Part shown: positions 1 to 64,000 of the stretch, in pieces | How the letters are laid out: each line of letters opens with the position of its first letter | How positions within the stretch are numbered: the stretch's first letter is position 1 | Virus record (IMG/VR): IMGVR_UViG_3300025770_000870 | Coordinates: 62,001-126,000 of that record | DNA length: 64,000 bases | Strand: one strand, 5' to 3' | Position numbers and translations under genes: made by a program | The notes under the pieces: generated by a model | What the model saw: the letters and a program-made list of their open reading frames with translations, nothing else | Told to the model about the DNA's origin: nothing | Databases searched by the model: none

Positions 1-1146
1 GTTGATGCCGGATTTGAAATTGATGTAAGTGTAGTGTCACCAGCAACAACAGTGCAGTTAGGTGATCCAAACTCAACTACCACTGATGGAAGAGTCCCAG
101 CATATGGGTATTATGACTATTCATGGTCAGCATTAATATATGGAGCAGCTGAGGTAGGTGTACCGATTATCATAGATGAAATACAATTTGATGTTGATAA
201 CAATATCAATACAACTATGAATAATCAAAAGATTTTCATGGCCCATACAACCATGAATACGTTTCCTAATGGAAGCGAACCGGTAGATGGAGATATTGAA
301 ATATCTGATTGGACATTAGTTTATACTGGAGATATAACTTGGACCCATGGATGGAATTCAATACCGTTAGACGCTACATTTATGTATAATGGACTCGGAA
401 ACTTACTTATTAAAACAATTAATGAACATGGGTCATGGACTTTTGATTATCCTGAATTTAGGTACACTGCAAAAGCTAACACAGTAGTATATAATTATGC
501 TGACGGTGGAATGCCTGGCCCATTAGGTTGGAGAAATAACCTCAGACCTAATATGAGGCTTGGGTTTGGTGGCGGTGGTGGTTCACTACCAATTGAATTA
601 TTATCCTTTGGTGTTGAGTCTAACGATGCAAATGATGTGGTGGTTGAATGGACTACAGCATCACAGAGCAACAATGACTACTTTACAGTTCAACGAAGTG
701 TTGATGGATATGAGTGGGAGGAAGTAACTAAAATCACTGGTTGTGGTAACTGTAATAGTCAGATAGATTACACATATTTAGACAGGAATCCATATACTGG
801 CGTTTCATATTATAGATTGATGCAAACAGATTATGATGGAGTATTTGAAATATTTGCACCACAGTCCGTTACTATCGCAAACAATCAAACAATAGGATTA
901 CATATTATACCTAATCCTGCAATAGATAACATCCAATTAGAGTTAGTATATCCAGATCCATTACATCGAGACTATAATCATGATGTACGAATATACAATT
1001 CTGATGGAGTAGAAGTTTATAAGAAGTTTTATATGGGTGAGTTAGAGGATTTTAACATTGATATTAAGAAACTTAAAACTGGATATTATATCATAAACAC
1101 TAAAGGCGATCGAGTTAAAGGTACTGGAAAGTTTATAAAAGAATAG
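1..1146 (+). CDS. Secreted protein with T9SS (Por) type A C-terminal sorting domain; 5' end outside window
   Basis: Frame open from base 1. LPIELLSF..W.TASQSNNDYFTVQRS..YYRLMQTDYDG module, then IIPNPA...IYNSDG...GYYII...KFIKE C-terminal domain typical of Bacteroidota T9SS cargo. Confidence 0.85.
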   Translation, partial: VDAGFEIDVSVVSPATTVQLGDPNSTTTDGRVPAYGYYDYSWSALIYGAAEVGVPIIIDEIQFDVDNNINTTMNNQKIFMAHTTMNTFPNGSEPVDGDIEISDWTLVYTGDITWTHGWNSIPLDATFMYNGLGNLLIKTINEHGSWTFDYPEFRYTAKANTVVYNYADGGMPGPLGWRNNLRPNMRLGFGGGGGSLPIELLSFGVESNDANDVVVEWTTASQSNNDYFTVQRSVDGYEWEEVTKITGCGNCNSQIDYTYLDRNPYTGVSYYRLMQTDYDGVFEIFAPQSVTIANNQTIGLHIIPNPAIDNIQLELVYPDPLHRDYNHDVRIYNSDGVEVYKKFYMGELEDFNIDIKKLKTGYYIINTKGDRVKGTGKFIKE

Positions 1147-1163
1147 GACGGTATATAATAACT

Positions 1164-1394
1164 TTATAAAGTTTTGATTATATTTGATTGTTTTAAAATT
1201 TCACTTATATCTTTTTGATTATACCAAATATATTCACTATTGGGATAACTAACACCGAAAAAGGGACCAGTACCTTCCTTATCCGTTCTTTTATATAATG
1301 GTAGGTTTTTCCCACTTTGTAATATCACTCCTTCTTTATCTTTGTGAATAAATCTAATACCTATCCTCGGTCTCAATACTTCTATATTCATCAT
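1164..1394 (-). CDS. Hypothetical protein
   Basis: ORF in a minus-strand run; start moved to MMNIEV to avoid overlap with the upstream gene. Confidence 0.55.
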   Translation of the reverse strand: MMNIEVLRPRIGIRFIHKDKEGVILQSGKNLPLYKRTDKEGTGPFFGVSYPNSEYIWYNQKDISEILKQSNIIKTL

Positions 1395-1407
1395 TATATT
1401 TCTTTTA

Positions 1408-1602
1408 CTATATGAAAAGCCAACCCACAATATCCAGATTAGTATCATTATCAATTTTTTCTTCTTTAAACTTCAAGAAGCTTTCTTTGTTTGCAAATTG
1501 AGCAACTGATTGGTTACCATTAGTTTTATTTTTAAAGTGAATATAACCCACCATGCTATTCTTTTTAAGTTCTTCTACGTTTGGTATTTTTACTATCATC
1601 AT
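1408..1602 (-). CDS. Hypothetical protein
   Basis: 64-aa ORF; ATGA overlap with the upstream ORF. Confidence 0.55.
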   Translation of the reverse strand: MMIVKIPNVEELKKNSMVGYIHFKNKTNGNQSVAQFANKESFLKFKEEKIDNDTNLDIVGWLFI

Positions 1603-1772
1603 ATATTATTTTTATTTCGGAGAATTAATAGATTTTCCATTCTCATTCGAAGTTCTATAATCTTATACTCATCTGTCTCAGATTCTATCATTTCTTCTAC
1701 TATATCGATAGAAGAATCTATCATCATTGATGATAATGCTTCATCTACTTCTTCATCTGTTAGTTGTTTCAT
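1599..1772 (-). CDS. Small acidic hypothetical protein (57 aa, not in ORF track)
   Basis: MKQLTDEEVDEALSSMID...; TAATATATA box 5 nt upstream (1778-1786). Confidence 0.65.
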   Translation of the reverse strand: MKQLTDEEVDEALSSMMIDSSIDIVEEMIESETDEYKIIELRMRMENLLILRNKNNI

Positions 1773-1808
1773 ATTATTATATATTACTTAGTTCTGAAAG
1801 ATGTTAAA

Positions 1809-3053
1809 TTACATTTCTCCTTTAAGTGTTTCTAATTGGTTACTGACCTCAGTAAGTCTTAGATTTGAATCTTCGAATATACCATCAAAGTGTTCTTCTG
1901 ATACTAAGGTTTGGTTCTTATCAACTCCAGTAGTGATAGTTTCGATGTTATATTCTATTTCAGATAAGTTAGTCCATATCTTGTTTAGTGACTCTCCTAA
2001 ATTTTCACCAATACTCGATATTTTATTTTCAACATCACTGAGGTCTAATATAGATACTTCATTTGATTGTTTAAGTTTCGACATACTTATACCCGATGTT
2101 ATCATATACCTACCAAGTGATTTAGCGCTCGTGTTAGGTAAACTAGAATTCAATACATAAATATAAACTTTATAAGCTTGTTTAAGAGCTATTATATAAT
2201 AATCACATAATTGATCTTCTTCCAACGTTCTATGATCAATTCCATTTTGACTAACTAATTTAATATTTCCTTTATCAGCACCATAATCAACAAATTTGAT
2301 TTGATATGTATCTAGTCCATTTTCACCAATGACATCAGCTTTCTTATTATCATCAGGTACCGTACCATTAAGAAGACCTCCTATAAAAGACTCAAATAAG
2401 AACCCAGCACTTGTAGCATTAAAATGATCTTTCATCTCTTGTAAGTATTTCAATAGCATGATAGCTGATATCTTTTGTTGTATTACTTGTGTAGCATTTG
2501 AATTATTATATCCGCGGATGCCTAATGGGTTATTTAGTTTATTTAACTTTTCTCTTAACCCAGTCAGCCCTGTTCTATTACTAAGTGGTTTAGAGAACCT
2601 TTTAATCTTTTTGATAACCTCCATATCAATCTTAACATTGACCCAACCACTCGCCTCAGTATCGATTATATTAGAATATTCTGGTATAGATGGTGTCGGA
2701 TCAGTTTCATCCTCCCAGTCTTTGTTTCTTACCCATGGATTACCCAATTCATCAGTAACCACTTCTCCATCAAAGTTTCTCAATTGGTGATTTCCATTAA
2801 AATCAAATCCAACTAAAAATCCATTCTTGTCGATACCACCAATATATTCATGTTCTCTATTTCTTCTTAATTTATCAGTGTTATAATTCCAGTCCTTATC
2901 AATAATTATCTCAATTAAGTTACCACCTCTTCTGATATTTACTATATGTCCTTTCTTCTTAACTAATCTACCATCATTACCAATTATCTTATCAAGAACT
3001 TTTATACTTGTTCCTAATTCCTTTTTTTCGTTAAATCTTTTTAGGTGTTTCAT
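1809..3053 (-). CDS. Leader-tagged protein with putative PD-(D/E)xK nuclease-like domain
   Basis: Start MKHLKRFNE 5 nt after TAATATATA. GFLFESF...KADV...YQIK spacing resembles restriction-endonuclease-fold motifs. Confidence 0.5.
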   Translation of the reverse strand: MKHLKRFNEKKELGTSIKVLDKIIGNDGRLVKKKGHIVNIRRGGNLIEIIIDKDWNYNTDKLRRNREHEYIGGIDKNGFLVGFDFNGNHQLRNFDGEVVTDELGNPWVRNKDWEDETDPTPSIPEYSNIIDTEASGWVNVKIDMEVIKKIKRFSKPLSNRTGLTGLREKLNKLNNPLGIRGYNNSNATQVIQQKISAIMLLKYLQEMKDHFNATSAGFLFESFIGGLLNGTVPDDNKKADVIGENGLDTYQIKFVDYGADKGNIKLVSQNGIDHRTLEEDQLCDYYIIALKQAYKVYIYVLNSSLPNTSAKSLGRYMITSGISMSKLKQSNEVSILDLSDVENKISSIGENLGESLNKIWTNLSEIEYNIETITTGVDKNQTLVSEEHFDGIFEDSNLRLTEVSNQLETLKGEM

Positions 3054-3119
3054 TGACATATATATTAAAAATAAATACTAGATTTGATATACACAATTTG
3101 GCGAAATCATCAGAAATAC

Positions 3120-3152
3120 AAAAAGGCCCTGAGTAAAACTCAGAACCTTTTT
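3120..3152. terminator. Intrinsic terminator downstream of cspA
   Basis: AAAAGG-CCCTGAG-taaaa-CTCAG-aa-CCTTTTTT hairpin with A/T tails. Confidence 0.6.
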
Positions 3153-3178
3153 AATTGATTTTTCTAATTGATTTTTAA

Positions 3179-3376
3179 TTAATCAACTAACCCAACATCA
3201 ACAGCAGTCTTGCCTTTACGACCCTCACCTTCTGTGTATGTTACCTTATCAGATTCTCTTATCTCCACACCTTCTAATAGTCCTGTTATGTGTACGAAGA
3301 TATCTTCGCCTGTTTCATCATTATTAATGAATCCGAATCCTTTCGAATCATTGAAAAATTTTACTGTTCCTTGCAT
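3179..3376 (-). CDS. cspA: Cold-shock protein
   Basis: GTVKFFN..KGFGFI (RNP1) and DIFVH (RNP2); 65 aa. Confidence 0.95.
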   Translation of the reverse strand: MQGTVKFFNDSKGFGFINNDETGEDIFVHITGLLEGVEIRESDKVTYTEGEGRKGKTAVDVGLVD

Positions 3377-3505
3377 TATTTATTTATTTATTTTATTCTT
3401 TACTCAAAATGAGCTTGTTATTTACATTATACGTTGTTATTATAATTAGTTTAATAATTTATCATTTTTTTACGATACACAATTATAAAATTATAAATAA
3501 GTTTT

Positions 3506-3514
3506 TAATATATA
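3506..3514 (+). promoter_or_regulatory. TAATATATA putative phage late-promoter box (representative of ~33 copies seen)
   Basis: Recurs in sense orientation, usually 4-6 nt before start codons, including before structural genes. Confidence 0.75.
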
Positions 3515-3518
3515 CTTT

Positions 3519-3929
3519 ATGAATCATATAAAATCATATAAAATATTTGAATCCGAGTTGGGTTATGTTAGTAAACCAATCGATATAAAGTTCGATATAA
3601 AGACTGCTAAATTTGATTATAATAGAAATACAAAATATAGACATGGTATTGATAGGGTTATTAATGATGATGAAATAATTGAAATTGTCGAAAAGGGTAT
3701 GGAAAAATTAACCATTGATTTGATGAATGATAATTTGGATATTGGTGATAGATTCGTGTTGAAAGGTGAGGGTTTTGATGGTGATATGTTAAATTTAGTT
3801 TGTCAGTTAAATCCTGGTGAGAATTTTTTCACATTGATGATCATAACTGCTATGCGTAAAGAGGATTTCACAGGACATAGAAATCAATATATCTTGAATG
3901 TAGATACACAACAACATCATTACGAATAA
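3519..3929 (+). CDS. Leader-tagged hypothetical protein
   Basis: MNHIKSYKIFES leader; TAATATATA at 3506-3514. Confidence 0.75.
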   Translation: MNHIKSYKIFESELGYVSKPIDIKFDIKTAKFDYNRNTKYRHGIDRVINDDEIIEIVEKGMEKLTIDLMNDNLDIGDRFVLKGEGFDGDMLNLVCQLNPGENFFTLMIITAMRKEDFTGHRNQYILNVDTQQHHYE

Positions 3930-4759
3930 TGAGATATTTAAATAAATATAATATCTATAAAGGTGATTTCTTGTTAGAAAGTTTGAATGAGTCTATTGAT
4001 GTAGGTTCTTTTACATCTAAAATAAAAAATTATCTAAGTAATTTGAATAAGAATCAAATAAAAGAATACTATAAAAAATTCATTGAAAAGGTATCAAAAC
4101 TACCAAAAACAACAAAAAAGGCTATTTTAATAGGAGTTATACCAATATTTGCGTTAAATCTTAGTTCTGCTGACTTAGAACAATCAAGTGATCCAGTTGT
4201 TATAGAGGTTGTTAGTGAAGTAGAAACTTTAGAAGTGCAAGAACCAGTAGAAGAAATTGTAGAAGATAATTTCAAAAAAGGTTATGATTTTGTTTTAACA
4301 CAAAACGGGTGGGATTCTATACGAGATGAAGAGAAATTAAGATTATATCCGTATGATATAGGTGATGGTAAAATAACAGTTGGATGGGGACATGCCGAAG
4401 ATATCACTACATCTAAATATAAGATAGGTAATAAGATAAGTAAAGAGGAAGCTCAGAAATTATTAAAAGATGATTTGACATTAGCTGCTGATGCTGTTAG
4501 GCAAGTTTTCGTGGAGTGGAAAGAGAAGGATATAGATGTTGAAATAACACAAGATATGTTTGATGCTTTAGTTTCAATAACATTTAACATTGGTGTTGGT
4601 GGTATGAGAAATTCGGACTTTATACAAGACTTAAAGAAAGGAGATTATAAAGCTTGTGCTAATAGTATGAGAATACATAAGAGTAATCTATTTGAGAAGT
4701 TCCCTGGGTTAGAAACAAGACGAGGTAGAGAAGCTGATATTTACTTGAAAAATTATTAA
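3929..4759 (+). CDS. GH24 phage lysozyme with N-terminal leader and hydrophobic segment
   Basis: E.E.LRLYPYD.GDG.ITVGWGH catalytic motif; FDALVSITFNIG; GL..RR..E. Confidence 0.9.
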   Translation: MRYLNKYNIYKGDFLLESLNESIDVGSFTSKIKNYLSNLNKNQIKEYYKKFIEKVSKLPKTTKKAILIGVIPIFALNLSSADLEQSSDPVVIEVVSEVETLEVQEPVEEIVEDNFKKGYDFVLTQNGWDSIRDEEKLRLYPYDIGDGKITVGWGHAEDITTSKYKIGNKISKEEAQKLLKDDLTLAADAVRQVFVEWKEKDIDVEITQDMFDALVSITFNIGVGGMRNSDFIQDLKKGDYKACANSMRIHKSNLFEKFPGLETRRGREADIYLKNY

Positions 4760-4779
4760 ATAAAAAAATAAATAATATC

Positions 4780-5061
4780 ATGAAGACGGAAGAAGAATTA
4801 TCAAAAGAAAGTCAACCACAATATTTCACTTGGTTGTGGAGGAATAAAAAAACAGAGATATTACTTACCTTTGTTGGTATTGTATCATGTATTTTAACTA
4901 CACCGATAATACTAGATCCTATGAACGAAAACCCAATTATTGTAATGATTTTAGCTTTTATTGCAATATATGGATTTACTGTTGGTATGGCATTACAACC
5001 ATACACAATATATAAAAAATTAGTTAAGATGAATTATTGGTCACGTAATTCTCCTTATTAG
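4780..5061 (+). CDS. Two-TM membrane protein next to lysozyme
   Basis: Two hydrophobic segments; holin-like role possible but not demonstrable. Confidence 0.6.
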   Translation: MKTEEELSKESQPQYFTWLWRNKKTEILLTFVGIVSCILTTPIILDPMNENPIIVMILAFIAIYGFTVGMALQPYTIYKKLVKMNYWSRNSPY

Positions 5062-5079
5062 AAATAATATATAGAAAGT

Positions 5080-5376
5080 ATGAAATACTTAAAGACATTT
5101 GAAAATTATGGAATAGTAGAATCTGTTTCTTTCAATAGAAAGGATAAGGCTAGAATACTAACATTAAATGATAGAGCTACTGATGAGGATCACTTAATTA
5201 GACTAGCTGTTAATATGGCGAACGCTATTGGTAGAAATGTTGAAAAAGGAAGTGAGAACGAATATATCTCTGGTAAGAAAGCCTTTCAAAGAGGATTAGC
5301 AGCAGAAGATGAGAACTTCCACGAGGTAGCTCAGATATTTTTTGATAGAGCAAAAGAATTGGGATTCGAAGAATAA
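5080..5376 (+). CDS. Leader-tagged hypothetical protein
   Basis: MKYLKTFEN; TAATATATA at 5065-5073. Confidence 0.75.
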   Translation: MKYLKTFENYGIVESVSFNRKDKARILTLNDRATDEDHLIRLAVNMANAIGRNVEKGSENEYISGKKAFQRGLAAEDENFHEVAQIFFDRAKELGFEE

Positions 5377-6762
5377 TCATATAAATCTATACTTTTGAGA
5401 ATTATAATTTTTCTCGAATTGTTCTTGTGATAATTCCACACCCCCATGAATTGTCATTCCTAAAGTCTTTCCATTTAGAAAGTTTCCGACAGCAGACCTA
5501 TCACACCCAATATTGAATCCATTTGTAACGCTACTAGTCAATGTAGTTATAGTTATAGTATCTTCTAATACACCATTAATGTATAATTTAGCGTTTCCAT
5601 TTTCAACCGCTGAACATCCTATGTGATACCACGTATTTATTACAGGCGTAGTTGTAGCCGTCAAATTATCATTCACCGAAGCGTTTATTACAGTCGCTCT
5701 TAGTAAGTTTGGATTACCCGCATTAATCCTGATTAAAAAGTTTCTATTGTTAGCATTATCATTATATTCAGACCGATACTCGCCTAAAAATGCGTTTATA
5801 TAGATCCATTGCTCAAAACTAAAGGTAGATCCTATATCAGCAACAGGTAGAATCGGAAAACTTACATATTCGTCCGTGCCATCCATATCCAAAACCCCAT
5901 CGGTTATGGTTAAACCATTTCGAAGCTCTCCTATCATTGTTGGATCTACTATATTCTTTATCAGATTACTTCCCCACTTATTAGTAAGTTGATTCGACTT
6001 CGTAATTATTTGACTTGACGTGTACACACCTTCTGCTACGAACATTTCCCCGTAAAATATATTGCCTGATCCCGTTAATGTCGATTGACCGTGACCTAAA
6101 TAAGTAGCGCCTAAAGTCGCTAAAATAGCAGTTGCAGATGCGTTTATTGGTTTAGTTCCATAAGACACACCATCAACAAATAATTCCATTAACTTATTTG
6201 ATATTGATATTTTCAATGCGTAAATGTGTAAACTATCTATACTTTGGTCGGGTATTGTCCAAGTCGAAACTTCTTGCGTAGCCGTTCCTTGCCATTTATT
6301 AACACTCCTAAAAGTTGTTGATGTCGTGTGATTAATTGTTATTCCGTTAACTAATGGATTGATTGAAGTTGGCATTGAAAATATATTTCCATTGCTATAA
6401 TCGAATGTGGAATACATTATAAGTAACTCCAAAATACCATCTGCACTATATGAAGATGTTTGCACACCATTAGATGAGGTAACATCGTACCCGACACTTA
6501 AATTTCGATTGCTATAGTTCTCGTAAAATATAAACTCTTCGCCTACTGCCGAGGTTCCCGTATAGCCATTTCCACTTTGGTCGGGAACTACCAATATATT
6601 ATCGAGATTATTTAATCCCGTTATCTTAGAAAAATCCCAATGGAGTTTAATATTTGAATCAACTACATCTGGATAATTGGTTACCACAGATAGTTTATTA
6701 CCCGTATCAGATTGAAACGTTCCTGAACTTGTTATTGCTGATTTAAATCCTCCTGTGCTCAT
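5377..6762 (-). CDS. LamG/concanavalin A-like two-domain protein (tail fibre/receptor-binding)
   Basis: LDMDGTDEYV, FSFEQWI, WYHI, LYINGV and NYNSQKYRF motifs. Confidence 0.8.
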   Translation of the reverse strand: MSTGGFKSAITSSGTFQSDTGNKLSVVTNYPDVVDSNIKLHWDFSKITGLNNLDNILVVPDQSGNGYTGTSAVGEEFIFYENYSNRNLSVGYDVTSSNGVQTSSYSADGILELLIMYSTFDYSNGNIFSMPTSINPLVNGITINHTTSTTFRSVNKWQGTATQEVSTWTIPDQSIDSLHIYALKISISNKLMELFVDGVSYGTKPINASATAILATLGATYLGHGQSTLTGSGNIFYGEMFVAEGVYTSSQIITKSNQLTNKWGSNLIKNIVDPTMIGELRNGLTITDGVLDMDGTDEYVSFPILPVADIGSTFSFEQWIYINAFLGEYRSEYNDNANNRNFLIRINAGNPNLLRATVINASVNDNLTATTTPVINTWYHIGCSAVENGNAKLYINGVLEDTITITTLTSSVTNGFNIGCDRSAVGNFLNGKTLGMTIHGGVELSQEQFEKNYNSQKYRFI

Positions 6763-7490
6763 AAGTATCTATGTTTTTGTACTTCGTAATTATATAGTAT
6801 CTGTTCGGGAGTTAATACTGCACTATGTATAGTTGTTAGACCGAGAGTTCCTTGAAGTGTATATTGATTAAAGGCATTTAGTTGCAACCTACCTAATACC
6901 CATATATTATTTACTAAATCCGTACCGTACTGCGTTATGGGATTAATTGAATCGCTAACATCAGCAACCTTAACCCCATTAATAAACATTTCAGCATCCA
7001 ATACATCTGAGGGTGCAGTATAAACTATGTTCATCCAATCTCCTTGATTATAAGGAACTGTTGCGGGAATAGACCCATTACCCGAACCACCTTTTATTAA
7101 CTGATTAAGGCAATTAACCGACACTTCATTTGATGCTGCTTGTCCACTATTTCGACCCATACTTATTACCACAGCACCGCTTGAGCGACTTATGATATAT
7201 GAACTAAAGATATTTCTTTCTTCTTGAACCCAAGTGGAAAGTGTATAAGGTCTATCTGCTGCTCCTAAAGTTATTTGTGCTAATGGACTACTCGCTACAT
7301 TCACTTGGTCATCGACACCATCAAAAACTATACCTTTGTCAGAGAATGTTGTACCATTTTCTAAAAGGAGTTCTCTATGCTCAACAACATCTCTTATAGT
7401 AGTAGCGTCTTTACGCATAATTAAATTAGCACCATCAAAAGAGTACCTTAGATTGTCCTTTACTATTGATTTACGTGCGAAGTGTCCCAT
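6759..7490 (-). CDS. LamG-like protein
   Basis: IVKDNL...FDGVDDQV, YTLSTWV, MFINGV, NYEVQKHRY. Confidence 0.8.
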   Translation of the reverse strand: MGHFARKSIVKDNLRYSFDGANLIMRKDATTIRDVVEHRELLLENGTTFSDKGIVFDGVDDQVNVASSPLAQITLGAADRPYTLSTWVQEERNIFSSYIISRSSGAVVISMGRNSGQAASNEVSVNCLNQLIKGGSGNGSIPATVPYNQGDWMNIVYTAPSDVLDAEMFINGVKVADVSDSINPITQYGTDLVNNIWVLGRLQLNAFNQYTLQGTLGLTTIHSAVLTPEQILYNYEVQKHRYL

Positions 7491-7491
7491 C

Positions 7492-7752
7492 TTATCCTTC
7501 TATAAGCCCTATTGGTAATGTCCATTCTACCGTTGCCATTACTGCTAATATCTCTTCGTGAGTGTATGTAGGTATGGTTGGTGTAATTACTGATACACTA
7601 CTTGGTATATCTCCCTCCCATTTTAATACAAATTCTGTTTCATCAATATTCTTACGAACTGTATCAGCAGATGTCTGTTGGACTTGTGAATAATCTACGT
7701 TATTTAATTCAGCTATCGGTGCTATTGCGTATGTCTTATTATTGTGTGCCAT
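7492..7752 (-). CDS. Small phage protein associated with LamG fibre cassettes
   Basis: VDYSQV.QTSADTVRK...FVLKWEG..P...YTHEEIL..M...EW pattern; position inside the cassette. Confidence 0.7.
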   Translation of the reverse strand: MAHNNKTYAIAPIAELNNVDYSQVQQTSADTVRKNIDETEFVLKWEGDIPSSVSVITPTIPTYTHEEILAVMATVEWTLPIGLIEG

Positions 7753-7760
7753 AACTTTCT

Positions 7761-8480
7761 TTAATTTATATATCTTGATTTTTGTGCTTCGTAATTATCT
7801 AGTGCTTCTGCTTGGGTTAATTCTTTGTTGTAGATAACTAACTTTTTAAGACTTCCTTCTAAATAATTTGCAGACTCGTTAAATCTTCTACCGATTACAA
7901 ATCTAGCATTTGCACCAATCGCTATTGGAGAAGCACTTAAAGTATCATAGAATGTGACTAAAGTATCTTCAACGCCATCAGTATAAATGTGTATGCCCGA
8001 AACTAAACTACTACCATCATAAGTAACTACGTGGTGGTGTATTCCATCGTTATACGTGTTTGTTGTTCTTACTGCAACCCCATTAGTAGTCGGTGTATTA
8101 ACTAAACTGAAACCTAAAGCACCTAAAGGGGTATTTCGATATAACACTCCCCAACCTCTGTATGAATTATCAGTTCCTTGTCTGCCACATACCCAATCAA
8201 ATACCGAACCCGTAGATTTATCTATCCAAAATTCAATAGTAAATGAATCAGTCCTCTCGAACTTGGCAAAGTCTTCATCAGCAAAATCAATCCATTGGTC
8301 AACACCATCAAGTTCCATTCCATCATCAACTACTGTAATTCCGTTTTGAAAAGTTCCATCATTACGAGCCACTAAGTCACGAATGGTACTGCCTGAATTC
8401 GGATAAGATACTTTATTGTCAGCATCTATAAGTAACCCAGAATTTGTTACTATTGGTATTTTATGATAGTGTACTCCCAT
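7761..8480 (-). CDS. LamG-like protein
   Basis: DA.N..SYP.SG, LDGVDQWI, FTIEFWI, HHVVTYDG, IYTDGV, NYEAQKSRY. Confidence 0.85.
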   Translation of the reverse strand: MGVHYHKIPIVTNSGLLIDADNKVSYPNSGSTIRDLVARNDGTFQNGITVVDDGMELDGVDQWIDFADEDFAKFERTDSFTIEFWIDKSTGSVFDWVCGRQGTDNSYRGWGVLYRNTPLGALGFSLVNTPTTNGVAVRTTNTYNDGIHHHVVTYDGSSLVSGIHIYTDGVEDTLVTFYDTLSASPIAIGANARFVIGRRFNESANYLEGSLKKLVIYNKELTQAEALDNYEAQKSRYIN

Positions 8481-8494
8481 AATTATGATATTTT

Positions 8495-9172
8495 TTATAC
8501 TATTGTTGTGTTAAATACACTTGTTACTATCCACGCAGCTACTGTTGCCTCATATATTAGTTCTACTGAATCTCCTATATCGTTAAATGTTATAGTTGTA
8601 TATCCTAAAAGGCTTGTGGGTGTTAGTGTTACTTTATCAGTAGGATCACCTTCAGTAGTATATAATATTGTTATTCTCTGACCTTCAATACCATTTGGTA
8701 AGTCTAAAAAATCTGATGTGGTTGTGGTTGTTATTTTAGTAATACTTTTTGTAACATCTATACTTGCTGTAGTTCCTGTTGATGTTATGGTATAACTATT
8801 TAGATTTACGTCTATTGTGTTTGTGCTTAAAGTAGTATCTCCCGTCACATCATTATAGTTTAACTCTAAAGGAACACCACTCGTTTGAAATGGATTTCCC
8901 ATTTGAATTAACCAATCGGCATCCGCATACATAATATCATTACCACTTACATCGGCTACTCCAAATAGTTGACCATCTTTATCGTCAGTGATTGTGAATA
9001 GACCTCCCGTAGTTCCATCAAAAGTAATGTTAGAAGCAGCAACTCCTGCTGTTGCTGATTGAACAATTTTAATAGCGTCAGATTCCAATGCCGCAGTTGA
9101 TATAAACTTTAAATCACCATCTAGTTTTATATCACCATCTAGTATTTCCGCATTTCCGTATATTTTTGCCAT
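8495..9172 (-). CDS. Putative tail fibre/virion structural protein
   Basis: Thr/Gly-rich beta-type sequence heading the LamG operon; TAATATATA at 9223-9231. Confidence 0.6.
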   Translation of the reverse strand: MAKIYGNAEILDGDIKLDGDLKFISTAALESDAIKIVQSATAGVAASNITFDGTTGGLFTITDDKDGQLFGVADVSGNDIMYADADWLIQMGNPFQTSGVPLELNYNDVTGDTTLSTNTIDVNLNSYTITSTGTTASIDVTKSITKITTTTTSDFLDLPNGIEGQRITILYTTEGDPTDKVTLTPTSLLGYTTITFNDIGDSVELIYEATVAAWIVTSVFNTTIV

Positions 9173-9285
9173 ATCCCGTTATTTATTTTACAATCGACTT
9201 AAAATATATAATTGTAATATAGTATATATTAATTTTTTAATAAAAAATAGTTTGTGTTTCTAAATAATACGAAAAATAAATAAAA

Positions 9286-9981
9286 TTACTTACAGTGATA
9301 ACAATTCTTACCAAAATTTTCACACCATTGGTCTATTGTGCAGAAAGCTTCCATATATTTAATATATCCCCTTAACCCTTGGCATATAAATTTATCCCAG
9401 TAATTATACTTTATTGTATAATTCCATAAATCAATTTCACTCCAATTATACTTATCTTTTATATACTTAGCCACTTGATATCCAGTTCTATCAGCACCGG
9501 CTGTGCAGTGTATAAGAACTTTACCCCTTCTTAAATATGGTTGTATAATATCTAAGGATTCAACATAACCACTATCTTTCTTATAACCCAAATGTGCATT
9601 AACCCATACAAACTTTTTACCTAAACTTTCAACCAATTTTCTCTCAGAGTTAATACCAACACCAGTACCTTCTAACGCATTCATTCTAACTACAACATCT
9701 ATATCATAATTAGTTATTATTGACTTTAATTGAGATAGTGATGGTTGGTTTGTTCTAAAAACATTGTTACCACCAGGAACAGTATCAAATTTAGATGGTA
9801 GGTTATTTATCCTAATAAATGTGTCCTTTACAACCTCACCCACCTCATTGTTATTTTCAACATTTTCAGTTAATTTATAATTACTAATAGAAACACCTTG
9901 ATTATTTGAATAAATTGATAAAATTATAAAACTTGATATAAGTAATAAAGATGATATTAATATAATATTTATTCTTGACAT
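9286..9981 (-). CDS. Protein tyrosine/dual-specificity phosphatase with N-terminal membrane anchor
   Basis: VLIHCTAGADRTG P-loop (CX5R); FRTNQP; hydrophobic N-terminus. Confidence 0.85.
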   Translation of the reverse strand: MSRINIILISSLLLISSFIILSIYSNNQGVSISNYKLTENVENNNEVGEVVKDTFIRINNLPSKFDTVPGGNNVFRTNQPSLSQLKSIITNYDIDVVVRMNALEGTGVGINSERKLVESLGKKFVWVNAHLGYKKDSGYVESLDIIQPYLRRGKVLIHCTAGADRTGYQVAKYIKDKYNWSEIDLWNYTIKYNYWDKFICQGLRGYIKYMEAFCTIDQWCENFGKNCYHCK

Positions 9982-10069
9982 ATGATATATATCACACTAA
10001 AAATATGTATATTGTATTTATAGTTGAAACTATTTAAAATTAGTTACATATACAATAAAAATAAAAATT

Positions 10070-10288
10070 ATGAAAGATTACAAAAAATGGACAGAAGACG
10101 AAGTAGCTTTAGTTAGAGCTGCAATTAAAAACAATGCAGAGGATATGAACTATCTAACCAAAGCACTTAACAGAACAGAGGGTAGTGTATCTTGTAGATT
10201 GGGAAGGGAAAGAATGTCAATGGGTTTAGAATCAAACTATACTGGTGAAACTATTGGTCATGTTAAGACAGAACCTATTTTAATATAA
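10070..10288 (+). CDS. Small HTH/Myb-like protein
   Basis: KKWTEDE...L.RTEGSV..RL pattern. Confidence 0.55.
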   Translation: MKDYKKWTEDEVALVRAAIKNNAEDMNYLTKALNRTEGSVSCRLGRERMSMGLESNYTGETIGHVKTEPILI

Positions 10289-10317
10289 ACAAATTAAAAA
10301 ATTATACTATAATTTTA

Positions 10318-10405
10318 GTCGATGAGGTGGTGTGGGTTACGCGATCCTTAGACGTAAGGATTGGTCTTAAATGGCTAATTAGGGTTCGATTCCCTGACAT
10401 CGACC
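10318..10405 (+). tRNA. Atypical tRNA-like gene (long variable arm, 8-nt anticodon loop, no encoded CCA); identity undetermined
   Basis: Acceptor GTCGATG/CATCGAC; D-loop with GG; ATCCT/AGGAT anticodon stem; TGGTC/GGCTA variable arm; TTAGGG-TTCGATT-CCCTGA T-arm. Confidence 0.7.
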
Positions 10406-10430
10406 TCCGGTTTTAATAAAGTTAGACAAG

Positions 10431-11267
10431 TTATGATAGTTGGTATTCGGAAAACTTCAATATCTTACTTTCATTGAAGTAATTATCCACTGGGTTTATT
10501 TCTTTGCTATATGATACCTCAGTTTCGATTTCTTCATCAGGAAATAGTTTAGGAAACTTTATATTCTTTATCTTATCTATAACTCTCTTAACCGCTAATA
10601 TACCAATATCATTAAATGATTTCAACCCTTTGATTATATCAACCATGAAATGTTTTATAGCAAAAACACCAACACCAATACCAGTTACTATTAATTTACC
10701 GACACCATCAGTAGATATCGCAGTTAAAATTGATGATATTGAAGTATCACTTTGTTGACCAATATCATTAAATATCAACGCAAATGGTACAAATAAGGCT
10801 GTATAAGCAAACATTTCACCAAAAGATGTTACTATTTTACCCAATTTAGATGATATAAAGTTAAAAACGTTCTTAATACCTTTCATTGATGTTATAAGTG
10901 GTTTTATTAAATGAAATATATTTTCATTCTTTAATTTGGTAATTAAGTCTTTATATTTCTCTTTAGGTTCACTTAATAAAATACCCATTAAACAAACAGT
11001 TAAATAAACAATACTTGATTTGGAAATCTCTTGTGGTAATTCCATTTCTGTTACAAGCTTCTCTATTATAGGATATAATCCCTTAACAGCTGGAGCGAAA
11101 ACAAACACAAATGAATATTCATAACCTAATTGATTCATAAGTTTTTTAACACTACCATCCGGTTCTTCCTTATTATGATGATGAACAGCTGCTTGTCCCG
11201 GTGTCTTATTTTCCAATAAAAAATTACATTCTCTTTCTGTGATATAATCACTATACTTATTAATCAT
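10431..11267 (-). CDS. Leader-tagged protein with hydrophobic helices
   Basis: MINKYSDYITE...FLLE; TTATATATA variant box 4 nt upstream; leader-like ILKFSEY repeated at the C-terminus. Confidence 0.7.
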   Translation of the reverse strand: MINKYSDYITERECNFLLENKTPGQAAVHHHNKEEPDGSVKKLMNQLGYEYSFVFVFAPAVKGLYPIIEKLVTEMELPQEISKSSIVYLTVCLMGILLSEPKEKYKDLITKLKNENIFHLIKPLITSMKGIKNVFNFISSKLGKIVTSFGEMFAYTALFVPFALIFNDIGQQSDTSISSILTAISTDGVGKLIVTGIGVGVFAIKHFMVDIIKGLKSFNDIGILAVKRVIDKIKNIKFPKLFPDEEIETEVSYSKEINPVDNYFNESKILKFSEYQLS

Positions 11268-11286
11268 ACACTATATATAAATATAT

Positions 11287-11376
11287 CTAGATACTTTTCG
11301 AAATGTTAGCGAATAGATATTTTATATCAAGTGTATTGATAGATTCGAATAATTTATATCAACTTATATACTTCAT
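11287..11376 (-). pseudogene. Truncated leader-family gene MKYIS*YKLFESINTLDIKYLFANISKSI*
   Basis: TAATATATA (11382-11390) then ATG; in-frame TGA at codon 6; LDIKY..F matches ORF 12596. Confidence 0.65.
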
Positions 11377-11414
11377 TGCTCTATATATTAATAACGAATT
11401 AGTATATTTGTTAT

Positions 11415-11540
11415 ATGAATTGGTACGACTAATTCACCCTATGTGAAGGTAGGTAAATTTCAAACATGACTTCTCCTCTCTGTTTGTTTCGCCTAGCTGA
11501 GCGAGCTCCACTTTTTTGTAGGAAGCGAATCAGTTTTTTT
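11415..11540 (+). ncRNA. Candidate structured small RNA or leader
   Basis: TATATTTG promoter at 11403-11410; consecutive hairpins; ends in a T-run; no long ORF. Confidence 0.4.
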
Positions 11541-11545
11541 ATTAT

Positions 11546-11812
11546 ATGATAATATTTAATACCATAAAGAAAGCAGAACATTATGTCTCCTACTGTAACA
11601 AGAAGGTTGATCGGGAAGAGGGTGGATATGATTGGTCCTCTGTAAGAACTTTTATAGAGGGTGAATATATTATATGCAATAGCTCCGGTGATGGTTGTGG
11701 TTGTGGGTGTGATGATTATATGTATGATTATAATGAAGTAATTGGTCGTATAAAATCGTATGATAAAAAAAGTATTCGTGGTAATAAACTAAAACAGATC
11801 ATCGGTTTTTGA
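11546..11812 (+). CDS. Hypothetical protein with C-terminal RxxK[IL] tag
   Basis: GCGCGC motif; ends IRGNKLKQIIGF. Confidence 0.7.
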   Translation: MIIFNTIKKAEHYVSYCNKKVDREEGGYDWSSVRTFIEGEYIICNSSGDGCGCGCDDYMYDYNEVIGRIKSYDKKSIRGNKLKQIIGF

Positions 11813-11880
11813 ACAGATTTGAACAGAAAAAAATCTACAATATCTCAATAAATAAATAATTTATATTAATATATATAAAT

Positions 11881-12390
11881 ATGTTATTAAAGTATAAACT
11901 TTTTTTAGAAAAAAAATTCGATTCTAGAAAAGATATTGAGGGTTATGTAGATGCCAATGAATTGGTTGGACAAAGACTTTGGTTTCATACCAATAGGACT
12001 AATCGTAATAACGGTAATAATGGGATGATTGGTGTTTATAGTACATCACCTTCTGGTAGAAAAAAGGGTTTAGCTGGTAGGTATACGAATGAAGTTAGAC
12101 TAACAGATCCTATTTTCTTTCAGACCTCAATAGCAGGATCTGATACTATAAAGGCTACAAAAAAGAGAGGTTTAATAGCAGGAGTTTCGGGTGTAGTTGT
12201 TGAAACAAATAATGATATAAATAATATGATTCCGATAACTTACAACCCCAACGAAAATGGGTATTTTCATGAGGTGGGAGATGTGGATGCAAAAGAAATA
12301 ATATCGGGTAGTGAGGTATATTTCAACTCAACAGAAGATGGACAATGGTTTATCTATGTGAAAAATCCCGTGTATCAATTACTCAAATAG
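11881..12390 (+). CDS. Leader-tagged hypothetical protein
   Basis: MLLKYKLFLE; TAATATATA at 11867-11875. Confidence 0.75.
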   Translation: MLLKYKLFLEKKFDSRKDIEGYVDANELVGQRLWFHTNRTNRNNGNNGMIGVYSTSPSGRKKGLAGRYTNEVRLTDPIFFQTSIAGSDTIKATKKRGLIAGVSGVVVETNNDINNMIPITYNPNENGYFHEVGDVDAKEIISGSEVYFNSTEDGQWFIYVKNPVYQLLK

Positions 12391-12595
12391 AAAATAAACC
12401 GAGTTCCGATTCAAATATTACTCCAAAAATATATAAGCCAAAAAATTGGTCGTTGAGTAGCACTGGATTTATAACAATACCAAATTATTGGATTGAAGGA
12501 AGACAACCAGATTTACGTTTAGATATCTACGACATATACTTTCTTAAAGTGGTAATATTAATTTATGATATGTTTATTTTTAATATATAACTATA

Positions 12596-13150
12596 ATGAA
12601 ACACCTTATAAGATATAATGAGTCTGATGAGTCTGATGATAATAAATTAGATATTAAGTATATAGAATCTTGCTTTGCTGAATTAATAGATAATTATATT
12701 GATTATAATAATGGTTATTTAGGAAGAAATAGTTGGACGAAAAATCCTATTACTAGTAGTTTAGAATATGGTGCTGAGGATTATTACAGTAATGAAAGTT
12801 GGTCTATTAGGTTATTACTTGAAGGAACACCAACAAATATGTCTGATGATCTATCCGATGGTAGTATAAAAACATCAGGGGTTCATAGATCATCATATAG
12901 AATTGGATATAAGTTAGGTAAGTTAGTCAAGGACGCAAATGAAAAACTTGAGATATTAAAGGAAATTGAAGTGGGTGTTAAACGAATTAAGGAAAAATAC
13001 CCATCATATAATATAGATTTCAATAAACAATTTACACATAGTAAGGATACACAAACCACGATACAAGAATTTATAGTTGTTGGTATTAGTCAACCACATT
13101 CAGATCGTTTACGACAGGTTAAATATAACTGGAAAGACGCGAATATTTAA
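12596..13150 (+). CDS. Leader-tagged paralog-family protein
   Basis: MKHLIRYNES; YIESCFAELID; TAATATATA at 12581-12589. Confidence 0.75.
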   Translation: MKHLIRYNESDESDDNKLDIKYIESCFAELIDNYIDYNNGYLGRNSWTKNPITSSLEYGAEDYYSNESWSIRLLLEGTPTNMSDDLSDGSIKTSGVHRSSYRIGYKLGKLVKDANEKLEILKEIEVGVKRIKEKYPSYNIDFNKQFTHSKDTQTTIQEFIVVGISQPHSDRLRQVKYNWKDANI

Positions 13151-13500
13151 AAGATAATTGTATTAATTTTATATCCTCTTTCAAACATTTTATAAGCTCT
13201 CAGAAAATCTTCTTGTTTCGTAAATAAGCTTATTAAATAGTTTTCAAATTCTACACCAGTGTAACCATCCATGAGCGAGTTTCTAATTCCTCCTACCTTT
13301 ATAACAATACCTTCATAATCAAAGACAGAATGATCAGTGTCTATATCAATACTAAAATTACTCAAAAGGAATCCTATGTGTTTCGCTTTTTCTAAGTATT
13401 CTAATCCGATTTTATCATCATAATCACCACACATTATATCATTGAGGTTTTCACTTAAACCTCCAAAAGTTTTAAATGGTGTTTTATCCAAATGTTTCAT
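13147..13500 (-). CDS. Hypothetical protein with C-terminal tag variant
   Basis: Ends ERGYKINTIIF; TATATTTG promoter at 13593-13600. Confidence 0.6.
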   Translation of the reverse strand: MKHLDKTPFKTFGGLSENLNDIMCGDYDDKIGLEYLEKAKHIGFLLSNFSIDIDTDHSVFDYEGIVIKVGGIRNSLMDGYTGVEFENYLISLFTKQEDFLRAYKMFERGYKINTIIF

Positions 13501-13624
13501 TTAATAAATTTACTGTGTATAATATAATCGACATACACATCAACCATATTAAAAACTTGTTAATATTTTCTTTATACTTTTTATACATATCACAAATATA
13601 AGGATTATTATTAATATATAACAT

Positions 13625-14056
13625 ATGAAACATCTCAAAAGAATAAATGAGTTATATCTAACATCAGATGTGTCTAGTGTTATAGATGATATATTATTGG
13701 AGATTAATGATATACCTAAGTTTGTTGGTCTTAATTGGAATCATACGGATCGTTTGGGTCGGGCATCTGAACATAGTTTTTTGGTTATTATTAAGTTGAG
13801 TGAGGGTATAGAAGATGGTATGGATTATGGTGTTGGTTTAGATGAGGAAATAACAGAAACTATTAAAAGGTTATTAGAATTTATGACAAGCAATCGATAT
13901 GAATACTTGATGGAATTTGGAACAGATAACATACCACCTGGTACTTCAAAAAAAGAATTAAGTGATTATATTAGGAAGTTTGAATATAGTGAATTATCTG
14001 ATAATGATTTAACTATGTGGGTGGATGAATTTATAAGAATAACTTTTACAAAATGA
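13625..14056 (+). CDS. Leader-tagged paralog-family protein
   Basis: MKHLKRINE; VIDDILLEIND; TAATATATA at 13612-13620. Confidence 0.75.
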   Translation: MKHLKRINELYLTSDVSSVIDDILLEINDIPKFVGLNWNHTDRLGRASEHSFLVIIKLSEGIEDGMDYGVGLDEEITETIKRLLEFMTSNRYEYLMEFGTDNIPPGTSKKELSDYIRKFEYSELSDNDLTMWVDEFIRITFTK

Positions 14057-14472
14057 GATACATGAAAACATATGAATCATTTGGGAATCCCTTTGGTAAC
14101 AGTCCGAGGGATAGACGAATCAAGTTGTACAGTTTCCCCAGGGCAACACTTTTACTTGAAATCGAGGATATTCTAAGAGAGTTAGAGGATAATAATATAC
14201 GTGTTGAGGTATATTTTTGGGATGGTGTTGAGGTTTTCTTAACCAGTAGAAACGAACATGAAGTTAGAAGAGGCTTACTAGCTCCTGATACATTCCCATA
14301 TGAGGTTATAAAACCTAATATAGAGCATCTAGTTTCTTTCTTAGAAGAAATTGGATATAAAATTAAAAGTATTCATAATATTGTTAATCTTGAATCAAGA
14401 GGATCAATAACTCAATATCCTGATTTGGATGGTGAAGAAATAGGTAGATTGGAATTTAGATTTATCAAATAA
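14053..14472 (+). CDS. Leader-tagged paralog-family protein
   Basis: MRYMKTYESF; IEDILRELED; ATGA overlap. Confidence 0.75.
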   Translation: MRYMKTYESFGNPFGNSPRDRRIKLYSFPRATLLLEIEDILRELEDNNIRVEVYFWDGVEVFLTSRNEHEVRRGLLAPDTFPYEVIKPNIEHLVSFLEEIGYKIKSIHNIVNLESRGSITQYPDLDGEEIGRLEFRFIK

Positions 14473-14653
14473 TTAATTACTTTATAAACAATACAACATT
14501 TAATTTTTAGTTCCATTTTTCTAATTCATATTCCTTTAAGGTTATCCAAATACCAAGTATTCTATGTTGTAAAGCTCTAGTAGTAACTAAACAAGTTGCC
14601 TTGCGGTTTCGGATAGTAAAAATATTTTTAGTTTTTATTCTATACATAGTTAA

Positions 14654-15013
14654 TTATTTTAAAATACTATTGATTTTTTCATCACGAATCTCTAATAGTA
14701 GTTGATCTTTATCAAACTCAGGGTAAGCAAATTCACCGACACATACTTGTGTGTGTCCATCTTTGACATAGAGTTCCCAAGCATCTCCAATACCTTGTCC
14801 AATACCAGATATCTTAAAAATATTATCTGGTTTGGTTTTAGAAAATTTAATTATATCTTCTTCGTATGAATACCACTCACACCATGAATCTGCGTCTGAA
14901 TCACCATATCTATCAAAGGCGTATTTAGCACTATCAGAAAAATTTCTAAATTTATTAATTAACTTATTACTACCCTCCACAATAGTAAATTGATACTTTG
15001 TTAAATATGACAT
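14654..15013 (-). CDS. Hypothetical phage protein with C-terminal tag
   Basis: Probable start MSYLTKY; ends EIRDEKINSILK. Confidence 0.7.
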   Translation of the reverse strand: MSYLTKYQFTIVEGSNKLINKFRNFSDSAKYAFDRYGDSDADSWCEWYSYEEDIIKFSKTKPDNIFKISGIGQGIGDAWELYVKDGHTQVCVGEFAYPEFDKDQLLLEIRDEKINSILK

Positions 15014-15070
15014 TAAACCAAATCTTTTATATCTTTGAATAAAAATAATAATCACCCCTCGATAATATCA

Positions 15071-15274
15071 TTAAACTTTATATTTTTCAAGGTAAGTATC
15101 AAATGTTTTATCACATAAATCATTTCTAAAACCTTTAATAATAGTCTTATAGAAATATCCCGTATGTCTTTTAGCATACAAGTCAATAACATTACTAGCG
15201 TTACCGCAATCATTCATAGTTTCACAACCAGAAATAATTTCAGTTACTTTATCAATTTCAAAATCTGTGTTCAT
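15071..15274 (-). CDS. Hypothetical protein
   Basis: 67-aa ORF; TACATTTG promoter at 15310-15317. Confidence 0.6.
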   Translation of the reverse strand: MNTDFEIDKVTEIISGCETMNDCGNASNVIDLYAKRHTGYFYKTIIKGFRNDLCDKTFDTYLEKYKV

Positions 15275-15355
15275 AGTTTATATTTTTTAATTATTACTTT
15301 ATTTATATACAAATGTAAGGATATTATCATACTAATACAAATTAATATATACTTT

Positions 15356-15496
15356 ATGGAAGGAATGAGGAAAATTATTATGTTTAGTCTTGTAATGATA
15401 GTGTTAAGTTCTTGTGGAGTACTCAAGGGTGGTAAAGGTAAATGTGAGTGTGAGGACTGGGGTCGAAGAGAGTCTGAAAAGACTGATAGTGTATGA
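15356..15496 (+). CDS. Small lipoprotein
   Basis: MRKIIMFSLVMIVLSSC lipobox; TAATATATA at 15343-15351. Confidence 0.6.
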   Translation: MEGMRKIIMFSLVMIVLSSCGVLKGGKGKCECEDWGRRESEKTDSV

Positions 15497-15882
15497 AATA
15501 CCTAAAAAAATTCAATGATATAAGATTCGAAATAGAAGAATCTGATTCAACTAAAATACGTATGTATGATGTTGATGAAAAAGTTGGTTATTCATCAGTA
15601 ACTATAAAGGATAATATTTTTGATAAATGGAATTTACATGATGATTTAGAAGTTGATCCGATAAAAAATACTAAAAGCTTATACATTCTAGGAATATCAA
15701 TGAGGAATAGGAGAACAGGTTATGGTTCTAATTTAATAAACTATATTGAGGAATATGCTAATAAGAAAGGATGTGAATACATCACACTAAGTTCTATTAC
15801 CGATGCTTTGGGGTTCTGGAAAAAAATGGGATATGAAGTTTATAGTATGGGTGATTACTATTCAATGTATAAGAAGTTATAA
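15493..15882 (+). CDS. Leader-tagged GNAT acetyltransferase
   Basis: MKYLKKFND; RRTGYGSNLI acetyl-CoA motif; ALGFWKKMGY. Confidence 0.85.
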   Translation: MKYLKKFNDIRFEIEESDSTKIRMYDVDEKVGYSSVTIKDNIFDKWNLHDDLEVDPIKNTKSLYILGISMRNRRTGYGSNLINYIEEYANKKGCEYITLSSITDALGFWKKMGYEVYSMGDYYSMYKKL

Positions 15883-15905
15883 ACCTTATTGATATTGCTT
15901 ATATA

Positions 15906-16229
15906 ATGTTTATGGATTTAGTAGAAATAAGATATGTTGGTGATAAGAGTTGGTCAGTTGTAACTCGATTCTTAGCAACAGGGATGTCTGGGATTGAAAT
16001 GAGAGAGATTGATAAAAATGGACCTAAATTAACTCTAATCAACAATCTAAATAAAGAATTTATCAAAGAGCGTACTTGTAATTGGGAGAAGGAGGATTAT
16101 GAATACACAACACCATGTGGTGTTAATTTCGATTGTGATAAAGTTACTAAAATTAACGATAATAACCTTGGTTATGTCCTCCACTACTGTCCAAATTGTG
16201 GTGGTAAGTTAGATTTAAATCTAATTTAA
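15906..16229 (+). CDS. Zn-ribbon protein
   Basis: TPCG...YCPNCGGKL. Confidence 0.6.
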   Translation: MFMDLVEIRYVGDKSWSVVTRFLATGMSGIEMREIDKNGPKLTLINNLNKEFIKERTCNWEKEDYEYTTPCGVNFDCDKVTKINDNNLGYVLHYCPNCGGKLDLNLI

Positions 16230-16238
16230 ATCTATTGG

Positions 16239-16706
16239 TTAACTTTTACCTATTCTCCATGCGTTTTTAACAACTCTTTTAATTTTAGTAGAATCTTCAT
16301 AGTTACCAATTACGACACCATCTTTGATAGTGAATGCGTGTGATGTAACTTGTAGTATGTAAGTACCTTTATCATATTCTTTTATGAAAGTACCAACAGT
16401 CATTTTACTCTTACCATTGTTAGTTTTTAAGTGGTTTTTATTAATGGTATTTACCGTTTTTCGATTTAATCTAAGGTTATCATTATTCATACCATTCATA
16501 CCTGGTGCGAATCCATATGTTCCTTTTTTATTTTTACGGCTGAATTTATTACAGACCCATTTATGTGATTTATCGTATGTCATACCAGATGCGGATGCAA
16601 TGGCTCTAACAACACAGTCATTATTTTCTTTTTTAGCAATAACCGAATCTCTGTATCCGTTAATCGCGGCTGATGAAGATGTATAAGGAATTTTTTTTGT
16701 TTTCAT
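16239..16706 (-). CDS. Conserved phage protein (NDCVVRAIA...HA), possible papain-like fold
   Basis: Cys in DCVVRA and His in SHAF. Confidence 0.6.
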   Translation of the reverse strand: MKTKKIPYTSSSAAINGYRDSVIAKKENNDCVVRAIASASGMTYDKSHKWVCNKFSRKNKKGTYGFAPGMNGMNNDNLRLNRKTVNTINKNHLKTNNGKSKMTVGTFIKEYDKGTYILQVTSHAFTIKDGVVIGNYEDSTKIKRVVKNAWRIGKS

Positions 16707-16759
16707 AGTAGTGATTTTTATTTCTACTAAGATACGGAATTTATATCAATTAAAAAAAT

Positions 16760-17272
16760 TTATTTATTAAGTATTTTATTAAGTTTAGTATCTCTTAGTG
16801 TTGATTTACCTATAATATTGTGTATTTTCTTCATTGATTTATCACAATTATCTTTTGAATTTTTATTAAATTCATTTTTATAATCAGCATACTTTTGGTA
16901 AAAGAATTTATAATCTTTTTCCTTTATATCTCCTTTGTGTGAGAAGAAGGTACCAGCTGATAAATAGATTGCGGATATTGTAAATATCCCACCTTCAATT
17001 TTATACTTTACTTTTAAGTCTACCTTATTTTTAGAAAATTTTATTTCTTCATAGTTCACTCCCAAATCCCAATTATCAATTTGTACTGAATGGAATATGT
17101 CCTCGAATGTGTCTTCAATATATTTGTCCTCGTTGAAGCTTTTTATTTCAACAAATTCATCCTTTATGTTTTTTGGAATTACTTTTGATTTTTTTCCTTT
17201 ATTCATCTTAATACCCAAATAGGAATATGTACATAATATGGCAATAATTCCTATAAGTAATAATATATTCAT
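16760..17272 (-). CDS. Membrane-anchored protein with C-terminal tag
   Basis: N-terminal TM; ends LRDTKLNKILNK. Confidence 0.7.
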   Translation of the reverse strand: MNILLLIGIIAILCTYSYLGIKMNKGKKSKVIPKNIKDEFVEIKSFNEDKYIEDTFEDIFHSVQIDNWDLGVNYEEIKFSKNKVDLKVKYKIEGGIFTISAIYLSAGTFFSHKGDIKEKDYKFFYQKYADYKNEFNKNSKDNCDKSMKKIHNIIGKSTLRDTKLNKILNK

Positions 17273-17289
17273 TTTGTAATTTTTTTTAA

Positions 17290-17480
17290 TATTGTTTTCA
17301 TTAAAGTAGTCTAATGAAAGATTAACTTACTGATATCAATGAACCTCACTGTGTTGAATTTAACAGACTCTTTAAGAGGTTTGATAGTCTTAGTAGTATT
17401 CTCTATAATAGTTAGCTCAGTCCTCTAAAAAGACACCCAGTTGTGATTCTTAGTCTATCAACCGGGTTATTGTTTTCATT
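17290..17480 (-). ncRNA. Structured intergenic element bounded by a 13-bp direct repeat
   Basis: TATTGTTTTCATT at 17290-17302 and 17468-17480; nested stems between them. Confidence 0.45.
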
Positions 17481-17481
17481 T

Positions 17482-17955
17482 TTATTTTTCAAAATAATCA
17501 GTTAATTCATCCTTCAATATCTCTCTATATTTTAGAGTTCCTATTCCGTTATCTAGATAAATCCATATTATTGGTTTCATTTTACTAATGAATTCTCTCA
17601 TTTCATCAGTAGCAACTTCTGACCACCTTTCATCTAAGACAGATAAATTATCAACCTTGATGTAATATCTACTACCAACTTTACAACTACCAGATGGGAT
17701 TTCTTTTATACAAGTATATAACTCAACCAAATCATTATCGATATCGATATTACATTTAATATCTTCTTCTTTAGATAATTCAGATTTTAAATCTATAAGA
17801 TCTGTCTTATGTTTGAGCAAATACTCTTTAATAATTGGATCATTATCATCAAAAATATTTAATGCGTTAGTTAATACTACATGTTTGTTTTCTAAATTAG
17901 CAGCATTCTCAAAGTCTGATTCGAATTGTTCTATTGTGTAAGAAGTTTCTATCAT
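17482..17955 (-). CDS. Hypothetical protein
   Basis: 157-aa ORF in a minus-strand run. Confidence 0.7.
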   Translation of the reverse strand: MIETSYTIEQFESDFENAANLENKHVVLTNALNIFDDNDPIIKEYLLKHKTDLIDLKSELSKEEDIKCNIDIDNDLVELYTCIKEIPSGSCKVGSRYYIKVDNLSVLDERWSEVATDEMREFISKMKPIIWIYLDNGIGTLKYREILKDELTDYFEK

Positions 17956-17991
17956 GTGTATAATTTTAGAGGGGATATTAACCCCCTATTT

Positions 17992-18180
17992 TTACGAAAG
18001 AATACCTTTTCCAAGAATAAGTGGAGAAGCATCTTTGTTTGTTGTTATGGTAAAAAGATTTTCATATTCCTTTATGATAAGAGCTTTATCACCGAACATT
18101 TTTTTATAGTTCTCTCTAGCATAAGCTTCAACTTCATCTCTTACTGAATCTTCCATTATAATTTCTTCTTTTCTTTTCAT
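17992..18180 (-). CDS. Hypothetical protein
   Basis: 62-aa ORF. Confidence 0.6.
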   Translation of the reverse strand: MKRKEEIIMEDSVRDEVEAYARENYKKMFGDKALIIKEYENLFTITTNKDASPLILGKGILS

Positions 18181-18229
18181 TTCTTTTCTTTTTATAGGTT
18201 TATAATTGAATACAAAAATACAAATCTAT

Positions 18230-18487
18230 TTAATATATTCCTAATTTATTTAACTTTTTTATTCTATTATTAATTTTTTTTATTCTATACTGAGTATTTT
18301 TATAATTATTCATTATACAACTCTTCATAACAAGAGCCATATAGTCAAACTCTTTAGTGTTCTTGTTTGGTTTATAATGATGATAATGGTGTAACTTGGT
18401 TTTGTTAATAATGTCTTTTTTATTAATAAACCCAGTTATACCTGAATTTTTGACCAACCTTTCATATAAATCATCAAAATCTAACAT
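18230..18487 (-). CDS. Hypothetical protein with tag-like C-terminus
   Basis: Ends NRIKKLNKLGIY. Confidence 0.6.
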   Translation of the reverse strand: MLDFDDLYERLVKNSGITGFINKKDIINKTKLHHYHHYKPNKNTKEFDYMALVMKSCIMNNYKNTQYRIKKINNRIKKLNKLGIY

Positions 18488-18496
18488 TTTATAAAA

Positions 18497-18694
18497 CTAC
18501 TTTCCATTTATATTTGATGCTATTGACAAAACCTCATAACTACAACCATTATCAGAATTTTCATTCATAACTTCAGCAAGTTTATTTGCTACGTTTACTT
18601 GTGGTATTTCTAATACCTCACTATAACCATTTGTTAAAAATACATGGCTCTTCTTACCACTTTTGATAAGGGTTTTTTTAATTACATAAATCAT
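18497..18694 (-). CDS. Hypothetical protein
   Basis: 65-aa ORF. Confidence 0.65.
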   Translation of the reverse strand: MIYVIKKTLIKSGKKSHVFLTNGYSEVLEIPQVNVANKLAEVMNENSDNGCSYEVLSIASNINGK

Positions 18695-18757
18695 ATTTCT
18701 CTATTTTTTAATTTTCAATTATACAAAAAGTCTATTTTATAAATATAAGTAAATTAT

Positions 18758-19015
18758 TTACAATACCTTTCTAATTCTTACTTTTTTATATTTAAATTTT
18801 TCAATAACTATTGTATCTGTACAAGACCAATTAGACTCTTCTATATAAATACAAAATTTATCACAATTATAATCTTCATAGTGTGAGTGATGTGATGGTA
18901 TTGTTATAGTATCCTCTATTACTAAAATTTCCACACCATCATGAACATAATGTTCTGTGGTTTTACAAGATGTGAATATTATTGTAAGTGTTAGTAAGTA
19001 TATTAATATCTTCAT
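18758..19015 (-). CDS. Lipoprotein
   Basis: MKILIYLLTLTIIFTSC lipobox. Confidence 0.65.
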   Translation of the reverse strand: MKILIYLLTLTIIFTSCKTTEHYVHDGVEILVIEDTITIPSHHSHYEDYNCDKFCIYIEESNWSCTDTIVIEKFKYKKVRIRKVL

Positions 19016-19043
19016 TTTATTATTTTTATCTATTACTATTTGA

Positions 19044-19277
19044 TTAATACCATATTTGAAAATATCTGAAAATATTCCCGGGCTCTTCTTTATCCATTGA
19101 TAAGTAAATTGGTAGATTTTGGTCATGGTCATTATCCATTATTTGAATATCACTATCTGATATATGAAGTATTTCATATTCCTTACCAGGTGTTAAAAGA
19201 ACAGTCATTGGGTAAATACAAGTTAGTTTTTCACCAACTGATATTTTTCTACTATTAATTGATATTTTCTTTGACAT
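19044..19277 (-). CDS. Hypothetical protein (SH3-like beta)
   Basis: TATCTTTG 4 nt before ATG; LT.GKEYEI pattern. Confidence 0.65.
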   Translation of the reverse strand: MSKKISINSRKISVGEKLTCIYPMTVLLTPGKEYEILHISDSDIQIMDNDHDQNLPIYLSMDKEEPGNIFRYFQIWY

Positions 19278-19300
19278 ATAACAAAGATAAGGAAAATATA

Positions 19301-19735
19301 TTAAAGTTTACGATATTTTAATATTATATCTATATGTGATGTTTCCATATCTTTGATATGTTTTAATTTGGAATATGAATGTTTTTTATTCATACGAGAG
19401 TCATCTATATGATTAAATTCTCTATATGTTAACTTCCAAAGTTCTAACCCATATTCTTTCTGTAAGAGTGGTAATGCGAAGTTAAGAACTCCCATAACAT
19501 CATAGACTTTAAATCTACTAAAACTTGGTAAGGTATATCTTTCTACAATCTTATCGATTTCTATTTTAACGTGTGGTGTCAATTCCATATTCATTTTAAC
19601 TTCAACAGTAAACCCCAAATCACTTAATTCGATTAGAGATTCCTCCACAACATATTTTAAATCTGTTGAAGTATCCTTCTTTTTCTTAAAGAAAGAAAAG
19701 TTATTAAATAATTCATATGTTTTGATATACTCCAT
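19301..19735 (-). CDS. Leader-tagged paralog-family protein
   Basis: MEYIKTYELF; VEESLIELSDLGFTVEV; TAATATATA at 19740-19748. Confidence 0.75.
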   Translation of the reverse strand: MEYIKTYELFNNFSFFKKKKDTSTDLKYVVEESLIELSDLGFTVEVKMNMELTPHVKIEIDKIVERYTLPSFSRFKVYDVMGVLNFALPLLQKEYGLELWKLTYREFNHIDDSRMNKKHSYSKLKHIKDMETSHIDIILKYRKL

Positions 19736-19758
19736 TGTTTATATATTATTTAGGTATT

Positions 19759-20463
19759 TCATTTATTCTTAAATATTTCTAAATCTTTGAAGATGGTATC
19801 CAATAACATCTTTAATCCTTTTTTAGAACTAACAATATAATTAATATATTCTTTAAGGACCTTTTCATTATTACATTGTAGTTTTAATAAATATGATTCT
19901 CTTCCTTGTAAACAAGAGATTGGGTGTATCTCAAAATGTAAGTTATCAACTTGTGTGTAACTCTTATTATTAACAGGGCTAACTTCATCTAATGAATTAT
20001 ATGGTGATGATAGTTCTGGTTTATATTCATTATTAGTATAAGTTATAAATTTATACTTACCATCATCTTCCAAACCATATTTATCATCTGTTGTGAAGTC
20101 GGTATGCCAATCATCTATATAATTGATTTGATCAAATCCTATATCAATTGTATTCGCAGTCGTTGACCAATAACTTTTTTCCAAAGATTTATCATAAAAT
20201 GATAATTGTTCTAAAACTTGCATCAATGTTTTGAATGTATAATGTTTATAAGCATTAGCACCACTTGGTCCCTCACTATCTTTATTACCATCATATTTTG
20301 TTATGATGTATTGTTCTTCGTGTTTATAGAAAAGGAATTTAATACCATCGACAGCCATTACATGAAATCTAGTAATTCCATTATCTATTAAAGTATAATC
20401 TAATTCATTATCTTTTATAAATTGTATAATCTTATCTTTATCCTCTTTGGTGATTTCTATCAT
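19759..20463 (-). CDS. Hypothetical protein
   Basis: 234 aa; shares the palindromic promoter with ORF 20489. Confidence 0.75.
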   Translation of the reverse strand: MIEITKEDKDKIIQFIKDNELDYTLIDNGITRFHVMAVDGIKFLFYKHEEQYIITKYDGNKDSEGPSGANAYKHYTFKTLMQVLEQLSFYDKSLEKSYWSTTANTIDIGFDQINYIDDWHTDFTTDDKYGLEDDGKYKFITYTNNEYKPELSSPYNSLDEVSPVNNKSYTQVDNLHFEIHPISCLQGRESYLLKLQCNNEKVLKEYINYIVSSKKGLKMLLDTIFKDLEIFKNK

Positions 20464-20466
20464 AGT

Positions 20467-20486
20467 TTTATATATTAATATATAAA
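20467..20486. promoter_or_regulatory. Perfect 20-bp palindrome containing back-to-back TAATATATA boxes
   Basis: TTTATATATTAATATATAAA fills the 25-bp gap between divergent ATGs. Confidence 0.75.
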
Positions 20487-20488
20487 GT

Positions 20489-20935
20489 ATGAAATACTTG
20501 AGAACTTATAAAATATTTGAGTCTGTTGATTTGGTTGAGTTGGAATCAACCGTGGATGATATATCTTTAGAGATAAAGGATTTGGGCTATGAAGTAATGA
20601 TTTATATGCTAAGGAACTTCGTTAGTGTTGAAGTAATATCAAAAAGGTCAGAAAATCTTTATTCTAAATGGACGCAAGATAGGGAGAATTTTTCAAAGAA
20701 GGAATATAATAAGTGTTCTGAGGTTTTGGATAGATTGGAAGATTTTTTGAAATCGGAAGGTATGTTAATTTATTCAAAGAACTTAATTCGGGTATCACAA
20801 GTTAATTACTCAAATTATTCACAATTCGAACATGGTGTATGTGATCAAGGGTATGATAGCACAGGTACTTGGGAATATAACGTGATGTATCATCTTCCAC
20901 CTCCAAAACCTTTATATCCAAGAAAAATAAAGTAA
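20489..20935 (+). CDS. Leader-tagged paralog-family protein
   Basis: MKYLRTYKIFES; VDDISLEIKDLGYEV. Confidence 0.75.
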   Translation: MKYLRTYKIFESVDLVELESTVDDISLEIKDLGYEVMIYMLRNFVSVEVISKRSENLYSKWTQDRENFSKKEYNKCSEVLDRLEDFLKSEGMLIYSKNLIRVSQVNYSNYSQFEHGVCDQGYDSTGTWEYNVMYHLPPPKPLYPRKIK

Positions 20936-20940
20936 TAGTT

Positions 20941-21636
20941 ATGATAAATTGGCAAGGGTATGAGTGGTTGAGTGAAGAGAGATGGGGAGAATATCACCCA
21001 AATAAACCTATTGTTTGGTATGATCCATCAGCTATTGAGATAGACTCCCTCGATGTTCTAAAACTAAAATGTAGGTCTAATCCAAAAACTTTTGATGATA
21101 TTATCATCCCAATTGGTACCGGTTTGATATCTTGTACTACTGAGTTTGGATATGGTAAGTTTGAGATATGTGCTAAGTTACCAGATGGTCCTTTTGTTTG
21201 GCCAGCATTTTGGATGTGGTCTTTTGATTCTTGGCCACCAGAAATAGATGTATTTGAGGGTTATACTAATAAAAGGAATAGTTATTTTAATTGGAGTTTA
21301 CGTTCTTTACTTGGTAAATTCTGGGCAGTTAATTCGAATATACATCTTGGATCATCACCAGATAATTATATGATGGGTGCAAAATCTCATTGGTTGGGTT
21401 GGAAAAGTCCAAGTAAAGTTTTTAATAAGTATGGTGTAATTTGGACAGATAAAGAAATAAAAATATTATTTAATGATAGAGTTGTTAGGGAAATAAAAGA
21501 TGAAAAGGTTATAATCCAGTTACGGGGTAAGAAGATGAATGTTATAATAAATAATTCTATACAAGATGGTTATATGGAAACTGATAGACCGGCTCATGAA
21601 ATGATAGTTAAATATTTCACATACGAAAAATACTAA
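20941..21636 (+). CDS. GH16 glycoside hydrolase (laminarinase-like)
   Basis: YGKFE..AKLP.G..WPAFW...EIDVFE (ExDxxE). Confidence 0.9.
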   Translation: MINWQGYEWLSEERWGEYHPNKPIVWYDPSAIEIDSLDVLKLKCRSNPKTFDDIIIPIGTGLISCTTEFGYGKFEICAKLPDGPFVWPAFWMWSFDSWPPEIDVFEGYTNKRNSYFNWSLRSLLGKFWAVNSNIHLGSSPDNYMMGAKSHWLGWKSPSKVFNKYGVIWTDKEIKILFNDRVVREIKDEKVIIQLRGKKMNVIINNSIQDGYMETDRPAHEMIVKYFTYEKY

Positions 21637-21716
21637 CCAAATAATTCATTGGTTAAGTCTTTGTTTTTGTGTGGTAAAGAATAAGATGTTGATAATACAA
21701 ATTAATATATACAATA

Positions 21717-21923
21717 ATGAAAAATTTGAAAGAGAGTGATAGTTGGGCTGGTTCTAATTACGCTTATAACCAAACAATAGTACCTAGAAATACTGAGATA
21801 TTTAAAGTAAATGATCCTATATCCTATAAGTGTGATAGTTGTGAGTTTGAATTTTTCACTTATACTAAAGAGCAAGACTACTGTACCCTTTGTGGATCAG
21901 AAGATATAAAACAAATAAATTAA
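21717..21923 (+). CDS. Zn-ribbon protein with short leader
   Basis: CDSC...CTLCGS; TAATATATA at 21703-21711. Confidence 0.65.
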   Translation: MKNLKESDSWAGSNYAYNQTIVPRNTEIFKVNDPISYKCDSCEFEFFTYTKEQDYCTLCGSEDIKQIN

Positions 21924-21925
21924 TA

Positions 21926-22282
21926 ATGAAATTAAAAAGATTTAATGAGGATATCACAGATGATTCTGTTATACCAACAGGAATTCCCAATCCAGAGAAT
22001 GATATGTTCCAAACAAGTATATTTGCTGATATAGAAGGTGATTTGGAAGATATGTCACCCGGAGAAGCAGAAGATTATCTATCAAGTATAATTGTTTTCT
22101 GTAACCAACAGATTAAAGGCATCATTGAGGAAGAAGTGGATGAAGAAGAAGTGGATGAAGAAGATGAAAGAAGATATGATGATAGAGAAAATTATGGTAC
22201 AGATGATGAATCAAGATATGATGATACAGTAGCACGTAACATCAGAAATTATAAATACGGAAACCATCCTGATGAAAAATAA
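21926..22282 (+). CDS. Leader-tagged acidic protein
   Basis: Start MKLKRFNED; EEEVD repeats. Confidence 0.7.
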   Translation: MKLKRFNEDITDDSVIPTGIPNPENDMFQTSIFADIEGDLEDMSPGEAEDYLSSIIVFCNQQIKGIIEEEVDEEEVDEEDERRYDDRENYGTDDESRYDDTVARNIRNYKYGNHPDEK

Positions 22283-22517
22283 TAATAAAATAATGAAAAA
22301 AATAATTAAAAAAGTAAAGTGTTATTTTGAGAAAGTTAAGAACTTCTTAAATAGATTTAATCTAATAAATGGTTGGAAAAATGGATCAGGTTCTAAACAA
22401 GGAGATAAATATATTCTCGAATTAAGACTTGGTAAGTTAACTGTGGTTGAGTTGGATATTGATTTGAATAAATCATTTAGATTAACATTATTTAACTTTG
22501 CTATATCCTTTAAGTAA
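22272..22517 (+). CDS. Hypothetical protein
   Basis: 81-aa ORF coupled to the previous gene. Confidence 0.6.
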   Translation: MKNNNKIMKKIIKKVKCYFEKVKNFLNRFNLINGWKNGSGSKQGDKYILELRLGKLTVVELDIDLNKSFRLTLFNFAISFK

Positions 22518-22518
22518 A

Positions 22519-22773
22519 TCACTTTAATGCTTTATATGACTCGTTATACATGAAATGATATAACATGCCTATGATCATGGAAAAGATGCCTATGATTAGT
22601 ATTGGTGATATAATAACACCAATGCTTTTATATCTAAACATAGATAAAAGTAATACAAGTCCACCCAAAGATAAAAACAATAATGTTTTTATCTTAATTG
22701 ATGATAAAAATTTATCTACATCACCACCATAATTGGTATCTACTATTTTCTTAACTTCCTTTTCAAATTCCAT
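22519..22773 (-). CDS. Two-TM membrane protein
   Basis: Two hydrophobic segments. Confidence 0.6.
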   Translation of the reverse strand: MEFEKEVKKIVDTNYGGDVDKFLSSIKIKTLLFLSLGGLVLLLSMFRYKSIGVIISPILIIGIFSMIIGMLYHFMYNESYKALK

Positions 22774-23114
22774 TATTTACTTAATTTATCCTTTAGTTTT
22801 ATTAATCCAAACATTTGTTCTTCTCCTCGGCCATCGAATTTACGTTTATTATTTAATATCCATTCTAAATCAACAATTCTTTTATTACAATTCTTTATAT
22901 AGTAAACACCATACTTAATTCTTGAAGATTTAAGGTTATTCCAATCAGCAATCATAACTTCGTCTATATCAATATTTTTATTTTTTAGAAGAACCTTCAT
23001 GAAATTAAACGACCTTATAGTAAGTTGTGTTTTTATATCAACTATATTTTTACCTCCTTTGAAGGATTGTATTATGGTTCTATCAACCATCTGTAATATT
23101 TTTTCTGGACTCAT
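22773..23114 (-). CDS. Hypothetical protein
   Basis: TATATTTG 4 nt before ATG. Confidence 0.7.
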   Translation of the reverse strand: MSPEKILQMVDRTIIQSFKGGKNIVDIKTQLTIRSFNFMKVLLKNKNIDIDEVMIADWNNLKSSRIKYGVYYIKNCNKRIVDLEWILNNKRKFDGRGEEQMFGLIKLKDKLSK

Positions 23115-23283
23115 ATTACAAATATAGTAAATTAATTTGAATATATAAAGTTTATGTCGGATTTTTTTATGGTACTATCAAATATAAACAAATGATATAA
23201 AATAAACAAATGATATATTATTTAATATATAGGTGTGTTAGTTTTGCTATTTGTGTAATGATATTTAATTTAAAATAAAAGTT

Positions 23284-23538
23284 ATGGGAGAAGATAATCA
23301 TAAGAAGGATCAACAAGAAGTTATTAAAAAACAAGCTAGTTATCTCGAAAAGTCTATAAAGGAAAAGACAAAGGAACTGAAATTTGTACAAAACACCTGT
23401 AAACATCCAGAAGAATCGATAAAACTTAAAGATATGAATCCAAGTGGTGCATCTGATATAAGAAAATGTTGTGATTCTTGTGGACATGTTTTAGGATATC
23501 CGAGTAAAACTGAAATGGATAATTGGATAGGTAAATAA
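23284..23538 (+). CDS. Coiled-coil/Zn-binding small protein
   Basis: CKH...CDSCG; TAATATATA at 23223-23231. Confidence 0.65.
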   Translation: MGEDNHKKDQQEVIKKQASYLEKSIKEKTKELKFVQNTCKHPEESIKLKDMNPSGASDIRKCCDSCGHVLGYPSKTEMDNWIGK

Positions 23539-23546
23539 TTACTTTT

Positions 23547-23999
23547 CTATATTAATCTATTATCATTTAGTAAACCAGTACCCAAAGCCGCGGTAGTAGC
23601 TAATACATCACATCTTTCATTTTCTTCATGTCCGTTGTGCCCCTTAACCCAATTAAAATTTATATTGAAATTGTTGTGTATGTTTAAGTATCTTCTCCAA
23701 AGGTCTTCATTTTTCTTACCGCCAAAGTTTTTCTTCTTATCCCAATTAAAAACCCATCCTTTGCTAATAGAGTCAACGACATATTTTGAATCAGAATAAA
23801 CTTCTATTCTATATTTGGTATTTTTAATTGCTTCTAAAGCAACGATTATAGCAAGTAACTCCATTCGGTTATTCGTTGTGTGGATATATCCTTGTGATAG
23901 TTCTTTGACTTTACCTTTGAACTTCATGACAACTCCATAACCACCCGGACCAGGGTTACCACGAGAACTACCATCTGTATATATGTAAATTTTATCCAT
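23547..23999 (-). CDS. rnhA: Ribonuclease HI
   Basis: IYTDGSSRGNPGPGGYG, TTNNRMELLA, SDSKYV, WVKGHNGHEENERCD. Confidence 0.97.
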   Translation of the reverse strand: MDKIYIYTDGSSRGNPGPGGYGVVMKFKGKVKELSQGYIHTTNNRMELLAIIVALEAIKNTKYRIEVYSDSKYVVDSISKGWVFNWDKKKNFGGKKNEDLWRRYLNIHNNFNINFNWVKGHNGHEENERCDVLATTAALGTGLLNDNRLI

Positions 24000-24307
24000 T
24001 ATATTTTTATGGATTTCCATACCTCCACGGGGTTATTTTTTTGTTCAACTTTGAAAACACTTTTAAATGGTGTTTTGAAAACTCTAACTGTTATACCTGT
24101 TTTTGAATTAGAAAATTCTTTGATTGATTTAAAATCATCTGTTCCATAAGAATATAAAGATTTGAATCTCTTGTCGATTTCGCCTTTTTTATTTATGCGA
24201 TTAATCAAATAACAAAAAGAGTTTGATTCTTTAATTCCTGTATAAAACCTAGTCATTACTAATCTACGTTTGGTATCTACTTTTGGGGAAAATTTTTTGT
24301 ATCTCAT
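23999..24307 (-). CDS. Basic hypothetical protein
   Basis: TATCTTTG 4 nt before ATG. Confidence 0.65.
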   Translation of the reverse strand: MRYKKFSPKVDTKRRLVMTRFYTGIKESNSFCYLINRINKKGEIDKRFKSLYSYGTDDFKSIKEFSNSKTGITVRVFKTPFKSVFKVEQKNNPVEVWKSIKI

Positions 24308-24335
24308 AATACAAAGATACGGAAAATAATCCGAA

Positions 24336-25061
24336 TTACAAAATCGACTTTATCTCATTTACTTTATCCTCACTCAATAACTTAGACATAACTCTCCAAA
24401 ATATATCATCATTATCAGCCATTGATTCTGATAATCTAAAAATAGGAATTGGTTTTTCTATATTTTTTAATTCCATCTCAAAGATATAAAACAACATAAA
24501 TTCTTTAGATATCAAAATAACTTCTGGATTATCAACTAACAATTTATCATAATTATCACTTTTCATTATATCAAATGATGCTGGGTAAAAATGTTCGATA
24601 AGTCTGTTATATAAATGGAATCCAATAGATGCTTTAGTATCACCAAATAATTTAGTATTAGCTTCTATTCTAGATGTTCTATTTATAACAGTCCCAACAT
24701 AAGTATTTAATAAACCTGTTCCAACTTCCCATATGTTACCGGAGTCAGATCCTATACCAAATGATGCTTTTACTCCAGTGATACTAACAAAGTCATTACA
24801 TAATTTATTTAAAGCTCTGTGTGTTGATAATAGATAAGCGTATCCTTCAATATAATTTTTATCTGATAAAAATATTGTTAATACTCCATCACCGGTTGTA
24901 CCCATATGTATATCATCGGATATAATATTAGCTATATCTGATTGTATTTGATAATAAGACTCGATGAAATTTAAAAATTCATTGGATTGTTTATATTGAA
25001 AGTTTTCAAATAACCCACTAAAATTCCTGATATCTGTTAATATTGTAGTCGCTGATTTCAT
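24336..25061 (-). CDS. Stand-alone class III adenylate/guanylate cyclase domain protein
   Basis: LTDIRNFS, GDGVL, G..IN.TSRIE motifs; TATCTTTG promoter. Confidence 0.85.
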   Translation of the reverse strand: MKSATTILTDIRNFSGLFENFQYKQSNEFLNFIESYYQIQSDIANIISDDIHMGTTGDGVLTIFLSDKNYIEGYAYLLSTHRALNKLCNDFVSITGVKASFGIGSDSGNIWEVGTGLLNTYVGTVINRTSRIEANTKLFGDTKASIGFHLYNRLIEHFYPASFDIMKSDNYDKLLVDNPEVILISKEFMLFYIFEMELKNIEKPIPIFRLSESMADNDDIFWRVMSKLLSEDKVNEIKSIL

Positions 25062-25110
25062 AAATACAAAGATAGATAAATTTTATCATATATCAATATA
25101 TTATAAGTAT

Positions 25111-25380
25111 TTATATTTTATTCCTAGATTTTTCTTCTTTACCACAAAAAAAACATTTAATATATCTTTTATCATCACTACCAACTATCCTTTTATCACA
25201 TTGACTTAGACACTTAGCCTGTGGTATAACTTCTTCTTTACCAACTAACTTAATTCTATTTGGTTTGAAGAATTTAATCACAACATCATCACCATTTTCA
25301 GAAACGACCTTACCTAATCTACCTCTCACAGTAACTATATCATCTTTTGTGAATTCTTCAAATAATTTTAAATGTAACAT
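25111..25380 (-). CDS. Leader-tagged small protein (KOW/SH3-like plus Zn ribbon)
   Basis: MLHLKLFEEF; TAATATATA at 25385-25393. Confidence 0.7.
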   Translation of the reverse strand: MLHLKLFEEFTKDDIVTVRGRLGKVVSENGDDVVIKFFKPNRIKLVGKEEVIPQAKCLSQCDKRIVGSDDKRYIKCFFCGKEEKSRNKI

Positions 25381-25431
25381 AAGTTATATATTATAATTAA
25401 TATATAAAGAAATAATAAAAAATATAATTAT

Positions 25432-25818
25432 ATGAAATATTTAAAGAAATTTTTCGAAGACCTTGAGGAAGCTCAAGAAGAAGTAGTACAGGCACAGAGT
25501 GAAGGTGATATGGATGCTTGTATTGAGGCTTGTAATAAATGTGCTGAGATATGTAAAAGGTGTGCTGATGAGTGTGCTAAGAATGATAATGAAGAGTGTG
25601 CTAAGAATTGTACAGAATGTGCTTTATTATGTGAATTATGTGCTACAGCTTGTGAGAGTGGATCAACTAGATCTAAAGATATCTGTGAGTTGTGTGTAGA
25701 TTGTTGTAAAGACTGTGTTGAGTCATGTGATGATTGTGGTTCAGAAACTTGTACAGAATGTTCAGCGGCTTGTAATGTTTGTATAGAAGAGTGTATGATG
25801 TGTCTTGAGTCCATGTAA
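25432..25818 (+). CDS. Leader-tagged Cys-rich four-helix bundle, copper-storage (Csp/DUF326)-like
   Basis: MKYLKKFFE; 25 Cys in CxxxCxxC helical repeats. Confidence 0.8.
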   Translation: MKYLKKFFEDLEEAQEEVVQAQSEGDMDACIEACNKCAEICKRCADECAKNDNEECAKNCTECALLCELCATACESGSTRSKDICELCVDCCKDCVESCDDCGSETCTECSAACNVCIEECMMCLESM

Positions 25819-25836
25819 AAAAAATATTTAGAAAGT

Positions 25837-25989
25837 ATGCTTAATCGAAAATATATAACGGAGTCTGAATTTATTAATTGGCTTAAGGGATATTTAGATG
25901 CTATTGATGCTAATAGTATAACCTACAAAGAGTATGAAAAAATATTAGAAAAATTAGTATTAGTCAAGCCTAAAGATTACGAAGATTGA
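25837..25989 (+). CDS. Small phage protein (50 aa, not in ORF track)
   Basis: MLNRKYITESEFINWLKGYLD... Confidence 0.55.
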   Translation: MLNRKYITESEFINWLKGYLDAIDANSITYKEYEKILEKLVLVKPKDYED

Positions 25990-26011
25990 GTCTAAACTCA
26001 TTACAATATTA

Positions 26012-26626
26012 TTAATTTTTTATAATCCCTAAATCTTTTAATGCTAGATAACCAAAGTAAGCTCCGAATAGAGCCATAAATAAGAATCCTGACATAACAC
26101 TAACGATAATTAATAACACTGATGTTACTAAAGAAACTTTAGCCGCTATTGAAAATGCTTGTCCTCGGTTGATTCCTAATTTTCTACTTTTTATTGATAA
26201 TAAATCTCTTAAAATTCTACCACCATCCATTGGATATATTGGGAGAATGTTAAATACGAACAGTAATAGGTTAACCATCATAAATGAATCAATGAATGTG
26301 TTTGGATAAACAAAACTAATCAACATTCCAATGAAATATAGAGTTAGATTACTTATTGGACCTGCGGCCGTGATTGGAATAGAATCTCTCTCGTGTATAT
26401 TAGAATCAATAGAGGCAGATCCACTAAATAAACCAACCTCAATACCATATACTCTATAACCCCTTCTGTTAGCTACAAAAGCGTGTGCCATTTCATGCAA
26501 TATTACTGATATAAAAATTGAAACTGCAATCGGTATTGGTGTTATTATAAATATAATCAGGAAGAGTAGGTTCAGATTAACTGGTGTTCCCTGGAATGTA
26601 AATAACTTAAATATTAAATTTGTCAT
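26012..26626 (-). CDS. Site-2 protease (peptidase M50)
   Basis: HEMAH, AGP.SN, FNILPIYPMDGGR. Confidence 0.92.
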   Translation of the reverse strand: MTNLIFKLFTFQGTPVNLNLLFLIIFIITPIPIAVSIFISVILHEMAHAFVANRRGYRVYGIEVGLFSGSASIDSNIHERDSIPITAAGPISNLTLYFIGMLISFVYPNTFIDSFMMVNLLLFVFNILPIYPMDGGRILRDLLSIKSRKLGINRGQAFSIAAKVSLVTSVLLIIVSVMSGFLFMALFGAYFGYLALKDLGIIKN

Positions 26627-26742
26627 AACTAATTTTTCTTTGCTTTATATTTCATTTATACAAATATAGTTATATTATATCAAGAACCATAAAAAGTGTT
26701 TAATTATTTAATATATAATTGTATAAAAATCACTACAAAAAC

Positions 26743-26958
26743 ATGGCATTACCGATGGTATCTTTTAAGGAATTTGTAAAAAACCCAATAGTGGCTCTAT
26801 TATTTATGTGCTTAATGGCTATTGGATATTTATATATTGATAATAAATCAACATTAACCACACAAATAGAGACTCTACAAGTAGAAGTAATTAACTTAAA
26901 GAAGGATTATAAAGAATTGAATGATAAATTCATAGAAACAATACAAAAAATGAAATGA
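26743..26958 (+). CDS. Single-TM coiled-coil protein (holin/spanin-like)
   Basis: F.KNPIVALLF TM followed by coiled coil; TAATATATA at 26709-26717. Confidence 0.65.
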   Translation: MALPMVSFKEFVKNPIVALLFMCLMAIGYLYIDNKSTLTTQIETLQVEVINLKKDYKELNDKFIETIQKMK

Positions 26959-27542
26959 AAAATTTTTTAGTTATATTTTCAGCATTTTGTTTATTATTAA
27001 CATTAGTGGTAATAATCAGAAGTAATCAACATATGTATGAACACGATTATGAAGATGCTCAATCTAATATAGATAGTATGAAAATTGAAAAAGACAGTCT
27101 ATTTCAATTAGCGGATGATGTGTTAGATATCGTTTTTCATGAAAAAGAAATGAAGGACTCTATCGTTAGTAATTTAGACTATCAAGTTAAGAATAGTGAA
27201 ATTACTATCGAACAACAGGTTCGTCAACTAAAGGAATTATTAAGGGAATCTAATGAATCTAATGAATTTGCATTAGAACAAAAGGATATAGCTATACAGG
27301 TACAGAGAATGGCTCAATTAGAAAAGGAAAAAGCTGAAATGGCAAGAATGATATCACAGAAAAAATATCAAGAACTTCTAAAAGAGAATATGATGTTATT
27401 GGAAGAGATAAAGAACTTTAAGGAACTTACTGAAAAAGTTGTGTTAGATAATATCGAAATATCTGATACTTTAAGTGTTGATGATATAGATATCAAAAAG
27501 GATAAGAAGAAGAAAAACAAGAAGAAAAAGAATAAAAATTAA
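26955..27542 (+). CDS. Membrane-anchored coiled-coil protein
   Basis: N-terminal TM, long coiled coil, Lys-rich tail. Confidence 0.7.
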   Translation: MKNFLVIFSAFCLLLTLVVIIRSNQHMYEHDYEDAQSNIDSMKIEKDSLFQLADDVLDIVFHEKEMKDSIVSNLDYQVKNSEITIEQQVRQLKELLRESNESNEFALEQKDIAIQVQRMAQLEKEKAEMARMISQKKYQELLKENMMLLEEIKNFKELTEKVVLDNIEISDTLSVDDIDIKKDKKKKNKKKKNKN

Positions 27543-27598
27543 TCTAAAAATTTGATTAGTTTATCATCTCTATTTAAATCTTTATATCCACTAAAATT
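27539..27598 (-). pseudogene. Orphan 3' end of a C-terminally tagged gene (..GYKDLNRDDKLIKFLD*)
   Basis: Fills the gap after the EEP gene; carries the RDxKL tag but no start codon. Confidence 0.4.
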
Positions 27599-27600
27599 AT

Positions 27601-28332
27601 TTACAAAATTATTATGATTGGTAAATGATCTGATAATTTTCTTTTATCATTTTTATATTCAAACTCAAAAACCTCAGAATGGTTTATCTTAATACCCCTT
27701 TCTACAAAGAAATGGTCATAACTATTTTTACTAATACTACCATCCCTTTTGAATGTGGTCGGCTCACCCACCAAAGGACATTGGAAATTTACCAATAGTG
27801 GTATATAAATTATATGTTTAGATGTTAGATTAAAATCCCCACAAAGTATTCCATCTTTATAGTTATATAAATGTTTTATTTCTCCTTGTGGGTTTTTTGA
27901 CGCTGGTACAATGTGAACTTGTCTTATTATAATTTCCTCACATTTATATTTGAAGTGAGCAATATAAGGTTCTCTATTAATCGAATCCTCTAATGTTACA
28001 TCTAAGTAAGCTGTGTCTAATTCAACATCTTTACTATAAAGGTAAGCGTATCTTTCTGTTCCTCTACCAGTAGTCTTGTCGGATATAACATAATTATAAT
28101 TTAATATGTTTGCTAATTGTATAATACAAGAGTCCCCATACTTATTTGTCACCAATTCCTGAATAGCTATTATATCAGCATTTGATTGTATCATAACATC
28201 AGCTATTGCTGGTACAATGGTATCTTTCTTGAATTTTGATTCTCCTAAATATTGTATATTCCAAGACATAATAACCTGAGAGAAGGTTATAGTTGGAAGT
28301 AAAAGTGATAGTATTAAGATTATTTTTTTCAT
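27601..28332 (-). CDS. Secreted endonuclease/exonuclease/phosphatase (DNase I-like)
   Basis: Signal peptide; SWNI, AIQE, GDFN, YDH, LSDHLP. Confidence 0.9.
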   Translation of the reverse strand: MKKIILILSLLLPTITFSQVIMSWNIQYLGESKFKKDTIVPAIADVMIQSNADIIAIQELVTNKYGDSCIIQLANILNYNYVISDKTTGRGTERYAYLYSKDVELDTAYLDVTLEDSINREPYIAHFKYKCEEIIIRQVHIVPASKNPQGEIKHLYNYKDGILCGDFNLTSKHIIYIPLLVNFQCPLVGEPTTFKRDGSISKNSYDHFFVERGIKINHSEVFEFEYKNDKRKLSDHLPIIIIL

Positions 28333-28394
28333 GTAGTTATATATAAAGATATACCCTTGTAAATTATTAGACTATTTATTTAATATATAAATAC

Positions 28395-29861
28395 ATGAAA
28401 TCTTACACAGAGTTTCTTTTAGAAAAAAAGGAAAATGATTTATTGGAATTACTCAATGAGGCTGTATTTATTATGGCACCGGAAATGAGTGATATAATAG
28501 ATGAGTTATATAATAGTGAAGAGGGTTATTCTAAAATAGCTAAATGTTTCTATATGTTAGATATGGAAGACATAGACACTCAGATAAGTTATCTAAACTT
28601 AGGAGATGATAATTCAACTATAACATTCCTAAAACCAGAAAAAGTTGATAAGATAAGAAAGGAAAAAGAATGGACAATAAATGATGTGTGGGTAAATGTC
28701 AAAGGTAATGGTATTAGAGTTGGGAGGTTAACTAGAAAGGTTATCGAACTTTATAATAAATCAAGAAGTGTAAAAACCACTAAAGCGACTAATTCTTCCA
28801 TAAGTGATGTTAAATTTACAGATCAAGAAATCGAGAAGTTTGTAAATGCTTACAAATCTCAATATGATTTTAATAATAATATAATGGATAATTTTAGTTT
28901 AGTATCAAGTGAAGATGATATTAAAGAAGCTTATTTAGAAGATAATTATTATAGTGGTGATGGTACACTTGGTGGTTCTTGTATGAGAAACGATGATGCT
29001 CAAAATTACCTTGAATTATATCATAATACATCAGTAAATCTATTGGTATTGAAATCAGCAAATAATAAAATTATGGGAAGATCTGTTATATGGACCCTAA
29101 GTGATGGTAGGAAATTTATGGATAGAACTTACACGAATAGAGATTCTGATGTTGATTTGTTTATAAAATATGCTCAAGAGAATAGATATATTTATAAAGC
29201 GGAACAAGACTCACGAGCCCACACTTATTTTTATGAACCTGGTGATAATTATAACAACAGCTCATTTATACAATTGGAATCAAAAGTTTATGAATTTAGT
29301 ATTGGTAATAATGGGGGCGAGGAATTTCCTTATATGGACACAATGAAATATCTTTACTGGGAAGAAGGTATTATACGCAATTATAAAGATAAATCAAATT
29401 ATTATATCAAATTGGAAGATGTTGATGGTTGGTGTGATTGTGCTGAATGTGATGGCGAAGGTAGAGAAGAATGTAATAAGTGTGATGGTGATGGTAACAA
29501 TACATGTGAAGATTGTCGTGGGTATGGGTATGAGGAATGTAGTAGATGTAATGGATATGGTGATAATATGTGTAAAGAATGTGATGGTGATGAGGAAGTT
29601 GAGTGTGAAGAATGTGATGGTGAAGGTTATATAGATGGGGAAACGTGTGGTACTTGTGGTGGATCCAGTAAGGTTACTTGTGTTACTTGTGATGGATATG
29701 GTACAGAAAATTGTTCAAATTGTGATGGTGATGGTAGAGAAGAATGTGGTGAGTGTAATAACAACGGAACAATTGAATGTGAGACTTGTGATGGTGATGG
29801 TGAAGGTGAATGTAGTAGATGTGGGGGATATTCTCATAGAGATTTTTTTGTTAGTAATTGA
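28395..29861 (+). CDS. Leader-tagged protein with SCM/FMDRxY domain and 12 DnaJ-type CxxCxGxG repeats
   Basis: MKSYTEFLLE; GTLGGSCM; GRSVIW..DGRKFMDR; paralog of ORF 39078. Confidence 0.8.
   Translation: MKSYTEFLLEKKENDLLELLNEAVFIMAPEMSDIIDELYNSEEGYSKIAKCFYMLDMEDIDTQISYLNLGDDNSTITFLKPEKVDKIRKEKEWTINDVWVNVKGNGIRVGRLTRKVIELYNKSRSVKTTKATNSSISDVKFTDQEIEKFVNAYKSQYDFNNNIMDNFSLVSSEDDIKEAYLEDNYYSGDGTLGGSCMRNDDAQNYLELYHNTSVNLLVLKSANNKIMGRSVIWTLSDGRKFMDRTYTNRDSDVDLFIKYAQENRYIYKAEQDSRAHTYFYEPGDNYNNSSFIQLESKVYEFSIGNNGGEEFPYMDTMKYLYWEEGIIRNYKDKSNYYIKLEDVDGWCDCAECDGEGREECNKCDGDGNNTCEDCRGYGYEECSRCNGYGDNMCKECDGDEEVECEECDGEGYIDGETCGTCGGSSKVTCVTCDGYGTENCSNCDGDGREECGECNNNGTIECETCDGDGEGECSRCGGYSHRDFFVSN
29694..29730. 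repeat. 37-bp perfect inverted repeat with 39245-39281
   Basis: GGATATGGTACAGAAAATTGTTCAAATTGTGATGGTG, in frame in both Zn-finger paralogs. Confidence 0.85.
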
Positions 29862-29862
29862 T

Positions 29863-29979
29863 CAAGAAGAATTTGATTATTTATCAAACACATACACAAT
29901 TCTATATTAGAGGATCATAAATTCAACATATTAGTTGATAAGACAGAAAACGGAACAAAAAATAAAAATTAAAAGATGA
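29863..29979 (+). pseudogene. Probable histidine-kinase C-terminal relic
   Basis: QEEFDYLS.TYT / ILEDHKFNILVDKTENGTK / IKIKR* in shifting frames; stop overlaps the response-regulator start. Confidence 0.45.
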
Positions 29980-30410
29980 TAGATTCAATTTTATTAGTGG
30001 ATGATGAAGACTTATTTCACTTGGTTTTCGAAGATGCGTGTAGCTTATTAGATATAACGTTATCATTAGAAAGTTTAACATCTGCTGATGAAGCAGAAAA
30101 TCTATTCAAAGAATATTTTCAAAATAAAAATATCGATAAACCAGAATGTGTATTCGTAGATTTGAATATAATCGGATCATCATTCGATGGTATAGAATTA
30201 ATTAGAAAGATTAATTTCGAATATGGTAATGGTGTTGTTCTTGGTATAATTTCATCATCAGGTGAAGTAGAAGAGCAATCAAAGGCTATAGGGGCTGGTG
30301 CTCAATTCTGGATAATTAAATCAGATGATATAGAACCTAGATTGGAAGAGTTTAGAAAGGACTACAAAGGTTATAAGAACCGAACAAACCCATTTAAAAT
30401 ATATAAATAA
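29976..30410 (+). CDS. Stand-alone response regulator receiver
   Basis: ILLVDDE, FVDLN (phospho-Asp), DGIELIRKI, ISSS, IIK. Confidence 0.9.
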   Translation: MIDSILLVDDEDLFHLVFEDACSLLDITLSLESLTSADEAENLFKEYFQNKNIDKPECVFVDLNIIGSSFDGIELIRKINFEYGNGVVLGIISSSGEVEEQSKAIGAGAQFWIIKSDDIEPRLEEFRKDYKGYKNRTNPFKIYK

Positions 30411-30412
30411 TA

Positions 30413-31093
30413 ATGAAAATTAAAGTTGATAAAGGAACTAGGAAACAATTACTTGATATCTATAAATCAAAAAGGATTTATTTAGAGGGTAATATTTTGA
30501 AGTTAATTGATTGTGATGGTGATGAAGAATTTCAACTTTATGTGGAGGCCGCTATCAATAAAGATAAGGAGGTAAGAAGGAAAAGATTAGATATAACCAA
30601 AAGAGTACAGTCACAGAATACTGAACTAGTAAATGGTCAGAATGAAAATGATAGAGTAAATAAACAACTAATAAAAGCTTTAGATGAAGCTGAAAAATCT
30701 AAATCTCGAGCAGTTAGTGCGAAGGATGAAGCAGAGAAATCTAAAGATGAGGCTAATGAATTGAGATTAGAAGCAGAGGAAGCGAGGGTAGAATCTGAAA
30801 AAGCTAGAATGGAATCTGATAACGCTAAAAATTCTGCTGAAAATGATTTAGAATTAATACAAAAGAAAAGTCAATTTGAATTAATAGGCACGATTGTTAA
30901 AGTTTCACTTTGGGTTATTTTGGGAGTTGGTGTATCAACAACTTTAATATACACAACAGCTTTATTCTTAGGTGTGGATACAACCGGATTATTTACAACT
31001 TGGAGCAATATAATTGGTATTTTATTAACAAATTCATTTAGTATAATTGGTACGATAATGGGTGTTAAATATGCACTTGGTAATAAGGAATAA
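30413..31093 (+). CDS. Coiled-coil protein with two C-terminal TM helices
   Basis: AEKSK-type coiled-coil repeats; 2 TM. Confidence 0.75.
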   Translation: MKIKVDKGTRKQLLDIYKSKRIYLEGNILKLIDCDGDEEFQLYVEAAINKDKEVRRKRLDITKRVQSQNTELVNGQNENDRVNKQLIKALDEAEKSKSRAVSAKDEAEKSKDEANELRLEAEEARVESEKARMESDNAKNSAENDLELIQKKSQFELIGTIVKVSLWVILGVGVSTTLIYTTALFLGVDTTGLFTTWSNIIGILLTNSFSIIGTIMGVKYALGNKE

Positions 31094-31102
31094 AATATAG
31101 TT

Positions 31103-31381
31103 TTAGATATTTAATCTTTTGTATTTTTTTGATTCTACCCAACGAACTATAAATCTACCAGATCCACTATATCTTGAGTTAGTATCACATATAAGTTTAT
31201 TTGTTTTTTTATTGAATTTAAAATCCACCTTTCTAAGTTCATCACATACGACTTGTGATACTTTTAGTACATATATTTTCTTACCGACTCCAAAATCGTA
31301 ACAAAAGAGACCGTTCAGTCCTCTCATCTCAATGAAACTAGATTTTGAGTTATTCTTAACTGCACTAGAAAGTAAATTCAT
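31103..31381 (-). CDS. Hypothetical protein
   Basis: 92-aa ORF. Confidence 0.55.
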   Translation of the reverse strand: MNLLSSAVKNNSKSSFIEMRGLNGLFCYDFGVGKKIYVLKVSQVVCDELRKVDFKFNKKTNKLICDTNSRYSGSGRFIVRWVESKKYKRLNI

Positions 31382-31605
31382 ATTTTATGTAATAATTTAT
31401 GTAATATTCTAAGTTGTGATAAATCTGAATTTGCATCCTCAACACTCTTATAAAGAAATAATATTTTTTCAGTATTACTCTTTTTATATTCTAGTCTAAA
31501 TTCATCATCTATTAGAATTACTTTCATGTCATTTAATGAATTCTGATCTCTTAGAATTTCATAGAAGTCTGTCTGGAAGGCGTAATTTTTTAGTTTTTGT
31601 AACAT
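31378..31605 (-). CDS. Hypothetical protein
   Basis: 75-aa ORF; ATGA overlap. Confidence 0.6.
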   Translation of the reverse strand: MLQKLKNYAFQTDFYEILRDQNSLNDMKVILIDDEFRLEYKKSNTEKILFLYKSVEDANSDLSQLRILHKLLHKI

Positions 31606-31744
31606 AATTATTTTTTATAAAGATAGGTATGTTATTATTACTAAAGAAATTTAAAAAGTTTTAATTATTTATACACATATAAAAAATTATACTAATCTAT
31701 ATAATTCATAATATTTGTATATATTTGATATAAATACAATTCAA

Positions 31745-31942
31745 ATGAATAAATTTAAGAAAGGACAAAGAGTATTTTACCTTTTGATGGGTAGTACTTG
31801 TCAATCGAATATTGTGGATTTTTATACTAAAGATGGTATAATCTTTTACGTTGATGATTTATTTGATAATATTAAAGAATTTTATTTATTCACGAATAGA
31901 AAGAGTTGTATAGAATTTCACCAAAATAGTTTTAAAAGTTAA
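31745..31942 (+). CDS. Hypothetical protein
   Basis: MNKFKKGQRVFY; TATATTTG at 31720-31727. Confidence 0.6.
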   Translation: MNKFKKGQRVFYLLMGSTCQSNIVDFYTKDGIIFYVDDLFDNIKEFYLFTNRKSCIEFHQNSFKS

Positions 31943-31952
31943 TATATACAAT

Positions 31953-32153
31953 ATGAAAAATATAAAAACATTTGAAAACTACGAGTACGAAAATTTCACA
32001 TATAGTGATATGGAATTCGCTAAAGAATTATACGAAGAAGGTATGACTGACCCAAAAGACATTGCTAGAGAAATGGATTGGAAAGATGATATGGATGAAG
32101 CAACAGTTAAACAGATGATATACACAATGAAAAAAAGTGGAGAGATAACATGA
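31953..32153 (+). CDS. Leader-tagged small HTH-like protein
   Basis: MKNIKTFEN; TAATATATA at 31940-31948. Confidence 0.7.
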   Translation: MKNIKTFENYEYENFTYSDMEFAKELYEEGMTDPKDIAREMDWKDDMDEATVKQMIYTMKKSGEIT

Positions 32154-32623
32154 AATATTTAAAGAAATTTGATAAAATAGATGAGTCTATTCATGATGGG
32201 ATGGTAAATGTTATTAGAAATATTCTAAGAGAAACTTATGACTCTAATAATGAGGCTAGTATAACTGATGTTATAAATAAATTTGCTGATAAATTATTCA
32301 TTGATGTTTCTGATAGAGAAGCTTTCTCAACTAGTATAATCGGTGAGATTATGGAAGAAAGTTTAAATGAATCTAGGATATATGACTATAAAATACTACC
32401 GGATGAAGCCTTAAAGGAATTAGAGATGTATGTTGATTATAATGATACTGATAATAAAATAGAGGTTGTTCCGGATCCAAGAGTTGATGGGTCTTTTGCT
32501 GTTAAAGTTTATAGAATAAATGATGACTATACTTTCCATTTATTGTGGAACAGAGGTGCTTATGATGAGGTTGAGTTTGATACATTCCCACCAATATCAA
32601 GTGACTTAAAGTTTTTTACCTGA
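32150..32623 (+). CDS. Leader-tagged hypothetical protein
   Basis: MKYLKKFDKIDES; internal SLNES site. Confidence 0.75.
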   Translation: MKYLKKFDKIDESIHDGMVNVIRNILRETYDSNNEASITDVINKFADKLFIDVSDREAFSTSIIGEIMEESLNESRIYDYKILPDEALKELEMYVDYNDTDNKIEVVPDPRVDGSFAVKVYRINDDYTFHLLWNRGAYDEVEFDTFPPISSDLKFFT

Positions 32624-32647
32624 TAAAAAATCATAATAATATAACAA

Positions 32648-33043
32648 ATGAAAACTTTAAATAAATTAAAATTATACGAGGAGTTTGTGGAAGAACCAAC
32701 TATTAATCATTCATATATAAAGGCTAAGATGAAAGAATTATCTGAGTTAGTAAACTATACCTTAAAAAGTGATTTTGATAAAGGCGCTCATTTTGAATAT
32801 GGTATAACAGAAGATGATGTAGAAATTACATTGGTGTATAGAAATCACGAAATAGAGAATTCTATAACATTACAGATACTTTTTAACCTAGACTCATTGA
32901 TATTAGGATTCTATATGGGAGGTCCTGTTGACTATGAGGGCCACGAAGAACACTTTAGGGTGTCTTCAATAGAAGAAGGTATGGAATGTATAGAAAAGAA
33001 AATTTACGACGCTATAGGTGTCTCTGAGAAGAAAGAAATATGA
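32648..33043 (+). CDS. Leader-tagged hypothetical protein
   Basis: KLKLYEEFVEE. Confidence 0.75.
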   Translation: MKTLNKLKLYEEFVEEPTINHSYIKAKMKELSELVNYTLKSDFDKGAHFEYGITEDDVEITLVYRNHEIENSITLQILFNLDSLILGFYMGGPVDYEGHEEHFRVSSIEEGMECIEKKIYDAIGVSEKKEI

Positions 33044-33921
33044 AACACTTAACAACACATAACGAAGGTTTATTCAATTGGAGAAGAAATAGGGGTAAGG
33101 AACCTTTACATAGAGGATTCTCTAAAGATGATATGTACATATCCAGTGGTATTGGATATAAGAAAAGGATTGGTACATCACAATTAAAGGATTCTAATAC
33201 TTTTTACTCTATCCGTTTTCCTGATATGTCTTTAAATATGATAAAACAACACATAGTTTCTAAGAGAGATATTCATTCTAAAGGTATATTTGGTGACTTT
33301 GGTAGTTATAGAACAGACGGGCCTCGATATAGAGAAAAGAGTTGGGTTAAGAGCACATCTGTTTGGTATGATTGTGGGAATATATTTAACTCTCTTAGAA
33401 ATATATCAGATCAATGTGGGTATAGTTTGAATCAGTCTGTTCATGTTACATCTACACAAAAAGATACTAAGATAGTAGAAATAGTAAACTTTTCTTTTTA
33501 TAAATTAACTGGTATTTTATCAGATGGTATTGATGAATGTTTAACACTTTTATATAAGGTTGAAGAAGATGATAATTATTATCAGATAGGTCAGATAGAA
33601 AAAATAGAAGATAGTCCAGAAAGAAATATAGTGGATGAGGTTATAGAGGAAAATTTCTTGGAACTTATGGATGATGGTTTAATTACCTTTAAATCAGAGG
33701 AAATAAAAATAAAGGGTGTTGTTAATTATAAATGTTATGTTAAAGTATCAAAAGATATGACACCACAAGTTCTATTTAAGATATCAGAATGTTTATTAGT
33801 TGCTGCTCAAAGGTTGAATGATATTAACATTGATATTGATATAAAGTCTATGCAACATTCAGAAGATAGAAATACAAGAACTGGTACAACTGATATTGAG
33901 TTTACTGCTATTCAAAGATAA
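33040..33921 (+). CDS. Leader-tagged protein with C-terminal paralog-family domain
   Basis: MKHLTTHNEG; IEENFLELMDDG. Confidence 0.75.
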   Translation: MKHLTTHNEGLFNWRRNRGKEPLHRGFSKDDMYISSGIGYKKRIGTSQLKDSNTFYSIRFPDMSLNMIKQHIVSKRDIHSKGIFGDFGSYRTDGPRYREKSWVKSTSVWYDCGNIFNSLRNISDQCGYSLNQSVHVTSTQKDTKIVEIVNFSFYKLTGILSDGIDECLTLLYKVEEDDNYYQIGQIEKIEDSPERNIVDEVIEENFLELMDDGLITFKSEEIKIKGVVNYKCYVKVSKDMTPQVLFKISECLLVAAQRLNDINIDIDIKSMQHSEDRNTRTGTTDIEFTAIQR

Positions 33922-34453
33922 ATCCTAAATCTCTTAGTCTATCACCGTGGTCAAAAGCAAATCCATTTTTATTCATTTGATTTAATTCTTCAATCGAAAA
34001 CCATCTAGCTGATTGAGCATCATCCATACCGATTATATTGTTACCCATATCTCCAGGAATCTCAACAGTAAACGAATGAGCTTCTACCCATGATGTATCA
34101 CTATTTCTAGGATCTCTATTCTTATCATCAAAAACTCCTAATAGTTTGAATTTAGAATCTTCTATTTCCGATAGGTCTAATCCCGTCTCTTCTAGAATTT
34201 CTCTTTTACCAGCTTGTAACTCAGTCTCTAACCCAGGTTCCCATTCATTACCCCGATTAGCAGTAGTATCAACAAAACCACCAGGAATACTCCATTTATT
34301 TGGTTCTGCCTTAACAGACTCACCTCTTTGTATTAATAATACTTGTTGTGTACCATCAACTGTTCTAGTTACGATAGTATCAGCGGTTGGGTTTGGACCA
34401 ACATATCTTAATGATGGCTTGTCGAATGACTCAAATGTTTTTACAAATTTCAT
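33908..34453 (-). CDS. Leader-tagged NUDIX hydrolase (ADP-ribose pyrophosphatase-like)
   Basis: MKFVKTFESF; WSIPGGFVD...REILEETGL; RDPR; DDA; AFDH. Confidence 0.92.
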   Translation of the reverse strand: MKFVKTFESFDKPSLRYVGPNPTADTIVTRTVDGTQQVLLIQRGESVKAEPNKWSIPGGFVDTTANRGNEWEPGLETELQAGKREILEETGLDLSEIEDSKFKLLGVFDDKNRDPRNSDTSWVEAHSFTVEIPGDMGNNIIGMDDAQSARWFSIEELNQMNKNGFAFDHGDRLRDLGFIFE

Positions 34454-34477
34454 AGTGTATATATTATAAAATTTTTA

Positions 34478-34485
34478 TATATTTG
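34478..34485 (+). promoter_or_regulatory. Bacteroidota sigma70 -7 element TAnnTTTG (representative of ~14 copies seen)
   Basis: TATATTTG/TATCTTTG 4-5 nt before starts at 19277, 23114, 24307, 25061, 34490, 37919 and 43502. Confidence 0.75.
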
Positions 34486-34489
34486 TAGG

Positions 34490-34912
34490 ATGAGTAAATT
34501 ATACGGAGTTGCTTTAATAACCAATTCCAAAATTAGAGATTTGATATTGAGTTATGTTTTAGACGAAGAATCATTCAACAAGAATGATTATGTTTATGAT
34601 GGTGAGTATGATTATATTATTGATATCAATAACACACTCAATACAGATATCTCTAGATATACAAAGGTTTATAAAACATTAAATGGGGCTAAAAGACTAA
34701 GAGATAGTTTTGGAACAGATTCAGTAATGAGACTAAGGTACGCCATACCAGCAGGTGTTGGTTGGAAACGAGAATATAATACACCGACACATCAAGCTGT
34801 TATTATTGATATAACAAAAAAGTGGGATGATATAATCGATAAAAGAATTGAAGAACGTACTAAAATCTTTAATAAAGATATAGAGAGGTTAAAATCAAAG
34901 AAGTCCAAATAA
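34490..34912 (+). CDS. Hypothetical protein
   Basis: TATATTTG 4 nt before ATG. Confidence 0.7.
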   Translation: MSKLYGVALITNSKIRDLILSYVLDEESFNKNDYVYDGEYDYIIDINNTLNTDISRYTKVYKTLNGAKRLRDSFGTDSVMRLRYAIPAGVGWKREYNTPTHQAVIIDITKKWDDIIDKRIEERTKIFNKDIERLKSKKSK

Positions 34913-35320
34913 CAAGTAAGCAACTTGTATAATCAACCCAATAATCATAAAAATAGTTCTATTTCTATAAGTCATTATCTTTGTTAACTTAGCAGTTGAA
35001 GTTGTTGATTGTGATTTCCATTTTAATGGATAAACTTTAGAATCTATTCTATTTCTAGTAACATAATAACTTCCATTATGGAAGAAACTAAATACTAAAG
35101 CCATACCAACAGTATTTAGTATAGAGAACCACCCAATGGTAAATGATAACATAACTCCTATTAATATAAGTATTATACCTCTTTGTGATGCGAACACAGG
35201 GTGTATTTCAAAGTCATTTTTAGATTTTGAAATTCCCTTGAAATACCAATAAAAACCTTCTCTAAATCCCTCTAACATTGAATATAATATCCAAAGTATA
35301 TTTGTTATTAATACTATCAT
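34895..35320 (-). CDS. Membrane protein
   Basis: Three to four hydrophobic segments. Confidence 0.7.
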   Translation of the reverse strand: MIVLITNILWILYSMLEGFREGFYWYFKGISKSKNDFEIHPVFASQRGIILILIGVMLSFTIGWFSILNTVGMALVFSFFHNGSYYVTRNRIDSKVYPLKWKSQSTTSTAKLTKIMTYRNRTIFMIIGLIIQVAYLLFGLL

Positions 35321-35325
35321 AATTA

Positions 35326-36339
35326 TTATTTTTCTACTTTTACTCTAAAGTACAATTCATAAACATCAAAGACTTTAGTAACATCTCTTGAAAATCTTTT
35401 TGGTTCAGTAACAATCTTAAATGTTTTTTGTTCTTCATACCAATAAAATATTGTTATTAATATATTACCATCATTATCAATAATCTTATATCCCCGCTCG
35501 GCACTATGTGATTGTATATGTGGTCTAGATGCTTTAACTGGTACTAATTTTAATTCATGGCTTTCGATTTTACTGTAAAACTTAGTAACCCAAGTGTTGA
35601 ATAAAGACATTAGTTGTTCTCTATTATCAGATTTACCACTATCCATAGCAGTTTTTATAGCCCATTCCGATGGTAGTAAATCATTATTTAATATTCTTAT
35701 TTCATTTGGTAAAGTTCTAAGTTGTGCTTTATATTCATAAGTATCACCACTTGGTCTTCTCCAAGTAGAATCGAAACTTAATGAATACCCTTCTATTCGA
35801 GCACCATCTAGGTCACGGTACCTAACACCTCTGTGGTGATGGTCATCCACTATCTGTAAAGATTTTAATATATCTTCTACACCTTCATAATTAATAAAGG
35901 AATCACTTTGCTCTCTATCGAAAATTATTCTTATTGTAATATGATTTATATTTCTAATTGAATAATACACACTGGCTTTACCATCAAGCATTGATTTTAT
36001 CCTATGTATTGAGTTATAGATAGAGTCTATTATATTTAACTCTGATTCGAAATAAACACTCCCATTCCAATTCCTAACATCACCAGATCCACCATCAGAT
36101 ATAGATTTATCATTAATCGTTCTATCAAGTTCTATTTCGATACCTGGATAATAATCTTTAACATCTCTAGTTCTTCTGTGTGGGTAACCTGTTGATAGTG
36201 ATATGTAAACAGGATCTATCATATAAGTATATCCCAAATCAACCATATCGATAAATATTTCCTCGATATTATCATCATCAGCATTTATTCTTGATAACAA
36301 GTCTTCTTTACTTTCTAATATTTGGGAAAATTTTCTCAC
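35326..36339 (-). CDS. Leader-tagged paralog-family protein (long form)
   Basis: GTG start RKFSQILES; IEEIFIDMVDLGY; TAATATATA at 36345-36353. Confidence 0.75.
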   Translation of the reverse strand: MRKFSQILESKEDLLSRINADDDNIEEIFIDMVDLGYTYMIDPVYISLSTGYPHRRTRDVKDYYPGIEIELDRTINDKSISDGGSGDVRNWNGSVYFESELNIIDSIYNSIHRIKSMLDGKASVYYSIRNINHITIRIIFDREQSDSFINYEGVEDILKSLQIVDDHHHRGVRYRDLDGARIEGYSLSFDSTWRRPSGDTYEYKAQLRTLPNEIRILNNDLLPSEWAIKTAMDSGKSDNREQLMSLFNTWVTKFYSKIESHELKLVPVKASRPHIQSHSAERGYKIIDNDGNILITIFYWYEEQKTFKIVTEPKRFSRDVTKVFDVYELYFRVKVEK

Positions 36340-36373
36340 ATAGATATATATTAAAATAAATCTATTTAAATTG

Positions 36374-36402
36374 AAAAACCCACCGTTACAGCGGTGGGTT
36401 TT
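36374..36402. terminator. Intrinsic terminator
   Basis: AAAACCCACCG-loop-CGGTGGGTTTT. Confidence 0.85.
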
Positions 36403-36405
36403 ATT

Positions 36406-36517
36406 AACTCCTCGTTACAAGTATTAACTATTTTCTTACACCTGAGAACTTGCTAAACCTGGACTCACGGATTCACTTTTCAAGTAGAAAAGCTAACATC
36501 GTGTTAGAGAAGGAAAT
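36406..36517 (-). ncRNA. 6S RNA-like (Flavobacteria-type) long imperfect hairpin
   Basis: Own TATATTTG promoter (36565-36572) and terminator; rod fold TTCCT/AGGAG, TGTTAGCT-TTTCT/AGAAA-AGTTAATA, ACTTGA/TCAGGT, TGAATC/GGTTTA; no ORF. Confidence 0.6.
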
Positions 36518-36650
36518 GAATTAAAGTTGTTTAATTCTGAATGTCTTTCTTTTTATTTATATTACAAATATAGTGAAAAGTTTTTAATAAAAAATAAAAT
36601 TTTACATTTTTAATATATAATACTCATATTAGTTAAAATAAAAACAATAA

Positions 36651-37040
36651 ATGGGTCATATAGAGAAATTTAAGAGTTTTAGTAGAAGAAAAGTGGATAA
36701 AATAAGGAATCTTACTTGGGATGATGTTAAATCATTCGGTAATAAGAGTTGGGTTTACCTTAAACGTGAGAGTGATGAGACAAAACAAGCCGCTATGATT
36801 CTAAACAAAATGATATCTGGTAAAGATGTTACTAACAACGAAAAGAAATTCTTAAAAGAACAGAGCAAAGACCTTGTTAGGATAATATCAACCGGTGCTT
36901 TACCTATACCAATCACAGCTATCTTGGTATCTCTTGGTAAGAAATATAATTTTGAAGTTTTTCCTGGTGATCAAAAAGAATTAAAAGCTCTTATCGAAAA
37001 GGAAAAGGAAGAGTTGGGTGTTGCTATCGAAGAAGAATAA
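36651..37040 (+). CDS. Leader-tagged LETM1-like protein
   Basis: MGHIEKFKSF; ETKQA...EKKFLKEQSKDL.R...LP pattern. Confidence 0.55.
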   Translation: MGHIEKFKSFSRRKVDKIRNLTWDDVKSFGNKSWVYLKRESDETKQAAMILNKMISGKDVTNNEKKFLKEQSKDLVRIISTGALPIPITAILVSLGKKYNFEVFPGDQKELKALIEKEKEELGVAIEEE

Positions 37041-37073
37041 TTAAACCACCAATATTATCGGTGGTCTAAACTA

Positions 37074-37832
37074 TTATTTTAAGTGGGGTAATACTTCTTT
37101 TGCGTAGTAATCATCAAACCCTTCAAGTAATCCAGTAATTGGAGTACTCTTATCAGTTATAATGATTTCATCAATGAAACCAAAGTCTAAAGCTTCTTGT
37201 GAGTTTAACCACTTATCTCTTCTAGCACTTTCTAATACTTCATCAAAAGATTTACCACTATTCTCAGCTAACATCTTAAATAAGATATAATTATACTTCT
37301 CAGATTCCATTTGTGAGATGCGATTATCAGCAACATGTCCTTGTGCACCACTCGATACTTGGTGAATCATAACCTTTGAGAAATTCAAAGATGAACGTTT
37401 GCCTTTTGTACCAGATGATAATAGAATAGAACCCATAGATGCTGCCATACCTGTGTTGATAGTTTCAATATCACAATCGATATATCTCATTACATCAACC
37501 ATAGATAATCCACTTTTAACTGAACCACCTGGTGAATCAATGTGCATCCTAATATCTCTTTTCTCCGCTGCTCCTTCTTCTACGGAATCAAGATACATCA
37601 ATTGTGCTTGTACAACAGTTGACATATTATCATTCACAACACCAGCAACCCATAAAATTCTTTCTCTCATTAATCTAGAGAAAATATCCATTTGAGTTAC
37701 TCTCATTTCTCTTTCTTCAAGTATGTATGGTGTCATACTATTCTCCATTTGTTTTTGGTAATAGTGTAAGTTCATAGAAGATAACCCCTCACTCTTTGCG
37801 TACTTATTAAAATCTTTCCCGTAATCTATCAT
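37074..37832 (-). CDS. clpP: ATP-dependent Clp protease proteolytic subunit
   Basis: MDIFSRLMRERIL, SPGGSV, AASMGS, MIHQ, EALDFGFID. Confidence 0.97.
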   Translation of the reverse strand: MIDYGKDFNKYAKSEGLSSMNLHYYQKQMENSMTPYILEEREMRVTQMDIFSRLMRERILWVAGVVNDNMSTVVQAQLMYLDSVEEGAAEKRDIRMHIDSPGGSVKSGLSMVDVMRYIDCDIETINTGMAASMGSILLSSGTKGKRSSLNFSKVMIHQVSSGAQGHVADNRISQMESEKYNYILFKMLAENSGKSFDEVLESARRDKWLNSQEALDFGFIDEIIITDKSTPITGLLEGFDDYYAKEVLPHLK

Positions 37833-37918
37833 ATTTCTTAATTTAGTTATTAATCATATAAAGAATAATCAAAAAAGTTTAATTGTTATTTAATTACTTT
37901 ATCCTTATATTTGTGATT

Positions 37919-38227
37919 GTGAAAAAGAGTTTAATACTTAAAGGTAAGAGTGAAATCGATAATTTGTTTACAACTGGGTATCCAGTTTCAAGTGATTTTG
38001 TATTTGCTAAAGTTTTATCTTCTGATTCAACTAAATTCCTATTCGCTGTTTCATCTAAGAAATTTAGAAGAGCAGTTGATAGAAATAGAATAAAAAGGTT
38101 GATGAGAGAAGTTACTCGTAAAATAGATATAAGTGGTGTTAAAATTGCTTTTATCTACACCGGAAAATATTTACCGACATACTCAGAAGTAGAATTATCC
38201 ATCAAATCAATAATCGGTAAAATATGA
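37919..38227 (+). CDS. rnpA: Ribonuclease P protein component
   Basis: VSSKKFRRAVDRNRIKRLMRE (RNR motif); GTG start 5 nt after TATATTTG. Confidence 0.9.
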   Translation: MKKSLILKGKSEIDNLFTTGYPVSSDFVFAKVLSSDSTKFLFAVSSKKFRRAVDRNRIKRLMREVTRKIDISGVKIAFIYTGKYLPTYSEVELSIKSIIGKI

Positions 38228-38332
38228 CATATTAAGGAATCTTAACAATATAGTAACAATAAGATAGCACCATTTTATACATTTTTTTGACTTTTAGGTA
38301 TATATAAAATCAAATAAAAATGTATAAAATAA

Positions 38333-38950
38333 ATGAATCTTAAAATAAAATTATTATCATTACTAATGTTATTCACATTTAGTGGTATTTCTCAAATAAA
38401 TTATGAAAATTGGTCAACTCTGAATGTTTGTGGTGGTGTAAGTGATAAATTCAAGGTATACATGGAATTAGAACAAAGGTTCAATCATACAAACAAAAAA
38501 ATAAGATATCTACATGGTGATATTGGATTGGTATATAAAGTAGGTGATAAATTATCTATTGGTGGTTATTACAGAGAGTTATATGAAACTAAAAAGGGTG
38601 TTCGTGTTTCTGAAATTAGACCACATTTGGATATCTTTTATAAATTCAATAAGAATTGGAAAGTAAGAATAAGAAATGAATATCAAATAAAAGAATTTGA
38701 TGATGATATTTATAGACTGAGAATAAGAGGTACTTACAAATTGAACAAATTTGAAAATTTCAATCCATTAATACAAACAGAGGTTTTTTTAACACCAAAT
38801 GGGTTAGTTAGGAATAGATTAAATATAGCGACCTCAATAAAGGTAGGTGATAAATTAATTATAGAACCTGGTTACTTATTAGAATCTAATAATAAGTCAG
38901 GATGGACTAACATACACATTTTGTGGGTTAATACAAAAATTAAATTTTAA
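38333..38950 (+). CDS. Outer-membrane beta-barrel, DUF2490-like
   Basis: Signal peptide; alternating beta pattern (E.RF, R.R.R, RNR); terminal Phe. Confidence 0.75.
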   Translation: MNLKIKLLSLLMLFTFSGISQINYENWSTLNVCGGVSDKFKVYMELEQRFNHTNKKIRYLHGDIGLVYKVGDKLSIGGYYRELYETKKGVRVSEIRPHLDIFYKFNKNWKVRIRNEYQIKEFDDDIYRLRIRGTYKLNKFENFNPLIQTEVFLTPNGLVRNRLNIATSIKVGDKLIIEPGYLLESNNKSGWTNIHILWVNTKIKF

Positions 38951-38954
38951 TAGT

Positions 38955-39060
38955 TTATTTAAGTAAATTACAATATTCTTTGAAGTGTTTGATTCTATCA
39001 TATAATTTTATTGAAAAATAAAGCCGCTGATGCTAAAGGATATTTATCAACCACTATATT
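38955..39060 (-). pseudogene. GH19 lysozyme/chitinase C-terminal relic
   Basis: VVDKYPLASAALFFNK followed in another frame by LYDRIKHFKEYCNLLK*. Confidence 0.6.
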
Positions 39061-39077
39061 AAAAGGTGTGGTTATGG

Positions 39078-40559
39078 TTATTGACAATCATAACAAGGTC
39101 GTTCACCTCTCCCACTACAATCAGAACATTCTATGGTTGAATTACCATCACATTCAGTACAATCTACTTTACCCCTAGCATCACAATCCTCACAATCTAC
39201 ATCATGTTCTTCACCATCAGATCCTTCTTCTGTTATAGTTCCTCCACCATCACAATTTGAACAATTTTCTGTACCATATCCGTCACATTCTGGACAGTCT
39301 CTTTCACCACTACCACCACAATCATAACATTCCACTTCGCCTCCACCACCACATCCCTCACATCTATAATGTGAGCCTTCAGTATCTTCTAATATATAAC
39401 AATTACCACATTCATCTATTGATAGTGTACCATTATCTTTATTCCAATATTTCAAAGTGTCTAAGTAAGGATATTTTTCATATTCACCTGGTTTTATATC
39501 CACGATTATGTTCAAATTTGTATCATCACCATTAGGATCAATACAACTACCATTGGCGTTGGATGCGTTTCCACGTTTTGTATACCAACCATTCTCTTTA
39601 GCATAATCCTTAAATAATTGAACATCAGAATCATTGGCTGTGTATATTCTATCCATAAATCTTTTACCATCTCTCAATTTCCAAAGTAATGCTCTTCCTA
39701 AAATTTTATCTGTATCATCATCTGATTTATAAATAACCAAAGTACAAACTTCTGGATTAGAAATATAGATATCAAAAAATTCCTCATCAACAGCGGACAT
39801 ACAAGAACTACCTAATACGCCCCTCCTTGTCGAGTAATGTGAATAGTGATACCAATATCCTATTTTATCACCAGTAACTTCTTCAAATAGTGAAAATTTA
39901 TCATTAAATTTATCAATTGTTGCTTTATATAAATTAACAAATACTTCAATATCCTTATCAAGGAATTCTATATCATTAGTTTTAAGTAATGCTCTAATAG
40001 CTCTACCTACTTTAACTTCTTGTCTATTCGTTGACCAAATTTTATCCAATCTATCATCAACCTTTCTAATCTTTTCGGCATTTATGACCAATTCTGTACT
40101 TGGGAATTTAACATAAACAAATCTCTTACCCGATTCTTCCGAAACTGTTTCTTTAATAATTTCTCCTAGTTCATCATTTTCTGGTTTTATCAATTCCTCA
40201 CCAGGTGTGAATCCTAAAGCATCGAAAATAGTTTTATTTTTATATTCTCCTCCTTCATTTTTATTAAAAGTTAACCAACCACCATTATTACCAACAAATC
40301 TAACCTTAATATTTTCCTCACTCAGTATTTGTTGTGCTCTTCTATCTGGTATAAATGATACTTTATCATTTTTATCCATTACTATATCAAAATAATTAGA
40401 CCTAACGTCTAAATCTTTATTCTCAACATCTAAAAGTGATTTGGATACTGGGTTCTCTATTTTTGAAAGAGTGAGTCTAAATTTATCAGAATAAACGACA
40501 TCCGACTCCAATATTAACTCTAATGACTCATTTATGAAATCAAAATACTTTTTTAACAT
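39078..40559 (-). CDS. Leader-tagged protein with SCM/FMDRIY domain and 8 CxxC(xGxG) repeats
   Basis: MLKKYFDFINES; GVLGSSCM; ILGRALLW..DGKRFMDRIY; paralog of ORF 28395. Confidence 0.8.
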   Translation of the reverse strand: MLKKYFDFINESLELILESDVVYSDKFRLTLSKIENPVSKSLLDVENKDLDVRSNYFDIVMDKNDKVSFIPDRRAQQILSEENIKVRFVGNNGGWLTFNKNEGGEYKNKTIFDALGFTPGEELIKPENDELGEIIKETVSEESGKRFVYVKFPSTELVINAEKIRKVDDRLDKIWSTNRQEVKVGRAIRALLKTNDIEFLDKDIEVFVNLYKATIDKFNDKFSLFEEVTGDKIGYWYHYSHYSTRRGVLGSSCMSAVDEEFFDIYISNPEVCTLVIYKSDDDTDKILGRALLWKLRDGKRFMDRIYTANDSDVQLFKDYAKENGWYTKRGNASNANGSCIDPNGDDTNLNIIVDIKPGEYEKYPYLDTLKYWNKDNGTLSIDECGNCYILEDTEGSHYRCEGCGGGGEVECYDCGGSGERDCPECDGYGTENCSNCDGGGTITEEGSDGEEHDVDCEDCDARGKVDCTECDGNSTIECSDCSGRGERPCYDCQ

Positions 40560-40597
40560 AATTATATTTCAGTTTTTATATATATTAAATACTATTT

Positions 40598-40879
40598 ATG
40601 AAATATATTAAACCATATAAAATTTTTGAATCAAGATACACTCTTGAGGAATACTTATATGCTGTTTCACAAGAATTTAGTAAGTATAATATCTCTGCGG
40701 TCGGTGTTCGAGAGTTGTTAGATAATTATAAAGTAGCTATCGAAGATGCTATATCAAGTGATGTTGATCCATATACATTTGTAAAAAATATTGCTAATGA
40801 TATGCAATTATCTGATAATGGTGGTTTCATGAGTCATGACACACCGCCTCCGCAACCAACAACGATTAAATATCTATAA
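40598..40879 (+). CDS. Leader-tagged hypothetical protein
   Basis: MKYIKPYKIFES. Confidence 0.75.
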   Translation: MKYIKPYKIFESRYTLEEYLYAVSQEFSKYNISAVGVRELLDNYKVAIEDAISSDVDPYTFVKNIANDMQLSDNGGFMSHDTPPPQPTTIKYL

Positions 40880-40972
40880 TCTATATCTTTTTTCTCATTA
40901 TATAGGAAAACATAAACTTGAGCAGATTATTGAATTGAAAAGTTAATATATACAGAAAGTATTAATTTTATT

Positions 40973-41353
40973 ATGAGAATAAAGAGATTCAATGAAATAG
41001 AAAAATCAGGAGAAATATCTGAAGGTATAGATGCTGATATCTTAGGTATCACAACTAACACTGGTAGAAGAACCGGAACTAGAAGTCCTAATAGAAGAAC
41101 TCAATACTTTTATGATTACTATACTGGTAAGAAAATTAGTGGTAAATCTAAATATGAATTAAACTCTAAAGTTTTTGACTTGGCTAAGAGAGATGATGAA
41201 CTTGGTTTATTAGCTCAATTTTGTTTACAAGTTGAAAGAGATTCAATGACTACTGATTATAGTATTACAGGACAAATGGATAAAGGTGGTTTGTCTGATG
41301 AATTTATACAAAAGATTAAAAATATCAGTGATAATATTGAAGGTGAAGAGTAA
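40973..41353 (+). CDS. Leader-tagged hypothetical protein
   Basis: MRIKRFNE; TAATATATA at 40944-40952. Confidence 0.75.
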   Translation: MRIKRFNEIEKSGEISEGIDADILGITTNTGRRTGTRSPNRRTQYFYDYYTGKKISGKSKYELNSKVFDLAKRDDELGLLAQFCLQVERDSMTTDYSITGQMDKGGLSDEFIQKIKNISDNIEGEE

Positions 41354-41364
41354 ATAAACTTGTT

Positions 41365-41586
41365 TCAATTTAATCTAACTATAACACACCCATAATTTGT
41401 AGGGTGATCAATAACATTAAAATTATAATCATAACAAGTTTCTTTAACGATTTCTTTCATACGATTACTAATACCCGTTATAATTTCAATCTCAATCTCA
41501 TTTTTTTGCATCATTTCCCAAAAGAAGGTATCTAACCTCCTTGACACAAACTCATGTTTAATTCCATGTAAATCTAACTTTTTCAT
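41365..41586 (-). CDS. Stand-alone Smr-domain protein
   Basis: LDLHG, IITG, N.G motifs. Confidence 0.85.
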   Translation of the reverse strand: MKKLDLHGIKHEFVSRRLDTFFWEMMQKNEIEIEIITGISNRMKEIVKETCYDYNFNVIDHPTNYGCVIVRLN

Positions 41587-41603
41587 TTTAATATATATCT
41601 TAT

Positions 41604-41858
41604 ATGAGATATCTGAGAACATACAAAAAGTTTACGGAAAATGCTTACGTAGCAGCATCCACTGCTGGTTCTGGTAGTGTAGTTGCTGCTCAACCTGGAT
41701 CCTTACCTGGTACATTCGGAACAGATGGGTCTGGTGATATTGGGTTTACCTTTAAGAAGGAGAAAAGAAAAAAAGGTGATGTTACCGAGGTTAGTGATTT
41801 GAGAGACCTAGAAGAGGTTGAAATTGAGAAGGTTGATGATATAAAAATCAAAAATTAA
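41604..41858 (+). CDS. Leader-tagged low-complexity protein
   Basis: MRYLRTYKKFTEN; TAATATATA at 41589-41597. Confidence 0.7.
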   Translation: MRYLRTYKKFTENAYVAASTAGSGSVVAAQPGSLPGTFGTDGSGDIGFTFKKEKRKKGDVTEVSDLRDLEEVEIEKVDDIKIKN

Positions 41859-41871
41859 TAAGTTATTTAAA

Positions 41872-42142
41872 ATAAAAAAGAAACTGATTTACATCTGTGT
41901 GATCAGATATAATTTCAGTCTCTTTTCTTACGAGTCCAGAAGTTCACAATTTCATTTACTCTACTACACACCTTTTAATTCAACCGTATCGGTATAGCTA
42001 ATACTAATCTACTGCGGATTAAACAGATAAAGAATCCATAACCTCGGTAAAAGTTATCCCAATTTTCATCACAAGTTACCGCGAGTGATTTATATGAGAG
42101 TGATTAAACACTTTTTTAATTTCGGTATAAATTAAATACCTT
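41872..42142 (-). ncRNA. Candidate ~270-nt structured RNA
   Basis: TATATTTG promoter (42147-42154); at least five hairpins; long terminal hairpin with T-tail; no long ORF. Confidence 0.55.
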
Positions 42143-42155
42143 AATACAAATATAG

Positions 42156-42431
42156 TTATTTTATTTTAATATTTGATCTTTTTTTATTATTATATTTCTG
42201 AGCTTTCTCCTTGATATCGGTCAGAGACATACCAAATATTAATGCGATTATTATTATAACTACTGACAATAAAGCAGTTGATATGATAATCAAAAATGGT
42301 ATCCATAATGGAGATGTTACCCACCACCAAGACCAAGTTGCGACCATACCTACTTCAGCTAATTTTAATCCCAAAAATAGGAGGAAAATTAACACAGGTA
42401 AACTCAAACCACTGTTATTAGATTTTGACAT
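42156..42431 (-). CDS. Membrane protein of the phage WSWWWV.SPLW family
   Basis: LKL.G...WSWWWVTSPLWIP. Confidence 0.8.
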   Translation of the reverse strand: MSKSNNSGLSLPVLIFLLFLGLKLAEVGMVATWSWWWVTSPLWIPFLIIISTALLSVVIIIIALIFGMSLTDIKEKAQKYNNKKRSNIKIK

Positions 42432-42503
42432 ACAATCTTTTTTATTTTATACCTATTTCTTATAATAAGTTTTCTATTTTTTTTTGTGAATATATGAGAT
42501 TGA

Positions 42504-42698
42504 TTATGTAACTGAGACTTTTCTTATTTCAATGTATTCACTTTCATATCCATCATATAAGTCTTTCCTATCCAAAGTCCAACGGCTCACACCCAATTGC
42601 TCATTACCATAATGAGCGTATAATTTTCCGAGGTTAACAAACACCTCTACTCTGTTCGTCAATTTCCAACGAATATAAATTATAGTTTGACTTCTCAT
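42504..42698 (-). CDS. Hypothetical protein
   Basis: 64-aa ORF. Confidence 0.6.
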   Translation of the reverse strand: MRSQTIIYIRWKLTNRVEVFVNLGKLYAHYGNEQLGVSRWTLDRKDLYDGYESEYIEIRKVSVT

Positions 42699-42722
42699 AT
42701 ATATTATAAAAAGAAGAGAGAA

Positions 42723-43502
42723 TTATACTCTCTCTTCCCAAAGTTCACCAATATTAAGTAATCGATGTTGTATACCATACATATTTATAGTAGCACTTCT
42801 GTGGAAGTGACCATAATAGTGGTGTGTGATATCATTACCATTTAATCTCAATAAATGAAACATATCTGTTATTTGATTTCGTTCAAATAACAGATCGGTT
42901 TTTAATTCTGTATCACCAGTATCTCTAATTATACCTTCAACAAAAGGACCAAGTCCAATGCTATTATCAACAGGACAATAATCGGGTGAGTTATGTGTAA
43001 CTACAATATCGATGTCTTTCATGTTAGCTATTTTATCACGATCTAATACGAATACTTCATCTTTCCACCAACTTTGACCTGGGTGTATTGTATAGTCACC
43101 TTTTCTTTGTTTATCAGTTCTTCTCCAATTTCTATCAACACTCACAGCACCACCAACACAAAGTATATTTTTTGTTTCGGTAAATCCTAATGTATCTAAT
43201 TCTAAATTAAGGATGGTGTAGTCTGGAATAAGTTTAATATTACTAAATCCAAATGGGTCATTATCGAAATAAGGTTTGAAGTCATGATTACCACGAATTG
43301 CGTATAACATGATGTTATTCTTCTCAAGAATAGTATTTACATATCCTAATGTTCGGCGCTCTTTCTCAAGAGTAGCAAAACCAACACCAAAGTCACCAAC
43401 TTGAATTATGATAGCATCTTTTATATCATACTGCTTAACATATTGATTAATCAAGTTAAAATTTCCGTGGATATCACCGAGATATAAAATTCTTTTTTTC
43501 AT
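42723..43502 (-). CDS. Calcineurin-like metallophosphoesterase
   Basis: GDIHG, GDFG, RGNHD, VTH, GHFH; start MKKRIL 4 nt after TATATTTG. Confidence 0.92.
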   Translation of the reverse strand: MKKRILYLGDIHGNFNLINQYVKQYDIKDAIIIQVGDFGVGFATLEKERRTLGYVNTILEKNNIMLYAIRGNHDFKPYFDNDPFGFSNIKLIPDYTILNLELDTLGFTETKNILCVGGAVSVDRNWRRTDKQRKGDYTIHPGQSWWKDEVFVLDRDKIANMKDIDIVVTHNSPDYCPVDNSIGLGPFVEGIIRDTGDTELKTDLLFERNQITDMFHLLRLNGNDITHHYYGHFHRSATINMYGIQHRLLNIGELWEERV

Positions 43503-43568
43503 ATTACAAATATAAGTAAAATTTACAGAAGGCAAAAATTATTTATAGTATATCATGATGTTACATGA

Positions 43569-43781
43569 TTAACTTATACTTTTGAACCTTTTTTTACCAC
43601 TCTCTACATTAGAATTCCAATTATCGAGGGGTCTAGCATGGTATGATCCGAAAAGAATTGATTTGTAGATAACTAGCTTATCACCATTCTCGCTATGTGG
43701 GGCCATAAATAAAAATTCATATACACCACCTTTATAATGCCTGTATTTCCCACCAGGCTCGGGATATTTTACTTTTTCCAT
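43569..43781 (-). CDS. DUF1653-family protein
   Basis: YRHYKGG.YE...A.HSE...VIY...ARP. Confidence 0.85.
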   Translation of the reverse strand: MEKVKYPEPGGKYRHYKGGVYEFLFMAPHSENGDKLVIYKSILFGSYHARPLDNWNSNVESGKKRFKSIS

Positions 43782-43812
43782 ATAAATAATATGTAGTAAG
43801 TAAGTGAAAGTT

Positions 43813-44256
43813 TTAATTTTTTATTAAATATCTCACAACAGAATCCCAATTTTCGAATTTATCAGAACCAAAGTGTAACCACTCTCCTTCAAATTCTGGT
43901 TGTCCATCAGCGTCACTATCATCAATTAGGTATTCACCCTTCAATAATGATTTGTCACCACACAGAACCATTCTTTGAACAACGTCAAATCCTAAGTGGT
44001 CCCAAATCCATTGTGCCTTTTCTGTGAAACAATTTACGTTTCTAAATGAAGGTCTTGTTAGAATCCAAACATCATATTTTTCTTCTAGTTTCCTAAATGA
44101 ATCAATTGCACCAGGCATTTCTTCTAATTTAAGAAAAAATCCCCATTGAGATTGTGGATATTTTTGCTCAGGATATTTTTCTAAAGCTTCTGATGCGGCT
44201 TTGAAAAAATCACAAAGGACTCCATCCATATCTACGTAAACTTTTTTTCTTTTCAT
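43813..44256 (-). CDS. 5'(3')-deoxyribonucleotidase (HAD, NT5C-like)
   Basis: VYVDMDGVLCDF; EK..W; DKSLLKG.YLIDD. Confidence 0.92.
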   Translation of the reverse strand: MKRKKVYVDMDGVLCDFFKAASEALEKYPEQKYPQSQWGFFLKLEEMPGAIDSFRKLEEKYDVWILTRPSFRNVNCFTEKAQWIWDHLGFDVVQRMVLCGDKSLLKGEYLIDDSDADGQPEFEGEWLHFGSDKFENWDSVVRYLIKN

Positions 44257-44411
44257 AATATTTCTTTTAATTTTCTACTTCGAAAAATGTTACTTTCTAT
44301 GAAATAACAAGTAAGGTACTTATAAGTGTGTTCATAATATAATATACAGAATTAATATATAATATTATAATTATAGTTGATAATTATAGATTAGTTTAAA
44401 TAAGGAACAAC

Positions 44412-44945
44412 ATGAAACATATAAAAAGATTTGATGAGGTTATTAAAGTCGATATTAAAGTCGGTGATACTGTCCTTGGTGGTCGATTTAAGAATAAGAA
44501 AACCCTTGTTAAGAAAATAGGTAAAAATAAAAAAGGTGATATAACTATTAATGATAAGCCTTTGCTTAAATATAGAATCATAAAAGAAGATGTTGATATT
44601 AAAGATGTTGTTACTTATTACTTATCACATTTAATAGATGATGGATTCGTAGCTTATGATGGAGATGAATTTATAAGAATTTTCAAACCAAAGTATGGTG
44701 ATGTTTATACTTATACGAATTTAATAGAATTTAATTTTGCTGAAATAGCTGGTGATATAATCAGGTTTGTTAATTCAGTGGACGATATTAAAAATATATC
44801 ATATATGACAATTGCTGAAAAACCAAAAGAGTATAAAATGCAAGGTGGTGGTGTGTTATTTGATAATTTGGAAAGAAATGTTATTGATATTAATAATTTA
44901 GAACAAGTCAATATGGATATGTATTCATTGACTATATTATTTTAA
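44412..44945 (+). CDS. Leader-tagged protein (KOW-like plus paralog-family domain)
   Basis: MKHIKRFDE; IKVGDTVLGGRFKNK; YLSHLIDDGF. Confidence 0.75.
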   Translation: MKHIKRFDEVIKVDIKVGDTVLGGRFKNKKTLVKKIGKNKKGDITINDKPLLKYRIIKEDVDIKDVVTYYLSHLIDDGFVAYDGDEFIRIFKPKYGDVYTYTNLIEFNFAEIAGDIIRFVNSVDDIKNISYMTIAEKPKEYKMQGGGVLFDNLERNVIDINNLEQVNMDMYSLTILF

Positions 44946-44997
44946 TATAATGTAAACTTTTACATGGTCAAGAAATAAAAGAAATAAATCTTTAAAA

Positions 44998-45261
44998 ATG
45001 TCAAAATCAGAAAACGTTAAAGTTAAGAAGAAAACCACTAAGAAACCTAGTGCTAAAAAAACTACTCAGAAGAAAGTAGTTAAGAAACCTAAAGTTATTA
45101 AAGACCTAAGTTTATGGGCCTTAAACGAGAATAACGAAATCGAAAAAGTTATTGTACCACTTAAATATAAATTGGATTATATTAAAAGATTCGGTGTTAT
45201 GGAAATAACAAATAAAACGGAGTTAAAAACTTGGTTAGAAAATATTAAATTAGTAGGATGA
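44998..45261 (+). CDS. Lys-rich hypothetical protein
   Basis: Histone-like KKTTKK N-terminus. Confidence 0.65.
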   Translation: MSKSENVKVKKKTTKKPSAKKTTQKKVVKKPKVIKDLSLWALNENNEIEKVIVPLKYKLDYIKRFGVMEITNKTELKTWLENIKLVG

Positions 45262-45704
45262 TTAAAATATCAATGGGTTCGGACCATGCTGGTTTTGAAT
45301 TAAAACAGGAAATTAAAAAATACCTTCACACACTTGGTAATAAAGTTGAAATAAGTGATAAGGGTTGTTTTGTTGAGGAAAGGTGTGACTACCCAGACTA
45401 TGCACATTTAGTTGCAGAAGATGTTGAAAAAGATATATGTGATTTTGGTATATTAGTTTGTGGATCAGGTAATGGTATAAATATGTCAGCTAATAAATGG
45501 GATGGTGTTAGATCTGCATTATGTTGGAACTCCGAAATAGCTAATATGGCGAGACTTCATAACGATGCTAATATACTAACACTACCTGGGAGATATATTT
45601 CGGTAGAAGACGCAATAGAGTGTGTGTGTGAGTTTATGAAGACCGAATTTGAAGGTGGTAGACACTCCGATAGAGTTGAAAAAATATCTATTTGTAGATC
45701 CTAA
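45258..45704 (+). CDS. rpiB: Ribose-5-phosphate isomerase B
   Basis: GSDHAG, DYPD, CGSGNG, ARLHNDAN, FEGGRH..RV. Confidence 0.97.
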   Translation: MIKISMGSDHAGFELKQEIKKYLHTLGNKVEISDKGCFVEERCDYPDYAHLVAEDVEKDICDFGILVCGSGNGINMSANKWDGVRSALCWNSEIANMARLHNDANILTLPGRYISVEDAIECVCEFMKTEFEGGRHSDRVEKISICRS

Positions 45705-45809
45705 AATTGGTAAAAATAAATTCGATGAAATTTATTAAAATTTCAAGGTTTTGGTATAAAGTGATAATATAAAGTTAATAGATATATTACAAAAAATAAC
45801 ATCTTACTT

Positions 45810-46043
45810 ATGAAAAATTTCGATAACAACCTTAGAGAATTTACTATTTCACATTTAAATGGAAATAAAATAGATGAAGATTATAAATTTCTTGTTGAGA
45901 AATTTATTTTTTATATGGATGCTTATTGTGCTGAAATGAAAACCACAGATAGTGAAGTTTTAAACAATGATAAGTTATATAAAACGGTATCTTCTCTTTT
46001 TAAGAGTGTTATTATGGAGAAGCAACTTAATATGGTTGTTTAA
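45810..46043 (+). CDS. Hypothetical protein
   Basis: 77-aa ORF. Confidence 0.6.
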   Translation: MKNFDNNLREFTISHLNGNKIDEDYKFLVEKFIFYMDAYCAEMKTTDSEVLNNDKLYKTVSSLFKSVIMEKQLNMVV

Positions 46044-46445
46044 TTAAAAGTTTGTGTGTGCTACACCATCACCGAATGTAACATATTCCTTTTCTTTTTC
46101 TTTTGTAAAAGAAAGATATTTATCAATAGGATAATGTTCACGATCTTCGGTATCTTTTTCGAACCATTCTGATATTTTCATTAAGTCACGTATCCTCTCA
46201 ATTATATCTTTTAGGTTTGAAGAATCTGGTGTTTCCTTATATTCTTTCCATTGAATTCTAACAAATATTTGATCACTTTTGGGTAACATCTTACTAACAT
46301 TTATAGAAAATCCTTCGTCTTCCAATTCCATACAAATATCCTTTATCGTTTGTACCAAACAATCTGTTTCTTCGTTATCATATCCCATTCTACAAGGTTT
46401 GGAAACGTTTGAGTTAAATTCATTTATAGATTTTAGATATCTCAT
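46044..46445 (-). CDS. Leader-tagged paralog-family protein
   Basis: MRYLKSINEF; IKDICMELEDEGFSINV. Confidence 0.75.
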   Translation of the reverse strand: MRYLKSINEFNSNVSKPCRMGYDNEETDCLVQTIKDICMELEDEGFSINVSKMLPKSDQIFVRIQWKEYKETPDSSNLKDIIERIRDLMKISEWFEKDTEDREHYPIDKYLSFTKEKEKEYVTFGDGVAHTNF

Positions 46446-46963
46446 TTTTCGTAAGGAGCAAATATGTGTTCCCAGGGGATAATATCTTCTGTGTGATACA
46501 TAGCAATATCAAATCTAATACCATGTTCACCATCACCTTGAAATACCGAGGACTCTAAAGAAAAATTAAGTATTTTGAATTTATACCCAAAATCTTTTAT
46601 TTTAATTAACGAATCAGAAAACTCATTAAAGAATTCAATTGTACTAGACATTTGTTTATCATTTACATCTCTAATTGATGATGATAAATCATCAAATCTT
46701 AATCTAAGTGTATATCCTTTATAAAGAGGTTTATCTATGTAATTTATTCTATCTCTAACTTCAAAGTTTTCATCAACTAAAGTATGTGTTGAGTTTTTAA
46801 TTCCTATAATTTTACCACCTAAATCAACCAATTCTAAGAAAAATTCTTTTAACTCACCATCTCTATTATATTCAGATCTCATGATAGCTAATTCAAACCA
46901 ACCATCTCCCTCGCCCGATTCGTTTATCATCTCTACATTATTATAATTCTTTAAGTATTTCAT
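46442..46963 (-). CDS. Leader-tagged paralog-family protein
   Basis: MKYLKNYN..MINES; LKEFFLELVDLG; TAATATATA at 46968-46976. Confidence 0.75.
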   Translation of the reverse strand: MKYLKNYNNVEMINESGEGDGWFELAIMRSEYNRDGELKEFFLELVDLGGKIIGIKNSTHTLVDENFEVRDRINYIDKPLYKGYTLRLRFDDLSSSIRDVNDKQMSSTIEFFNEFSDSLIKIKDFGYKFKILNFSLESSVFQGDGEHGIRFDIAMYHTEDIIPWEHIFAPYEK

Positions 46964-46973
46964 TAACTATATA

Positions 46974-47194
46974 TTATTTTCCTTTGAAGAAATTCCAAAA
47001 TCCACCGACTTTCTTTTTAGGATATTCAACTGCTTGTGGTTTGATTGGTTCTTCTGGTTTATTTAACTCTCCATTACTATACCACATATTTCTCTTATCT
47101 TTAGATAGTCTTGGTATTCTGGGGAATCGGTGTTGACTCCATTTTTATTTAATATCGATTTAGCGTATGCTATATTTTCATTAATAATACTCAC
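46974..47194 (-). pseudogene. Internally deleted/frameshifted gene
   Basis: GTG-SIINENIAYAKSILNK...REICG then frameshift to ...PKKKVGGFWNFFKGK*; TTATATATA box 4 nt upstream. Confidence 0.55.
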
Positions 47195-47211
47195 GTTGTA
47201 TATATAAAAAC

Positions 47212-47246
47212 AAAAAAACCCAATCACTTTTGGTGATTGGGTTTTT
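47212..47246. terminator. Intrinsic terminator after the FKBP gene
   Basis: AAAAACCCAATCAC-ttttg-GTGATTGGGTTTTT. Confidence 0.9.
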
Positions 47247-47265
47247 ATATCAATATGTTTGGTTA

Positions 47266-47712
47266 TTAAGCCTCTGTTGTCTCAGTAGCAGTTGCTTGAA
47301 TATCAATAACTTCAATGTCAAATTGGATATCTTTCCCAGCTAACGGGTGATTACCATCAATCACAATGTGATTTTCTTTAATCTCTTTAACTTTTACTGG
47401 TGTACTTTGACCATTGTCTGATTGTGCTTCAAGTGTTAATCCAACTTCAACATCCCCAGGCATTTGGTCTTTAGGTACTTCTACAATTAGGTCTTCTCTT
47501 ACTGGTCCGTAAGCATCTTCTGGTGTTAAAAACTCTGTGTTGACTTTATCTCCTATATTTTTACCGATTAAAACGTCTTCAAATCCCGGAATTATTTGTC
47601 CAGAACCAATTTGAAACGTTAAGGGATCTCTTCCCTGTGATGTGTCAAAAGTTGTTCCATCAGTTAATTTACCAGTATAATGAACGCTAACTACATTTCC
47701 ATTTTCTATCAT
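47266..47712 (-). CDS. FKBP-type peptidyl-prolyl isomerase (SlyD/SlpA-like)
   Basis: VHYTGKL.DG..FD, IIPGFE, PEDAYG, IDGNHPLAGK. Confidence 0.95.
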   Translation of the reverse strand: MIENGNVVSVHYTGKLTDGTTFDTSQGRDPLTFQIGSGQIIPGFEDVLIGKNIGDKVNTEFLTPEDAYGPVREDLIVEVPKDQMPGDVEVGLTLEAQSDNGQSTPVKVKEIKENHIVIDGNHPLAGKDIQFDIEVIDIQATATETTEA

Positions 47713-47759
47713 AATAATTAATTTATTTTTAAGTTATATTATTAATTCTTTTTTTGTTG

Positions 47760-47882
47760 TTATAATTGGTTAATTAATAACCATTTTTTATATTTAAGTG
47801 TGTTACTTAGAAAGTCATCTATTTCATATTCAACTGAATCTGTTGGTACCTCAATTATTAATATATTATCTTTTATAATCAT
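47760..47882 (-). CDS. Small hypothetical protein (40 aa, not in ORF track)
   Basis: MIIKDNILIIEVPTD...; TAATATATA at 47935-47943. Confidence 0.45.
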   Translation of the reverse strand: MIIKDNILIIEVPTDSVEYEIDDFLSNTLKYKKWLLINQL

Positions 47883-47973
47883 AATTCTTAAATGTTTGTA
47901 TATTTATATATTTTTCTTAAATGTTTTTGTTAATTATATATTAAACTTTTTGTTATTATTAATTAGAATTAAT

Positions 47974-48663
47974 GTGAGAGAATCTTTCGAAGAATATAAA
48001 AAAACAATAGAAACCTTAATTATCAACTTCAAATATCTATATGATGGTGATGTTAAATCATCTAGTAATAAATCATACTCTGGTAGTATATCACATAAAA
48101 ACACTTCACCTAGTTTTGTTATAAATTGTATAAATCAAATATACGATGAAAGTATTCAATCGATGATCGATAAGTCAATACCAATGAGTATAGGATTAAA
48201 AACTGAACCATTGATAGGTAAACCAAGTAATGTGGCTGATAATATATTTTATTATATTGATAAATTAAAAACAAACTCATTCAAACCTCTTTATGTTTTT
48301 TGTTCATATAATGGAAGAAAATTATTTGGTATAACTAAAGAAATTAATAAAAACAAGCCTTTCCCGGGACACTTTTATGATATAGAAAAGTATCATAGTA
48401 GATCATATGACTTATATTTATCACCTATACTAATTAATGATAAAGAAGATGATATTGAGATTTATGTAACTGACAAATCAATACAAAGCTTAGTTTATTC
48501 TATACAAAATATGGATTATAAAATTTCAAAAGATGATGAATCATACAAACATACAATGTCTTATCATTTTTATGATTGTGACTTTACCTGTTATAAATTG
48601 ATAATCAAGGATGTATCTAAATGGAGGGATGAGAAAATAAATGAAATATTAAATGAGAATTGA
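47974..48663 (+). CDS. Hypothetical protein with C-terminal tag
   Basis: Probable GTG start RESFEEY; ends WRDEKINEILNEN. Confidence 0.65.
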   Translation: MRESFEEYKKTIETLIINFKYLYDGDVKSSSNKSYSGSISHKNTSPSFVINCINQIYDESIQSMIDKSIPMSIGLKTEPLIGKPSNVADNIFYYIDKLKTNSFKPLYVFCSYNGRKLFGITKEINKNKPFPGHFYDIEKYHSRSYDLYLSPILINDKEDDIEIYVTDKSIQSLVYSIQNMDYKISKDDESYKHTMSYHFYDCDFTCYKLIIKDVSKWRDEKINEILNEN

Positions 48664-49060
48664 TTGTGATAGTTTGGATTTTGGATTGGAATGTTATGAT
48701 CCAAGTTCTTTAGAGGAACGAAATAGATTAAAATCTAGTAAATTAGTTAAGGATTTATTGAAAATAAATAATAAAATGGAACCTAGAAGAAACTATATGG
48801 TTATATCAATGAATGTCTTTAATCTATTAGAGTATCACGATAGATTTGAACATATAAAATTATCTAGTAAAAAAGAAATAGGCCCATTAACACTTGTTGG
48901 TTATATAGGTGGTTTAGATTGTTATGTAGATTTAAATATGAAACATAATAACATACTATTACATTACGATAAACAAGTTATTCGTAATCTTAGATTAGAA
49001 TCTATATTAGATGATAGTAATATTATTGATGATGAGGTTGAAATTGAAGTGATAATTTAA
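48653..49060 (+). CDS. Protein resembling a fragment of gp23-type major capsid protein, with tag
   Basis: NYMVIS..V...LE....F...VGYIGG..CYVD; IRNLRLESIL. Confidence 0.5.
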   Translation: MRIDCDSLDFGLECYDPSSLEERNRLKSSKLVKDLLKINNKMEPRRNYMVISMNVFNLLEYHDRFEHIKLSSKKEIGPLTLVGYIGGLDCYVDLNMKHNNILLHYDKQVIRNLRLESILDDSNIIDDEVEIEVII

Positions 49061-49093
49061 CTGGACTAAAAGATTTTTATCTCACCTAACATA

Positions 49094-51106
49094 TTATTTA
49101 TTATTGTTATTGAATTTCTCAAATTTAGCGATAATCTTTTTATTTGTATTATCGATAGTCATTAAGCTTTTCCTATCCGTTTTCATTCCTTTTCCAGCAC
49201 CGGCCCTAATAAATTCTTCTTTTGTTACTGTTGATGGTGTACCATCGTTATTAACTAATTGATATTCGAAATTTTCATTAGTATCTTGTCCTAATAACTT
49301 AACACCTTTGGTATCATAATCAACATCCTCTCCAGATCTAGCAGTATCTATCTTTTCTTTAAGAGCATTTACAAAATCTCTAGCTATCTTCTTTAATACA
49401 TCAACATATTTATCTGTATCATAAGCTATTTTCATCATAGCTTTATTATATTTTAATAGATTAAGACCAGCGATATTTGTAATTGATGGGTGACCTCCAC
49501 TATTTCTTATTACAATTTCCCATACTGGAATTTTGAGATTATTTAATAGTGTTTTTTGTTCGTAAGATAAATCTTTATGTAAAACATTCATAGCTTCTTC
49601 TAATCCATCTTCTTTAATATCAACATTAAGAATAGTTCTACCCTCTTTCTTAAATACACAATCAGAATAAAAAGCTTCTAAATCAGAATATTTAAATCCA
49701 ACACCTTCGTATGAATCACCTTCATCCTTCTTCATTTTTTTCCAATCTTGTGAATTTTCAAATTCATTCTTAATTGATTCTAATGATATATAATACTTAC
49801 TCATCATTGGTTCATACTTAGCTAATACTTCTTTAGAGATTTCTCCTAAGTTAATATCTTTAAGTATTTTCTCCTTAAATGGATTACAAGAAACTTGTAC
49901 AAGACCCATTGGCCAAACAATACAGATAAATTCCGCATCCGGGAAATTCTTAAATGGTGTATATCTATCATAAGAACCTGGTTTAATCATACTACCACCT
50001 CCATATTGCATAAGTATTTTATAATCTTCATCAATATGAATACCCTTTATAGAACTCTTACCATTGAGAGCTTTTCTTCCTAACCAAGTAACGCTATAAA
50101 CATTTTTCGGTTTATCTTCAATATAATTTTTATCAAATAATCTATCAACATACTTAACATACTCTTCGTTAGATATTCCTAGCTTCTTAGCTAATTCAAC
50201 ATCTTGAGAGGCTGGCATTCTGTGTATATTTTTTAGGATGCTTAATTCGGTTCTACCAATTTCCATAACATCACCACTTTCACTTTCAACGAATCCGTAA
50301 TCCTTCATTCTCTCGATATAGTTAGTAAGGTTTGTTTTTATTTCTTCTGGTGTTGCTAATCTACCAAGCTTATCGCTTGTTTTTGCATTATTAATATAAT
50401 GTCTAATATTGTTAAACATTGAGTATAAACTCGCAGTTGAGTCTAATAATAAACACTCAAGTATATTCTTATTTATGTGATCTCTTTTACCATCTAATGA
50501 TTTAACAGTTATTCTTTTATTCTTATAAGCTAATAATAATCTATTAACCACTAATCCCATCATAAATCTATTCTTTTGTGGTGTTTCTGCCTTTTCATAT
50601 TTGAATATAGAATTTTGAACATCTTCTGGCTTAATATTATTTCTCAAGAAATCTGCTGAATCAATTGTTTGAATCATTTTTATATCTTGTGCCGTGAATA
50701 TATCTGAATATGAAACTTCACCTGATATAATCTCAACATTTGATCTAGCTGATTTGAAATATGTTGATTCTGTGTCCTCAGCACCAACTTGTTTATCATG
50801 ATGATCCGATTGTATATGGAACATTGGTTTACCGTGTGCGAAATCAACTAAAACTTTTAATGTATCAGGTCTTCCGTTTTTAACAGCATACTCTAATCCA
50901 CCATATTGAATGATATGACAATCAACTGTTTCTATTTGATAGTAATTTTTTAAGAATACACTCATAGCTAATGCTGATGTTACTCCATCTAAATCTTTGT
51001 GAAAGTATATCTCACATTCTTTATATCCTTTAGTTATAGCTTTTATGTTTCTTAAACCTACTTCCTCGTTTACAAACTCAGTATATTTTTTCATATTATT
51101 TTTCAT
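49094..51106 (-). CDS. Leader-tagged DHH-family phosphoesterase with inserted wHTH-like segment
   Basis: MKKYTEFVNE; HKDLDGV.S, LVDF, SDHH, GGH; TAATATATA at 51134-51142. Confidence 0.8.
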   Translation of the reverse strand: MKNNMKKYTEFVNEEVGLRNIKAITKGYKECEIYFHKDLDGVTSALAMSVFLKNYYQIETVDCHIIQYGGLEYAVKNGRPDTLKVLVDFAHGKPMFHIQSDHHDKQVGAEDTESTYFKSARSNVEIISGEVSYSDIFTAQDIKMIQTIDSADFLRNNIKPEDVQNSIFKYEKAETPQKNRFMMGLVVNRLLLAYKNKRITVKSLDGKRDHINKNILECLLLDSTASLYSMFNNIRHYINNAKTSDKLGRLATPEEIKTNLTNYIERMKDYGFVESESGDVMEIGRTELSILKNIHRMPASQDVELAKKLGISNEEYVKYVDRLFDKNYIEDKPKNVYSVTWLGRKALNGKSSIKGIHIDEDYKILMQYGGGSMIKPGSYDRYTPFKNFPDAEFICIVWPMGLVQVSCNPFKEKILKDINLGEISKEVLAKYEPMMSKYYISLESIKNEFENSQDWKKMKKDEGDSYEGVGFKYSDLEAFYSDCVFKKEGRTILNVDIKEDGLEEAMNVLHKDLSYEQKTLLNNLKIPVWEIVIRNSGGHPSITNIAGLNLLKYNKAMMKIAYDTDKYVDVLKKIARDFVNALKEKIDTARSGEDVDYDTKGVKLLGQDTNENFEYQLVNNDGTPSTVTKEEFIRAGAGKGMKTDRKSLMTIDNTNKKIIAKFEKFNNNNK

Positions 51107-51144
51107 ATCAGTATAATAATTTTCTTTATTCTTTATATATTAAA

Positions 51145-51588
51145 TTAGACAACGTATTTTATTTTTATGTCTTCTATTCGATGCATAAATATTTTAAGTT
51201 GATATCCCACTACCTTTGACTTCGAAATATACCATCCAAAATCACCCAATCTATCATTTGTGGTTTCTATTATTTCTTTAAATTCACTAGATTTTATATA
51301 ATCTTCTAATTCTTCTTTTTGTCTTCCGACATCATTAGCATTCCGTTGAACCAATTCCTGAAAGACACATCTTATATAAGGTATAGATTCTATAACCATT
51401 TTACCATCCTCTTTATCAACTGATGTATCTCTTTGGATAAGATTTTTATCAAAGTATGTTGATGTATTATATCCAGCATCCGATATATCAACAAACATAT
51501 CCTCAATGTATTCCTTTGTTAATCCATTATAATGTTCTTCCTTTGGTACTAACATTTCCCAACCTTCGAATGTCTTTAAATATTTCAT
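51145..51588 (-). CDS. Leader-tagged paralog-family protein
   Basis: MKYLKTFEG; IEDMFVDISDAGY. Confidence 0.75.
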   Translation of the reverse strand: MKYLKTFEGWEMLVPKEEHYNGLTKEYIEDMFVDISDAGYNTSTYFDKNLIQRDTSVDKEDGKMVIESIPYIRCVFQELVQRNANDVGRQKEELEDYIKSSEFKEIIETTNDRLGDFGWYISKSKVVGYQLKIFMHRIEDIKIKYVV

Positions 51589-51595
51589 TATTTCA

Positions 51596-52990
51596 TTATT
51601 TCTTTAAGAATTGCTTACCATATGATTTCATAATACCCTTATCAGTTCCTTTCTCTCCATCAGCATCAAACTTAGTATCAAAGAAGTTATTATAATCAGT
51701 AACAATCTTAACATCTGAATCCATTGTTGCATAAGGACCTAGTTTACCTGATCGATAAACACCACCTCTCATATCACCATTTAAATAACCTCCTACAAAA
51801 TAACAATTGGTTAATTTACTACGCTCAACATTACAATTTAATATCTTTGTATCTTCTGCATCAGAGTTATTTAATTTTGATTTAGATACTTGTGAATTTA
51901 TTATGTTAGTTCCCATAAAGAAACAATCATCAAATATACCCTCGACATTACAGTTTATTAATTCATATCCTTTTATGGTAGATGTTCCTTTTATATTAGC
52001 ATCAACAACCTCCATGGTTTGATCAGTTGTTACATAATTGATAATACACTCTTTCATATCTTCCGAACCTTCTATTATATTATAAAGTTTTGTATAAATT
52101 TTACCATAATATGCAGAAACGATATCATATGAGTGATTCTGGTCTATTTGTATTTGTATAGTTGGAAAATCGATTATAAAATTATCATAACTTGATAAGT
52201 TCTTATAATTCAATATATTTTCTTCTAAATAATCTTCTAATTTATTAATATCTTCTGAATTGAAATCAGATCTAACTGAATCATAAACATTAATAATAAA
52301 TCTTTCCAAGAAGTAAATTAATTGTCCAATATTTTTCTCGTAATCTTCACCCCCGATATATCTAAATTCTAACCTTTGTGTTTCTCTGGTATTACTTATG
52401 TTAGTGAAGTTTATACCATAATATTTATCATTTGGTAATCTCATGTTGTTTTTAACAACACCAATTGGTATGTTAAAAAAATCATATTCCTTAAATGGAA
52501 TCATTTTCTTAATACTCTTAGCATAAACATTTGATTTCCTTGATGGATAAGCTCTGTATATCTCTTCTTCATCAGTATTTAATATTAATTTTAATACATT
52601 TAGATCATTTAGATCCATATCATCATCAGTAAAAGATATATTAAAGTGTACTGATGACTTCTCATTTGTATATCCATAATTTTGTATGAACTTTAGAATC
52701 TTAATTAAGAAGTATTTAGCATTATAAAAATCCATTGGTCCAGTCACTATTTCAACCATATTGGAACCACCAGATAAATCAGGTTCTATTTTGAAATTAT
52801 TTGCATCTGGTTTGAAGTCTGAGTGATATTGTCTAAATCCCCAAACTTTCACTGGATTAAGTTCCTGATTCAATAATTCAAGTGTTTTATAATAAGATAA
52901 ATCCTTTAAATAAAATTCAAACTCGAAACCAACTTGTGATTTTTTGAGCTTGTTTGTTTGGCTTAGAAATTTATCAGAGTATTTTCTCAT
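51596..52990 (-). CDS. Putative amidoligase (COOH-NH2 ligase) with beta-helix-like C-terminus
   Basis: GFEFEF, D.S...EIVT.P, SVHFNIS, KYYGIN, EFRY; TAATATATA at 52996-53004. Confidence 0.75.
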   Translation of the reverse strand: MRKYSDKFLSQTNKLKKSQVGFEFEFYLKDLSYYKTLELLNQELNPVKVWGFRQYHSDFKPDANNFKIEPDLSGGSNMVEIVTGPMDFYNAKYFLIKILKFIQNYGYTNEKSSVHFNISFTDDDMDLNDLNVLKLILNTDEEEIYRAYPSRKSNVYAKSIKKMIPFKEYDFFNIPIGVVKNNMRLPNDKYYGINFTNISNTRETQRLEFRYIGGEDYEKNIGQLIYFLERFIINVYDSVRSDFNSEDINKLEDYLEENILNYKNLSSYDNFIIDFPTIQIQIDQNHSYDIVSAYYGKIYTKLYNIIEGSEDMKECIINYVTTDQTMEVVDANIKGTSTIKGYELINCNVEGIFDDCFFMGTNIINSQVSKSKLNNSDAEDTKILNCNVERSKLTNCYFVGGYLNGDMRGGVYRSGKLGPYATMDSDVKIVTDYNNFFDTKFDADGEKGTDKGIMKSYGKQFLKK

Positions 52991-53059
52991 AATAGTATAT
53001 ATTAAAAATAAATATTCTAATAAGTTCGAAGAGAATGTTATATTTCAATATATATGATT

Positions 53060-53170
53060 ATGAAATCTTGTAACAAATGTGAATTTTATAAAATGACACC
53101 AATAAGTATAATAAAGTCTTTAGATAACCTATTATACACTAAAGATAATTCAAAATTAAATAAAATATAA
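53060..53170 (+). pseudogene. Internally deleted HNH-type homing endonuclease relic
   Basis: MKSCNKC start fused to TPISIIKSLDNL...KDN.SK.NK end. Confidence 0.5.
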
Positions 53171-53171
53171 T

Positions 53172-53561
53172 ATGGAATTCTTTTGTGTATATTGCAAGAC
53201 TCGCAAGAAGTTTGATAAGTTTGTTAAAGTTAACAAAATTAAAAATAAGTATATTGTTGATATACGAAGGATTGTTGATGAAGAAGAAGTCGATTTCACT
53301 GATGATAAGACTTACCTCAAAATATTAATCTTTAATAAAATTCAACAAGCAATAGATAAGAAAAAGGATATTTACTATATTCCAGATTTTGACAAAGACT
53401 TTGCAATCGAGAAATTATTAAACCTTAAAAAGATATTAGCCGAGAATAACTTCAATGTTCTCATTTTTTACAACGAATTCAGAAAGAATCCAGAAATAAT
53501 GGATGATGTTCTATCAAACCTTTCTAAATTTTCAAATTCGCAAATTATTCGCGATTATTAA
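53172..53561 (+). CDS. Hypothetical protein
   Basis: 129-aa ORF. Confidence 0.7.
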   Translation: MEFFCVYCKTRKKFDKFVKVNKIKNKYIVDIRRIVDEEEVDFTDDKTYLKILIFNKIQQAIDKKKDIYYIPDFDKDFAIEKLLNLKKILAENNFNVLIFYNEFRKNPEIMDDVLSNLSKFSNSQIIRDY

Positions 53562-53629
53562 ATAAATAAAGATGTATAATTATTAGTAGAGATTACTAAT
53601 AATTAATATATACTAAAAAGATATTATAT

Positions 53630-55450
53630 ATGGCAATATTAGGAGGATCACCACTAGGACTTATAGGTATTAAAAGTACCCCATCTAGAGATGGTATGTC
53701 AACTTTTAATGCTGGGAACTCTCGTAATGTTAATGTTAATAAATATAACACAGGTAAACCTAATGAGGGTAGTGCTAAAGGAGGAATGGTATCATTATTC
53801 AGTGGTGGTAATGTTGTAAAAGCGTGGGGTAATATTAAAGCTGCAGGGACCGAGATGGATTCAACTGGACTTACGGATAATTTCAAAGGAACTTCTAGAT
53901 CAACATTACACAACAATGATATTTATGATACTAGTGTGTTAAATTTAATAGAGAAATTATCAACTACTCCAGCAAGGCTAAGACCATCTGATTTTGCTTA
54001 TCTCAAAGATTTAGGTCGTTATCCAAATAATAGACTAATGATAGCTAGAAGATTTGGTGGAGCAATTGGTGATGATATTATCGGAAAATCTAGAAAGCCG
54101 GACGTACAGGCGCTGTTGATAACATGGAAACCAGAGGGTGAAGAATTTTTTGAAATTTCATTTAGTGAAGACTGGGAAGATGCTGCTGCTGATTTTACTG
54201 GTATAATAAATGAAATGGGTGAAGACTTCTTGGGTAAGAGTGTTGGTAGCGGTATGGGAGCTGCTTTGGGATCTATACCACTCCCTGGATTCACAGAAGG
54301 TTTACAAAGACAATTCATGAAAAATTTAGGGATATTTGATAAGCTCCCAACAAATTCTAAAGGTATCGAGATTTTACCAGCAGGTAACCCTAATATAATT
54401 AAAATGGCCAAGAAAAGGAAAACTATCAATGCTGCTGACAAGGGTAGTGGTTTGAAATGTAGCTTTGCGGTGAAAATGGTGTGTGAATATGAGCAGAAGT
54501 TTATTTCGGGTATAGATCCAACAATTGTTTGGCAGGATTTATTAGGCACTATGTTAAGGTTCGGTACTTCTAAAAAATCAAGTTATGGATTATCAAAAGA
54601 TTTTGTTAAAAAAGTAGGTGAATGGTCTACAGATCCAGGTAAAGCTGTCGCATTTATTGCTAAAAAACTTTCATCCGCGGTCAATGCAATCGCTGATGAA
54701 GTTTATGAATTAATTGCAGCCATGACAGAAGATAAAGATGATAAAGAGGATAGGTTAGAAGAAGAAGCTGCTGAAGCAGGTAATCTAGCTACGGCGTTCT
54801 TCAAAGGCTTACTCGCTGATATTAAGAGCTCAGTTGAATCAACTGTTCTTAAATATAAACATGATATAATGGGTGTTGCTAACGCATTATCTGGTATGCC
54901 GTCAACACCTTGGCATATAACAATTGGAAACCCATTAAGACCTATGTTTTGTTCAGGTGATATGTTAGTTGAGGACACCAGATTAATCGTTGGTGCGGAT
55001 TTAGCATTTAATGATCTACCATCTAAAATAAGAGTTGAGTTTACTCTGAAAAATTCTAGACCTTGGGGTTTAGGTGAAATAGCTAGTAAATTTAATACTG
55101 GTAATATACGTACTGTGAATACTATTAGGGATTTTTCATCATTAAAAGCTGGTCAAACTTTACACAACTCACCACTTGAGAATGTTCCAACTCCAAAGGC
55201 CGAACCAGTGGGATCAGGACCCGGGGTTTCTAATACAGCCGCTGGTGTTGATAATACCAATAGTGGAGTAACAACTGAAAACAAAGAAGTGGAAGTGGTT
55301 GTTCCTGAGGCTGGAAGTGGATCAGAACCTGAATCTGTTGTAACCGATGGAGAGACCACATCCCCTACTGAAGTACAAGTAGCCGCCGAAGCCGCTGCCG
55401 CCACAGCCGCCGCAGCCGCAGCACCAGAATCAGAAACACCTGCCCCATAA
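53630..55450 (+). CDS. Putative baseplate/tail structural protein
   Basis: PWHITIGNP..PMF...DLP...VEFTL pattern; precedes the gp53-like gene; TAATATATA at 53604-53612. Confidence 0.6.
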   Translation: MAILGGSPLGLIGIKSTPSRDGMSTFNAGNSRNVNVNKYNTGKPNEGSAKGGMVSLFSGGNVVKAWGNIKAAGTEMDSTGLTDNFKGTSRSTLHNNDIYDTSVLNLIEKLSTTPARLRPSDFAYLKDLGRYPNNRLMIARRFGGAIGDDIIGKSRKPDVQALLITWKPEGEEFFEISFSEDWEDAAADFTGIINEMGEDFLGKSVGSGMGAALGSIPLPGFTEGLQRQFMKNLGIFDKLPTNSKGIEILPAGNPNIIKMAKKRKTINAADKGSGLKCSFAVKMVCEYEQKFISGIDPTIVWQDLLGTMLRFGTSKKSSYGLSKDFVKKVGEWSTDPGKAVAFIAKKLSSAVNAIADEVYELIAAMTEDKDDKEDRLEEEAAEAGNLATAFFKGLLADIKSSVESTVLKYKHDIMGVANALSGMPSTPWHITIGNPLRPMFCSGDMLVEDTRLIVGADLAFNDLPSKIRVEFTLKNSRPWGLGEIASKFNTGNIRTVNTIRDFSSLKAGQTLHNSPLENVPTPKAEPVGSGPGVSNTAAGVDNTNSGVTTENKEVEVVVPEAGSGSEPESVVTDGETTSPTEVQVAAEAAAATAAAAAAPESETPAP

Positions 55451-55465
55451 AAATAATTAATATAA

Positions 55466-55993
55466 ATGAACTTTAAATCACTTGCTGAGTATATAGGAAT
55501 AAATAAGTATCGAGAATTAGGTGATAATGAAGATGTTTTTTATGATTTGTTTTCATCTACGTTTAAGTATAATCAACGTATAGTATTATCAGAATATAGA
55601 GTTCCTAAGGGGTTTGATATGAGATTAGATTTGGTGTTTCAGGAAATGTATAATTTAGAGCCTAATGAAGTTGGTAATTATTTAGAAGATATGGATGTTA
55701 TATACTTTATCAATAATATTGATAATCCACTTAATATAAAGGAAGGACTTGTATTAAAATATCCGCCCGATTTGGGTAACCTACGTGAGTTTAGAGTTCT
55801 TAATGTTGATGATGATATTAATCATAAAGATAGAGTGAAAGAGAAATTAGCATACCCTAATAAGTCAACTCGTAAAGATAAGTCTAGAGAAAATTTTGTC
55901 AAAAATGGGTATTCACTACCACCAGTAGTATTAGAAACACCCAGGCCACCAGTTTCAGTAAAAGATGGTAAATTCAATATTGGTGGACTTTGA
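55466..55993 (+). CDS. Baseplate wedge protein (T4 gp53/LysM-like)
   Basis: Y.V.....MRLDL....Y...INNIDNPLNIKEG..L.YP. Confidence 0.7.
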   Translation: MNFKSLAEYIGINKYRELGDNEDVFYDLFSSTFKYNQRIVLSEYRVPKGFDMRLDLVFQEMYNLEPNEVGNYLEDMDVIYFINNIDNPLNIKEGLVLKYPPDLGNLREFRVLNVDDDINHKDRVKEKLAYPNKSTRKDKSRENFVKNGYSLPPVVLETPRPPVSVKDGKFNIGGL

Positions 55994-56012
55994 TAAATTT
56001 TATAAATAGTTT

Positions 56013-58130
56013 ATGGCTAAAGAACCGGATGTATCAGTAAGAGTTAGAGCAATTAATACAAATCTAGATGAGAGGCACTCAGGGTTGGGTGATATAGAGG
56101 TTCGTGTTATTCATGAGGGTGGTAAAAAATATAAAGTCGCTTGGATTCCTAAGGGTGGATACGGATATGTTACGGAATTTAAAAAGAAAGGCAAATATGA
56201 ATTATACACTGCTGAAAACTTTATACATGCTGTGATTTATCAAGCAACTAAGATTAAACTTGGAGGAAATTCTTCTATCGTTGATGTTAATGATTATAAA
56301 TTATTTGGTGATGATCAATATTATGAGATAATACAAAATCCCTTTGAGCAAAATCCCCCATTGTATAGATCTTTTGGTAATGATCCATATTATTTAAATA
56401 ATCAAACTAAAGTCAGTATATTTTGGTTTATAGGTGATAAACAATCTATATCTAGATTGGAGTTTAGTAAAACTTATGCACAAACTGAAGCAGTTAACTC
56501 AGTTAATGCGGTAACTGGGAATTTCGAACTTCGGGCGACATTTGGAGGTACAGAGGGTGTGTGGTCAGGTGGTGCTCTTTGGAGTCTTCCTAATGGTCGA
56601 GAGAAATTACGAAATACCAGAGATACAAATGGTGAGGGTATATTTAGTGAGGGTAATACATATGATGACAAGGCTGCTTGGGGTCAAATTTATGGATTAT
56701 ATATTGAATCTGATAATACATATGAAGACCCGTTAAATATTATAGAATATAAGAAATGTGATATAAAGAAATATGTCTTGATAGAGCATAAAGAATCCGG
56801 TGAGAAATTCACACTTGAGGAGAATATGACAGATTTCGTGGGCCCCTTCACAGGAGAAATAGAAAAACAATATGGGTTTGAAATAGATGGGGAAATACTC
56901 GATGTGGAAATACTCGAGTCTATCTTGACTATTTGGAAAAAAAAGGTTGCTGATTATGATGCACTTGATGTTTGTTATAAGGACTATGGGAATACCAAAG
57001 GTAAGGATTTACCTAAACACTTTTCTTGTAATGAGGTTGAGTATAGAAGTCCTATACAAATAGAACCAAAAGAACCGGAACCTACACCAAACGAAGAATC
57101 TGTACAAACACAGGGCACACCAAAGATTAAACTGAGTGTTGTTTTACCGGAAGATTTCGAGTTGAAGGTTAAAGAAGATTTAGATGAGGTTAAAGTTTAT
57201 ATAGGTGATCCACCATCAGATGGTTTTGTTTTCCAGGATGATTTTGATAATCTAGAAGAGTTGGATCCTGAATATATGGAGTCTGATTTTGAAGGAAGTC
57301 AAGAGGTGATAAATACACCAGAAGAGGTTGAAGAAAATATGGAGGTTGCTAAAGTTGATAATACTGGACCTCCTTCCGCTGTAATATCAACTGGTGATTT
57401 TACGTGCTCTGAGCCCCGTCAATCATCCGATAGCACCTTTCAGAATAATAAAGTACCTTATTATTTCCAATATGATACTAGATGGAATTATGTCATATTT
57501 GGATTATCGAAGGAAAAACAGTTTATAGAGGATGAAATCTTACCAGCGCTTTCAAGAGGTTCTTCAGGTAAGCTATATACTGTTAATTTTAAAGGAAGTA
57601 GTTATAAGATACAATGTGATCATAGAAGTGGGGATAAAGGGTATTCCGGAATTGGAGGTGGTGGGTGTGGTCCTACTAGTTTGGCTATGGTTAGTAATTA
57701 CTGGGCAAAAAGGAATGGTAAAGGAGTTTATACATCCCCTGTAAAAACAGCAAAAATGATATGTGATCTAGCTATCAGTGCTCGACCTGGTCCACCATGT
57801 AGCGGTACTGCCATGCGTACAGTAGAAAAAAAATGTAATGACACACTATCTTCGTTATTCGGTTTTAAATTACGGAAAGTCAGTAAGGAGCAAGCGATTT
57901 CTAGAATTAAAAGTGGAAATCCAGTTATATGGCAATGTAGGCAAGGATCAGGTTACAACAAAACGGGTGGTAAGAAGAAGTATGGTGGTCATTATATGGT
58001 GATATCCGAATTTAGAGATGGTAAATTTTGGGTAAGTGATCCTGGTAATAAATCCAAAAAGGGTATTGTATATTTAGATTCCACGTTGAGTACTTGTAAA
58101 GGTTATTACTTTGAATGTTATAAGGCATAA
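56013..58130 (+). CDS. Virion-associated protein with C-terminal C39-like cysteine peptidase
   Basis: VPYYFQ.D.RW, GCGPTSLAM, GGHYMVI, VSDPG. Confidence 0.8.
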   Translation: MAKEPDVSVRVRAINTNLDERHSGLGDIEVRVIHEGGKKYKVAWIPKGGYGYVTEFKKKGKYELYTAENFIHAVIYQATKIKLGGNSSIVDVNDYKLFGDDQYYEIIQNPFEQNPPLYRSFGNDPYYLNNQTKVSIFWFIGDKQSISRLEFSKTYAQTEAVNSVNAVTGNFELRATFGGTEGVWSGGALWSLPNGREKLRNTRDTNGEGIFSEGNTYDDKAAWGQIYGLYIESDNTYEDPLNIIEYKKCDIKKYVLIEHKESGEKFTLEENMTDFVGPFTGEIEKQYGFEIDGEILDVEILESILTIWKKKVADYDALDVCYKDYGNTKGKDLPKHFSCNEVEYRSPIQIEPKEPEPTPNEESVQTQGTPKIKLSVVLPEDFELKVKEDLDEVKVYIGDPPSDGFVFQDDFDNLEELDPEYMESDFEGSQEVINTPEEVEENMEVAKVDNTGPPSAVISTGDFTCSEPRQSSDSTFQNNKVPYYFQYDTRWNYVIFGLSKEKQFIEDEILPALSRGSSGKLYTVNFKGSSYKIQCDHRSGDKGYSGIGGGGCGPTSLAMVSNYWAKRNGKGVYTSPVKTAKMICDLAISARPGPPCSGTAMRTVEKKCNDTLSSLFGFKLRKVSKEQAISRIKSGNPVIWQCRQGSGYNKTGGKKKYGGHYMVISEFRDGKFWVSDPGNKSKKGIVYLDSTLSTCKGYYFECYKA
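57225..57247. repeat. 23-bp perfect inverted repeat with 63248-63270
   Basis: TTTGTTTTCCAGGATGATTTTGA, encoding FVFQDDF in both hydrolase genes. Confidence 0.85.
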
Positions 58131-58225
58131 AATCTCACATTAGTTATTACGGAGATAACGAGTTCTATGATAGTTTATCAAACTAATCGAGTGGTTATTT
58201 AAGAACAAGAATACTATCAATATAA

Positions 58226-58444
58226 TTACCAAGTTCTGATAGAACTTAAAGGTGTATTTCCTGAGTTAGGAGCTGCATCTACAAGTACTAATAAATTAGA
58301 TAAAGCTAATTCATATGTTGTTCCGGTAGCGGATAAATTAACTTCCGGCATAATAGCAATGAATAATCCGGGATCGTTTCTTCCTGAAGTAGCAAGTCCG
58401 GATGGTTGATAATGTATGTTTATTAGATATGTAGGATTTACCAT
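58226..58444 (-). CDS. Small protein, tandem duplicate B
   Basis: MVNP.YLINI...MPEVNLSATG.TYELAL...PLSSIRTW. Confidence 0.75.
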   Translation of the reverse strand: MVNPTYLINIHYQPSGLATSGRNDPGLFIAIMPEVNLSATGTTYELALSNLLVLVDAAPNSGNTPLSSIRTW

Positions 58445-58465
58445 TTTAAGTATTTTTAATTATTT

Positions 58466-58720
58466 TTACCAAGTTCTGATAGAACTTAAAGGTCCATTTA
58501 CTGGGTTAGGAGCTGCATCCACAAGTATTAATAAATTATCTAAAGCTAATTCATATGTTGATCCAGTAGCGGATAAATTAACTTCCGGCATACCAGCAAC
58601 GAAACAAGCAGGTCCATATGTGTTTACTGATGATGTTACACCACCAACATTTACGAGTTGTTGTCCACTAAGATGAGATGGACTATAAGATATGTTTATT
58701 AGATATGAAGGATTTACCAT
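58466..58720 (-). CDS. Small protein, tandem duplicate A
   Basis: Near-identical to ORF 58226-58444; TAATATATA at 58742-58750. Confidence 0.75.
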   Translation of the reverse strand: MVNPSYLINISYSPSHLSGQQLVNVGGVTSSVNTYGPACFVAGMPEVNLSATGSTYELALDNLLILVDAAPNPVNGPLSSIRTW

Positions 58721-58758
58721 TTTAATTAGTATATTTTTAATTATATATTAATTTTCAA

Positions 58759-60303
58759 TTATATAAATTTATCGAAATCACTTTTTCTGATAAGTGTGTA
58801 TGTAAAGGTATCTTTATTTGTAACTTTTACTTGATTTTCACAATTATTCATAAACTGTTTAAATTGTCTAGATTTCTTAAATACCTGACAGCCTTTCGAC
58901 CAGTTATAAACATTATTAGAACTACCACCTTTACTAGATCTGTGTATATTTATACCAAATGATCCTTCTTCTGTACTAGCTTTGAAGTTATATGCTCCAT
59001 CTTTATCATTTCTGTGTACTATACTCTTGGCGTATTTTAGACATTTATGATCTTTTTTACCCTGGTGTAATCCTATCTTATATTGATCGATATATTGACC
59101 AAGTGCTAACACAGCAACATTTTTCGGTAACTTCTTAGTCTTCGGTATAAAACCTGGAGTTGTAGTTACATTATATTCCATCGATATCCATGTGTTATTC
59201 ACATTTTTAAAGAAAACATAAATAGTATCATCAAATTTATTCGAAACGGTTCCATCATCTTTAGTTCTAATACCAACTATATTCATCATACCAACTTGGT
59301 CATAAACCACATAACCCTTTGATTGCATAAACCTTACCCACTTATTTACTTCCTCATTAGATTCTGTTGATGTCAGATCTATTGGTGGATTTGTGTTTTC
59401 TGCTGGTACATCGTCCGGTTCTCCATCCGTTGCTGGTGCAACATAATCTTCATCATATTCTTGCTTAGGACCATCTAGAGGTTTGAAATCTTCATCAGTT
59501 TTAGCTGTCATATCATTTTCAATTCCTCCTACTTCTTCTGGACCCTTTGTTGAATCCCAAGCATCCCCTACTTGTGGATCATCTTGTCTTTCAGGGAAAG
59601 AGTGGCATCTAACAGCAGTTACTTTATTATTATCTACTATATTAACGTGATGTGATAGAAAGACCGGATCTCTCAAAGATTTATATTTTAATAGAACTGA
59701 TATCATTTCTGGATTTGGTACAACCGGAGCTCCCAAGTTTCCTAAATAAGGACCGGCTTTGCTACCCAATAGGTTATCCACAAACTCATCAAACCAATCC
59801 ATCCAATGATTACCTAATATAGCTTGTTGTGAAGCACCAGCATCCCCAATATTAACATCTCTATTATTATCTTTAAGATTTAAATCAATTGTATCTTCTG
59901 TTATATTAATATTATTATACTTATAGTCTATTTTAAGTCCTTCATCATCATTAACATAAATTTGTGTTTTGTGATCAAAAATCAAAGACTTCATCGATTT
60001 ATAATTATCACCATCTAAAGATTCTAACTTCTTTTCTAAATTTACATTGTAGTGATCTGAGAATATGAATTCTGGTTTATATTCATCACCTTGGTCAAAA
60101 ACAACAATTAAAACTTTACCCTTTTCTGGTACATTAAATTCATTACCATTTATATCTTTCCATGGTGTAGCCCAGGGTAAATCCTCTAGCTTCATTTCAT
60201 CAAAAATATCCATAACCCTAACTTTAACTCTCCCGAGTTTCTTAGGATCTGCATTGTCTTCGACAACACCTATATATGTTTTGTTAGCTTCTACTTTATT
60301 CAT
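58759..60303 (-). CDS. gp5/VgrG-like baseplate spike (OB-fold) with C-terminal peptidoglycan-active domain
   Basis: YIGVVEDN.DP.KLGRVKVRV..LPWA.P..VPEKG; C-terminal TT.PG...GINIH...WSKGCQV (L,D-transpeptidase-like His/Cys). Confidence 0.85.
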   Translation of the reverse strand: MNKVEANKTYIGVVEDNADPKKLGRVKVRVMDIFDEMKLEDLPWATPWKDINGNEFNVPEKGKVLIVVFDQGDEYKPEFIFSDHYNVNLEKKLESLDGDNYKSMKSLIFDHKTQIYVNDDEGLKIDYKYNNINITEDTIDLNLKDNNRDVNIGDAGASQQAILGNHWMDWFDEFVDNLLGSKAGPYLGNLGAPVVPNPEMISVLLKYKSLRDPVFLSHHVNIVDNNKVTAVRCHSFPERQDDPQVGDAWDSTKGPEEVGGIENDMTAKTDEDFKPLDGPKQEYDEDYVAPATDGEPDDVPAENTNPPIDLTSTESNEEVNKWVRFMQSKGYVVYDQVGMMNIVGIRTKDDGTVSNKFDDTIYVFFKNVNNTWISMEYNVTTTPGFIPKTKKLPKNVAVLALGQYIDQYKIGLHQGKKDHKCLKYAKSIVHRNDKDGAYNFKASTEEGSFGINIHRSSKGGSSNNVYNWSKGCQVFKKSRQFKQFMNNCENQVKVTNKDTFTYTLIRKSDFDKFI

Positions 60304-60310
60304 TATATTC

Positions 60311-62167
60311 TTATCTTCTTTGACCGCCATTAGAGAATCCACCACCAACTGCACCACCCAATGAGTCTCCTAAAAACCCAACTAAATCACCCCTTACATC
60401 ATAGAAAAATCTTTGTGACACATTACTACCAGCATTCAATAATGAACCTTGTTCTCCTGGGCCAAGCTCATATATATTTTTGGGTGGTGGTATCGTACCT
60501 CCCTGTAATGATATTGCTGCTTTATTTAATGTTCTGGCTAATAATTGTGCTTTTGTGTTTATAACACCTTGTAATTCTTTTTTAGCAGATGATACCAATC
60601 TATCCTTAGCTTTTTTTGCCGCAGCTTTAGCCTTTCCTTTAGATGCTTTCTTATCTCCTTCTAAACTTTCCCCATCACTCGGTGGATCATCAGCGGTTAG
60701 GACTTCAGGAGCCAGTATAATTTCTGTTGTTCCTAATTTATTTATACTTTTTAAAACAAATGGTGATTCAACACCATTTTCTCTTAACTTATTTTTACCA
60801 ACTGTGAAGAAATTTGGTATTGATGTGTCTCCAACTGATTGTGTTCCTCTTGCTCCTGGGTTACCAATTTTCCAAATAGCACCACTATCATAACCAACAT
60901 AGCTACCAAAACCATCACCGGTTGGTACAAACTTTTCAAATTTAACGGCTGAGTATTTATAATCAAATGTTACTGGTGTTGTGCCTTGCGCAGCAATACT
61001 ACCCATGTCTATCTGAGCTGGGTGAGGTAGTTGGTCAAAAAAGAATTGACATTCTCTTAGAGAATAAACATATCTAGATACATTATCCTTTATTATTTCT
61101 AAATTACCAGTCTCTACTGCTTTTCTAACCCTGTTAAAATTTCTACATTCCGAAACTACTATATCACAATTAAATCTCAATAGATTCTCAGGAATCATTC
61201 CCTTACCATTTGGTTTAGACCAATATAATAATTTATAAAGATGTGTTAAAGTACCAACACTCAAAGAAACATCTTCCAAAAAGTCTAATGTTATGACATC
61301 TTTTCTATAATCAGTAATATATTTTAATGTTCCTGGTTTATTACTCTCTACTAAGAAGTTTAGACCTGTTATTTTTTGTATATAATAACCCATATAAGCT
61401 TTTTTACCCAATTGAAAAATTGATTTCGAGTTATCAAAACTAGCTGAGTTTACACCACTATTACTCATTGTTGTTTGTTCTGGATCAATCCTTAATGTTC
61501 CTTTTGTTTTGAAAAATTTCAAAAATTGTTGCTTAAAATCCTCATATACTGGTATCCTAGCGGCCATTTCATTTATTCCCTTATATTGATTTAAAAAATC
61601 TATCACAGATCCGTTTAATAATGGTGATGATATACCATCAATTATTAAATCAAATCCATACATAACCGGATCATTATTTTCGAATGGTGTTGCTTTGAAT
61701 TGACTCAATCTTAAATCAGAAGCACCTTCTGAATTTTCAATTGGTGTTAACCCATCAATTATTTGTAAACCGTGTTTAAAATAATCCGTTTTATTATCAT
61801 CAAATATCATATAATGATCTCTCATGGAATAAGGGATATCTTCTAAATCTGCACTTGATTTCGGTAAATCTTTACTTTCGTTAAATCTATCCGTAGTATC
61901 TAAATCAATTAAACCATTTGGTGTTATTTTCTGACCTAACCAATCTTCATATTCATATTGTCCATATTTAATTTTAACAGCTTCTTGCTGCTTCCCAAAA
62001 ACAGACAATGATGGTTGTATCAAAACTGGTGGTAAGAATCCAGAAGTTTTTGAAAAATCGGGATTTACTAATGTTTGTGGCCAAGGATTACTCACAAAAG
62101 CAATAATACTTGATGCTGAGTTAGATATTTTCTCTTTTAAATCTGTGATTTTGTCGAATACTCCCAT
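60311..62167 (-). CDS. Putative tail/baseplate structural protein
   Basis: Upstream of the gp5-like gene; IPENLLRF motif; TAATATATA at 62175-62183. Confidence 0.55.
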   Translation of the reverse strand: MGVFDKITDLKEKISNSASSIIAFVSNPWPQTLVNPDFSKTSGFLPPVLIQPSLSVFGKQQEAVKIKYGQYEYEDWLGQKITPNGLIDLDTTDRFNESKDLPKSSADLEDIPYSMRDHYMIFDDNKTDYFKHGLQIIDGLTPIENSEGASDLRLSQFKATPFENNDPVMYGFDLIIDGISSPLLNGSVIDFLNQYKGINEMAARIPVYEDFKQQFLKFFKTKGTLRIDPEQTTMSNSGVNSASFDNSKSIFQLGKKAYMGYYIQKITGLNFLVESNKPGTLKYITDYRKDVITLDFLEDVSLSVGTLTHLYKLLYWSKPNGKGMIPENLLRFNCDIVVSECRNFNRVRKAVETGNLEIIKDNVSRYVYSLRECQFFFDQLPHPAQIDMGSIAAQGTTPVTFDYKYSAVKFEKFVPTGDGFGSYVGYDSGAIWKIGNPGARGTQSVGDTSIPNFFTVGKNKLRENGVESPFVLKSINKLGTTEIILAPEVLTADDPPSDGESLEGDKKASKGKAKAAAKKAKDRLVSSAKKELQGVINTKAQLLARTLNKAAISLQGGTIPPPKNIYELGPGEQGSLLNAGSNVSQRFFYDVRGDLVGFLGDSLGGAVGGGFSNGGQRR

Positions 62168-62226
62168 AATGATTTATATATTAAAAATATCCTACTCTAA
62201 TAGAAGTTTGTTGAAAATTAAGGTGA

Positions 62227-64000
62227 TTAAGCAGGGGCGTATTTACCAGTACCATTTTTTTCGGCTCTAACATCATTATAAGTAGCTAAAGCAGCTTCAC
62301 ACTTCTTTATTCTTTCACCAGCGTGATGTTTGTAATAGTCCCTATTGGATACTCCGTTTTTATAGATTGCATCAGGCTTCTTTAGTGGTCGGCCGACTGA
62401 ACCAGGAACCTCAAAGTCACATAAAATTGCTTCACAATAAGCACCTATTGTTTGTGTTGGCTTACCACCCTTTTGGTTGATAAAAGTACCATTCTTTATC
62501 AACTTAGCTGAATTACCAGATGGAATACCAGCGAACATTTTTTGAATTCTACCTCCTTTACCGGAGCTCTGAGTCAATTCAGATATTAAAAAGGCACATT
62601 GTGCCTCAAATAAATAAGGCACTGATTTCAAATATACTTCGAGTTTATTTAAAGTATCTCTTCCAATCTTAACAGTTCCGCCTCCATGTGGTCTTGGATC
62701 TGTATCAAGGAATCCATTCTTCAAAGCTGAAGTCTTAACTCCTTTGTTAGTTAGATACTCACCACAAAATTTCTCCATGTTATATCTCCTTGAATATGTC
62801 CATTGAGCTAAGCCGAGACCAGAGAATACTTGACATTTACCTTTCTTACACGTATAATGTTTTACTGATCCTTGTTTTGCGTTCTCTTTTGACCACCGTT
62901 TTGCACCCATCCCACCGGGTACTATGTAATTTGCTTGATTTTCAATATTCCAAAATTTAAAACTTGATTCTGCATCGATATTACCACAGATACCAGCTGC
63001 TTGGTCTTTTGTAAACCCGCCCTCCTTGATTAACAATTCCATCAAAATATAAATCGCCTGTCGTTTCGTTTGGTTGTTACTAGGTGATGCTGGTGTAGGA
63101 GGTTCACCAGTAGCTGGATCAGCGTCTGGATCATTGGATCCATTCTGTTCCCGCGCCTCATCCCGCTCCTCAGCTGCTTCTGCTTCTGCCTCCTCTTGAC
63201 CTAAGAATGCAGTTTCTCGGTACTCATCGTCCAATTCACCAAGTTGTTCAAAATCATCCTGGAAAACAAACCCACCGGGTTCGATTAGTGTTAATTTACC
63301 AATTTTTGAATCTACTATTATTGATAAAGAATCTTCATATGATTTGAGAGAATCGTTACTAGTTGTTCCGCCGCTTGCACTTCCACTTGATAAAGGAAGA
63401 AACACTCCCTCAATTTCAACATTGAATGTTATTATATTTTTTTTTGATTCTACATCACCGCTTTGTGAACCCGTAATTACAGGCGCGGGCTCTTCTACTT
63501 CTTCTTCTGGTAGTAATTTTATGGGGCTTTTATACTCTACTAATTCTCCTGAATAATATAAACCTTTTTCACTTTTAGCAGGTGTTGAATTAGCCGCCCC
63601 CAATCTACCACCACCTTCGGGGTTATATATGTTACAAGCCACACCATTACCAAATATTTTATTAGTGTTCCCATCCTTCGCTGGCCACCTACCGAGTGAT
63701 GTTTCCTGTGGATCTATCAACTCACATTGACCAACATTATAATTAGGTACTTTTTTATTCCAAGCAGATAGTATATCATTTATGATATCAACATCATCAA
63801 CATTACCAGTATATTTCTTTTCTTGCTTCTCTAATTTTGTTGTGGTAGATTTCCCAGTATCGTCATAAGTCGTTTCATATCCAACCTTAGTAGATAATTC
63901 TAATAAATTATCCTCTGTTATATAAAGAACAGATTCTTCGGTCTTCCATTGTGGATCAAAAGAAGGGTCACTAGGAGTCCGTATGGTTACCGACTTAATT
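62227..64000 (-). CDS. Virion-associated protein with C-terminal phage tail lysozyme (Phage_lysozyme2-like); 5' end outside window
   Basis: Frame stays open to base 64000; AAGICGNI.AES, GLAQWT..R, Q..FL..EL, FEVP. Confidence 0.85.
   Translation of the reverse strand, partial: IKSVTIRTPSDPSFDPQWKTEESVLYITEDNLLELSTKVGYETTYDDTGKSTTTKLEKQEKKYTGNVDDVDIINDILSAWNKKVPNYNVGQCELIDPQETSLGRWPAKDGNTNKIFGNGVACNIYNPEGGGRLGAANSTPAKSEKGLYYSGELVEYKSPIKLLPEEEVEEPAPVITGSQSGDVESKKNIITFNVEIEGVFLPLSSGSASGGTTSNDSLKSYEDSLSIIVDSKIGKLTLIEPGGFVFQDDFEQLGELDDEYRETAFLGQEEAEAEAAEERDEAREQNGSNDPDADPATGEPPTPASPSNNQTKRQAIYILMELLIKEGGFTKDQAAGICGNIDAESSFKFWNIENQANYIVPGGMGAKRWSKENAKQGSVKHYTCKKGKCQVFSGLGLAQWTYSRRYNMEKFCGEYLTNKGVKTSALKNGFLDTDPRPHGGGTVKIGRDTLNKLEVYLKSVPYLFEAQCAFLISELTQSSGKGGRIQKMFAGIPSGNSAKLIKNGTFINQKGGKPTQTIGAYCEAILCDFEVPGSVGRPLKKPDAIYKNGVSNRDYYKHHAGERIKKCEAALATYNDVRAEKNGTGKYAPA

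Follow-up and report, generated by a model that had tools for sequence, protein, structure and literature searches.

What does it mean that about one quarter of the genes in a stretch of giant-phage genome, encoding otherwise unrelated proteins, begin with much the same few amino acids? The 64,000-nucleotide stretch analysed here (the window; 29% GC genome) comes from a contig of at least 483 kb that belongs to a giant phage of Bacteroidota, of the Mahaphage type and with T4-type head morphogenesis. In the window, 21 genes start with M-[KR]-[YH]-[LI]-[KR]-x-[FY]…E, and the total with a leader of this kind is 25-34 of the 104 ORFs, in line with the approximately 33 claimed in a preliminary description of this locus, whose six quoted examples, with starts at 5080+, 3053-, 34453-, 40598+, 28395+ and 51094-, all begin long ORFs. 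The motif formulated there captured a strong underlying pattern but, as written, was too strict and matched only 3 genes. The leaders fall into two classes that are related forms of one short N-terminal tag, namely, class 1, with the consensus M-[KR]-[YH]-[LI]-[KR]-x-[FY]-(0-3 residues)-E-[SN], and class 2, which resembles the capsid-targeting sequence (CTS) of T4 and has the consensus M-(0-3 residues)-K-x-[YF]-x-[ED]-[FY]-[ILV]-x-E. Beyond the class-1 core and class 2, there are about four sub-threshold class-1 variants and five doubtful cases.

A class-1 position matrix spanning residues 2-8, used at a threshold score of at least 10, identified 21 ATG sites in the window compared with 0.1 expected from third-order Markov simulations, and ORFs of 66-414 aa begin at all 21 of these sites. 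The matrix-independent expression M[KR]x[LIVM][KR]x[FY] gave 16 six-frame matches, 13 of them at gene starts, against 0.87 +/- 0.92 (maximum 4) in simulated sequences. The class-2 core [YWF]xx[FYW][LIVMF]x[ED] at residues 3-8 was found in 4 window genes versus 0.2 expected and, in LR745206.1 (635 kb), the closest complete relative, in 28 versus 4.5 expected.

Many leader genes are preceded by a TAATATATA box, which forms a promoter-like array of 36 copies on both strands of the window (1778..62183; 8.9 expected). The box lies no more than 45 nt upstream of 19 of the 34 leader genes compared with 5 of the 70 others (Fisher p = 1e-7), and its first base is usually at -13 to -16, which puts the box end 4-7 nt from the ATG. 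Where a leader gene has no box of its own, the gene immediately before it on that strand is in most cases boxed. Two tail-module genes are boxed as well (53604-53612 before 53630; 62175-62183 before 62167).

Along the window, the first leader, class-1 MKHLKRFNE (1809..3053(-), 414 aa, score 20.8; box 3059-3067(-), 5 nt from the ATG), heads a protein without a match in Pfam or PHROG; an in-frame ATG at 3059, upstream of the 3053 start, is probably not where the gene truly begins. There follow class-1 MNHIKSYKIFES (3519..3929(+), 136 aa, score 12.5; box 3506-3514(+), 4 nt from the ATG); operon-internal class-1 MRYLNKYNIY (3929..4759(+), 276 aa, score 14.8), whose start overlaps the stop of 3519-3929 and whose product contains a C-terminal Phage_lysozyme domain (Pfam, residues 134-268, E = 2.8e-25); and class-1 MKYLKTFEN (5080..5376(+), 98 aa, score 20.2; box 5065-5073(+)), which is identical in the LR745206.1 orthologue. 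The class-2-like MINKYSDYITE (10431..11267(-), 278 aa; no match in a PHROG search) has the generalized T4-CTS core at its N-terminus, and MLLKYKLFLEKK (11881..12390(+), 169 aa; box 11867-11875(+)), under both thresholds, is a doubtful leader. Further class-1 leaders are MKHLIRYNES, succeeded by an acidic linker (12596..13150(+), 184 aa, score 16.9; box 12581-12589(+)); MKHLKRINE (13625..14056(+), 143 aa, score 17.8; box 13612-13620(+)); operon-internal MRYMKTYES (14053..14472(+), 139 aa, score 17.5), with 90% identity to the orthologue in the leader versus 7% in the linker; MKYLKKFND of a GNAT acetyltransferase (15493..15882(+), 129 aa, score 18.9; Pfam Acetyltransf_1, E = 1.4e-7); MEYIKTYE (19301..19735(-), 144 aa, score 15.2; box 19740-19748(-)); and MKYLRTYKIFES (20489..20935(+), 148 aa, score 17.6), the box of which, 20476-20484(+), makes up a common divergent promoter region with that at 20469-20477(-). 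The class-1 variant MKLKRFNED (21926..22282(+), 118 aa), a regex match one residue short, is downstream of the boxed gene 21717-21923; another variant, MLHLKLFEEF (25111..25380(-), 89 aa, score 8.1; box 25385-25393(-)), precedes class-1 MKYLKKFFED (25432..25818(+), 128 aa, score 16.5; box 25398-25406(+), spacer 25 nt), with an identical leader in the orthologue.

Three leaders match the class-2 regex: MKSYTEFLLE (28395..29861(+), 488 aa; box 28381-28389(+)), MLKKYFDFINES (39078..40559(-), 493 aa; box 40579-40587(-), spacer 19 nt) and MKKYTEFVNE (49094..51094(-), 666 aa; box 51134-51142(-)). The last protein shows weak winged-helix and DHH matches (Pfam HTH_45 and DHH, both under the cut-off). 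Another possible start ATG of this gene is located upstream, at 51106. Class 1 is represented in this part of the window by MKNIKTFEN (31953..32153(+), 66 aa, score 14.6; box 31940-31948(+)) and the operon-internal MKYLKKFDKIDES (32150..32623(+), 157 aa, score 16.9) and MKHLTTHNE (33040..33921(+), 293 aa, score 16.8), with a weak variant, MKTLNKLKLYEEF (32648..33043(+), 131 aa, score 0.5), admitted by eye only; by MKFVKTFES of a NUDIX hydrolase (33908..34453(-), 181 aa, score 13.4; Pfam NUDIX, E = 9.7e-14; box 34458-34466(-)); by MKYIKPYKIFES (40598..40879(+), 93 aa, score 15.6), the regex-matching variant MRIKRFNEIE (40973..41353(+), 126 aa; box 40944-40952(+)) and MRYLRTYKKFTEN (41604..41858(+), 84 aa, score 17.0; box 41589-41597(+)); by MKHIKRFDE (44412..44945(+), 177 aa, score 17.1; box 44353-44361(+), 50 nt upstream); by operon-internal MRYLKSINE (46044..46445(-), 133 aa, score 14.7) and MKYLKNYNNVE (46442..46963(-), 173 aa, score 17.4; box 46968-46976(-)); and by operon-internal MKYLKTFEG (51145..51588(-), 147 aa, score 20.2). 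MRKYSDKFLS (51596..52990(-), 464 aa; box 52996-53004(-)), under both thresholds, is again a doubtful leader.

The bodies behind the leader, which include the lysozyme, GNAT and NUDIX proteins and many ORFans, are mutually unrelated by BLASTP, with the sole exception of the paralogous 28395-29861 and 39078-40559 (E = 3.5e-44). The host-like ClpP (37074-37832; Pfam E = 8e-53), RNase H (23547-24020) and RpiB (45258-45704) in the window are without the leader, as had been reported; the rnpA also listed there was not identified in the window, and the 'cyclase' (probably 24336-25061) had no match in Pfam. Between the window and LR745206.1, the leader is the best-conserved segment of the tagged proteins (69% identity in residues 1-10, 44% in residues 11-25 and 42% in the body), and its substitutions keep the pattern, whereas orthologues of non-leader genes show flat identity of about 56%. 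Synonymous codon usage in the leader is like that found at the corresponding codons of non-leader genes, leucine being written with six different codons; because synonymous codons vary freely, selection acts on the peptide, not on the RNA. The orthologues of the NUDIX protein carry variant leaders before a conserved core, and one homologue begins at the core; in the AlphaFold model, residues 1-12 have pLDDT < 50 and the core about 90, so that the leader is predicted to be unstructured and exposed ahead of a confident core. The leader, as previously proposed, is a portable N-terminal, peptide-level add-on on unrelated proteins.

The leader is virus-specific, far commoner than chance and under selection at the peptide level. 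LR745206.1 has 86-114 leader genes (10-13% of genes), many more than T4, as had been anticipated. Far from being special to this phage, the leader recurs widely among AT-rich phage contigs of the T4-head type; in cellular genomes, it was not found aside from chance singletons and one repeated ORF. The leader co-occurs with T4-type head genes, which we describe from LR745206.1, not from the window; the sheath of this relative and that of another leader-bearing locus share about 68% identity. These genes encode a gp23-type MCP (Pfam Gp23, E = 1.8e-26), a gp20-type portal and the gp21-type prohead protease whose presence the preliminary description had proposed to check, a 707-aa gp21/S77 protease-scaffold that aligns with T4 gp21 and a protein of the cultured phage PTm1 (BLASTP 2e-22), the GExxHP and SSR motifs showing no variation. 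An N-terminal LIIE of the protease-scaffold aligns with the T4 LIE-9 logo, and the MCP propeptides have hydrophobic-x-E-[NS] sites in common. PTm1 (225 kb) has the same head-gene set but the leader in none of its 295 ORFs, so the leader is not obligate to T4-type heads.

In LR745206.1, the TAATATATA box is found 26-54 nt upstream of the portal, protease, MCP, sheath, terL and neck genes, and also precedes the baseplate genes, with spacings that resemble those of T4 late promoters; the DNA polymerase and SSB genes are without it, and the ligase gene has a host-type box instead. Because the box also precedes hallmark structural genes, late co-expression of the leader genes is plausible, the timing being judged from gene identity alone. 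Contrary to the preliminary notion, the box does not form a cassette specific to leader genes: tight box-to-ATG spacing is shared by 75 non-leader genes. In some other phages, the leader peptide is paired with a different upstream box.

The resemblance to the T4 CTS noted earlier is borne out by the N-termini in the T4 record: those of IPII and IPIII fit the class-2 regex position for position and are the only two genes in 50 kb of T4 to do so, and IPI carries the class-1 skeleton M-K-x-hydrophobic-K-x-F. Both systems have a tag of 10-19 residues at the extreme N-terminus of non-homologous proteins, in which positions 4 and 7 are hydrophobic or aromatic and a Glu comes after them. In the T4 CTS, residues 4 and 7 determine targeting, and 8 and 10 processing (PMC9026906), and the conserved positions of the leader coincide with these functional positions. 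Of the leader proteins, 94% have a Glu at positions 8-12 versus 33% of others, although positions 9-12 lay outside the matrix; P1' is usually occupied by S or N, ahead of an acidic linker. The dominant class 1 has, however, a consensus different from that of T4. Just 26 of its 107 leaders, about one quarter, have I or L at P3 (F in 34, T in 19), so the canonical T4 [LI]-x-E rule, the site invoked previously, applies to a minority. The prohead proteases of T4, phiKZ, SPN3US and 201phi2-1 all cut after Glu, one TFE site included (PMC5694885). Furthermore, the tagged proteins form an acidic set, with a median pI of 4.9 and 83% below 6, whereas the T4 internal proteins are basic (pI 9-9.6).

Taken as a whole, the interpretation in the preliminary description is partly supported, and we see about an even chance that the leader represents an expanded, diverged T4-type CTS system, judging from the sequence comparisons. 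The tag, probably short and amphipathic, with positions 4 and 7 hydrophobic, would bind the prohead scaffolding core; a gp21/S77-type prohead protease would clip it after the conserved Glu; and the body would stay in the head and leave with the DNA into the host, where fast-evolving acidic ORFans, together with the lysozyme, NUDIX, GNAT and M15 peptidase proteins, might act before phage gene expression. Core binding, cleavage, packaging and injection of the tagged proteins are all steps that we infer. Because the tag closely resembles the head-loading tag of T4, one phage may send in more than a hundred preformed proteins along with its DNA. To our knowledge, at least 114 distinct cargo species would be well past anything documented. 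About 50 different proteins are known from SPN3US heads (PMC5694885), which makes a share of 10-13% of genes as head cargo not implausible. The ip genes of T-even phages encode non-homologous injected anti-defence proteins with the leader alone in common (PMC3012670, PMC12373910); given that diverse internal proteins sharing a CTS are already known there, the novelty would be one of scale and lineage, not of principle.

A non-capsid sorting or turnover tag has to be considered, be it a Clp-type degron, as the phage encodes its own ClpP, or a docking peptide for another phage assembly or compartment. Conceivably, an unstructured, exposed peptide on acidic proteins unlike the T4 internal proteins could serve in this way, and LR745206.1 has two ClpP genes whereas leaderless PTm1 has none; but this correlation involves two genomes only, no unfoldase or adaptor gene was identified, there is no obvious rationale for destroying proteins made from a late-type promoter, and a degron would explain neither the positional match with the T4 CTS nor the conserved Glu or the T4-type head genes, so that we regard this explanation as unlikely. 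Convergence of the first codons or residues on efficient initiation or early elongation appears to be quite unlikely. Since the distance from the end of the promoter box to the ATG is 4-7 nt in many leader genes (36 of 54 boxed within 70 nt), their mRNAs are probably leaderless, and the leader codons are AT-rich, all genes mildly preferring A/T-ending codons at their 5' ends. However, codon choice in the leader, with six leucine codons, is as free as in non-leader genes, unboxed operon-internal genes retain the leader, and the same peptide stands behind a different box in other phages. Moreover, the 75 tightly boxed genes fall under the class-1 threshold, although many are weaker class-1 or class-2 variants, PTm1 has no leaders at equal GC content, and conservation also covers particular aromatic positions and the Glu at residues 8-12.

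That the leader is a functionless passenger, left where genes recombine in behind a promoter and first codons by PeSL- or ip-locus-like shuffling, we hold to be very unlikely. T4-type phages are documented to shuffle modules by means of conserved regulatory cassettes (PMC2839356, PMC4122927), and the strong box-leader association and the unrelated, mostly ORFan bodies would fit, but a passenger would hardly be the best-conserved part between orthologues, with pattern-preserving substitutions and unconserved synonymous sites, or recur inside operons and behind different boxes. Cassette capture is compatible with CTS function and thus is a mode of spread rather than a true rival. The chance that the pattern is a by-product of composition and start-codon context, as the AT-rich codons of K, Y, L, F and E in a 29% GC genome might suggest, is close to nil: the simulations yielded 0.1 (matrix) and 0.87 (regex) against 21 and 16 observed, the matches are almost all at true gene starts, and PTm1, at 29-31% GC, has 0 in 225 kb. 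The Markov simulations and the PTm1 control refute such an origin.

Apart from consensus and charge, the putative CTS system differs from that of T4 in the number of leaders (3 in T4 and about 10 known in T-evens, but 86-114 per genome, or 25-34 in the 64 kb, here), in the dispersal of the leader genes across the genome rather than in two hot-spot loci, and in the Bacteroidota hosts. Nevertheless, this lineage shares with T4 the gp23-type MCP, gp20-type portal and gp21/S77 protease, and the tagged proteins, like T-even internal proteins, evolve fast, as arms-race proteins would (PMC12373910). The giant phages phiKZ, 201phi2-1 and SPN3US similarly combine dozens (about 50) of different head proteins with a T4-related prohead protease cutting after Glu, and the conserved N-termini on their diverged paralogues are thought to be CTS-like (PMC5694885); their propeptides, however, are mostly longer than 100 residues, heterogeneous and cut at (A/S/G)-x-E, as opposed to one short shared tag of 8-12 residues here. 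In encapsulins, short portable terminal peptides route unrelated cargo into an HK97-fold shell. Like the leader, these are short portable tags on unrelated proteins, but they are usually C-terminal, follow another consensus and are not removed by proteolysis, and no DNA-containing virion is involved. The PeSLs of T4-type phages are conserved promoter-containing elements before many small variable ORFs in hyperplastic regions (PMC2839356, PMC4122927), and by analogy, the box-plus-leader unit could spread in a PeSL-like manner; PeSLs, however, are conserved at the nucleotide level and non-coding (early promoter and stem-loop), whereas here conservation is seen in the peptide and synonymous sites vary freely.

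Many genes of the window begin with a short leader peptide that comes in two forms, namely, class 1, of the type M-[KR]-[YH]-[LI]-[KR]-x-[FY] followed by a Glu, and the rarer class 2, which resembles the N-termini of the T4 internal proteins IPII and IPIII and is found on larger proteins. With a class 1 matrix applied to residues 2-8 at ATG sites (score of at least 10), 21 sites were detected in the window versus 0.1 in third-order Markov simulations, and all 21 are the starts of open reading frames (ORFs) of 66-414 amino acids; a simple regular expression independent of the matrix gave 16 six-frame matches, 13 of them at gene starts, versus 0.87 +/- 0.92. The class 2 core, aromatic-x-x-[FYW]-[LIVMF]-x-[ED] starting at residues 3-8, occurs four times versus 0.2 expected. 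The six examples quoted in the preliminary description were all recovered at their positions; the literal form of its motif matches only three genes, but the underlying pattern is strong, and its figure of about 33 leader genes agrees with the 25-34 of the 104 ORFs that are obtained once about four sub-threshold and five doubtful cases are added (the leader share of the window genes is ~24%). Among the nearest cultured relatives by sheath, PTm1, pT24 and MaF61, the AT-rich Tenacibaculum phage PTm1 alone was scanned, in its entirety (225 kb, 29-31% GC, 295 ORFs), and yielded no class 1 leader and one class 2 match at chance level, so AT-richness alone does not make the motif. Together, the simulations and this real-genome control exclude chance or base composition as the source of the pattern.

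The window (29% GC) matches parts of two IMG/VR contigs, one of 242 kb and one of 483 kb, with 100% identity. The GenBank phage collection contains no relatives of it other than the uncultured genomes LR745206.1 (635 kb) and LR756502.1 (642 kb), which belong to the Mahaphage clade with predicted hosts among the Bacteroidetes (PMC7162821). Genes for the tail and baseplate, among them those for a Phage_base_V spike, a tail lysozyme and a C39 peptidase, are located at the right end, 53.6-63.7 kb, and the remainder is a mixture of small ORFans and host-like genes for RNase H, ClpP, RpiB, FKBP, NT5C, a metallophosphatase and GH16. The gene at 217-1146(+) encodes a T9SS C-terminal sorting domain (Por_Secre_tail, E = 1.2e-7), which points to a Bacteroidota host; its product is possibly exported by the T9SS of that host. 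Three tandem, distantly related paralogues at 5377-8480(-), the largest of which contains a ConA-like/Laminin_G_3 domain, may be receptor-binding or fibre proteins.

The preliminary description allowed for many more leader genes beyond the window, and the actual extent is larger than it had envisaged: LR745206.1, the closest complete relative, contains 86 core class 1 and 28 class 2-type genes spread over the entire genome (114 of 891 ORFs, 12.8%). This count is an underestimate because there are many weaker variants and because several leaders begin at the second in-frame Met, as in the window genes 3059/3053(-) and 51106/51094(-) and in LR745206.1 orthologues (MSM-KHLK…, MKNNM-KKYTEF…, MDRKKM-KYLK…), so the leader could serve to correct start-codon calls. 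A search of IMG/VR with the back-translated peptide MKYLKTFE returned at least 120 loci, and the 120 examined (1.04 Mb, 20-33% GC) hold 415 matrix matches, 93% of them at the starts of ORFs of at least 50 amino acids. Where small genes form tandem arrays, the density rises to as much as 20 per 10 kb, and some of these arrays have a different upstream box. These loci derive from contractile-tailed phages, and where head genes are present, as in L091 and L080, they match T4 gp23 and gp20. In four of the loci (L033, L045, L082 and L036), the arrays consist of genes for ~100-160 amino acids, nearly all beginning MKY[IL]K.FE, with the box CAAATAAATTTAAC, distinct from that of the window, 2 nt before the ATG and a …P[ED][IV]GD motif after the leader in many of the proteins; the IMG/VR contigs that carry them, exclusive of that of L082, are 113-222 kb long with 20-23% GC. 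Megablast with the dense locus L082 and tblastn with one array protein found no cultured phage with the leader in the phage collection. In 596 Gb of cellular genomes, the MKYLKTFE-type pattern occurs in 88 stretches, of which ~60 are near-identical copies of one 43-aa ORF starting MKYFKTFEDLH, scattered over the methanotrophic symbiont of Bathymodiolus japonicus (L121-L208, NZ_BLYC01) and related Methylococcales, and the others are single matches, e.g., in LysR regulators. The symbiont repeat is unrelated to the leader and matches the search pattern by coincidence.

The proteins behind the leader are unrelated to each other, in agreement with the preliminary description. With the first 15 residues removed, BLASTP revealed no similarity except between 28395-29861(+) and 39078-40559(-), and the Pfam families of the bodies differ (phage lysozyme, GNAT, NUDIX and weak DHH and wHTH matches), which rules out a single paralogous family. 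The exceptional pair are class 2 paralogues of ~490 amino acids that include a Cys-rich stretch weakly matching BSD2_CRD and are kept as a pair in LR745206.1 (59% and 64% identity). Given that only two of the 86 leader proteins of LR745206.1 match a Pfam domain and that none of the ten large leader proteins tested has a PHROGs family, the function of the leader proteins gives no independent hint. When reciprocal best hits from the window and LR745206.1 are compared, the identity of leader orthologues is 69% over residues 1-10, compared to 44% over residues 11-25 and 42% in the body, whereas orthologues that lack the leader show a flat identity of ~56% throughout; conservation in these proteins, which otherwise evolve faster than average, thus peaks in the leader. 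In the NUDIX orthologues, leader variants that preserve the pattern precede a conserved core that starts at about residue 16, and one 53%-identical homologue begins directly at the core, without a leader. The AlphaFold model of the NUDIX protein has a pLDDT of ~90 in the core and below 50 in residues 1-12, which lack secondary structure.

Perhaps, the most relevant precedent is the capsid-targeting sequence (CTS) of the T-even phages, whose internal proteins are diverse injected anti-restriction proteins with only the leader in common (PMC3012670, PMC12373910). The T4 CTSs are N-terminal propeptides of 10-19 residues, packaging needs no more than the first 10 residues of IPIII, and targeting depends mostly on residues 4 and 7, whereas processing depends on residues 8 and 10; with an Asp at position 10, targeting still takes place but cleavage does not (PMC9026906). 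Residues 4 and 7 are Y4 and F7 in IPII and IPIII and F4 and F7 in IPI, and in IPIII residues 8 and 10 belong to the [LI]-x-E site that gp21 cuts after the Glu. The leader described here likewise lies at the extreme N-terminus of otherwise non-homologous proteins and, at the sequence level, has hydrophobic or aromatic residues at positions 4 and 7 in both classes: L/I/V in 86 of 86 and F/Y in 84 of 86 class 1 leaders of LR745206.1, respectively, and [YF] and [FY] in class 2. When the N-termini are read from the T4 record, IPII and IPIII fit the class 2 pattern exactly and are the only two genes that it finds in 50 kb of T4, and the start of IPI, M-K-x-hydrophobic-K-x-F, follows the class 1 skeleton. 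At the positions homologous to the T4 processing site, class 2 leaders read [LIVM]-x-[ED]. A Glu is present at positions 8-12 in 94% of the leader proteins versus 33% of the others, although positions 9-12 were not used in the selection, and the residue that follows is mostly Ser or Asn. In class 1, the third position upstream of the putative cut after this Glu (P3) is I/L in only 26 of 107 cases, F in 34, T in 19 and A in 4. Unlike the small, basic T4 internal proteins (pI 9.0-9.65 for IPI, IPII and IPIII), the tagged bodies are soluble and of acidic character (median pI 4.9, 83% below 6), and the stretch after the leader is acidic as well (23% D+E in residues 11-25 versus 14% in other proteins). 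The leader also differs from the ejection-protein propeptides of phiKZ and SPN3US, which are often longer than 100 amino acids and carry (A/S/G)-x-E cleavage sites, in that it comprises 8-12 residues followed by a short acidic linker.

A gp21-type prohead protease, the search for which had been proposed in the preliminary description, is absent from the window, which lacks head genes altogether, but is present in LR745206.1. This genome encodes a portal (phmmer 2e-46 to PTm1), a gp23-type major capsid protein (MCP; L227:3753-5435(+), Pfam Gp23, 1.8e-26) and, between the two, a protease-scaffold fusion of 707 amino acids (L227:1547-3670(+)) that matches the 'prohead core scaffolding protein and protease' of PTm1 (BLASTP 2e-22), in which protease and scaffold are fused too. 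In the alignment with T4 gp21, the NRNxRxY, GExxHP and SSR motifs are invariant, and the N-terminal MKPVLIIE aligns with the 'LIE-9' autocleavage logo (PMC9026906); a PDB sequence search with the fusion gave no match. The MCP propeptides contain hydrophobic-x-E-[NS] sites, two of which, VLE-N and INE-N, fall in columns conserved with T4 gp23; the exact maturation site of the LR745206.1 protein could not be placed by alignment to E65/A66 of gp23. Taken together, the head genes suggest a Glu-specific protease of the T4 type. PTm1 has the same head genes as LR745206.1 and lacks the leader.

The same promoter-like box, TAATATATA, precedes leader genes and structural genes. In LR745206.1, the box or a variant close to it is found 26-54 nt ahead of the genes for the portal, protease, MCP, sheath, terL, neck, head completion and baseplate, whereas the DNA polymerase and SSB genes lack it and the ligase gene has a host-type TAnnTTTG box. 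T4 late genes carry TATAAATA at -34 to -36. On these grounds, the box is best read as a putative late promoter. In the window, as the preliminary description had noticed, it is associated with the leader (19 of 34 leader genes versus 5 of 70 others, p = 1e-7). The distances between the box end and the ATG fall into two groups, 4-7 nt and 16-32 nt. No TATAAATA is present in the 80 nt ahead of the T4 ip genes, and a direct T4 parallel for the promoter-abutting layout is therefore lacking. Seven non-leader genes of the window are preceded by the Bacteroidota-type TAnnTTTG box, which in five, 22773-23114(-), 23999-24307(-), 24336-25061(-), 34490-34912(+) and 42723-43502(-), starts 12-13 nt before the ATG. 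This layout and the phage box 4-7 nt from the ATG imply leaderless or nearly leaderless mRNAs and two putative transcription classes, perhaps early from the host-type box and late from the phage-type box.

We rate an expanded and diverged T4-type CTS as the best-supported mechanism and would give it about an even chance, yet the low share of I/L at P3, the acidic nature of the tagged proteins and the lack of the leader in PTm1 all speak against a simple CTS. That the leader is another sorting or degradation tag appears unlikely; a degron-type role, in which a Clp unfoldase would recognise the leader and ClpP would degrade the protein, is retained as a rival in view of the genuine ClpP encoded by the phage, present in the window (37074-37832(-)) and in two copies in LR745206.1 (chunks L213 and L214) but absent from the leaderless PTm1, a co-occurrence observed in two genomes against one. 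The window also encodes an FKBP-type prolyl isomerase (47266-47712(-)), which PTm1 lacks. We consider it improbable that the leader is a translation device. Codon choice for the leader Leu extends to six different codons, and both available codons are in use for each of Tyr, Lys, Glu, Phe and His; moreover, over codons 2-8, the frequencies in the 86 leader genes of LR745206.1 are those of non-leader genes at the same positions, with Lys encoded by AAA in 76% of either set. Such free synonymous codon use shows that selection acts on the peptide and rules out an RNA-level signal. The least probable of these readings is a passive gene-capture cassette. The box and leader had been proposed to form a cassette, but tight box spacing is also found in 75 genes under the class 1 threshold, many, but not all, of which have weaker leader variants, so that the box is not leader-specific. 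In contrast to the mobile regulatory PeSL cassette, a non-coding, nucleotide-conserved promoter and stem-loop, the conserved leader unit is coding and variable at synonymous sites.

Beyond the capsid-targeting reading as such, we can only tentatively propose that, in giant Bacteroidota phages with T4-type heads, one tag loads more than 100 mostly fast-evolving proteins (the tagged share is ~10-13% of the genes in such phages, against the ~24% in the window) into the capsid for delivery with the DNA, as a pre-made 'early proteome' of anti-defence and takeover factors. Neither the literature nor the phage collection yielded a virion proteome for any leader-bearing phage. At a single copy apiece, the 114 tagged proteins of LR745206.1 have a combined mass of ~2.6 MDa. 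The T4 head packs ~1000 internal-protein molecules. In SPN3US, the head accommodates ~50 different proteins, and its ejection proteins exceed 40 MDa in total (PMC5694885, PMC7411985). By comparison with these loads, it would not be unreasonable for the capsid of a 0.6-Mb phage to hold each tagged protein in tens of copies.

The principle is already known from T-even phages and is in use as a protein-delivery tool; its scale here, the new consensus, the host phylum and the connection with the 'dark matter' of huge phages appear not to have been reported before. Literature searches found no paper with the motif strings and none linking capsid targeting with huge phages or megaphages. Should the tag prove to be a CTS, no repertoire of virion-packaged, injected proteins known so far would come close to this one in size; the finding would also extend the T4 principle to a further host phylum, with a consensus of its own, and would explain the purpose of a sizeable share of the unknown genes of huge phages. 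The injected proteome of uncultured phages would then be readable directly from sequence, and a simple rule would pick out candidate injected effectors and anti-defence proteins, of which the AT-rich contigs examined would supply hundreds. Even with another role, the leader is a virus-specific peptide signal, more constrained than the proteins behind it, that marks more than 10% of the genes in a 0.6-Mb genome and is, as far as the searched literature shows, undescribed. Among the AT-rich phage contigs of the survey, L085 encodes an 813-aa protein with Major Vault Protein shoulder (E = 2e-26), Vault_3 and SPFH domains (9895-12336(+)), and L079 encodes a 1051-aa PAS/GAF hybrid histidine kinase with a receiver domain (1500-4655(-)).

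Follow-up and report, generated by a model that had tools for sequence, protein, structure and literature searches.

A tRNA-Leu-like element with a self-complementary anticodon loop in a marine phage of about 0.5 Mb, tentatively read as a non-decoding tRNA mimic

Bacillus cereus tRNA-Other, mascRNA and the tRNA-like domain of the bacterial YrlA Y-RNA have degenerate decoding parts, and a non-ribosomal role has been proposed or shown for them. They have the tRNA shape in common with the element described here, with no sequence relationship to it. Phage tRNAs are now regarded as weapons against host defences that cleave tRNAs, examples being T5 tRNA-Lys with PARIS, tRNA-Tyr with the retron Eco7 effector, and anticodon-loop variants (PMC11464382, PMC11555353, PMC10264068). 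The documented cases found are working decoders, standing in for host tRNAs lost to cleavage. The present element is likewise phage-encoded, has an altered anticodon loop and may belong to a conflict between phage and host over tRNAs; unlike those decoders it is unlikely to decode, and it could therefore act only as a decoy or sponge. By analogy it would be a phage-encoded, tRNA-Leu-derived example of a non-translating mimic. If this is true, a phage tRNA with a closed anticodon represents a different tactic (decoy, sponge or amino-acid carrier), and the element offers a simple handle on the host or phage protein that binds such an RNA.

The element lies in the window, the 64,000-nt stretch of DNA that was analysed (positions 62,001 to 126,000 of IMG/VR record IMGVR_UViG_3300025770_000870, below G000), between two convergent open reading frames, where it fills most of their 142-nt gap. 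The features of the region are, in window coordinates:

10070-10288, plus strand: upstream ORF, 72 aa, weakly matching an HTH-type regulator, ending 30 nt before the element
10286-10313, plus strand: sigma-70-like promoter match (TAAACA, 16-nt spacer, TATAAT) from a consensus scan only, in AT-rich DNA
10318-10404, plus strand: the entire element, a tRNA-like class-II cloverleaf of 87 nt with 26 uninterrupted pairs and no mismatches
10318-10324 (GTCGATG) and 10398-10404 (CATCGAC), plus strand: acceptor stem, 7 Watson-Crick pairs
10325 and 10326, plus strand: A8, then G9, by sequence reading
10325-10343, plus strand: D-arm region including A8, G9 and G26, numbered by alignment to the tRNA-Leu D-arms of relatives
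10327-10329 (GTG) and 10340-10342 (CGC), plus strand: D-stem, 3 bp
Between the D-stem strands, plus strand: D-loop GTGTGGGTTA, 10 nt, containing GGG and read as G13, T14, G15, then GGG
10344-10348 (ATCCT) and 10357-10361 (AGGAT), plus strand: anticodon stem, 5 bp
10349-10356, plus strand: anticodon loop TAGACGTA, 8 nt, in which T.A and A.T closure is possible, leaving GACG
10344-10361, plus strand: anticodon arm ATCCT-TAGACGTA-AGGAT, in which GACG is flanked by a perfect 7-nt inverted repeat
10362-10366 and 10373-10377, plus strand: long variable arm with the loop TTAAAT and 5 pairs, 2 of them G.U
10379-10397, plus strand: T-arm, TAGGG / TTCGATT / CCCTG, in which an extra pair, T10379-A10397, gives 6 pairs
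10405-10408, plus strand: 3' trailer CTCC, no encoded CCA
10431-11267, minus strand: convergent ORF of 278 aa, hydrophobic, no family match, its stop codon 27 nt from the element

The first-pass annotation of this DNA had listed a good acceptor stem, a GG in the D-loop, a long variable arm and a TTCGATT T-loop, and all of these are present. The peculiarities it pointed out can be read directly from the letters as well: an 8-nt anticodon loop that can pair with itself to leave GACG and lacks U33, a 6-bp T-stem, A at position 8, and no encoded CCA. The acceptor pairs have probabilities of 0.96-0.99 (ViennaRNA), the terminal pair being G10318:C10404, and the acceptor and T helices stack to 13 layers (7/6, or 8/5 with an A.A mismatch). 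Class-II tRNAs normally have a 3-bp D-stem. T14, at 10331, matches A8 in a swapped version of the usual U8/A14 tertiary pair; with the T-loop, which follows TTCRANY (TTCGATT), and the D-loop GG (GGG), this 8-14 pair is among the canonical tRNA features of the element.

The 242-kb source record is a fragment of a marine phage genome of about 490 kb with a T4-type portal and terminase. Position 1 of the 483-kb IMG/VR record G001 is position 62447 of G000, and from the two assembly sizes, 483 kb and 493 kb, the genome is estimated at about 0.5 Mb; the first 62 kb of G000 had no match in the compared parts of G001 (1-20000 and 179001-483262). Translation with standard code 11 suits the genome and shows no sign of reassigned stop codons, and a role of the element in stop-codon recoding or as a suppressor was rejected for that reason. 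Next to the portal gene lies one for a full-length exoribonuclease of the RNase R/II type, with RNB, CSD2 and S1 domains (G000:195727-197691, L013:13727-15691, minus strand). The relatives are the Mahaphage-clade genomes LR745206.1 (634,780 bp) and LR756502.1 (642,428 bp) and a 385-kb IMG/VR record (G016); Bacteroidetes hosts have been predicted for the 634-kb and 642-kb ‘Mahaphage’ genomes (PMC7162821). The relatives bear tens of tRNA genes in arrays, with 41 RF00005 matches in G016 and 10-19 genes per examined locus in LR745206.1 and LR756502.1. The phage itself has four or five canonical tRNAs (Arg(tct), Cys, Met, Gln) and three aberrant tRNA-like genes, the present element included, and ARAGORN found no tmRNA in its genome.

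Detection by standard programs is marginal. The ARAGORN check proposed at first pass came out negative at default settings, which gave no call for the element in the window, and positive at the 95% threshold (it is found with both -ps95 and -ps90), where an 87-nt ‘tRNA-?(gacg)’ and the one standard tRNA-Arg(tct) of the genome are the sole calls. An ARAGORN parse with a 3-nt ‘intron’ (tRNA-Thr agt) was discarded, the intron not being credible. Rfam at gathering scores, RF00005 included, gives no match to the element; under relaxed thresholds the best family is tRNA-Sec (RF01852), at 25 bits and E 0.0046 in a 221-nt search, against a gathering score of 47. The Rfam tRNA scores of other tRNAs of the lineage are mostly 40-72 bits.

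These misses at trusted thresholds, together with about 0.2 ARAGORN hits in each of 10 simulated genomes of the same size at the 95% threshold, are what speaks for a chance cloverleaf without biological meaning, a reading that is hardly credible. The element has a canonical GGTTCGATTCC T-arm besides the D-loop GGG, its D-arm and variable arm are like those of relatives' tRNA-Leu genes scoring 30-31 bits, and it sits exactly within the intergenic gap. At 48% GC in a genome of 29-30% GC it also falls in the top 0.66% of the genome's 87-nt windows. A sequencing or assembly error behind the 8-nt loop is ruled out, since three independent assemblies carry the identical 87 nt: G001, a 492,776-nt JGI contig, and the contig of a strain diverged by 1.2%. 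The locus was found in marine, seawater and brine metagenomes of about 16 studies.

The nearest sequences are leucine tRNAs. A covariance model (R1) built from the element itself gave as best non-self matches two class-II genes of LR756502.1, tRNA-Leu(caa) at 31.2 bits and tRNA-Leu(taa) at 29.7 bits, and the element's variable arm resembles that of the latter. Among the tRNAs of G016 the best global alignment is with tRNA-Leu(tag), at 61 identical positions. The alignable parts are the D-arm (GG.GG...GG.U.ACGCG), G26, the start of the variable arm (UGGUC) and the T-arm. The relatives' genes (LR756502.1 402816-402898 and 403934-404015; G016 262385-262469) share with the element the class-II cloverleaf, a 3-bp D-stem followed by CGC-G26, a D-loop of the same length with GG, a variable arm starting TGGTC, the GGGTTCGA.TCCC T-arm and the lack of an encoded CCA. 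On the strength of such comparisons, the element is a descendant of a class-II tRNA-Leu. Its nearest tRNA-Leu genes are of paralog type and have normal 7-nt loops, which would agree with a derived function as well as with a relic.

The differences from these genes are concentrated in a few places. The relatives have 7-nt CUNNNAA or CUNNNGA loops, U8/A14, A73-C74 and a 7/5 acceptor/T stack, whereas in the element the loop is self-complementary and of 8 nt, positions 8 and 14 are A and U, a C follows the helix and the layers number 13. The 13 layers are reached through A10397, an extra base between T-stem and acceptor strand relative to the tRNA-Leu homologs, which pairs with T10379. The whole anticodon arm differs from that of the relatives, and the stems differ at most positions. 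Identity marks recognized by E. coli LeuRS include A14 and A73, and A73 is found in 13 of the 13 lineage tRNA-Leu genes shown. The element retains the long variable arm, the 3-bp D-stem and the sequence similarity of a class-II tRNA-Leu, and of the identity marks it has no 7-nt loop with a Leu anticodon (NAG or YAA), T at position 14, and C after the acceptor helix. By the E. coli rules, with A14 and A73 changed, its Leu identity is probably gone. The exchange at positions 8 and 14 is another matter: three relatives have conserved tRNA-Thr(tgt) genes that carry this A8/U14 and are ordinary in other respects, so the swap appears to be tolerated and looks compensated rather than broken.

The anticodon loop is not that of a canonical elongator tRNA. 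Canonical loops have 7 nt, with U33 and purine 37; TAGACGTA has A second and T seventh, that is, A instead of U at the equivalent of position 33 and U instead of a purine at that of position 37. ViennaRNA favours closure of the loop by 3 kcal/mol, with pair probabilities of 0.94-0.99, to give a 7-bp stem capped by GACG, and the anticodon arm in isolation is predicted to fold as an 8-pair hairpin with the GACG tetraloop. The first-pass argument that a gene with intact stems and a closed loop is no ordinary decoder is borne out by this closure and by the lack of U33 and purine 37; judged from the folding model, the element probably cannot read codons. The roles put forward at first pass, as a decoy of nucleases or synthetases or as an aminoacyl donor, are conjectural. 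The four-base-anticodon tRNA that had been offered as an alternative found no support. None of 51 candidate +1 ORF junctions, from about 546 kb of phage sequence, has an in-frame CGUC, and code 11 fits. The loop does have the 8 nt of a quadruplet reader, and it is predicted to be closed with a probability of at least 0.94. In the same 546 kb (approximately) the anticodon hairpin occurs only once, and the idea of a repeated regulatory motif was rejected accordingly.

A working decoder with an expanded loop, either a triplet reader of odd geometry or a GACG quadruplet reading CGUC with a +1 frameshift, is nonetheless conceivable on account of the company that the element keeps, if improbable. 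The lineage maintains 8-nt anticodon loops. A Glu-like tRNA family, with a variable hairpin inserted in the D-loop, has the invariant 8-nt loop CUUUUCGG in six genes from three genomes, and its anticodon stems show compensatory changes (GTAAC/GTTAT, GTAAT/ATTAC, GTCAA/TTGAT). Its members are:

G001:312993-313089 and 314029-314124 (loci L148/L106): Glu-like genes of this phage
LR745206.1 420096-420191, 421291-421386 and about 421464-421559: Glu-like genes
G016 about 283005-283100, and 282845-282921: Glu-like genes, the second a short copy with the loop CTATTCAG

Beside the Glu-like CTATTCAG, the further 8-nt loops of G016 are the Tyr-like GTAGTAAC and the Met-like AGACATAG, each with an extra base before the anticodon. 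An 8-nt loop able to decode is known from yeast mitochondrial tRNA-Thr(UAG) (PMC7609411). This tRNA, suppressors of the sufD/sufA6 type and the Glu-like CUUUUCGG tRNAs all combine, like the element, an 8-nt loop with an intact tRNA; in contrast to the element, they have a pyrimidine resembling U33 and, on the 3' side of the anticodon, a purine, and U33 and purine 37 are kept in most 8-nt loops of the lineage. The element's loop, U-A-G-A-C-G-U-A, is set apart by two Watson-Crick closing pairs flanking GACG, for which the closure probability is the one given above. Decoding is further disfavoured by the empty +1 junctions, by the absence of any sign of a changed genetic code, and by a discriminator and position 14 that no longer fit LeuRS rules, as generally known for E. 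coli.

The long Glu-like copies are mis-parsed by ARAGORN as ‘Phe’ or ‘?(atac)’ tRNAs with a long variable arm. Reading the apparent variable arm as the true anticodon arm is correct for the two Glu-like genes of the phage; for the element this parse was rejected, since the variable region would then measure 2 nt and the stem would be weak. The loop motif TTAGACGTAA was also seen upstream of the T-loop in four unrelated viral tRNA-like sequences; this recurrence was set aside, being within rough chance expectation, and in at least one of the sequences the motif lies in the variable region. An unrelated phage tRNA on the minus strand of IMGVR_UViG_3300004777_000042 (L130, about 3830-3915; Rfam tRNA 34 bits, UCU loop) is very short in its D region and carries TTAGACGTAA in the variable arm; the 10-mer recurs about 120 nt upstream.

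By defining features the element is not a tRNA-Sec, tRNA-His, allo-tRNA or tmRNA. Bacterial tRNA-Sec (RF01852), in the architecture described in PMC7609411, has a 13-bp acceptor/T domain and a long variable arm, as does the element; the UCA anticodon and G73 of tRNA-Sec are absent, its D-arm has 6 bp and a 4-nt loop where the element has 3 bp and 10 nt, and the element's 25 bits fall well below the gathering score of that family. The allo-tRNAs, as described in the literature, have a 12-bp acceptor domain (8/4 or 9/3), as against 13 layers (7/6 or 8/5). A tmRNA has a tRNA-Ala-like end with G3:U70 and a tag reading frame, whereas the 3-70 pair of the element is C-G.

The comparison with tRNA-His is less simple. 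An N73-C74 end without CCA is found in 86 of 90 distinct lineage tRNAs, and C10405 fits this pattern only if C10404 is position 73. In that frame G10318:C10404 followed by C10405 makes a tRNA-His-type end (G-1:C73-C74), on a 13-layer helix of the kind typical of tRNA-His; among the 90 lineage tRNAs, C73-C74 occurs only in three tRNA-His genes, each with an encoded G-1. The D-arm homology instead makes G10318 position +1 and places the extra base on the 3' side, so that the two frames disagree. The GUG anticodon and class-I body of tRNA-His are both missing from the element, and its T-loop is Leu-type, unlike that of tRNA-His. Two phage genes bear on the fate of such an end:

G001:398660-399025 (L186:1381-2583): homolog of the CCA-adding enzyme/PcnB-family nucleotidyltransferases, 400 aa
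G001:280806-281414 (L189:1306-1941): HisRS catalytic core, 211 aa

The first fits tRNA genes that have no encoded CCA. The second matches the hisS model at positions 2-146 and 231-312, and thus lacks the insertion and anticodon-binding domains; motif 2, RGLDYY and GFAIG.DRL are present and the motif-3 Arg is replaced by Ser (motifs read by hand). No tRNA-His gene was found in this phage. A His-type end, a HisRS core without its anticodon-binding domain and the missing tRNA-His suggest that the element could be an anticodon-independent amino-acid acceptor serving a non-ribosomal or deliberately miscoding purpose, which is very unlikely. Speculatively, the HisRS core and the element would together give a histidine-charged RNA of tRNA-Leu shape that decodes oddly or not at all. 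The core also has homologs in the relatives LR745206.1 (94% identical) and LR756502.1 (82%), and hence is no partner dedicated to the element; a homolog in Sinorhizobium phage Phosso is 45% identical. In LR745206.1 the gene for the core is found about 1.4 kb downstream of a tRNA array whose first two genes are tRNA-His.

Mimic or leftover of lost tRNA genes is the choice to which these observations lead. The best reading is that the element is a structurally maintained, non-decoding tRNA mimic, an interpretation to be held tentatively; its main rival, an unused tRNA-Leu pseudogene left from lost tRNA arrays and not yet eroded, is possible and yet somewhat doubtful. The mimic is favoured by 26 pairs without a mismatch in stems that differ from those of the nearest tRNA-Leu, by the class-II tRNA-Leu genes found as best non-self matches, by an A8/U14 pair that is a tolerated swap rather than damage, and by the predicted closure of the loop. 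It is favoured too by the phage's CCA-adding enzyme homolog, and by the fact that the phage dropped its tRNA arrays yet keeps this element and two other aberrant tRNAs, of a type that is conserved in relatives with covariation.

That same loss of tRNA genes, from tens in the relatives to Arg, Cys, Met, Gln and three aberrant genes, is equally what a pseudogene would come from. Several canonical rules failed at once (the loop, position 73, the extra base at 10397), and 25 bits on the tRNA-Sec model is a low score beside the Rfam tRNA scores of the lineage; scoring under the trusted ARAGORN and Rfam thresholds counts against the mimic. A recently disabled gene, moreover, could still show intact stems. 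Against disuse, not one of the 26 pairs is broken and the exchange at 8-14 is a compensated one, when about 5 random lesions would be expected to strike the 52 paired bases, and GC stays at 48% in a genome of 29%. In the strain diverged by 1.2%, 3 substitutions fall in the 55 intergenic flank bases (10307, 10410 and 10427) and 0 in the 87-nt element. This contrast, from one diverged strain (Fisher P ~0.056), is a marginal sign of constraint and suggestive only; it accords with the mimic and runs against a relic. Were the element a relic only, it would document the loss of tRNA arrays in megaphages.

Distribution weighs on the other side. Searches with exact or degenerate DNA patterns on three anchors in viral, metagenome and genome collections found orthologs only in the same phage species, the covariance model found none in 50 related IMG/VR records or in either complete Mahaphage genome, and none came to light with the neighbouring proteins as anchors; a BLAST of the element against cultured phages gave no significant match. 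The lack of an ortholog outside one phage species in the collections and relatives searched counts against the mimic. Synteny around the element is not conserved in G016 or LR745206.1. The closest complete relative has no ortholog, and the equivalent spot in LR745206.1, upstream of the homolog of ORF 11546-11812, is taken by a normal tRNA-Arg(tct), as a relic would have it. An origin as an att-site fragment of a host tRNA was rejected: across about 185,000 species genomes 0 bacterial tRNAs share the T-loop and the 3' acceptor strand, and 39 of 39 matches are non-tRNA.

As a mimic, the element would keep the parts that fold the L shape, namely the acceptor/T minihelix, the elbow of T-loop and D-loop GG, the compensated 8-14 pair and the long variable arm, and these would let it be handled as a tRNA end. 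It would have given up the parts for leucine and for decoding (A14, A73, U33 and purine 37), its loop zipping up into a 7-bp stem with a GACG tetraloop. Transcription might start at its own promoter-like site or run on together with the upstream ORF; RNase P and 3' nucleases would trim the RNA, and the CCA could come from the phage's own CCA-adding enzyme. The mature mimic would then occupy tRNA-binding proteins that are blind to the anticodon, either host tRNA-directed defence nucleases or an anticodon-blind synthetase.

The placement of the element, which shares the strand of ORF 10070-10288, follows its stop codon by 30 nt and sits between convergent genes, with no intrinsic terminator predicted within 9900-10700, would also suit a cis-acting RNA processing or stability element, in which an RNase P cut sets the 3' end of the mRNA or insulates the convergent units. 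Such a role needs only the acceptor, T and elbow parts, which are the preserved ones. The arrangement of a tRNA-shaped module 3' of a 72-aa ORF resembles that of MALAT1 and mascRNA, and the mascRNA model does match the element weakly; that match, at 15 bits, is far under threshold. The anticodon and variable arms are perfectly paired too, which such a role does not require, no other example was found in the phage genome, and a separate promoter-like site lies just upstream. Processing in cis as the reason for the element is quite improbable. The promoter-like site ends 5 nt upstream of the element and would set the start of transcription near 10319-10321; the scan of the region gave 11 sites against 6.1 expected and the site is hence weak evidence. 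A single RNA-library contig at the locus covers 10016-10186, part of the upstream ORF region.

No functional link of the neighbouring genes to the element was found, and this too counts against the mimic. The 278-aa ORF at 10431-11267 has a weak homolog in G016. Just upstream of the element, at 5377-6762, 7761-8480 and 9286-9981 (all on the minus strand), are genes for two concanavalin-like lectin/glucanase (Laminin_G_3) proteins and a phosphatase-like protein, the Pfam matches of the latter (dual-specificity/tyrosine phosphatase families) being below cut-off.

The lineage context, that is, the conserved 8-nt loops, extra tRNA hairpins and a minimal HisRS, may outweigh this one gene, and these features suggest that tRNA architectures beyond the textbook rules are tolerated, or exploited, by huge phages. 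In the arrays of the relatives, class-I Lys, Glu, Asn, Thr and Ala tRNAs occur as twin copies, one at normal length and one of 80-87 nt whose variable region has an additional hairpin; for Leu anticodons there are class-II genes and also genes of 74-76 nt that lack the long arm. The twin-copy arrays are at:

G016 244.9-246.2k, 254.4-257.3k and 262.0-263.6k
LR745206.1 about 342.5-344.0k, and 388-390k
LR756502.1 about 401.5-404.5k

A four-copy repeat of the marine flavobacterium SCB49 (L213, L216, L237, L251) has a T-arm-like GGGTTCGATTCC followed by CATCGAC, and ARAGORN makes no tRNA call on it. A Met(CAT)-type tRNA of G016 (254407-254503) carries an apparent 23-nt insertion in its anticodon loop, CTAGG CTCAT[...]AA CCTAG; the insertion starts TTTAGAC, of which TTAGAC is common to the loop region of the element. 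A further gene of G016, at 370132-370204, is a CUA-anticodon tRNA of the amber-suppressor type, labelled ‘Pyl’ by ARAGORN.

Follow-up and report, generated by a model that had tools for sequence, protein, structure and literature searches.

A recurrent C-terminal peptide tag on unrelated proteins of huge bacteriophages

About one gene in eight of a clade of 0.5-0.64 Mb bacteriophages ends in the same ten-residue helix (h-R-[DE]-x-K-[LI]-x-x-[IL]-[LIG]), which is carried by otherwise unrelated proteins inferred to be mostly early-expressed. This looks like an undescribed protein address label with a putative common receptor; no prior description of it was found.

The starting point was a sequence-only reading of a 64,000-nucleotide stretch (hereafter the window; positions 62,001 to 126,000 of IMG/VR record IMGVR_UViG_3300025770_000870), in which a shared C-terminal tag, R-[DEGN]-x-K-[IL]-x-x-[IL], had been noticed on eight unrelated frames devoid of the N-terminal leader. 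The observation was confirmed and proved to be much larger than first described. The accompanying interpretation was that of a second addressing code, an amphipathic helix docking early proteins to a common partner, for example as a degron/adaptor signal for the phage ClpP or as a compartment-localisation tag. It was supported in part only, as is detailed below: a second, protein-level addressing code on unrelated proteins is supported, whereas the partner to which it would dock is putative.

Distribution of the tag in the window and in related genomes

In order to establish which of the eight cases were genuine, each one was re-examined. All the peptides were found in the sequence; five are clean members, two are marginal and one, described as an orphan, is considered a chance occurrence. 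The features are as follows (window coordinates).

11546-11812 (+): tagged gene, 88 aa, ending RGNKLKQIIGF; the tag RGNKLKQII is encoded at 11777-11803 and is followed by two more residues and the stop; identical in genome G001, one of the five genomes compared below.
13147-13500 (-): tagged gene, 117 aa, ending RGYKINTIIF; the tag RGYKINTII is encoded at 13153-13179 and is followed by one more residue and the stop.
14654-15013 (-): tagged gene, 119 aa from the ATG at 15013, ending RDEKINSILK; the tag RDEKINSIL is encoded at 14660-14686; residues 1-106 form a phrog_6306 domain that also occurs in unrelated phages, where it carries no tag.
16760-17272 (-): tagged gene, 170 aa, ending RDTKLNKILNK; the tag RDTKLNKIL is encoded at 16769-16795; an N-terminal membrane anchor is followed by positive charges, so that the tagged end should be cytoplasmic.
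47974-48663 (+): tagged gene, 229 aa from a GTG start, ending RDEKINEILNEN; a small predicted HK97-fold protein, whose model residues 1-219 align to capsid and encapsulin shells; the tag, a separate C-terminal helix in the model, is encoded at 48625-48651 and is conserved in 119 metagenomic homologues.
48653-49060 (+): marginal case, 135 aa; a tag-like RNLRLESIL (IRNLRLESIL with the preceding residue) lies 16 residues from the end and is followed by an acidic tail, with a PSSM score of 9 against 20-27 for members; the gene is conserved in genomes G002 and G003.
18230-18487 (-): marginal case, 85 aa, ending NRIKKLNKLGIY; it has the K-L-x-x-L-G-I ending but lacks the R-[DE]-x-K register and scored below the PSSM cut-off.
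27548-27571 (-): the orphan NRDDKLIKFLD, not a member; it lies in an out-of-frame, 34-residue stop-to-stop frame without ATG that overlaps the 3' end of gene 27601-28332, the orthologue of which ends in the same way.
37074-37832 (-): ClpP paralogue 2, 252 aa, one part of the candidate receptor machinery; the ClpC-like unfoldase, ClpP1 and ClpS lie outside the window.

Next, we examined whether the motif is more frequent at C-termini than internally, a point that had been set beforehand as a test of the observation. With the original pattern, the 242 kb contig containing the window has 16 matches in 364 ORFs. Twelve of them lie within 8 residues of the C-terminus, against 0.24 expected from the internal rate (Fisher P=1.5e-12), and seven of these 12 lie outside the window, which constitutes an independent test. 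The ORFs were obtained with our own greedy ATG-only caller; however, stop positions, and hence C-termini, do not depend on the choice of start. With a slightly relaxed pattern, C-terminal versus internal counts were 39/13 for G001 (P=1e-40), 11/5 for G002, 26/7 for G003 (P=7e-27), 117/23 for LR745206 (P=4e-123) and 121/27 for LR756502 (P=4e-124). The last two are complete relatives (634 and 642 kb), in which the tagged genes represent 12.5% of the total. Over the six contigs, the enrichment P values range from 1e-12 to 1e-124. Furthermore, the motif emerged without any given pattern: a scan of gapped tripeptides in the last 15 residues of the two complete genomes placed RD.K (5e-93), R..KL, R..KI and I..IL on top. 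In contrast, an equally AT-rich Bacteroidota phage, Cellulophaga phi19:3 (40 kb read), has no C-terminal tag.

Properties of the tag and of its carriers

To determine whether the carriers belong to one protein family, 77 of them were compared by blastp, and they fell into 68 unrelated body clusters. Pfam and PHROG scans of 74 carriers found only scattered, different families, and no Pfam or PHROG family covers the tag. The bodies range from 41 to 731 aa and are mostly small, acidic (median pI 5.4) and cytoplasmic. They include two HK97/MCP-like proteins, riboflavin kinase, BtpA-like and MazG-like enzymes, and membrane-anchored proteins; in four carriers, the charge distribution of the N-terminal anchor puts the tag in the cytoplasm.

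Synonymous codon usage at the R, D, K, L and I residues of the tag equals genome usage: Arg is encoded by AGA, CGT, AGG and CGA, and Leu and Ile use all their codons, in genome-wide proportions. Selection therefore acts on the peptide. In the 77-aa family the tag is the most conserved stretch, and in the HK97-like carrier it is kept in the 119 homologues down to about 42% identity. In AlphaFold models, the tag has a pLDDT below 50 in the 77-aa family, and of 63-69 in the HK97-like carrier against about 90 for the body, where it lies beyond the structurally aligned residues 1-219.

The extended consensus is [K/h]-x-x-h-R-[DE]-x-K-[LI]-x-x-[IL]-[LIG]-x-stop. Position 2 is D or E in 58 of 77 carriers, and 0-10 residues follow motif position 9 (mode 1; 37 of 77), the last residue being mostly K, N, D or E unless the ending is L-G-I. 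With only 3-4 aliphatic residues, no aromatic ones and an acidic residue at position 2 in most carriers, the tag does not have the features of a MinD/FtsA-type membrane-targeting helix, which is basic and strongly hydrophobic without fixed acidic residues; moreover, some carriers already have a transmembrane anchor.

The claim that the tagged genes lack the N-terminal leader MKYLKxF also held: across five genomes, 2 genes carry both elements against about 28 expected. The two classes are associated with different promoters. In their own upstream gap, tagged genes show 27 host-type TAnnTTTG motifs against 5 [AT]ATATATA motifs, and leader genes 0 against 85. By transcription unit, the counts are 128/48 against 8/188 (odds ratio 63, P=4e-48); 48 tagged genes lie in phage-type promoter units. 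The [AT]ATATATA motif also precedes the portal, prohead protease and MCP genes. That the tagged genes are early is inferred from promoter motifs alone.

Possible functions of the tag

Our reading is that the tag is a portable short linear motif of about 10-14 residues at the very C-terminus, forming an amphipathic helix outside the folded body, one face of which presents the invariant Arg, the Lys and three aliphatic side chains. In this view, it has been appended to more than 60 unrelated proteins in a clade of huge Bacteroidota phages (Mahaphage). The analysis itself established that selection acts on the peptide rather than on the DNA, that the tag is portable between unrelated bodies, that it lies outside the folded core, which implies exposure, that it is linked to the promoter class taken as early, and that it excludes the leader, which belongs to the late, head-gene class. 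On the other hand, the docking of all carriers through this helix to one common receptor is inferred, as would be any Clp-dependent shortening of protein half-life.

As receptor, we favor the phage's own Clp machinery. The phage encodes a full Clp set, present and conserved in G001, LR745206 and LR756502: a ClpC-like unfoldase lacking the N-domain but keeping the ClpP-binding VGF loop, two ClpP and a ClpS. The degron/adaptor proposal of the sequence-only reading has therefore a concrete candidate. The tag would hand early proteins over to this machinery, possibly with an unidentified adaptor, for timed removal once the phage-type promoters have switched the unfoldase on, or alternatively would tether them as adaptors. 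ClpS in three genomes and the ClpC-like gene in G001 carry the phage-type motif, although that of the ClpC-like gene is degenerate in the two complete genomes. A catalytic receptor fits better than a stoichiometric one, because more than 100 different clients share the label. However, direct evidence for any receptor is lacking: the one complex prediction (ClpC-like residues 1-690, ClpP1 and a 77-aa carrier) scored 0.00, which we do not read as evidence either way. The N-terminal 40 residues of the ClpC-like protein are poorly conserved and are not an obvious tag-binding site, and the HK97/MCP-like proteins and the enzymes seem odd substrates for planned destruction. We are highly confident in the shared docking label, whereas the Clp part is possible but doubtful, so that the statement as a whole remains tentative.

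A non-proteolytic localisation label, in the manner of an NLS, a PTS1 signal or a microcompartment encapsulation peptide, remains equally possible on present evidence. The tag would then sort early proteins to a phage-built or host structure, candidates being a replication or assembly compartment, the cell pole or the entry site, or a conserved host hub such as RNA polymerase or the ribosome. The exposed terminal helix on more than 60 unrelated bodies is equally compatible with this reading, membrane-anchored carriers could tether such a structure, metabolic enzymes and HK97-like proteins fit gathering better than destruction, and the separation from the late leader class suggests two destinations. 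However, no candidate structure was found: there is no tubulin/PhuZ, and nothing recognisable as a shell gene apart from the HK97-like protein that itself carries the tag. A stoichiometric hub for more than 100 client species would have to be very abundant.

In a broader and more novel reading, the largest known phages would run a proteome-wide, two-code sorting system. The leader, on about 8-10% of genes (late promoter class), would send proteins into the capsid, and the tag, on about 12% of genes (host-promoter class), would send early proteins to a second destination, either a phage-encoded ClpC/ClpP timer erasing the early programme or an unrecognised phage-built compartment. This would be the first viral analogue of an NLS- or PTS1-like signal, or of a dedicated degron system, operating on more than 100 clients. 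This broader reading is possible but doubtful.

A capsid or scaffold targeting peptide, which would bind the procapsid interior so that carriers are packaged and injected, is unlikely. The P22 scaffolding protein ends Y-R-K-L-K-A-K-L-K-G-I-R and binds coat through Y292, R293 and K296 (PMC9965877), with the same h-R-x-x-K ... G-I-x-stop layout as the tag; two carriers are themselves HK97/MCP-like, and T4 shows that unrelated injected proteins can share one short targeting peptide (PMC3012670). However, tag positions 2, 5 and 8 differ from P22, the carriers are acidic and four are membrane-anchored. Furthermore, it is the leader class that shares the promoter motif of the head genes, so the leader is the better capsid code, and the two codes exclude each other.

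Similarly, a generic self-association helix, driving oligomerisation, mixed assemblies or condensates among carriers, is unlikely. The helix is short and amphipathic with charged flanks, monomer models leave it unpacked, and many carriers are very small proteins that might need oligomerisation. However, an invariant Arg and a near-invariant Lys across more than 60 unrelated bodies and five genomes point to one fixed binding site, 3-4 aliphatic residues are few for a stable coiled coil, and uncontrolled mixing of about 120 proteins seems costly.

A clamp-binding, PIP-like motif is very unlikely: although the polar-x-x-h-x-x-h-h spacing of positions 2, 5, 8 and 9 equals that of a PIP box and two conserved carriers, of 77 and 78 aa, lie in the replication module, between the helicase, primase-like and DNA polymerase genes, positions 8 and 9 are I, L or G instead of aromatic, the bacterial beta-clamp motif QL[SD]LF does not fit, no gp45-type or beta-clamp domain was found in any of the four contigs searched, and more than 100 clamp clients, among them membrane proteins and kinases, is implausible. 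Finally, a by-product of AT-rich composition (30% G+C, rich in K, I, N and L), of a nucleotide element at gene 3' ends (promoter, terminator, coupling or recombination site; many tagged genes lie in tight arrays with overlapping stop and start codons) or of one divergent paralogous family is contradicted by the 20- to 50-fold lower internal frequency in the same proteins, by the AT-rich phage devoid of tags, by codon usage and by the unrelated bodies.

Comparison with known systems

Clp degrons and adaptor tethers (the ssrA tag, the SspB C-terminal ClpX-binding peptide, MecA-ClpC) are short C-terminal peptides delivering unrelated proteins to a Clp unfoldase/ClpP protease. Known Clp degrons are not conserved helices with fixed Arg and Lys, and ssrA-type recognition reads the free carboxylate and the last nonpolar, LAA-like residues. 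The present tag has no such end, lies at a variable distance from the C-terminus, and is accompanied by an unfoldase without the N-domain that binds MecA, ClpS or phospho-arginine.

The P22 coat-binding helix and encapsulin cargo-loading peptides are also extreme C-terminal peptides docking a protein to a common partner. P22 uses an aromatic residue, Arg and Lys in the same i, i+1, i+4 register, and encapsulin peptides are, like the tag, shared by unrelated cargo. However, the hydrophobic positions differ from P22, there is no G-S-L core as in encapsulin peptides, the expression class is mostly not that of the shell genes, and some carriers are membrane-anchored.

The T4 capsid targeting sequence (CTS) of the internal proteins is a peptide of about 10 residues shared by otherwise unrelated, fast-evolving small phage proteins, acting purely as an address (PMC3012670). 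It is N-terminal, is cut off by the prohead protease at an h-x-E site, and belongs to late head assembly. The tag is C-terminal without such a site, belongs to the host-promoter class, excludes the leader and marks about 12% of all genes rather than a handful, whereas the N-terminal leader of this phage (MKYLKxF..E) does fit the CTS type.

Lastly, the poxvirus ankyrin/PRANC (F-box-like) multigene families are large sets of variable viral host-interaction proteins sharing one small C-terminal module that links them to a proteolytic machine. PRANC is a domain of about 30-40 residues binding host Skp1, while the tag has about 10 residues and its bodies are not repeat proteins. The poxvirus families are concentrated in variable genome regions, and here the tagged arrays cluster around the record ends of LR745206 and LR756502.

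Genomes examined and frequency of the C-terminal tag

First, the genomic context of the tag was established. The 241,918 bp virus contig that carries the window at its bases 62001-126000 (G000, 29.9% G+C) belongs to a tailed phage, as shown by Pfam and PHROG hits to a baseplate spike, a portal, a prohead protease and a gp23-like major capsid protein (MCP). From position 62,447 onward, G000 is the same sequence as the first 179 kb of G001, a 483,262 bp IMG/VR contig (98% complete), while the first 62 kb of G000 (1-62446) have no match in G001. As the two contigs overlap by 179 kb and extend in opposite directions, the genome is at least about 546 kb. A JGI metagenome contig of 816,658 bp carries the same gene module and, if entirely viral, would exceed the largest published phage genome. 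The nearest GenBank records are two complete uncultured phage genomes, LR745206 (634,780 bp) and LR756502 (642,428 bp). Genomes of 634 and 642 kb were described as members of the Mahaphage clade, predicted to infect Bacteroidetes (PMC7162821). G001, two partial relatives (G002, 116 kb; G003, 155 kb) and both complete genomes were analyzed in full. ORFs were called with a single, crude greedy ATG-only procedure, which gave 91-95% coding under genetic code table 11.

The sequence-only reading had proposed that unrelated genes of the window lacking the N-terminal leader share a C-terminal motif, and this observation held. All the cited peptides were found in the sequence, of which five are clean members, two are marginal and one, presented as an orphan, is taken as a chance occurrence.

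11546-11812 (+), clean member
13147-13500 (-), clean member
14654-15013 (-), clean member
16760-17272 (-), clean member
gene starting at a GTG at 47974 and ending at 48663 (+), clean member
48653-49060, marginal case
18230-18487, marginal case
27548-27571 (-), the 'orphan', an out-of-frame stretch without a start codon inside the end of another gene, whose orthologue ends in the same way

In order to test whether the motif is more frequent at C-termini than internally, a criterion set beforehand, its positions were compared. With the original pattern, G000 contains 16 matches in real ORFs, of which twelve lie within 8 residues of the stop, against 0.24 expected from the internal rate (Fisher P=1.5e-12). 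Seven of these twelve lie outside the window and so were not used to define the pattern. With a slightly relaxed pattern, the C-terminal versus internal counts were 39/13 in G001, 11/5 in G002, 26/7 in G003, 117/23 in LR745206 and 121/27 in LR756502, with P values reaching 4e-124. In addition, a scan without any given pattern, in which all gapped tripeptides in the last 15 residues were compared with internal 15-mers of the two complete genomes, ranked RD.K first (5e-93), followed by R..KL, R..KI, I..IL, D.KI and L..LG. By contrast, 40 kb of an equally AT-rich Bacteroidota phage, Cellulophaga phi19:3, contain no C-terminal tag. So 6-12.5% of all genes in this clade end in the motif.

In LR745206 (1-45 kb and 580-634 kb) and LR756502 (1-50 kb and 585-642 kb), tagged genes pile up in long same-strand arrays of small genes on both sides of the record start, which is one region in a circular genome. 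This resembles variable host-interaction gene arrays. Outside the window, immediately after the stop codon of the tagged gene at G000 137431-137664 (-), the tag-coding words AAAAAATAGACGATAT recur, and the next gene (137055-137447) carries an internal tag-like RGSKIDNIL, which may be a trace of how tags spread by local duplication.

Anatomy, carriers and conservation of the tag

The logo obtained from 77 carriers is [K or hydrophobic](-4)-x-x-hydrophobic(-1)-R1-[D/E]2-x-K4-[L/I]5-[N/K/E/D]6-[K/E/Q]7-[I/L]8-[L/I/G]9-x10-stop. Half of the carriers have exactly one residue after position 9, the range being 0-10. When position 9 is Gly, position 10 is hydrophobic, which gives the frequent ending K-L-x-x-L-G-I. 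A link with double-glycine leaders and C39 peptidases was rejected, as Gly is not conserved after the motif. A 705-aa protein in the baseplate/tail region (window 56013-58130, +) ends in a Peptidase_C39_2 domain (E=5e-14), an unexplained papain-like peptidase in a virion module. On a helical wheel, positions -1, 1, 4, 5, 8 and 9 are inferred to fall on one face and the variable positions 3, 6, 7 and 10 on the other, which describes a docking helix with Arg and Lys inside the binding face. A resemblance to the first helix of Rho_N/SAP was set aside, since, as inferred from their consensus sequences, the register is off by one residue and there is no second helix.

Next, we examined whether the signal resides in the protein or in the DNA. 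Arg is encoded by AGA, CGT, AGG and CGA, and Leu and Ile by all their codons, in the proportions of the whole genome. Selection therefore acts on the amino acids, and DNA-level explanations were rejected.

Once the tag is removed, the 77 carriers form 68 blastp clusters, and Pfam and PHROG scans of 74 of them found no common family. The hits were diverse and comprised a phrog_6306 domain, a MazG-like pyrophosphatase, DUF7336, a riboflavin kinase, a BtpA-like protein, an MCP-like 250-aa protein (G001 144179-144931; blastp 6e-12 to the major head protein, weak Gp23 Pfam hit) and four proteins with an N-terminal membrane anchor whose flanking charges put the tagged end in the cytoplasm. A weak NUMOD4 hit on one carrier (E=0.36) was considered as noise. 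Carriers are small (median about 108 aa) and acidic (median pI 5.4).

The window gene 47974-48663 (+) encodes 229 aa and has 119 metagenomic homologues of about 224-234 aa. Its AlphaFold model (pLDDT 81) is an HK97 fold over model residues 1-219, for which VIA-align gave Z scores of 10.1 to T4 gp23 and 9.5 to gp24, followed by HK97 prohead and encapsulins. The tag is a separate last helix (model residues 219-232) with lower confidence. This small predicted HK97-fold protein is conserved across the clade in addition to the 576-aa gp23-like MCP. Like the MCP-like 250-aa carrier, it could be a vertex protein, a decoy or a separate shell.

In the family of this HK97-like protein, the tag survives down to about 42% identity, with Arg, Ile and Leu invariant in the 18-sequence alignment. 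In the 77-aa family next to the DNA polymerase gene, E-x-R-D-K-K-I-D-D-I is the most conserved stretch, yet AlphaFold gives it pLDDT below 50. High conservation without a place in the monomer fold is what is expected of a motif that folds on a partner. Among reciprocal best hits the tag is usually kept (28 of 36 between G001 and LR745206). However, many apparent losses are degenerate tags in which K4 is replaced, so that our counts are lower bounds. The phrog_6306 body occurs without a tag in Streptomyces, Vibrio, Sinorhizobium and Cellulophaga phages. The tag was therefore added in this clade.

Relation to the N-terminal leader and to upstream motifs

The leader, M-[KR]-[YH]-[LI]-[KR]-x-[FY] followed within a few residues by Glu (MKYLKTFE...), occurs on 55, 75 and 96 genes of G001, LR745206 and LR756502, respectively. 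Among many others, it was seen in the window at the following positions.

5080-5376, leader gene
14053-14472, leader gene
15493-15882, leader gene
20489-20935, leader gene
25432-25818, leader gene

Only 2 genes carry both signals, where independence predicts about 28. The two classes also differ in what lies upstream. TAnnTTTG, the -7 box of the Bacteroidota primary sigma factor, is found before tagged genes, whereas [AT]ATATATA is found before nearly all leader genes, and also 25-35 nt before the portal, prohead protease and MCP genes in up to four genomes. In a gene's own upstream gap, the TAnnTTTG:[AT]ATATATA counts were 27:5 for tagged genes and 0:85 for leader genes. When each gene was assigned to the nearest promoter-bearing gap of its same-strand run, the counts were 128:48 against 8:188 (odds ratio 63, P=4e-48), with other genes in between at 515:991. 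Two promoter-like classes thus split the genome, TAnnTTTG (host type) and [AT]ATATATA (phage type, about half of all genes). The MCP and prohead protease genes (G001 135766 and 137993, with their orthologues in LR745206, LR756502 and G002) also share a conserved AAAAATCCACC element about 30 nt upstream of the box. A rare third motif, T[TA]AAACTTT, precedes the HK97-like gene (window 47974) in five genomes and several ClpP genes in G001, LR756502, G002 and G003. It was found upstream of 35 of 2,535 genes, about three times the chance rate, and may mark a middle class.

From these promoter motifs alone, we infer that tagged proteins are mainly early, host-polymerase products and that leader proteins are made with the heads. 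The leader, with its putative protease site, then looks like the counterpart of the T4 capsid targeting sequence, which is the only thing shared by the diverse injected internal proteins of T4 (PMC3012670).

Putative receptor and comparison with known addresses

The sequence-only reading had interpreted the motif as a second addressing code, an amphipathic helix docking early proteins to a common partner, such as a degron or adaptor signal for the phage ClpP or a localisation tag, and this was partly supported. The C-terminal enrichment, the unrelated bodies, the selection on the amino acids, the near exclusion of the leader and the link with TAnnTTTG are results of the analysis, while the early expression, the geometry of the docking face, the binding of the tag to any receptor and the identity of that receptor are inferred.

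The phage encodes a complete Clp set, conserved in both complete genomes: a 704-aa ClpC-like unfoldase with two AAA modules, a UVR-type middle domain and the VGF loop that docks on ClpP, but no Clp_N domain; two ClpP paralogues with intact Ser and His motifs; and a ClpS.

window 37074-37832 (-), one of the two ClpP paralogues
G001 68605-69270, 118393-118674 and 315339-317453, further loci of the Clp set

ClpS, and in G001 the ClpC-like gene, carry the phage-type promoter motif. A role of ClpP as prohead protease was rejected, as the head module has its own phrog_207 protease next to the portal and MCP genes, and ClpP1 lies among replication genes, between the helicase and the primase-like gene. 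A label on more than 100 different clients would be easier to serve with a catalytic machine than with a stoichiometric hub, and early proteins would be the natural things to clear. For this reason, hand-over to the phage Clp protease is ranked first, although only as a tentative possibility. A complex prediction of the ClpC-like protein (1-690), ClpP1 and a 77-aa carrier, made without controls and with a poorly folded partner, scored 0.00, which weighs neither for nor against this reading. The motif is, however, unlike ssrA-type degrons, the N-terminal acidic segment of the ClpC-like protein, considered as the receptor, is poorly conserved among three genomes, and no phage tmRNA with a similar tag peptide was found by ARAGORN. 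A non-proteolytic localisation label is about as likely.

Capsid targeting has an attractive precedent in the tail of the P22 scaffold, Y-R-K-L-K-A-K-L-K-G-I-R, which binds coat through Y292, R293 and K296 (PMC9965877). It is nevertheless disfavoured by the promoter class, the exclusion from the leader class and the membrane-anchored carriers. Clamp binding (no gp45-slide_C or DNA_pol3_beta_3 hit in four contigs), a cytoskeletal hub (no tubulin domain found), membrane binding and a single divergent family were tested or reasoned through and set aside.

Most genes of huge phages have no annotation. A ten-residue label marking one gene in eight, and a second label marking one in ten, split about a fifth of this dark proteome into two classes with different promoters and therefore probably different fates. 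The tag peptide thereby offers a bait for its receptor, tagged reporters a measure of turnover or location, and the label a means to predict early host-takeover and anti-defence candidates in uncultured phages. If the receptor is the phage Clp protease, this would be a virus-encoded programme of timed self-proteolysis; if it is a compartment, the tag would be a new sorting signal. Either way, it could serve as a portable tool for targeting proteins in Bacteroidota.

Full-text literature searches found no description of the tag or of the leader in huge phages. A short terminal address shared by unrelated proteins is known from T4, encapsulins and degrons. Four points are new: the motif itself, its C-terminal position on proteins inferred to be early, its scale (one gene in eight in the largest phage genomes known), and its pairing with a second, putatively late, N-terminal code.
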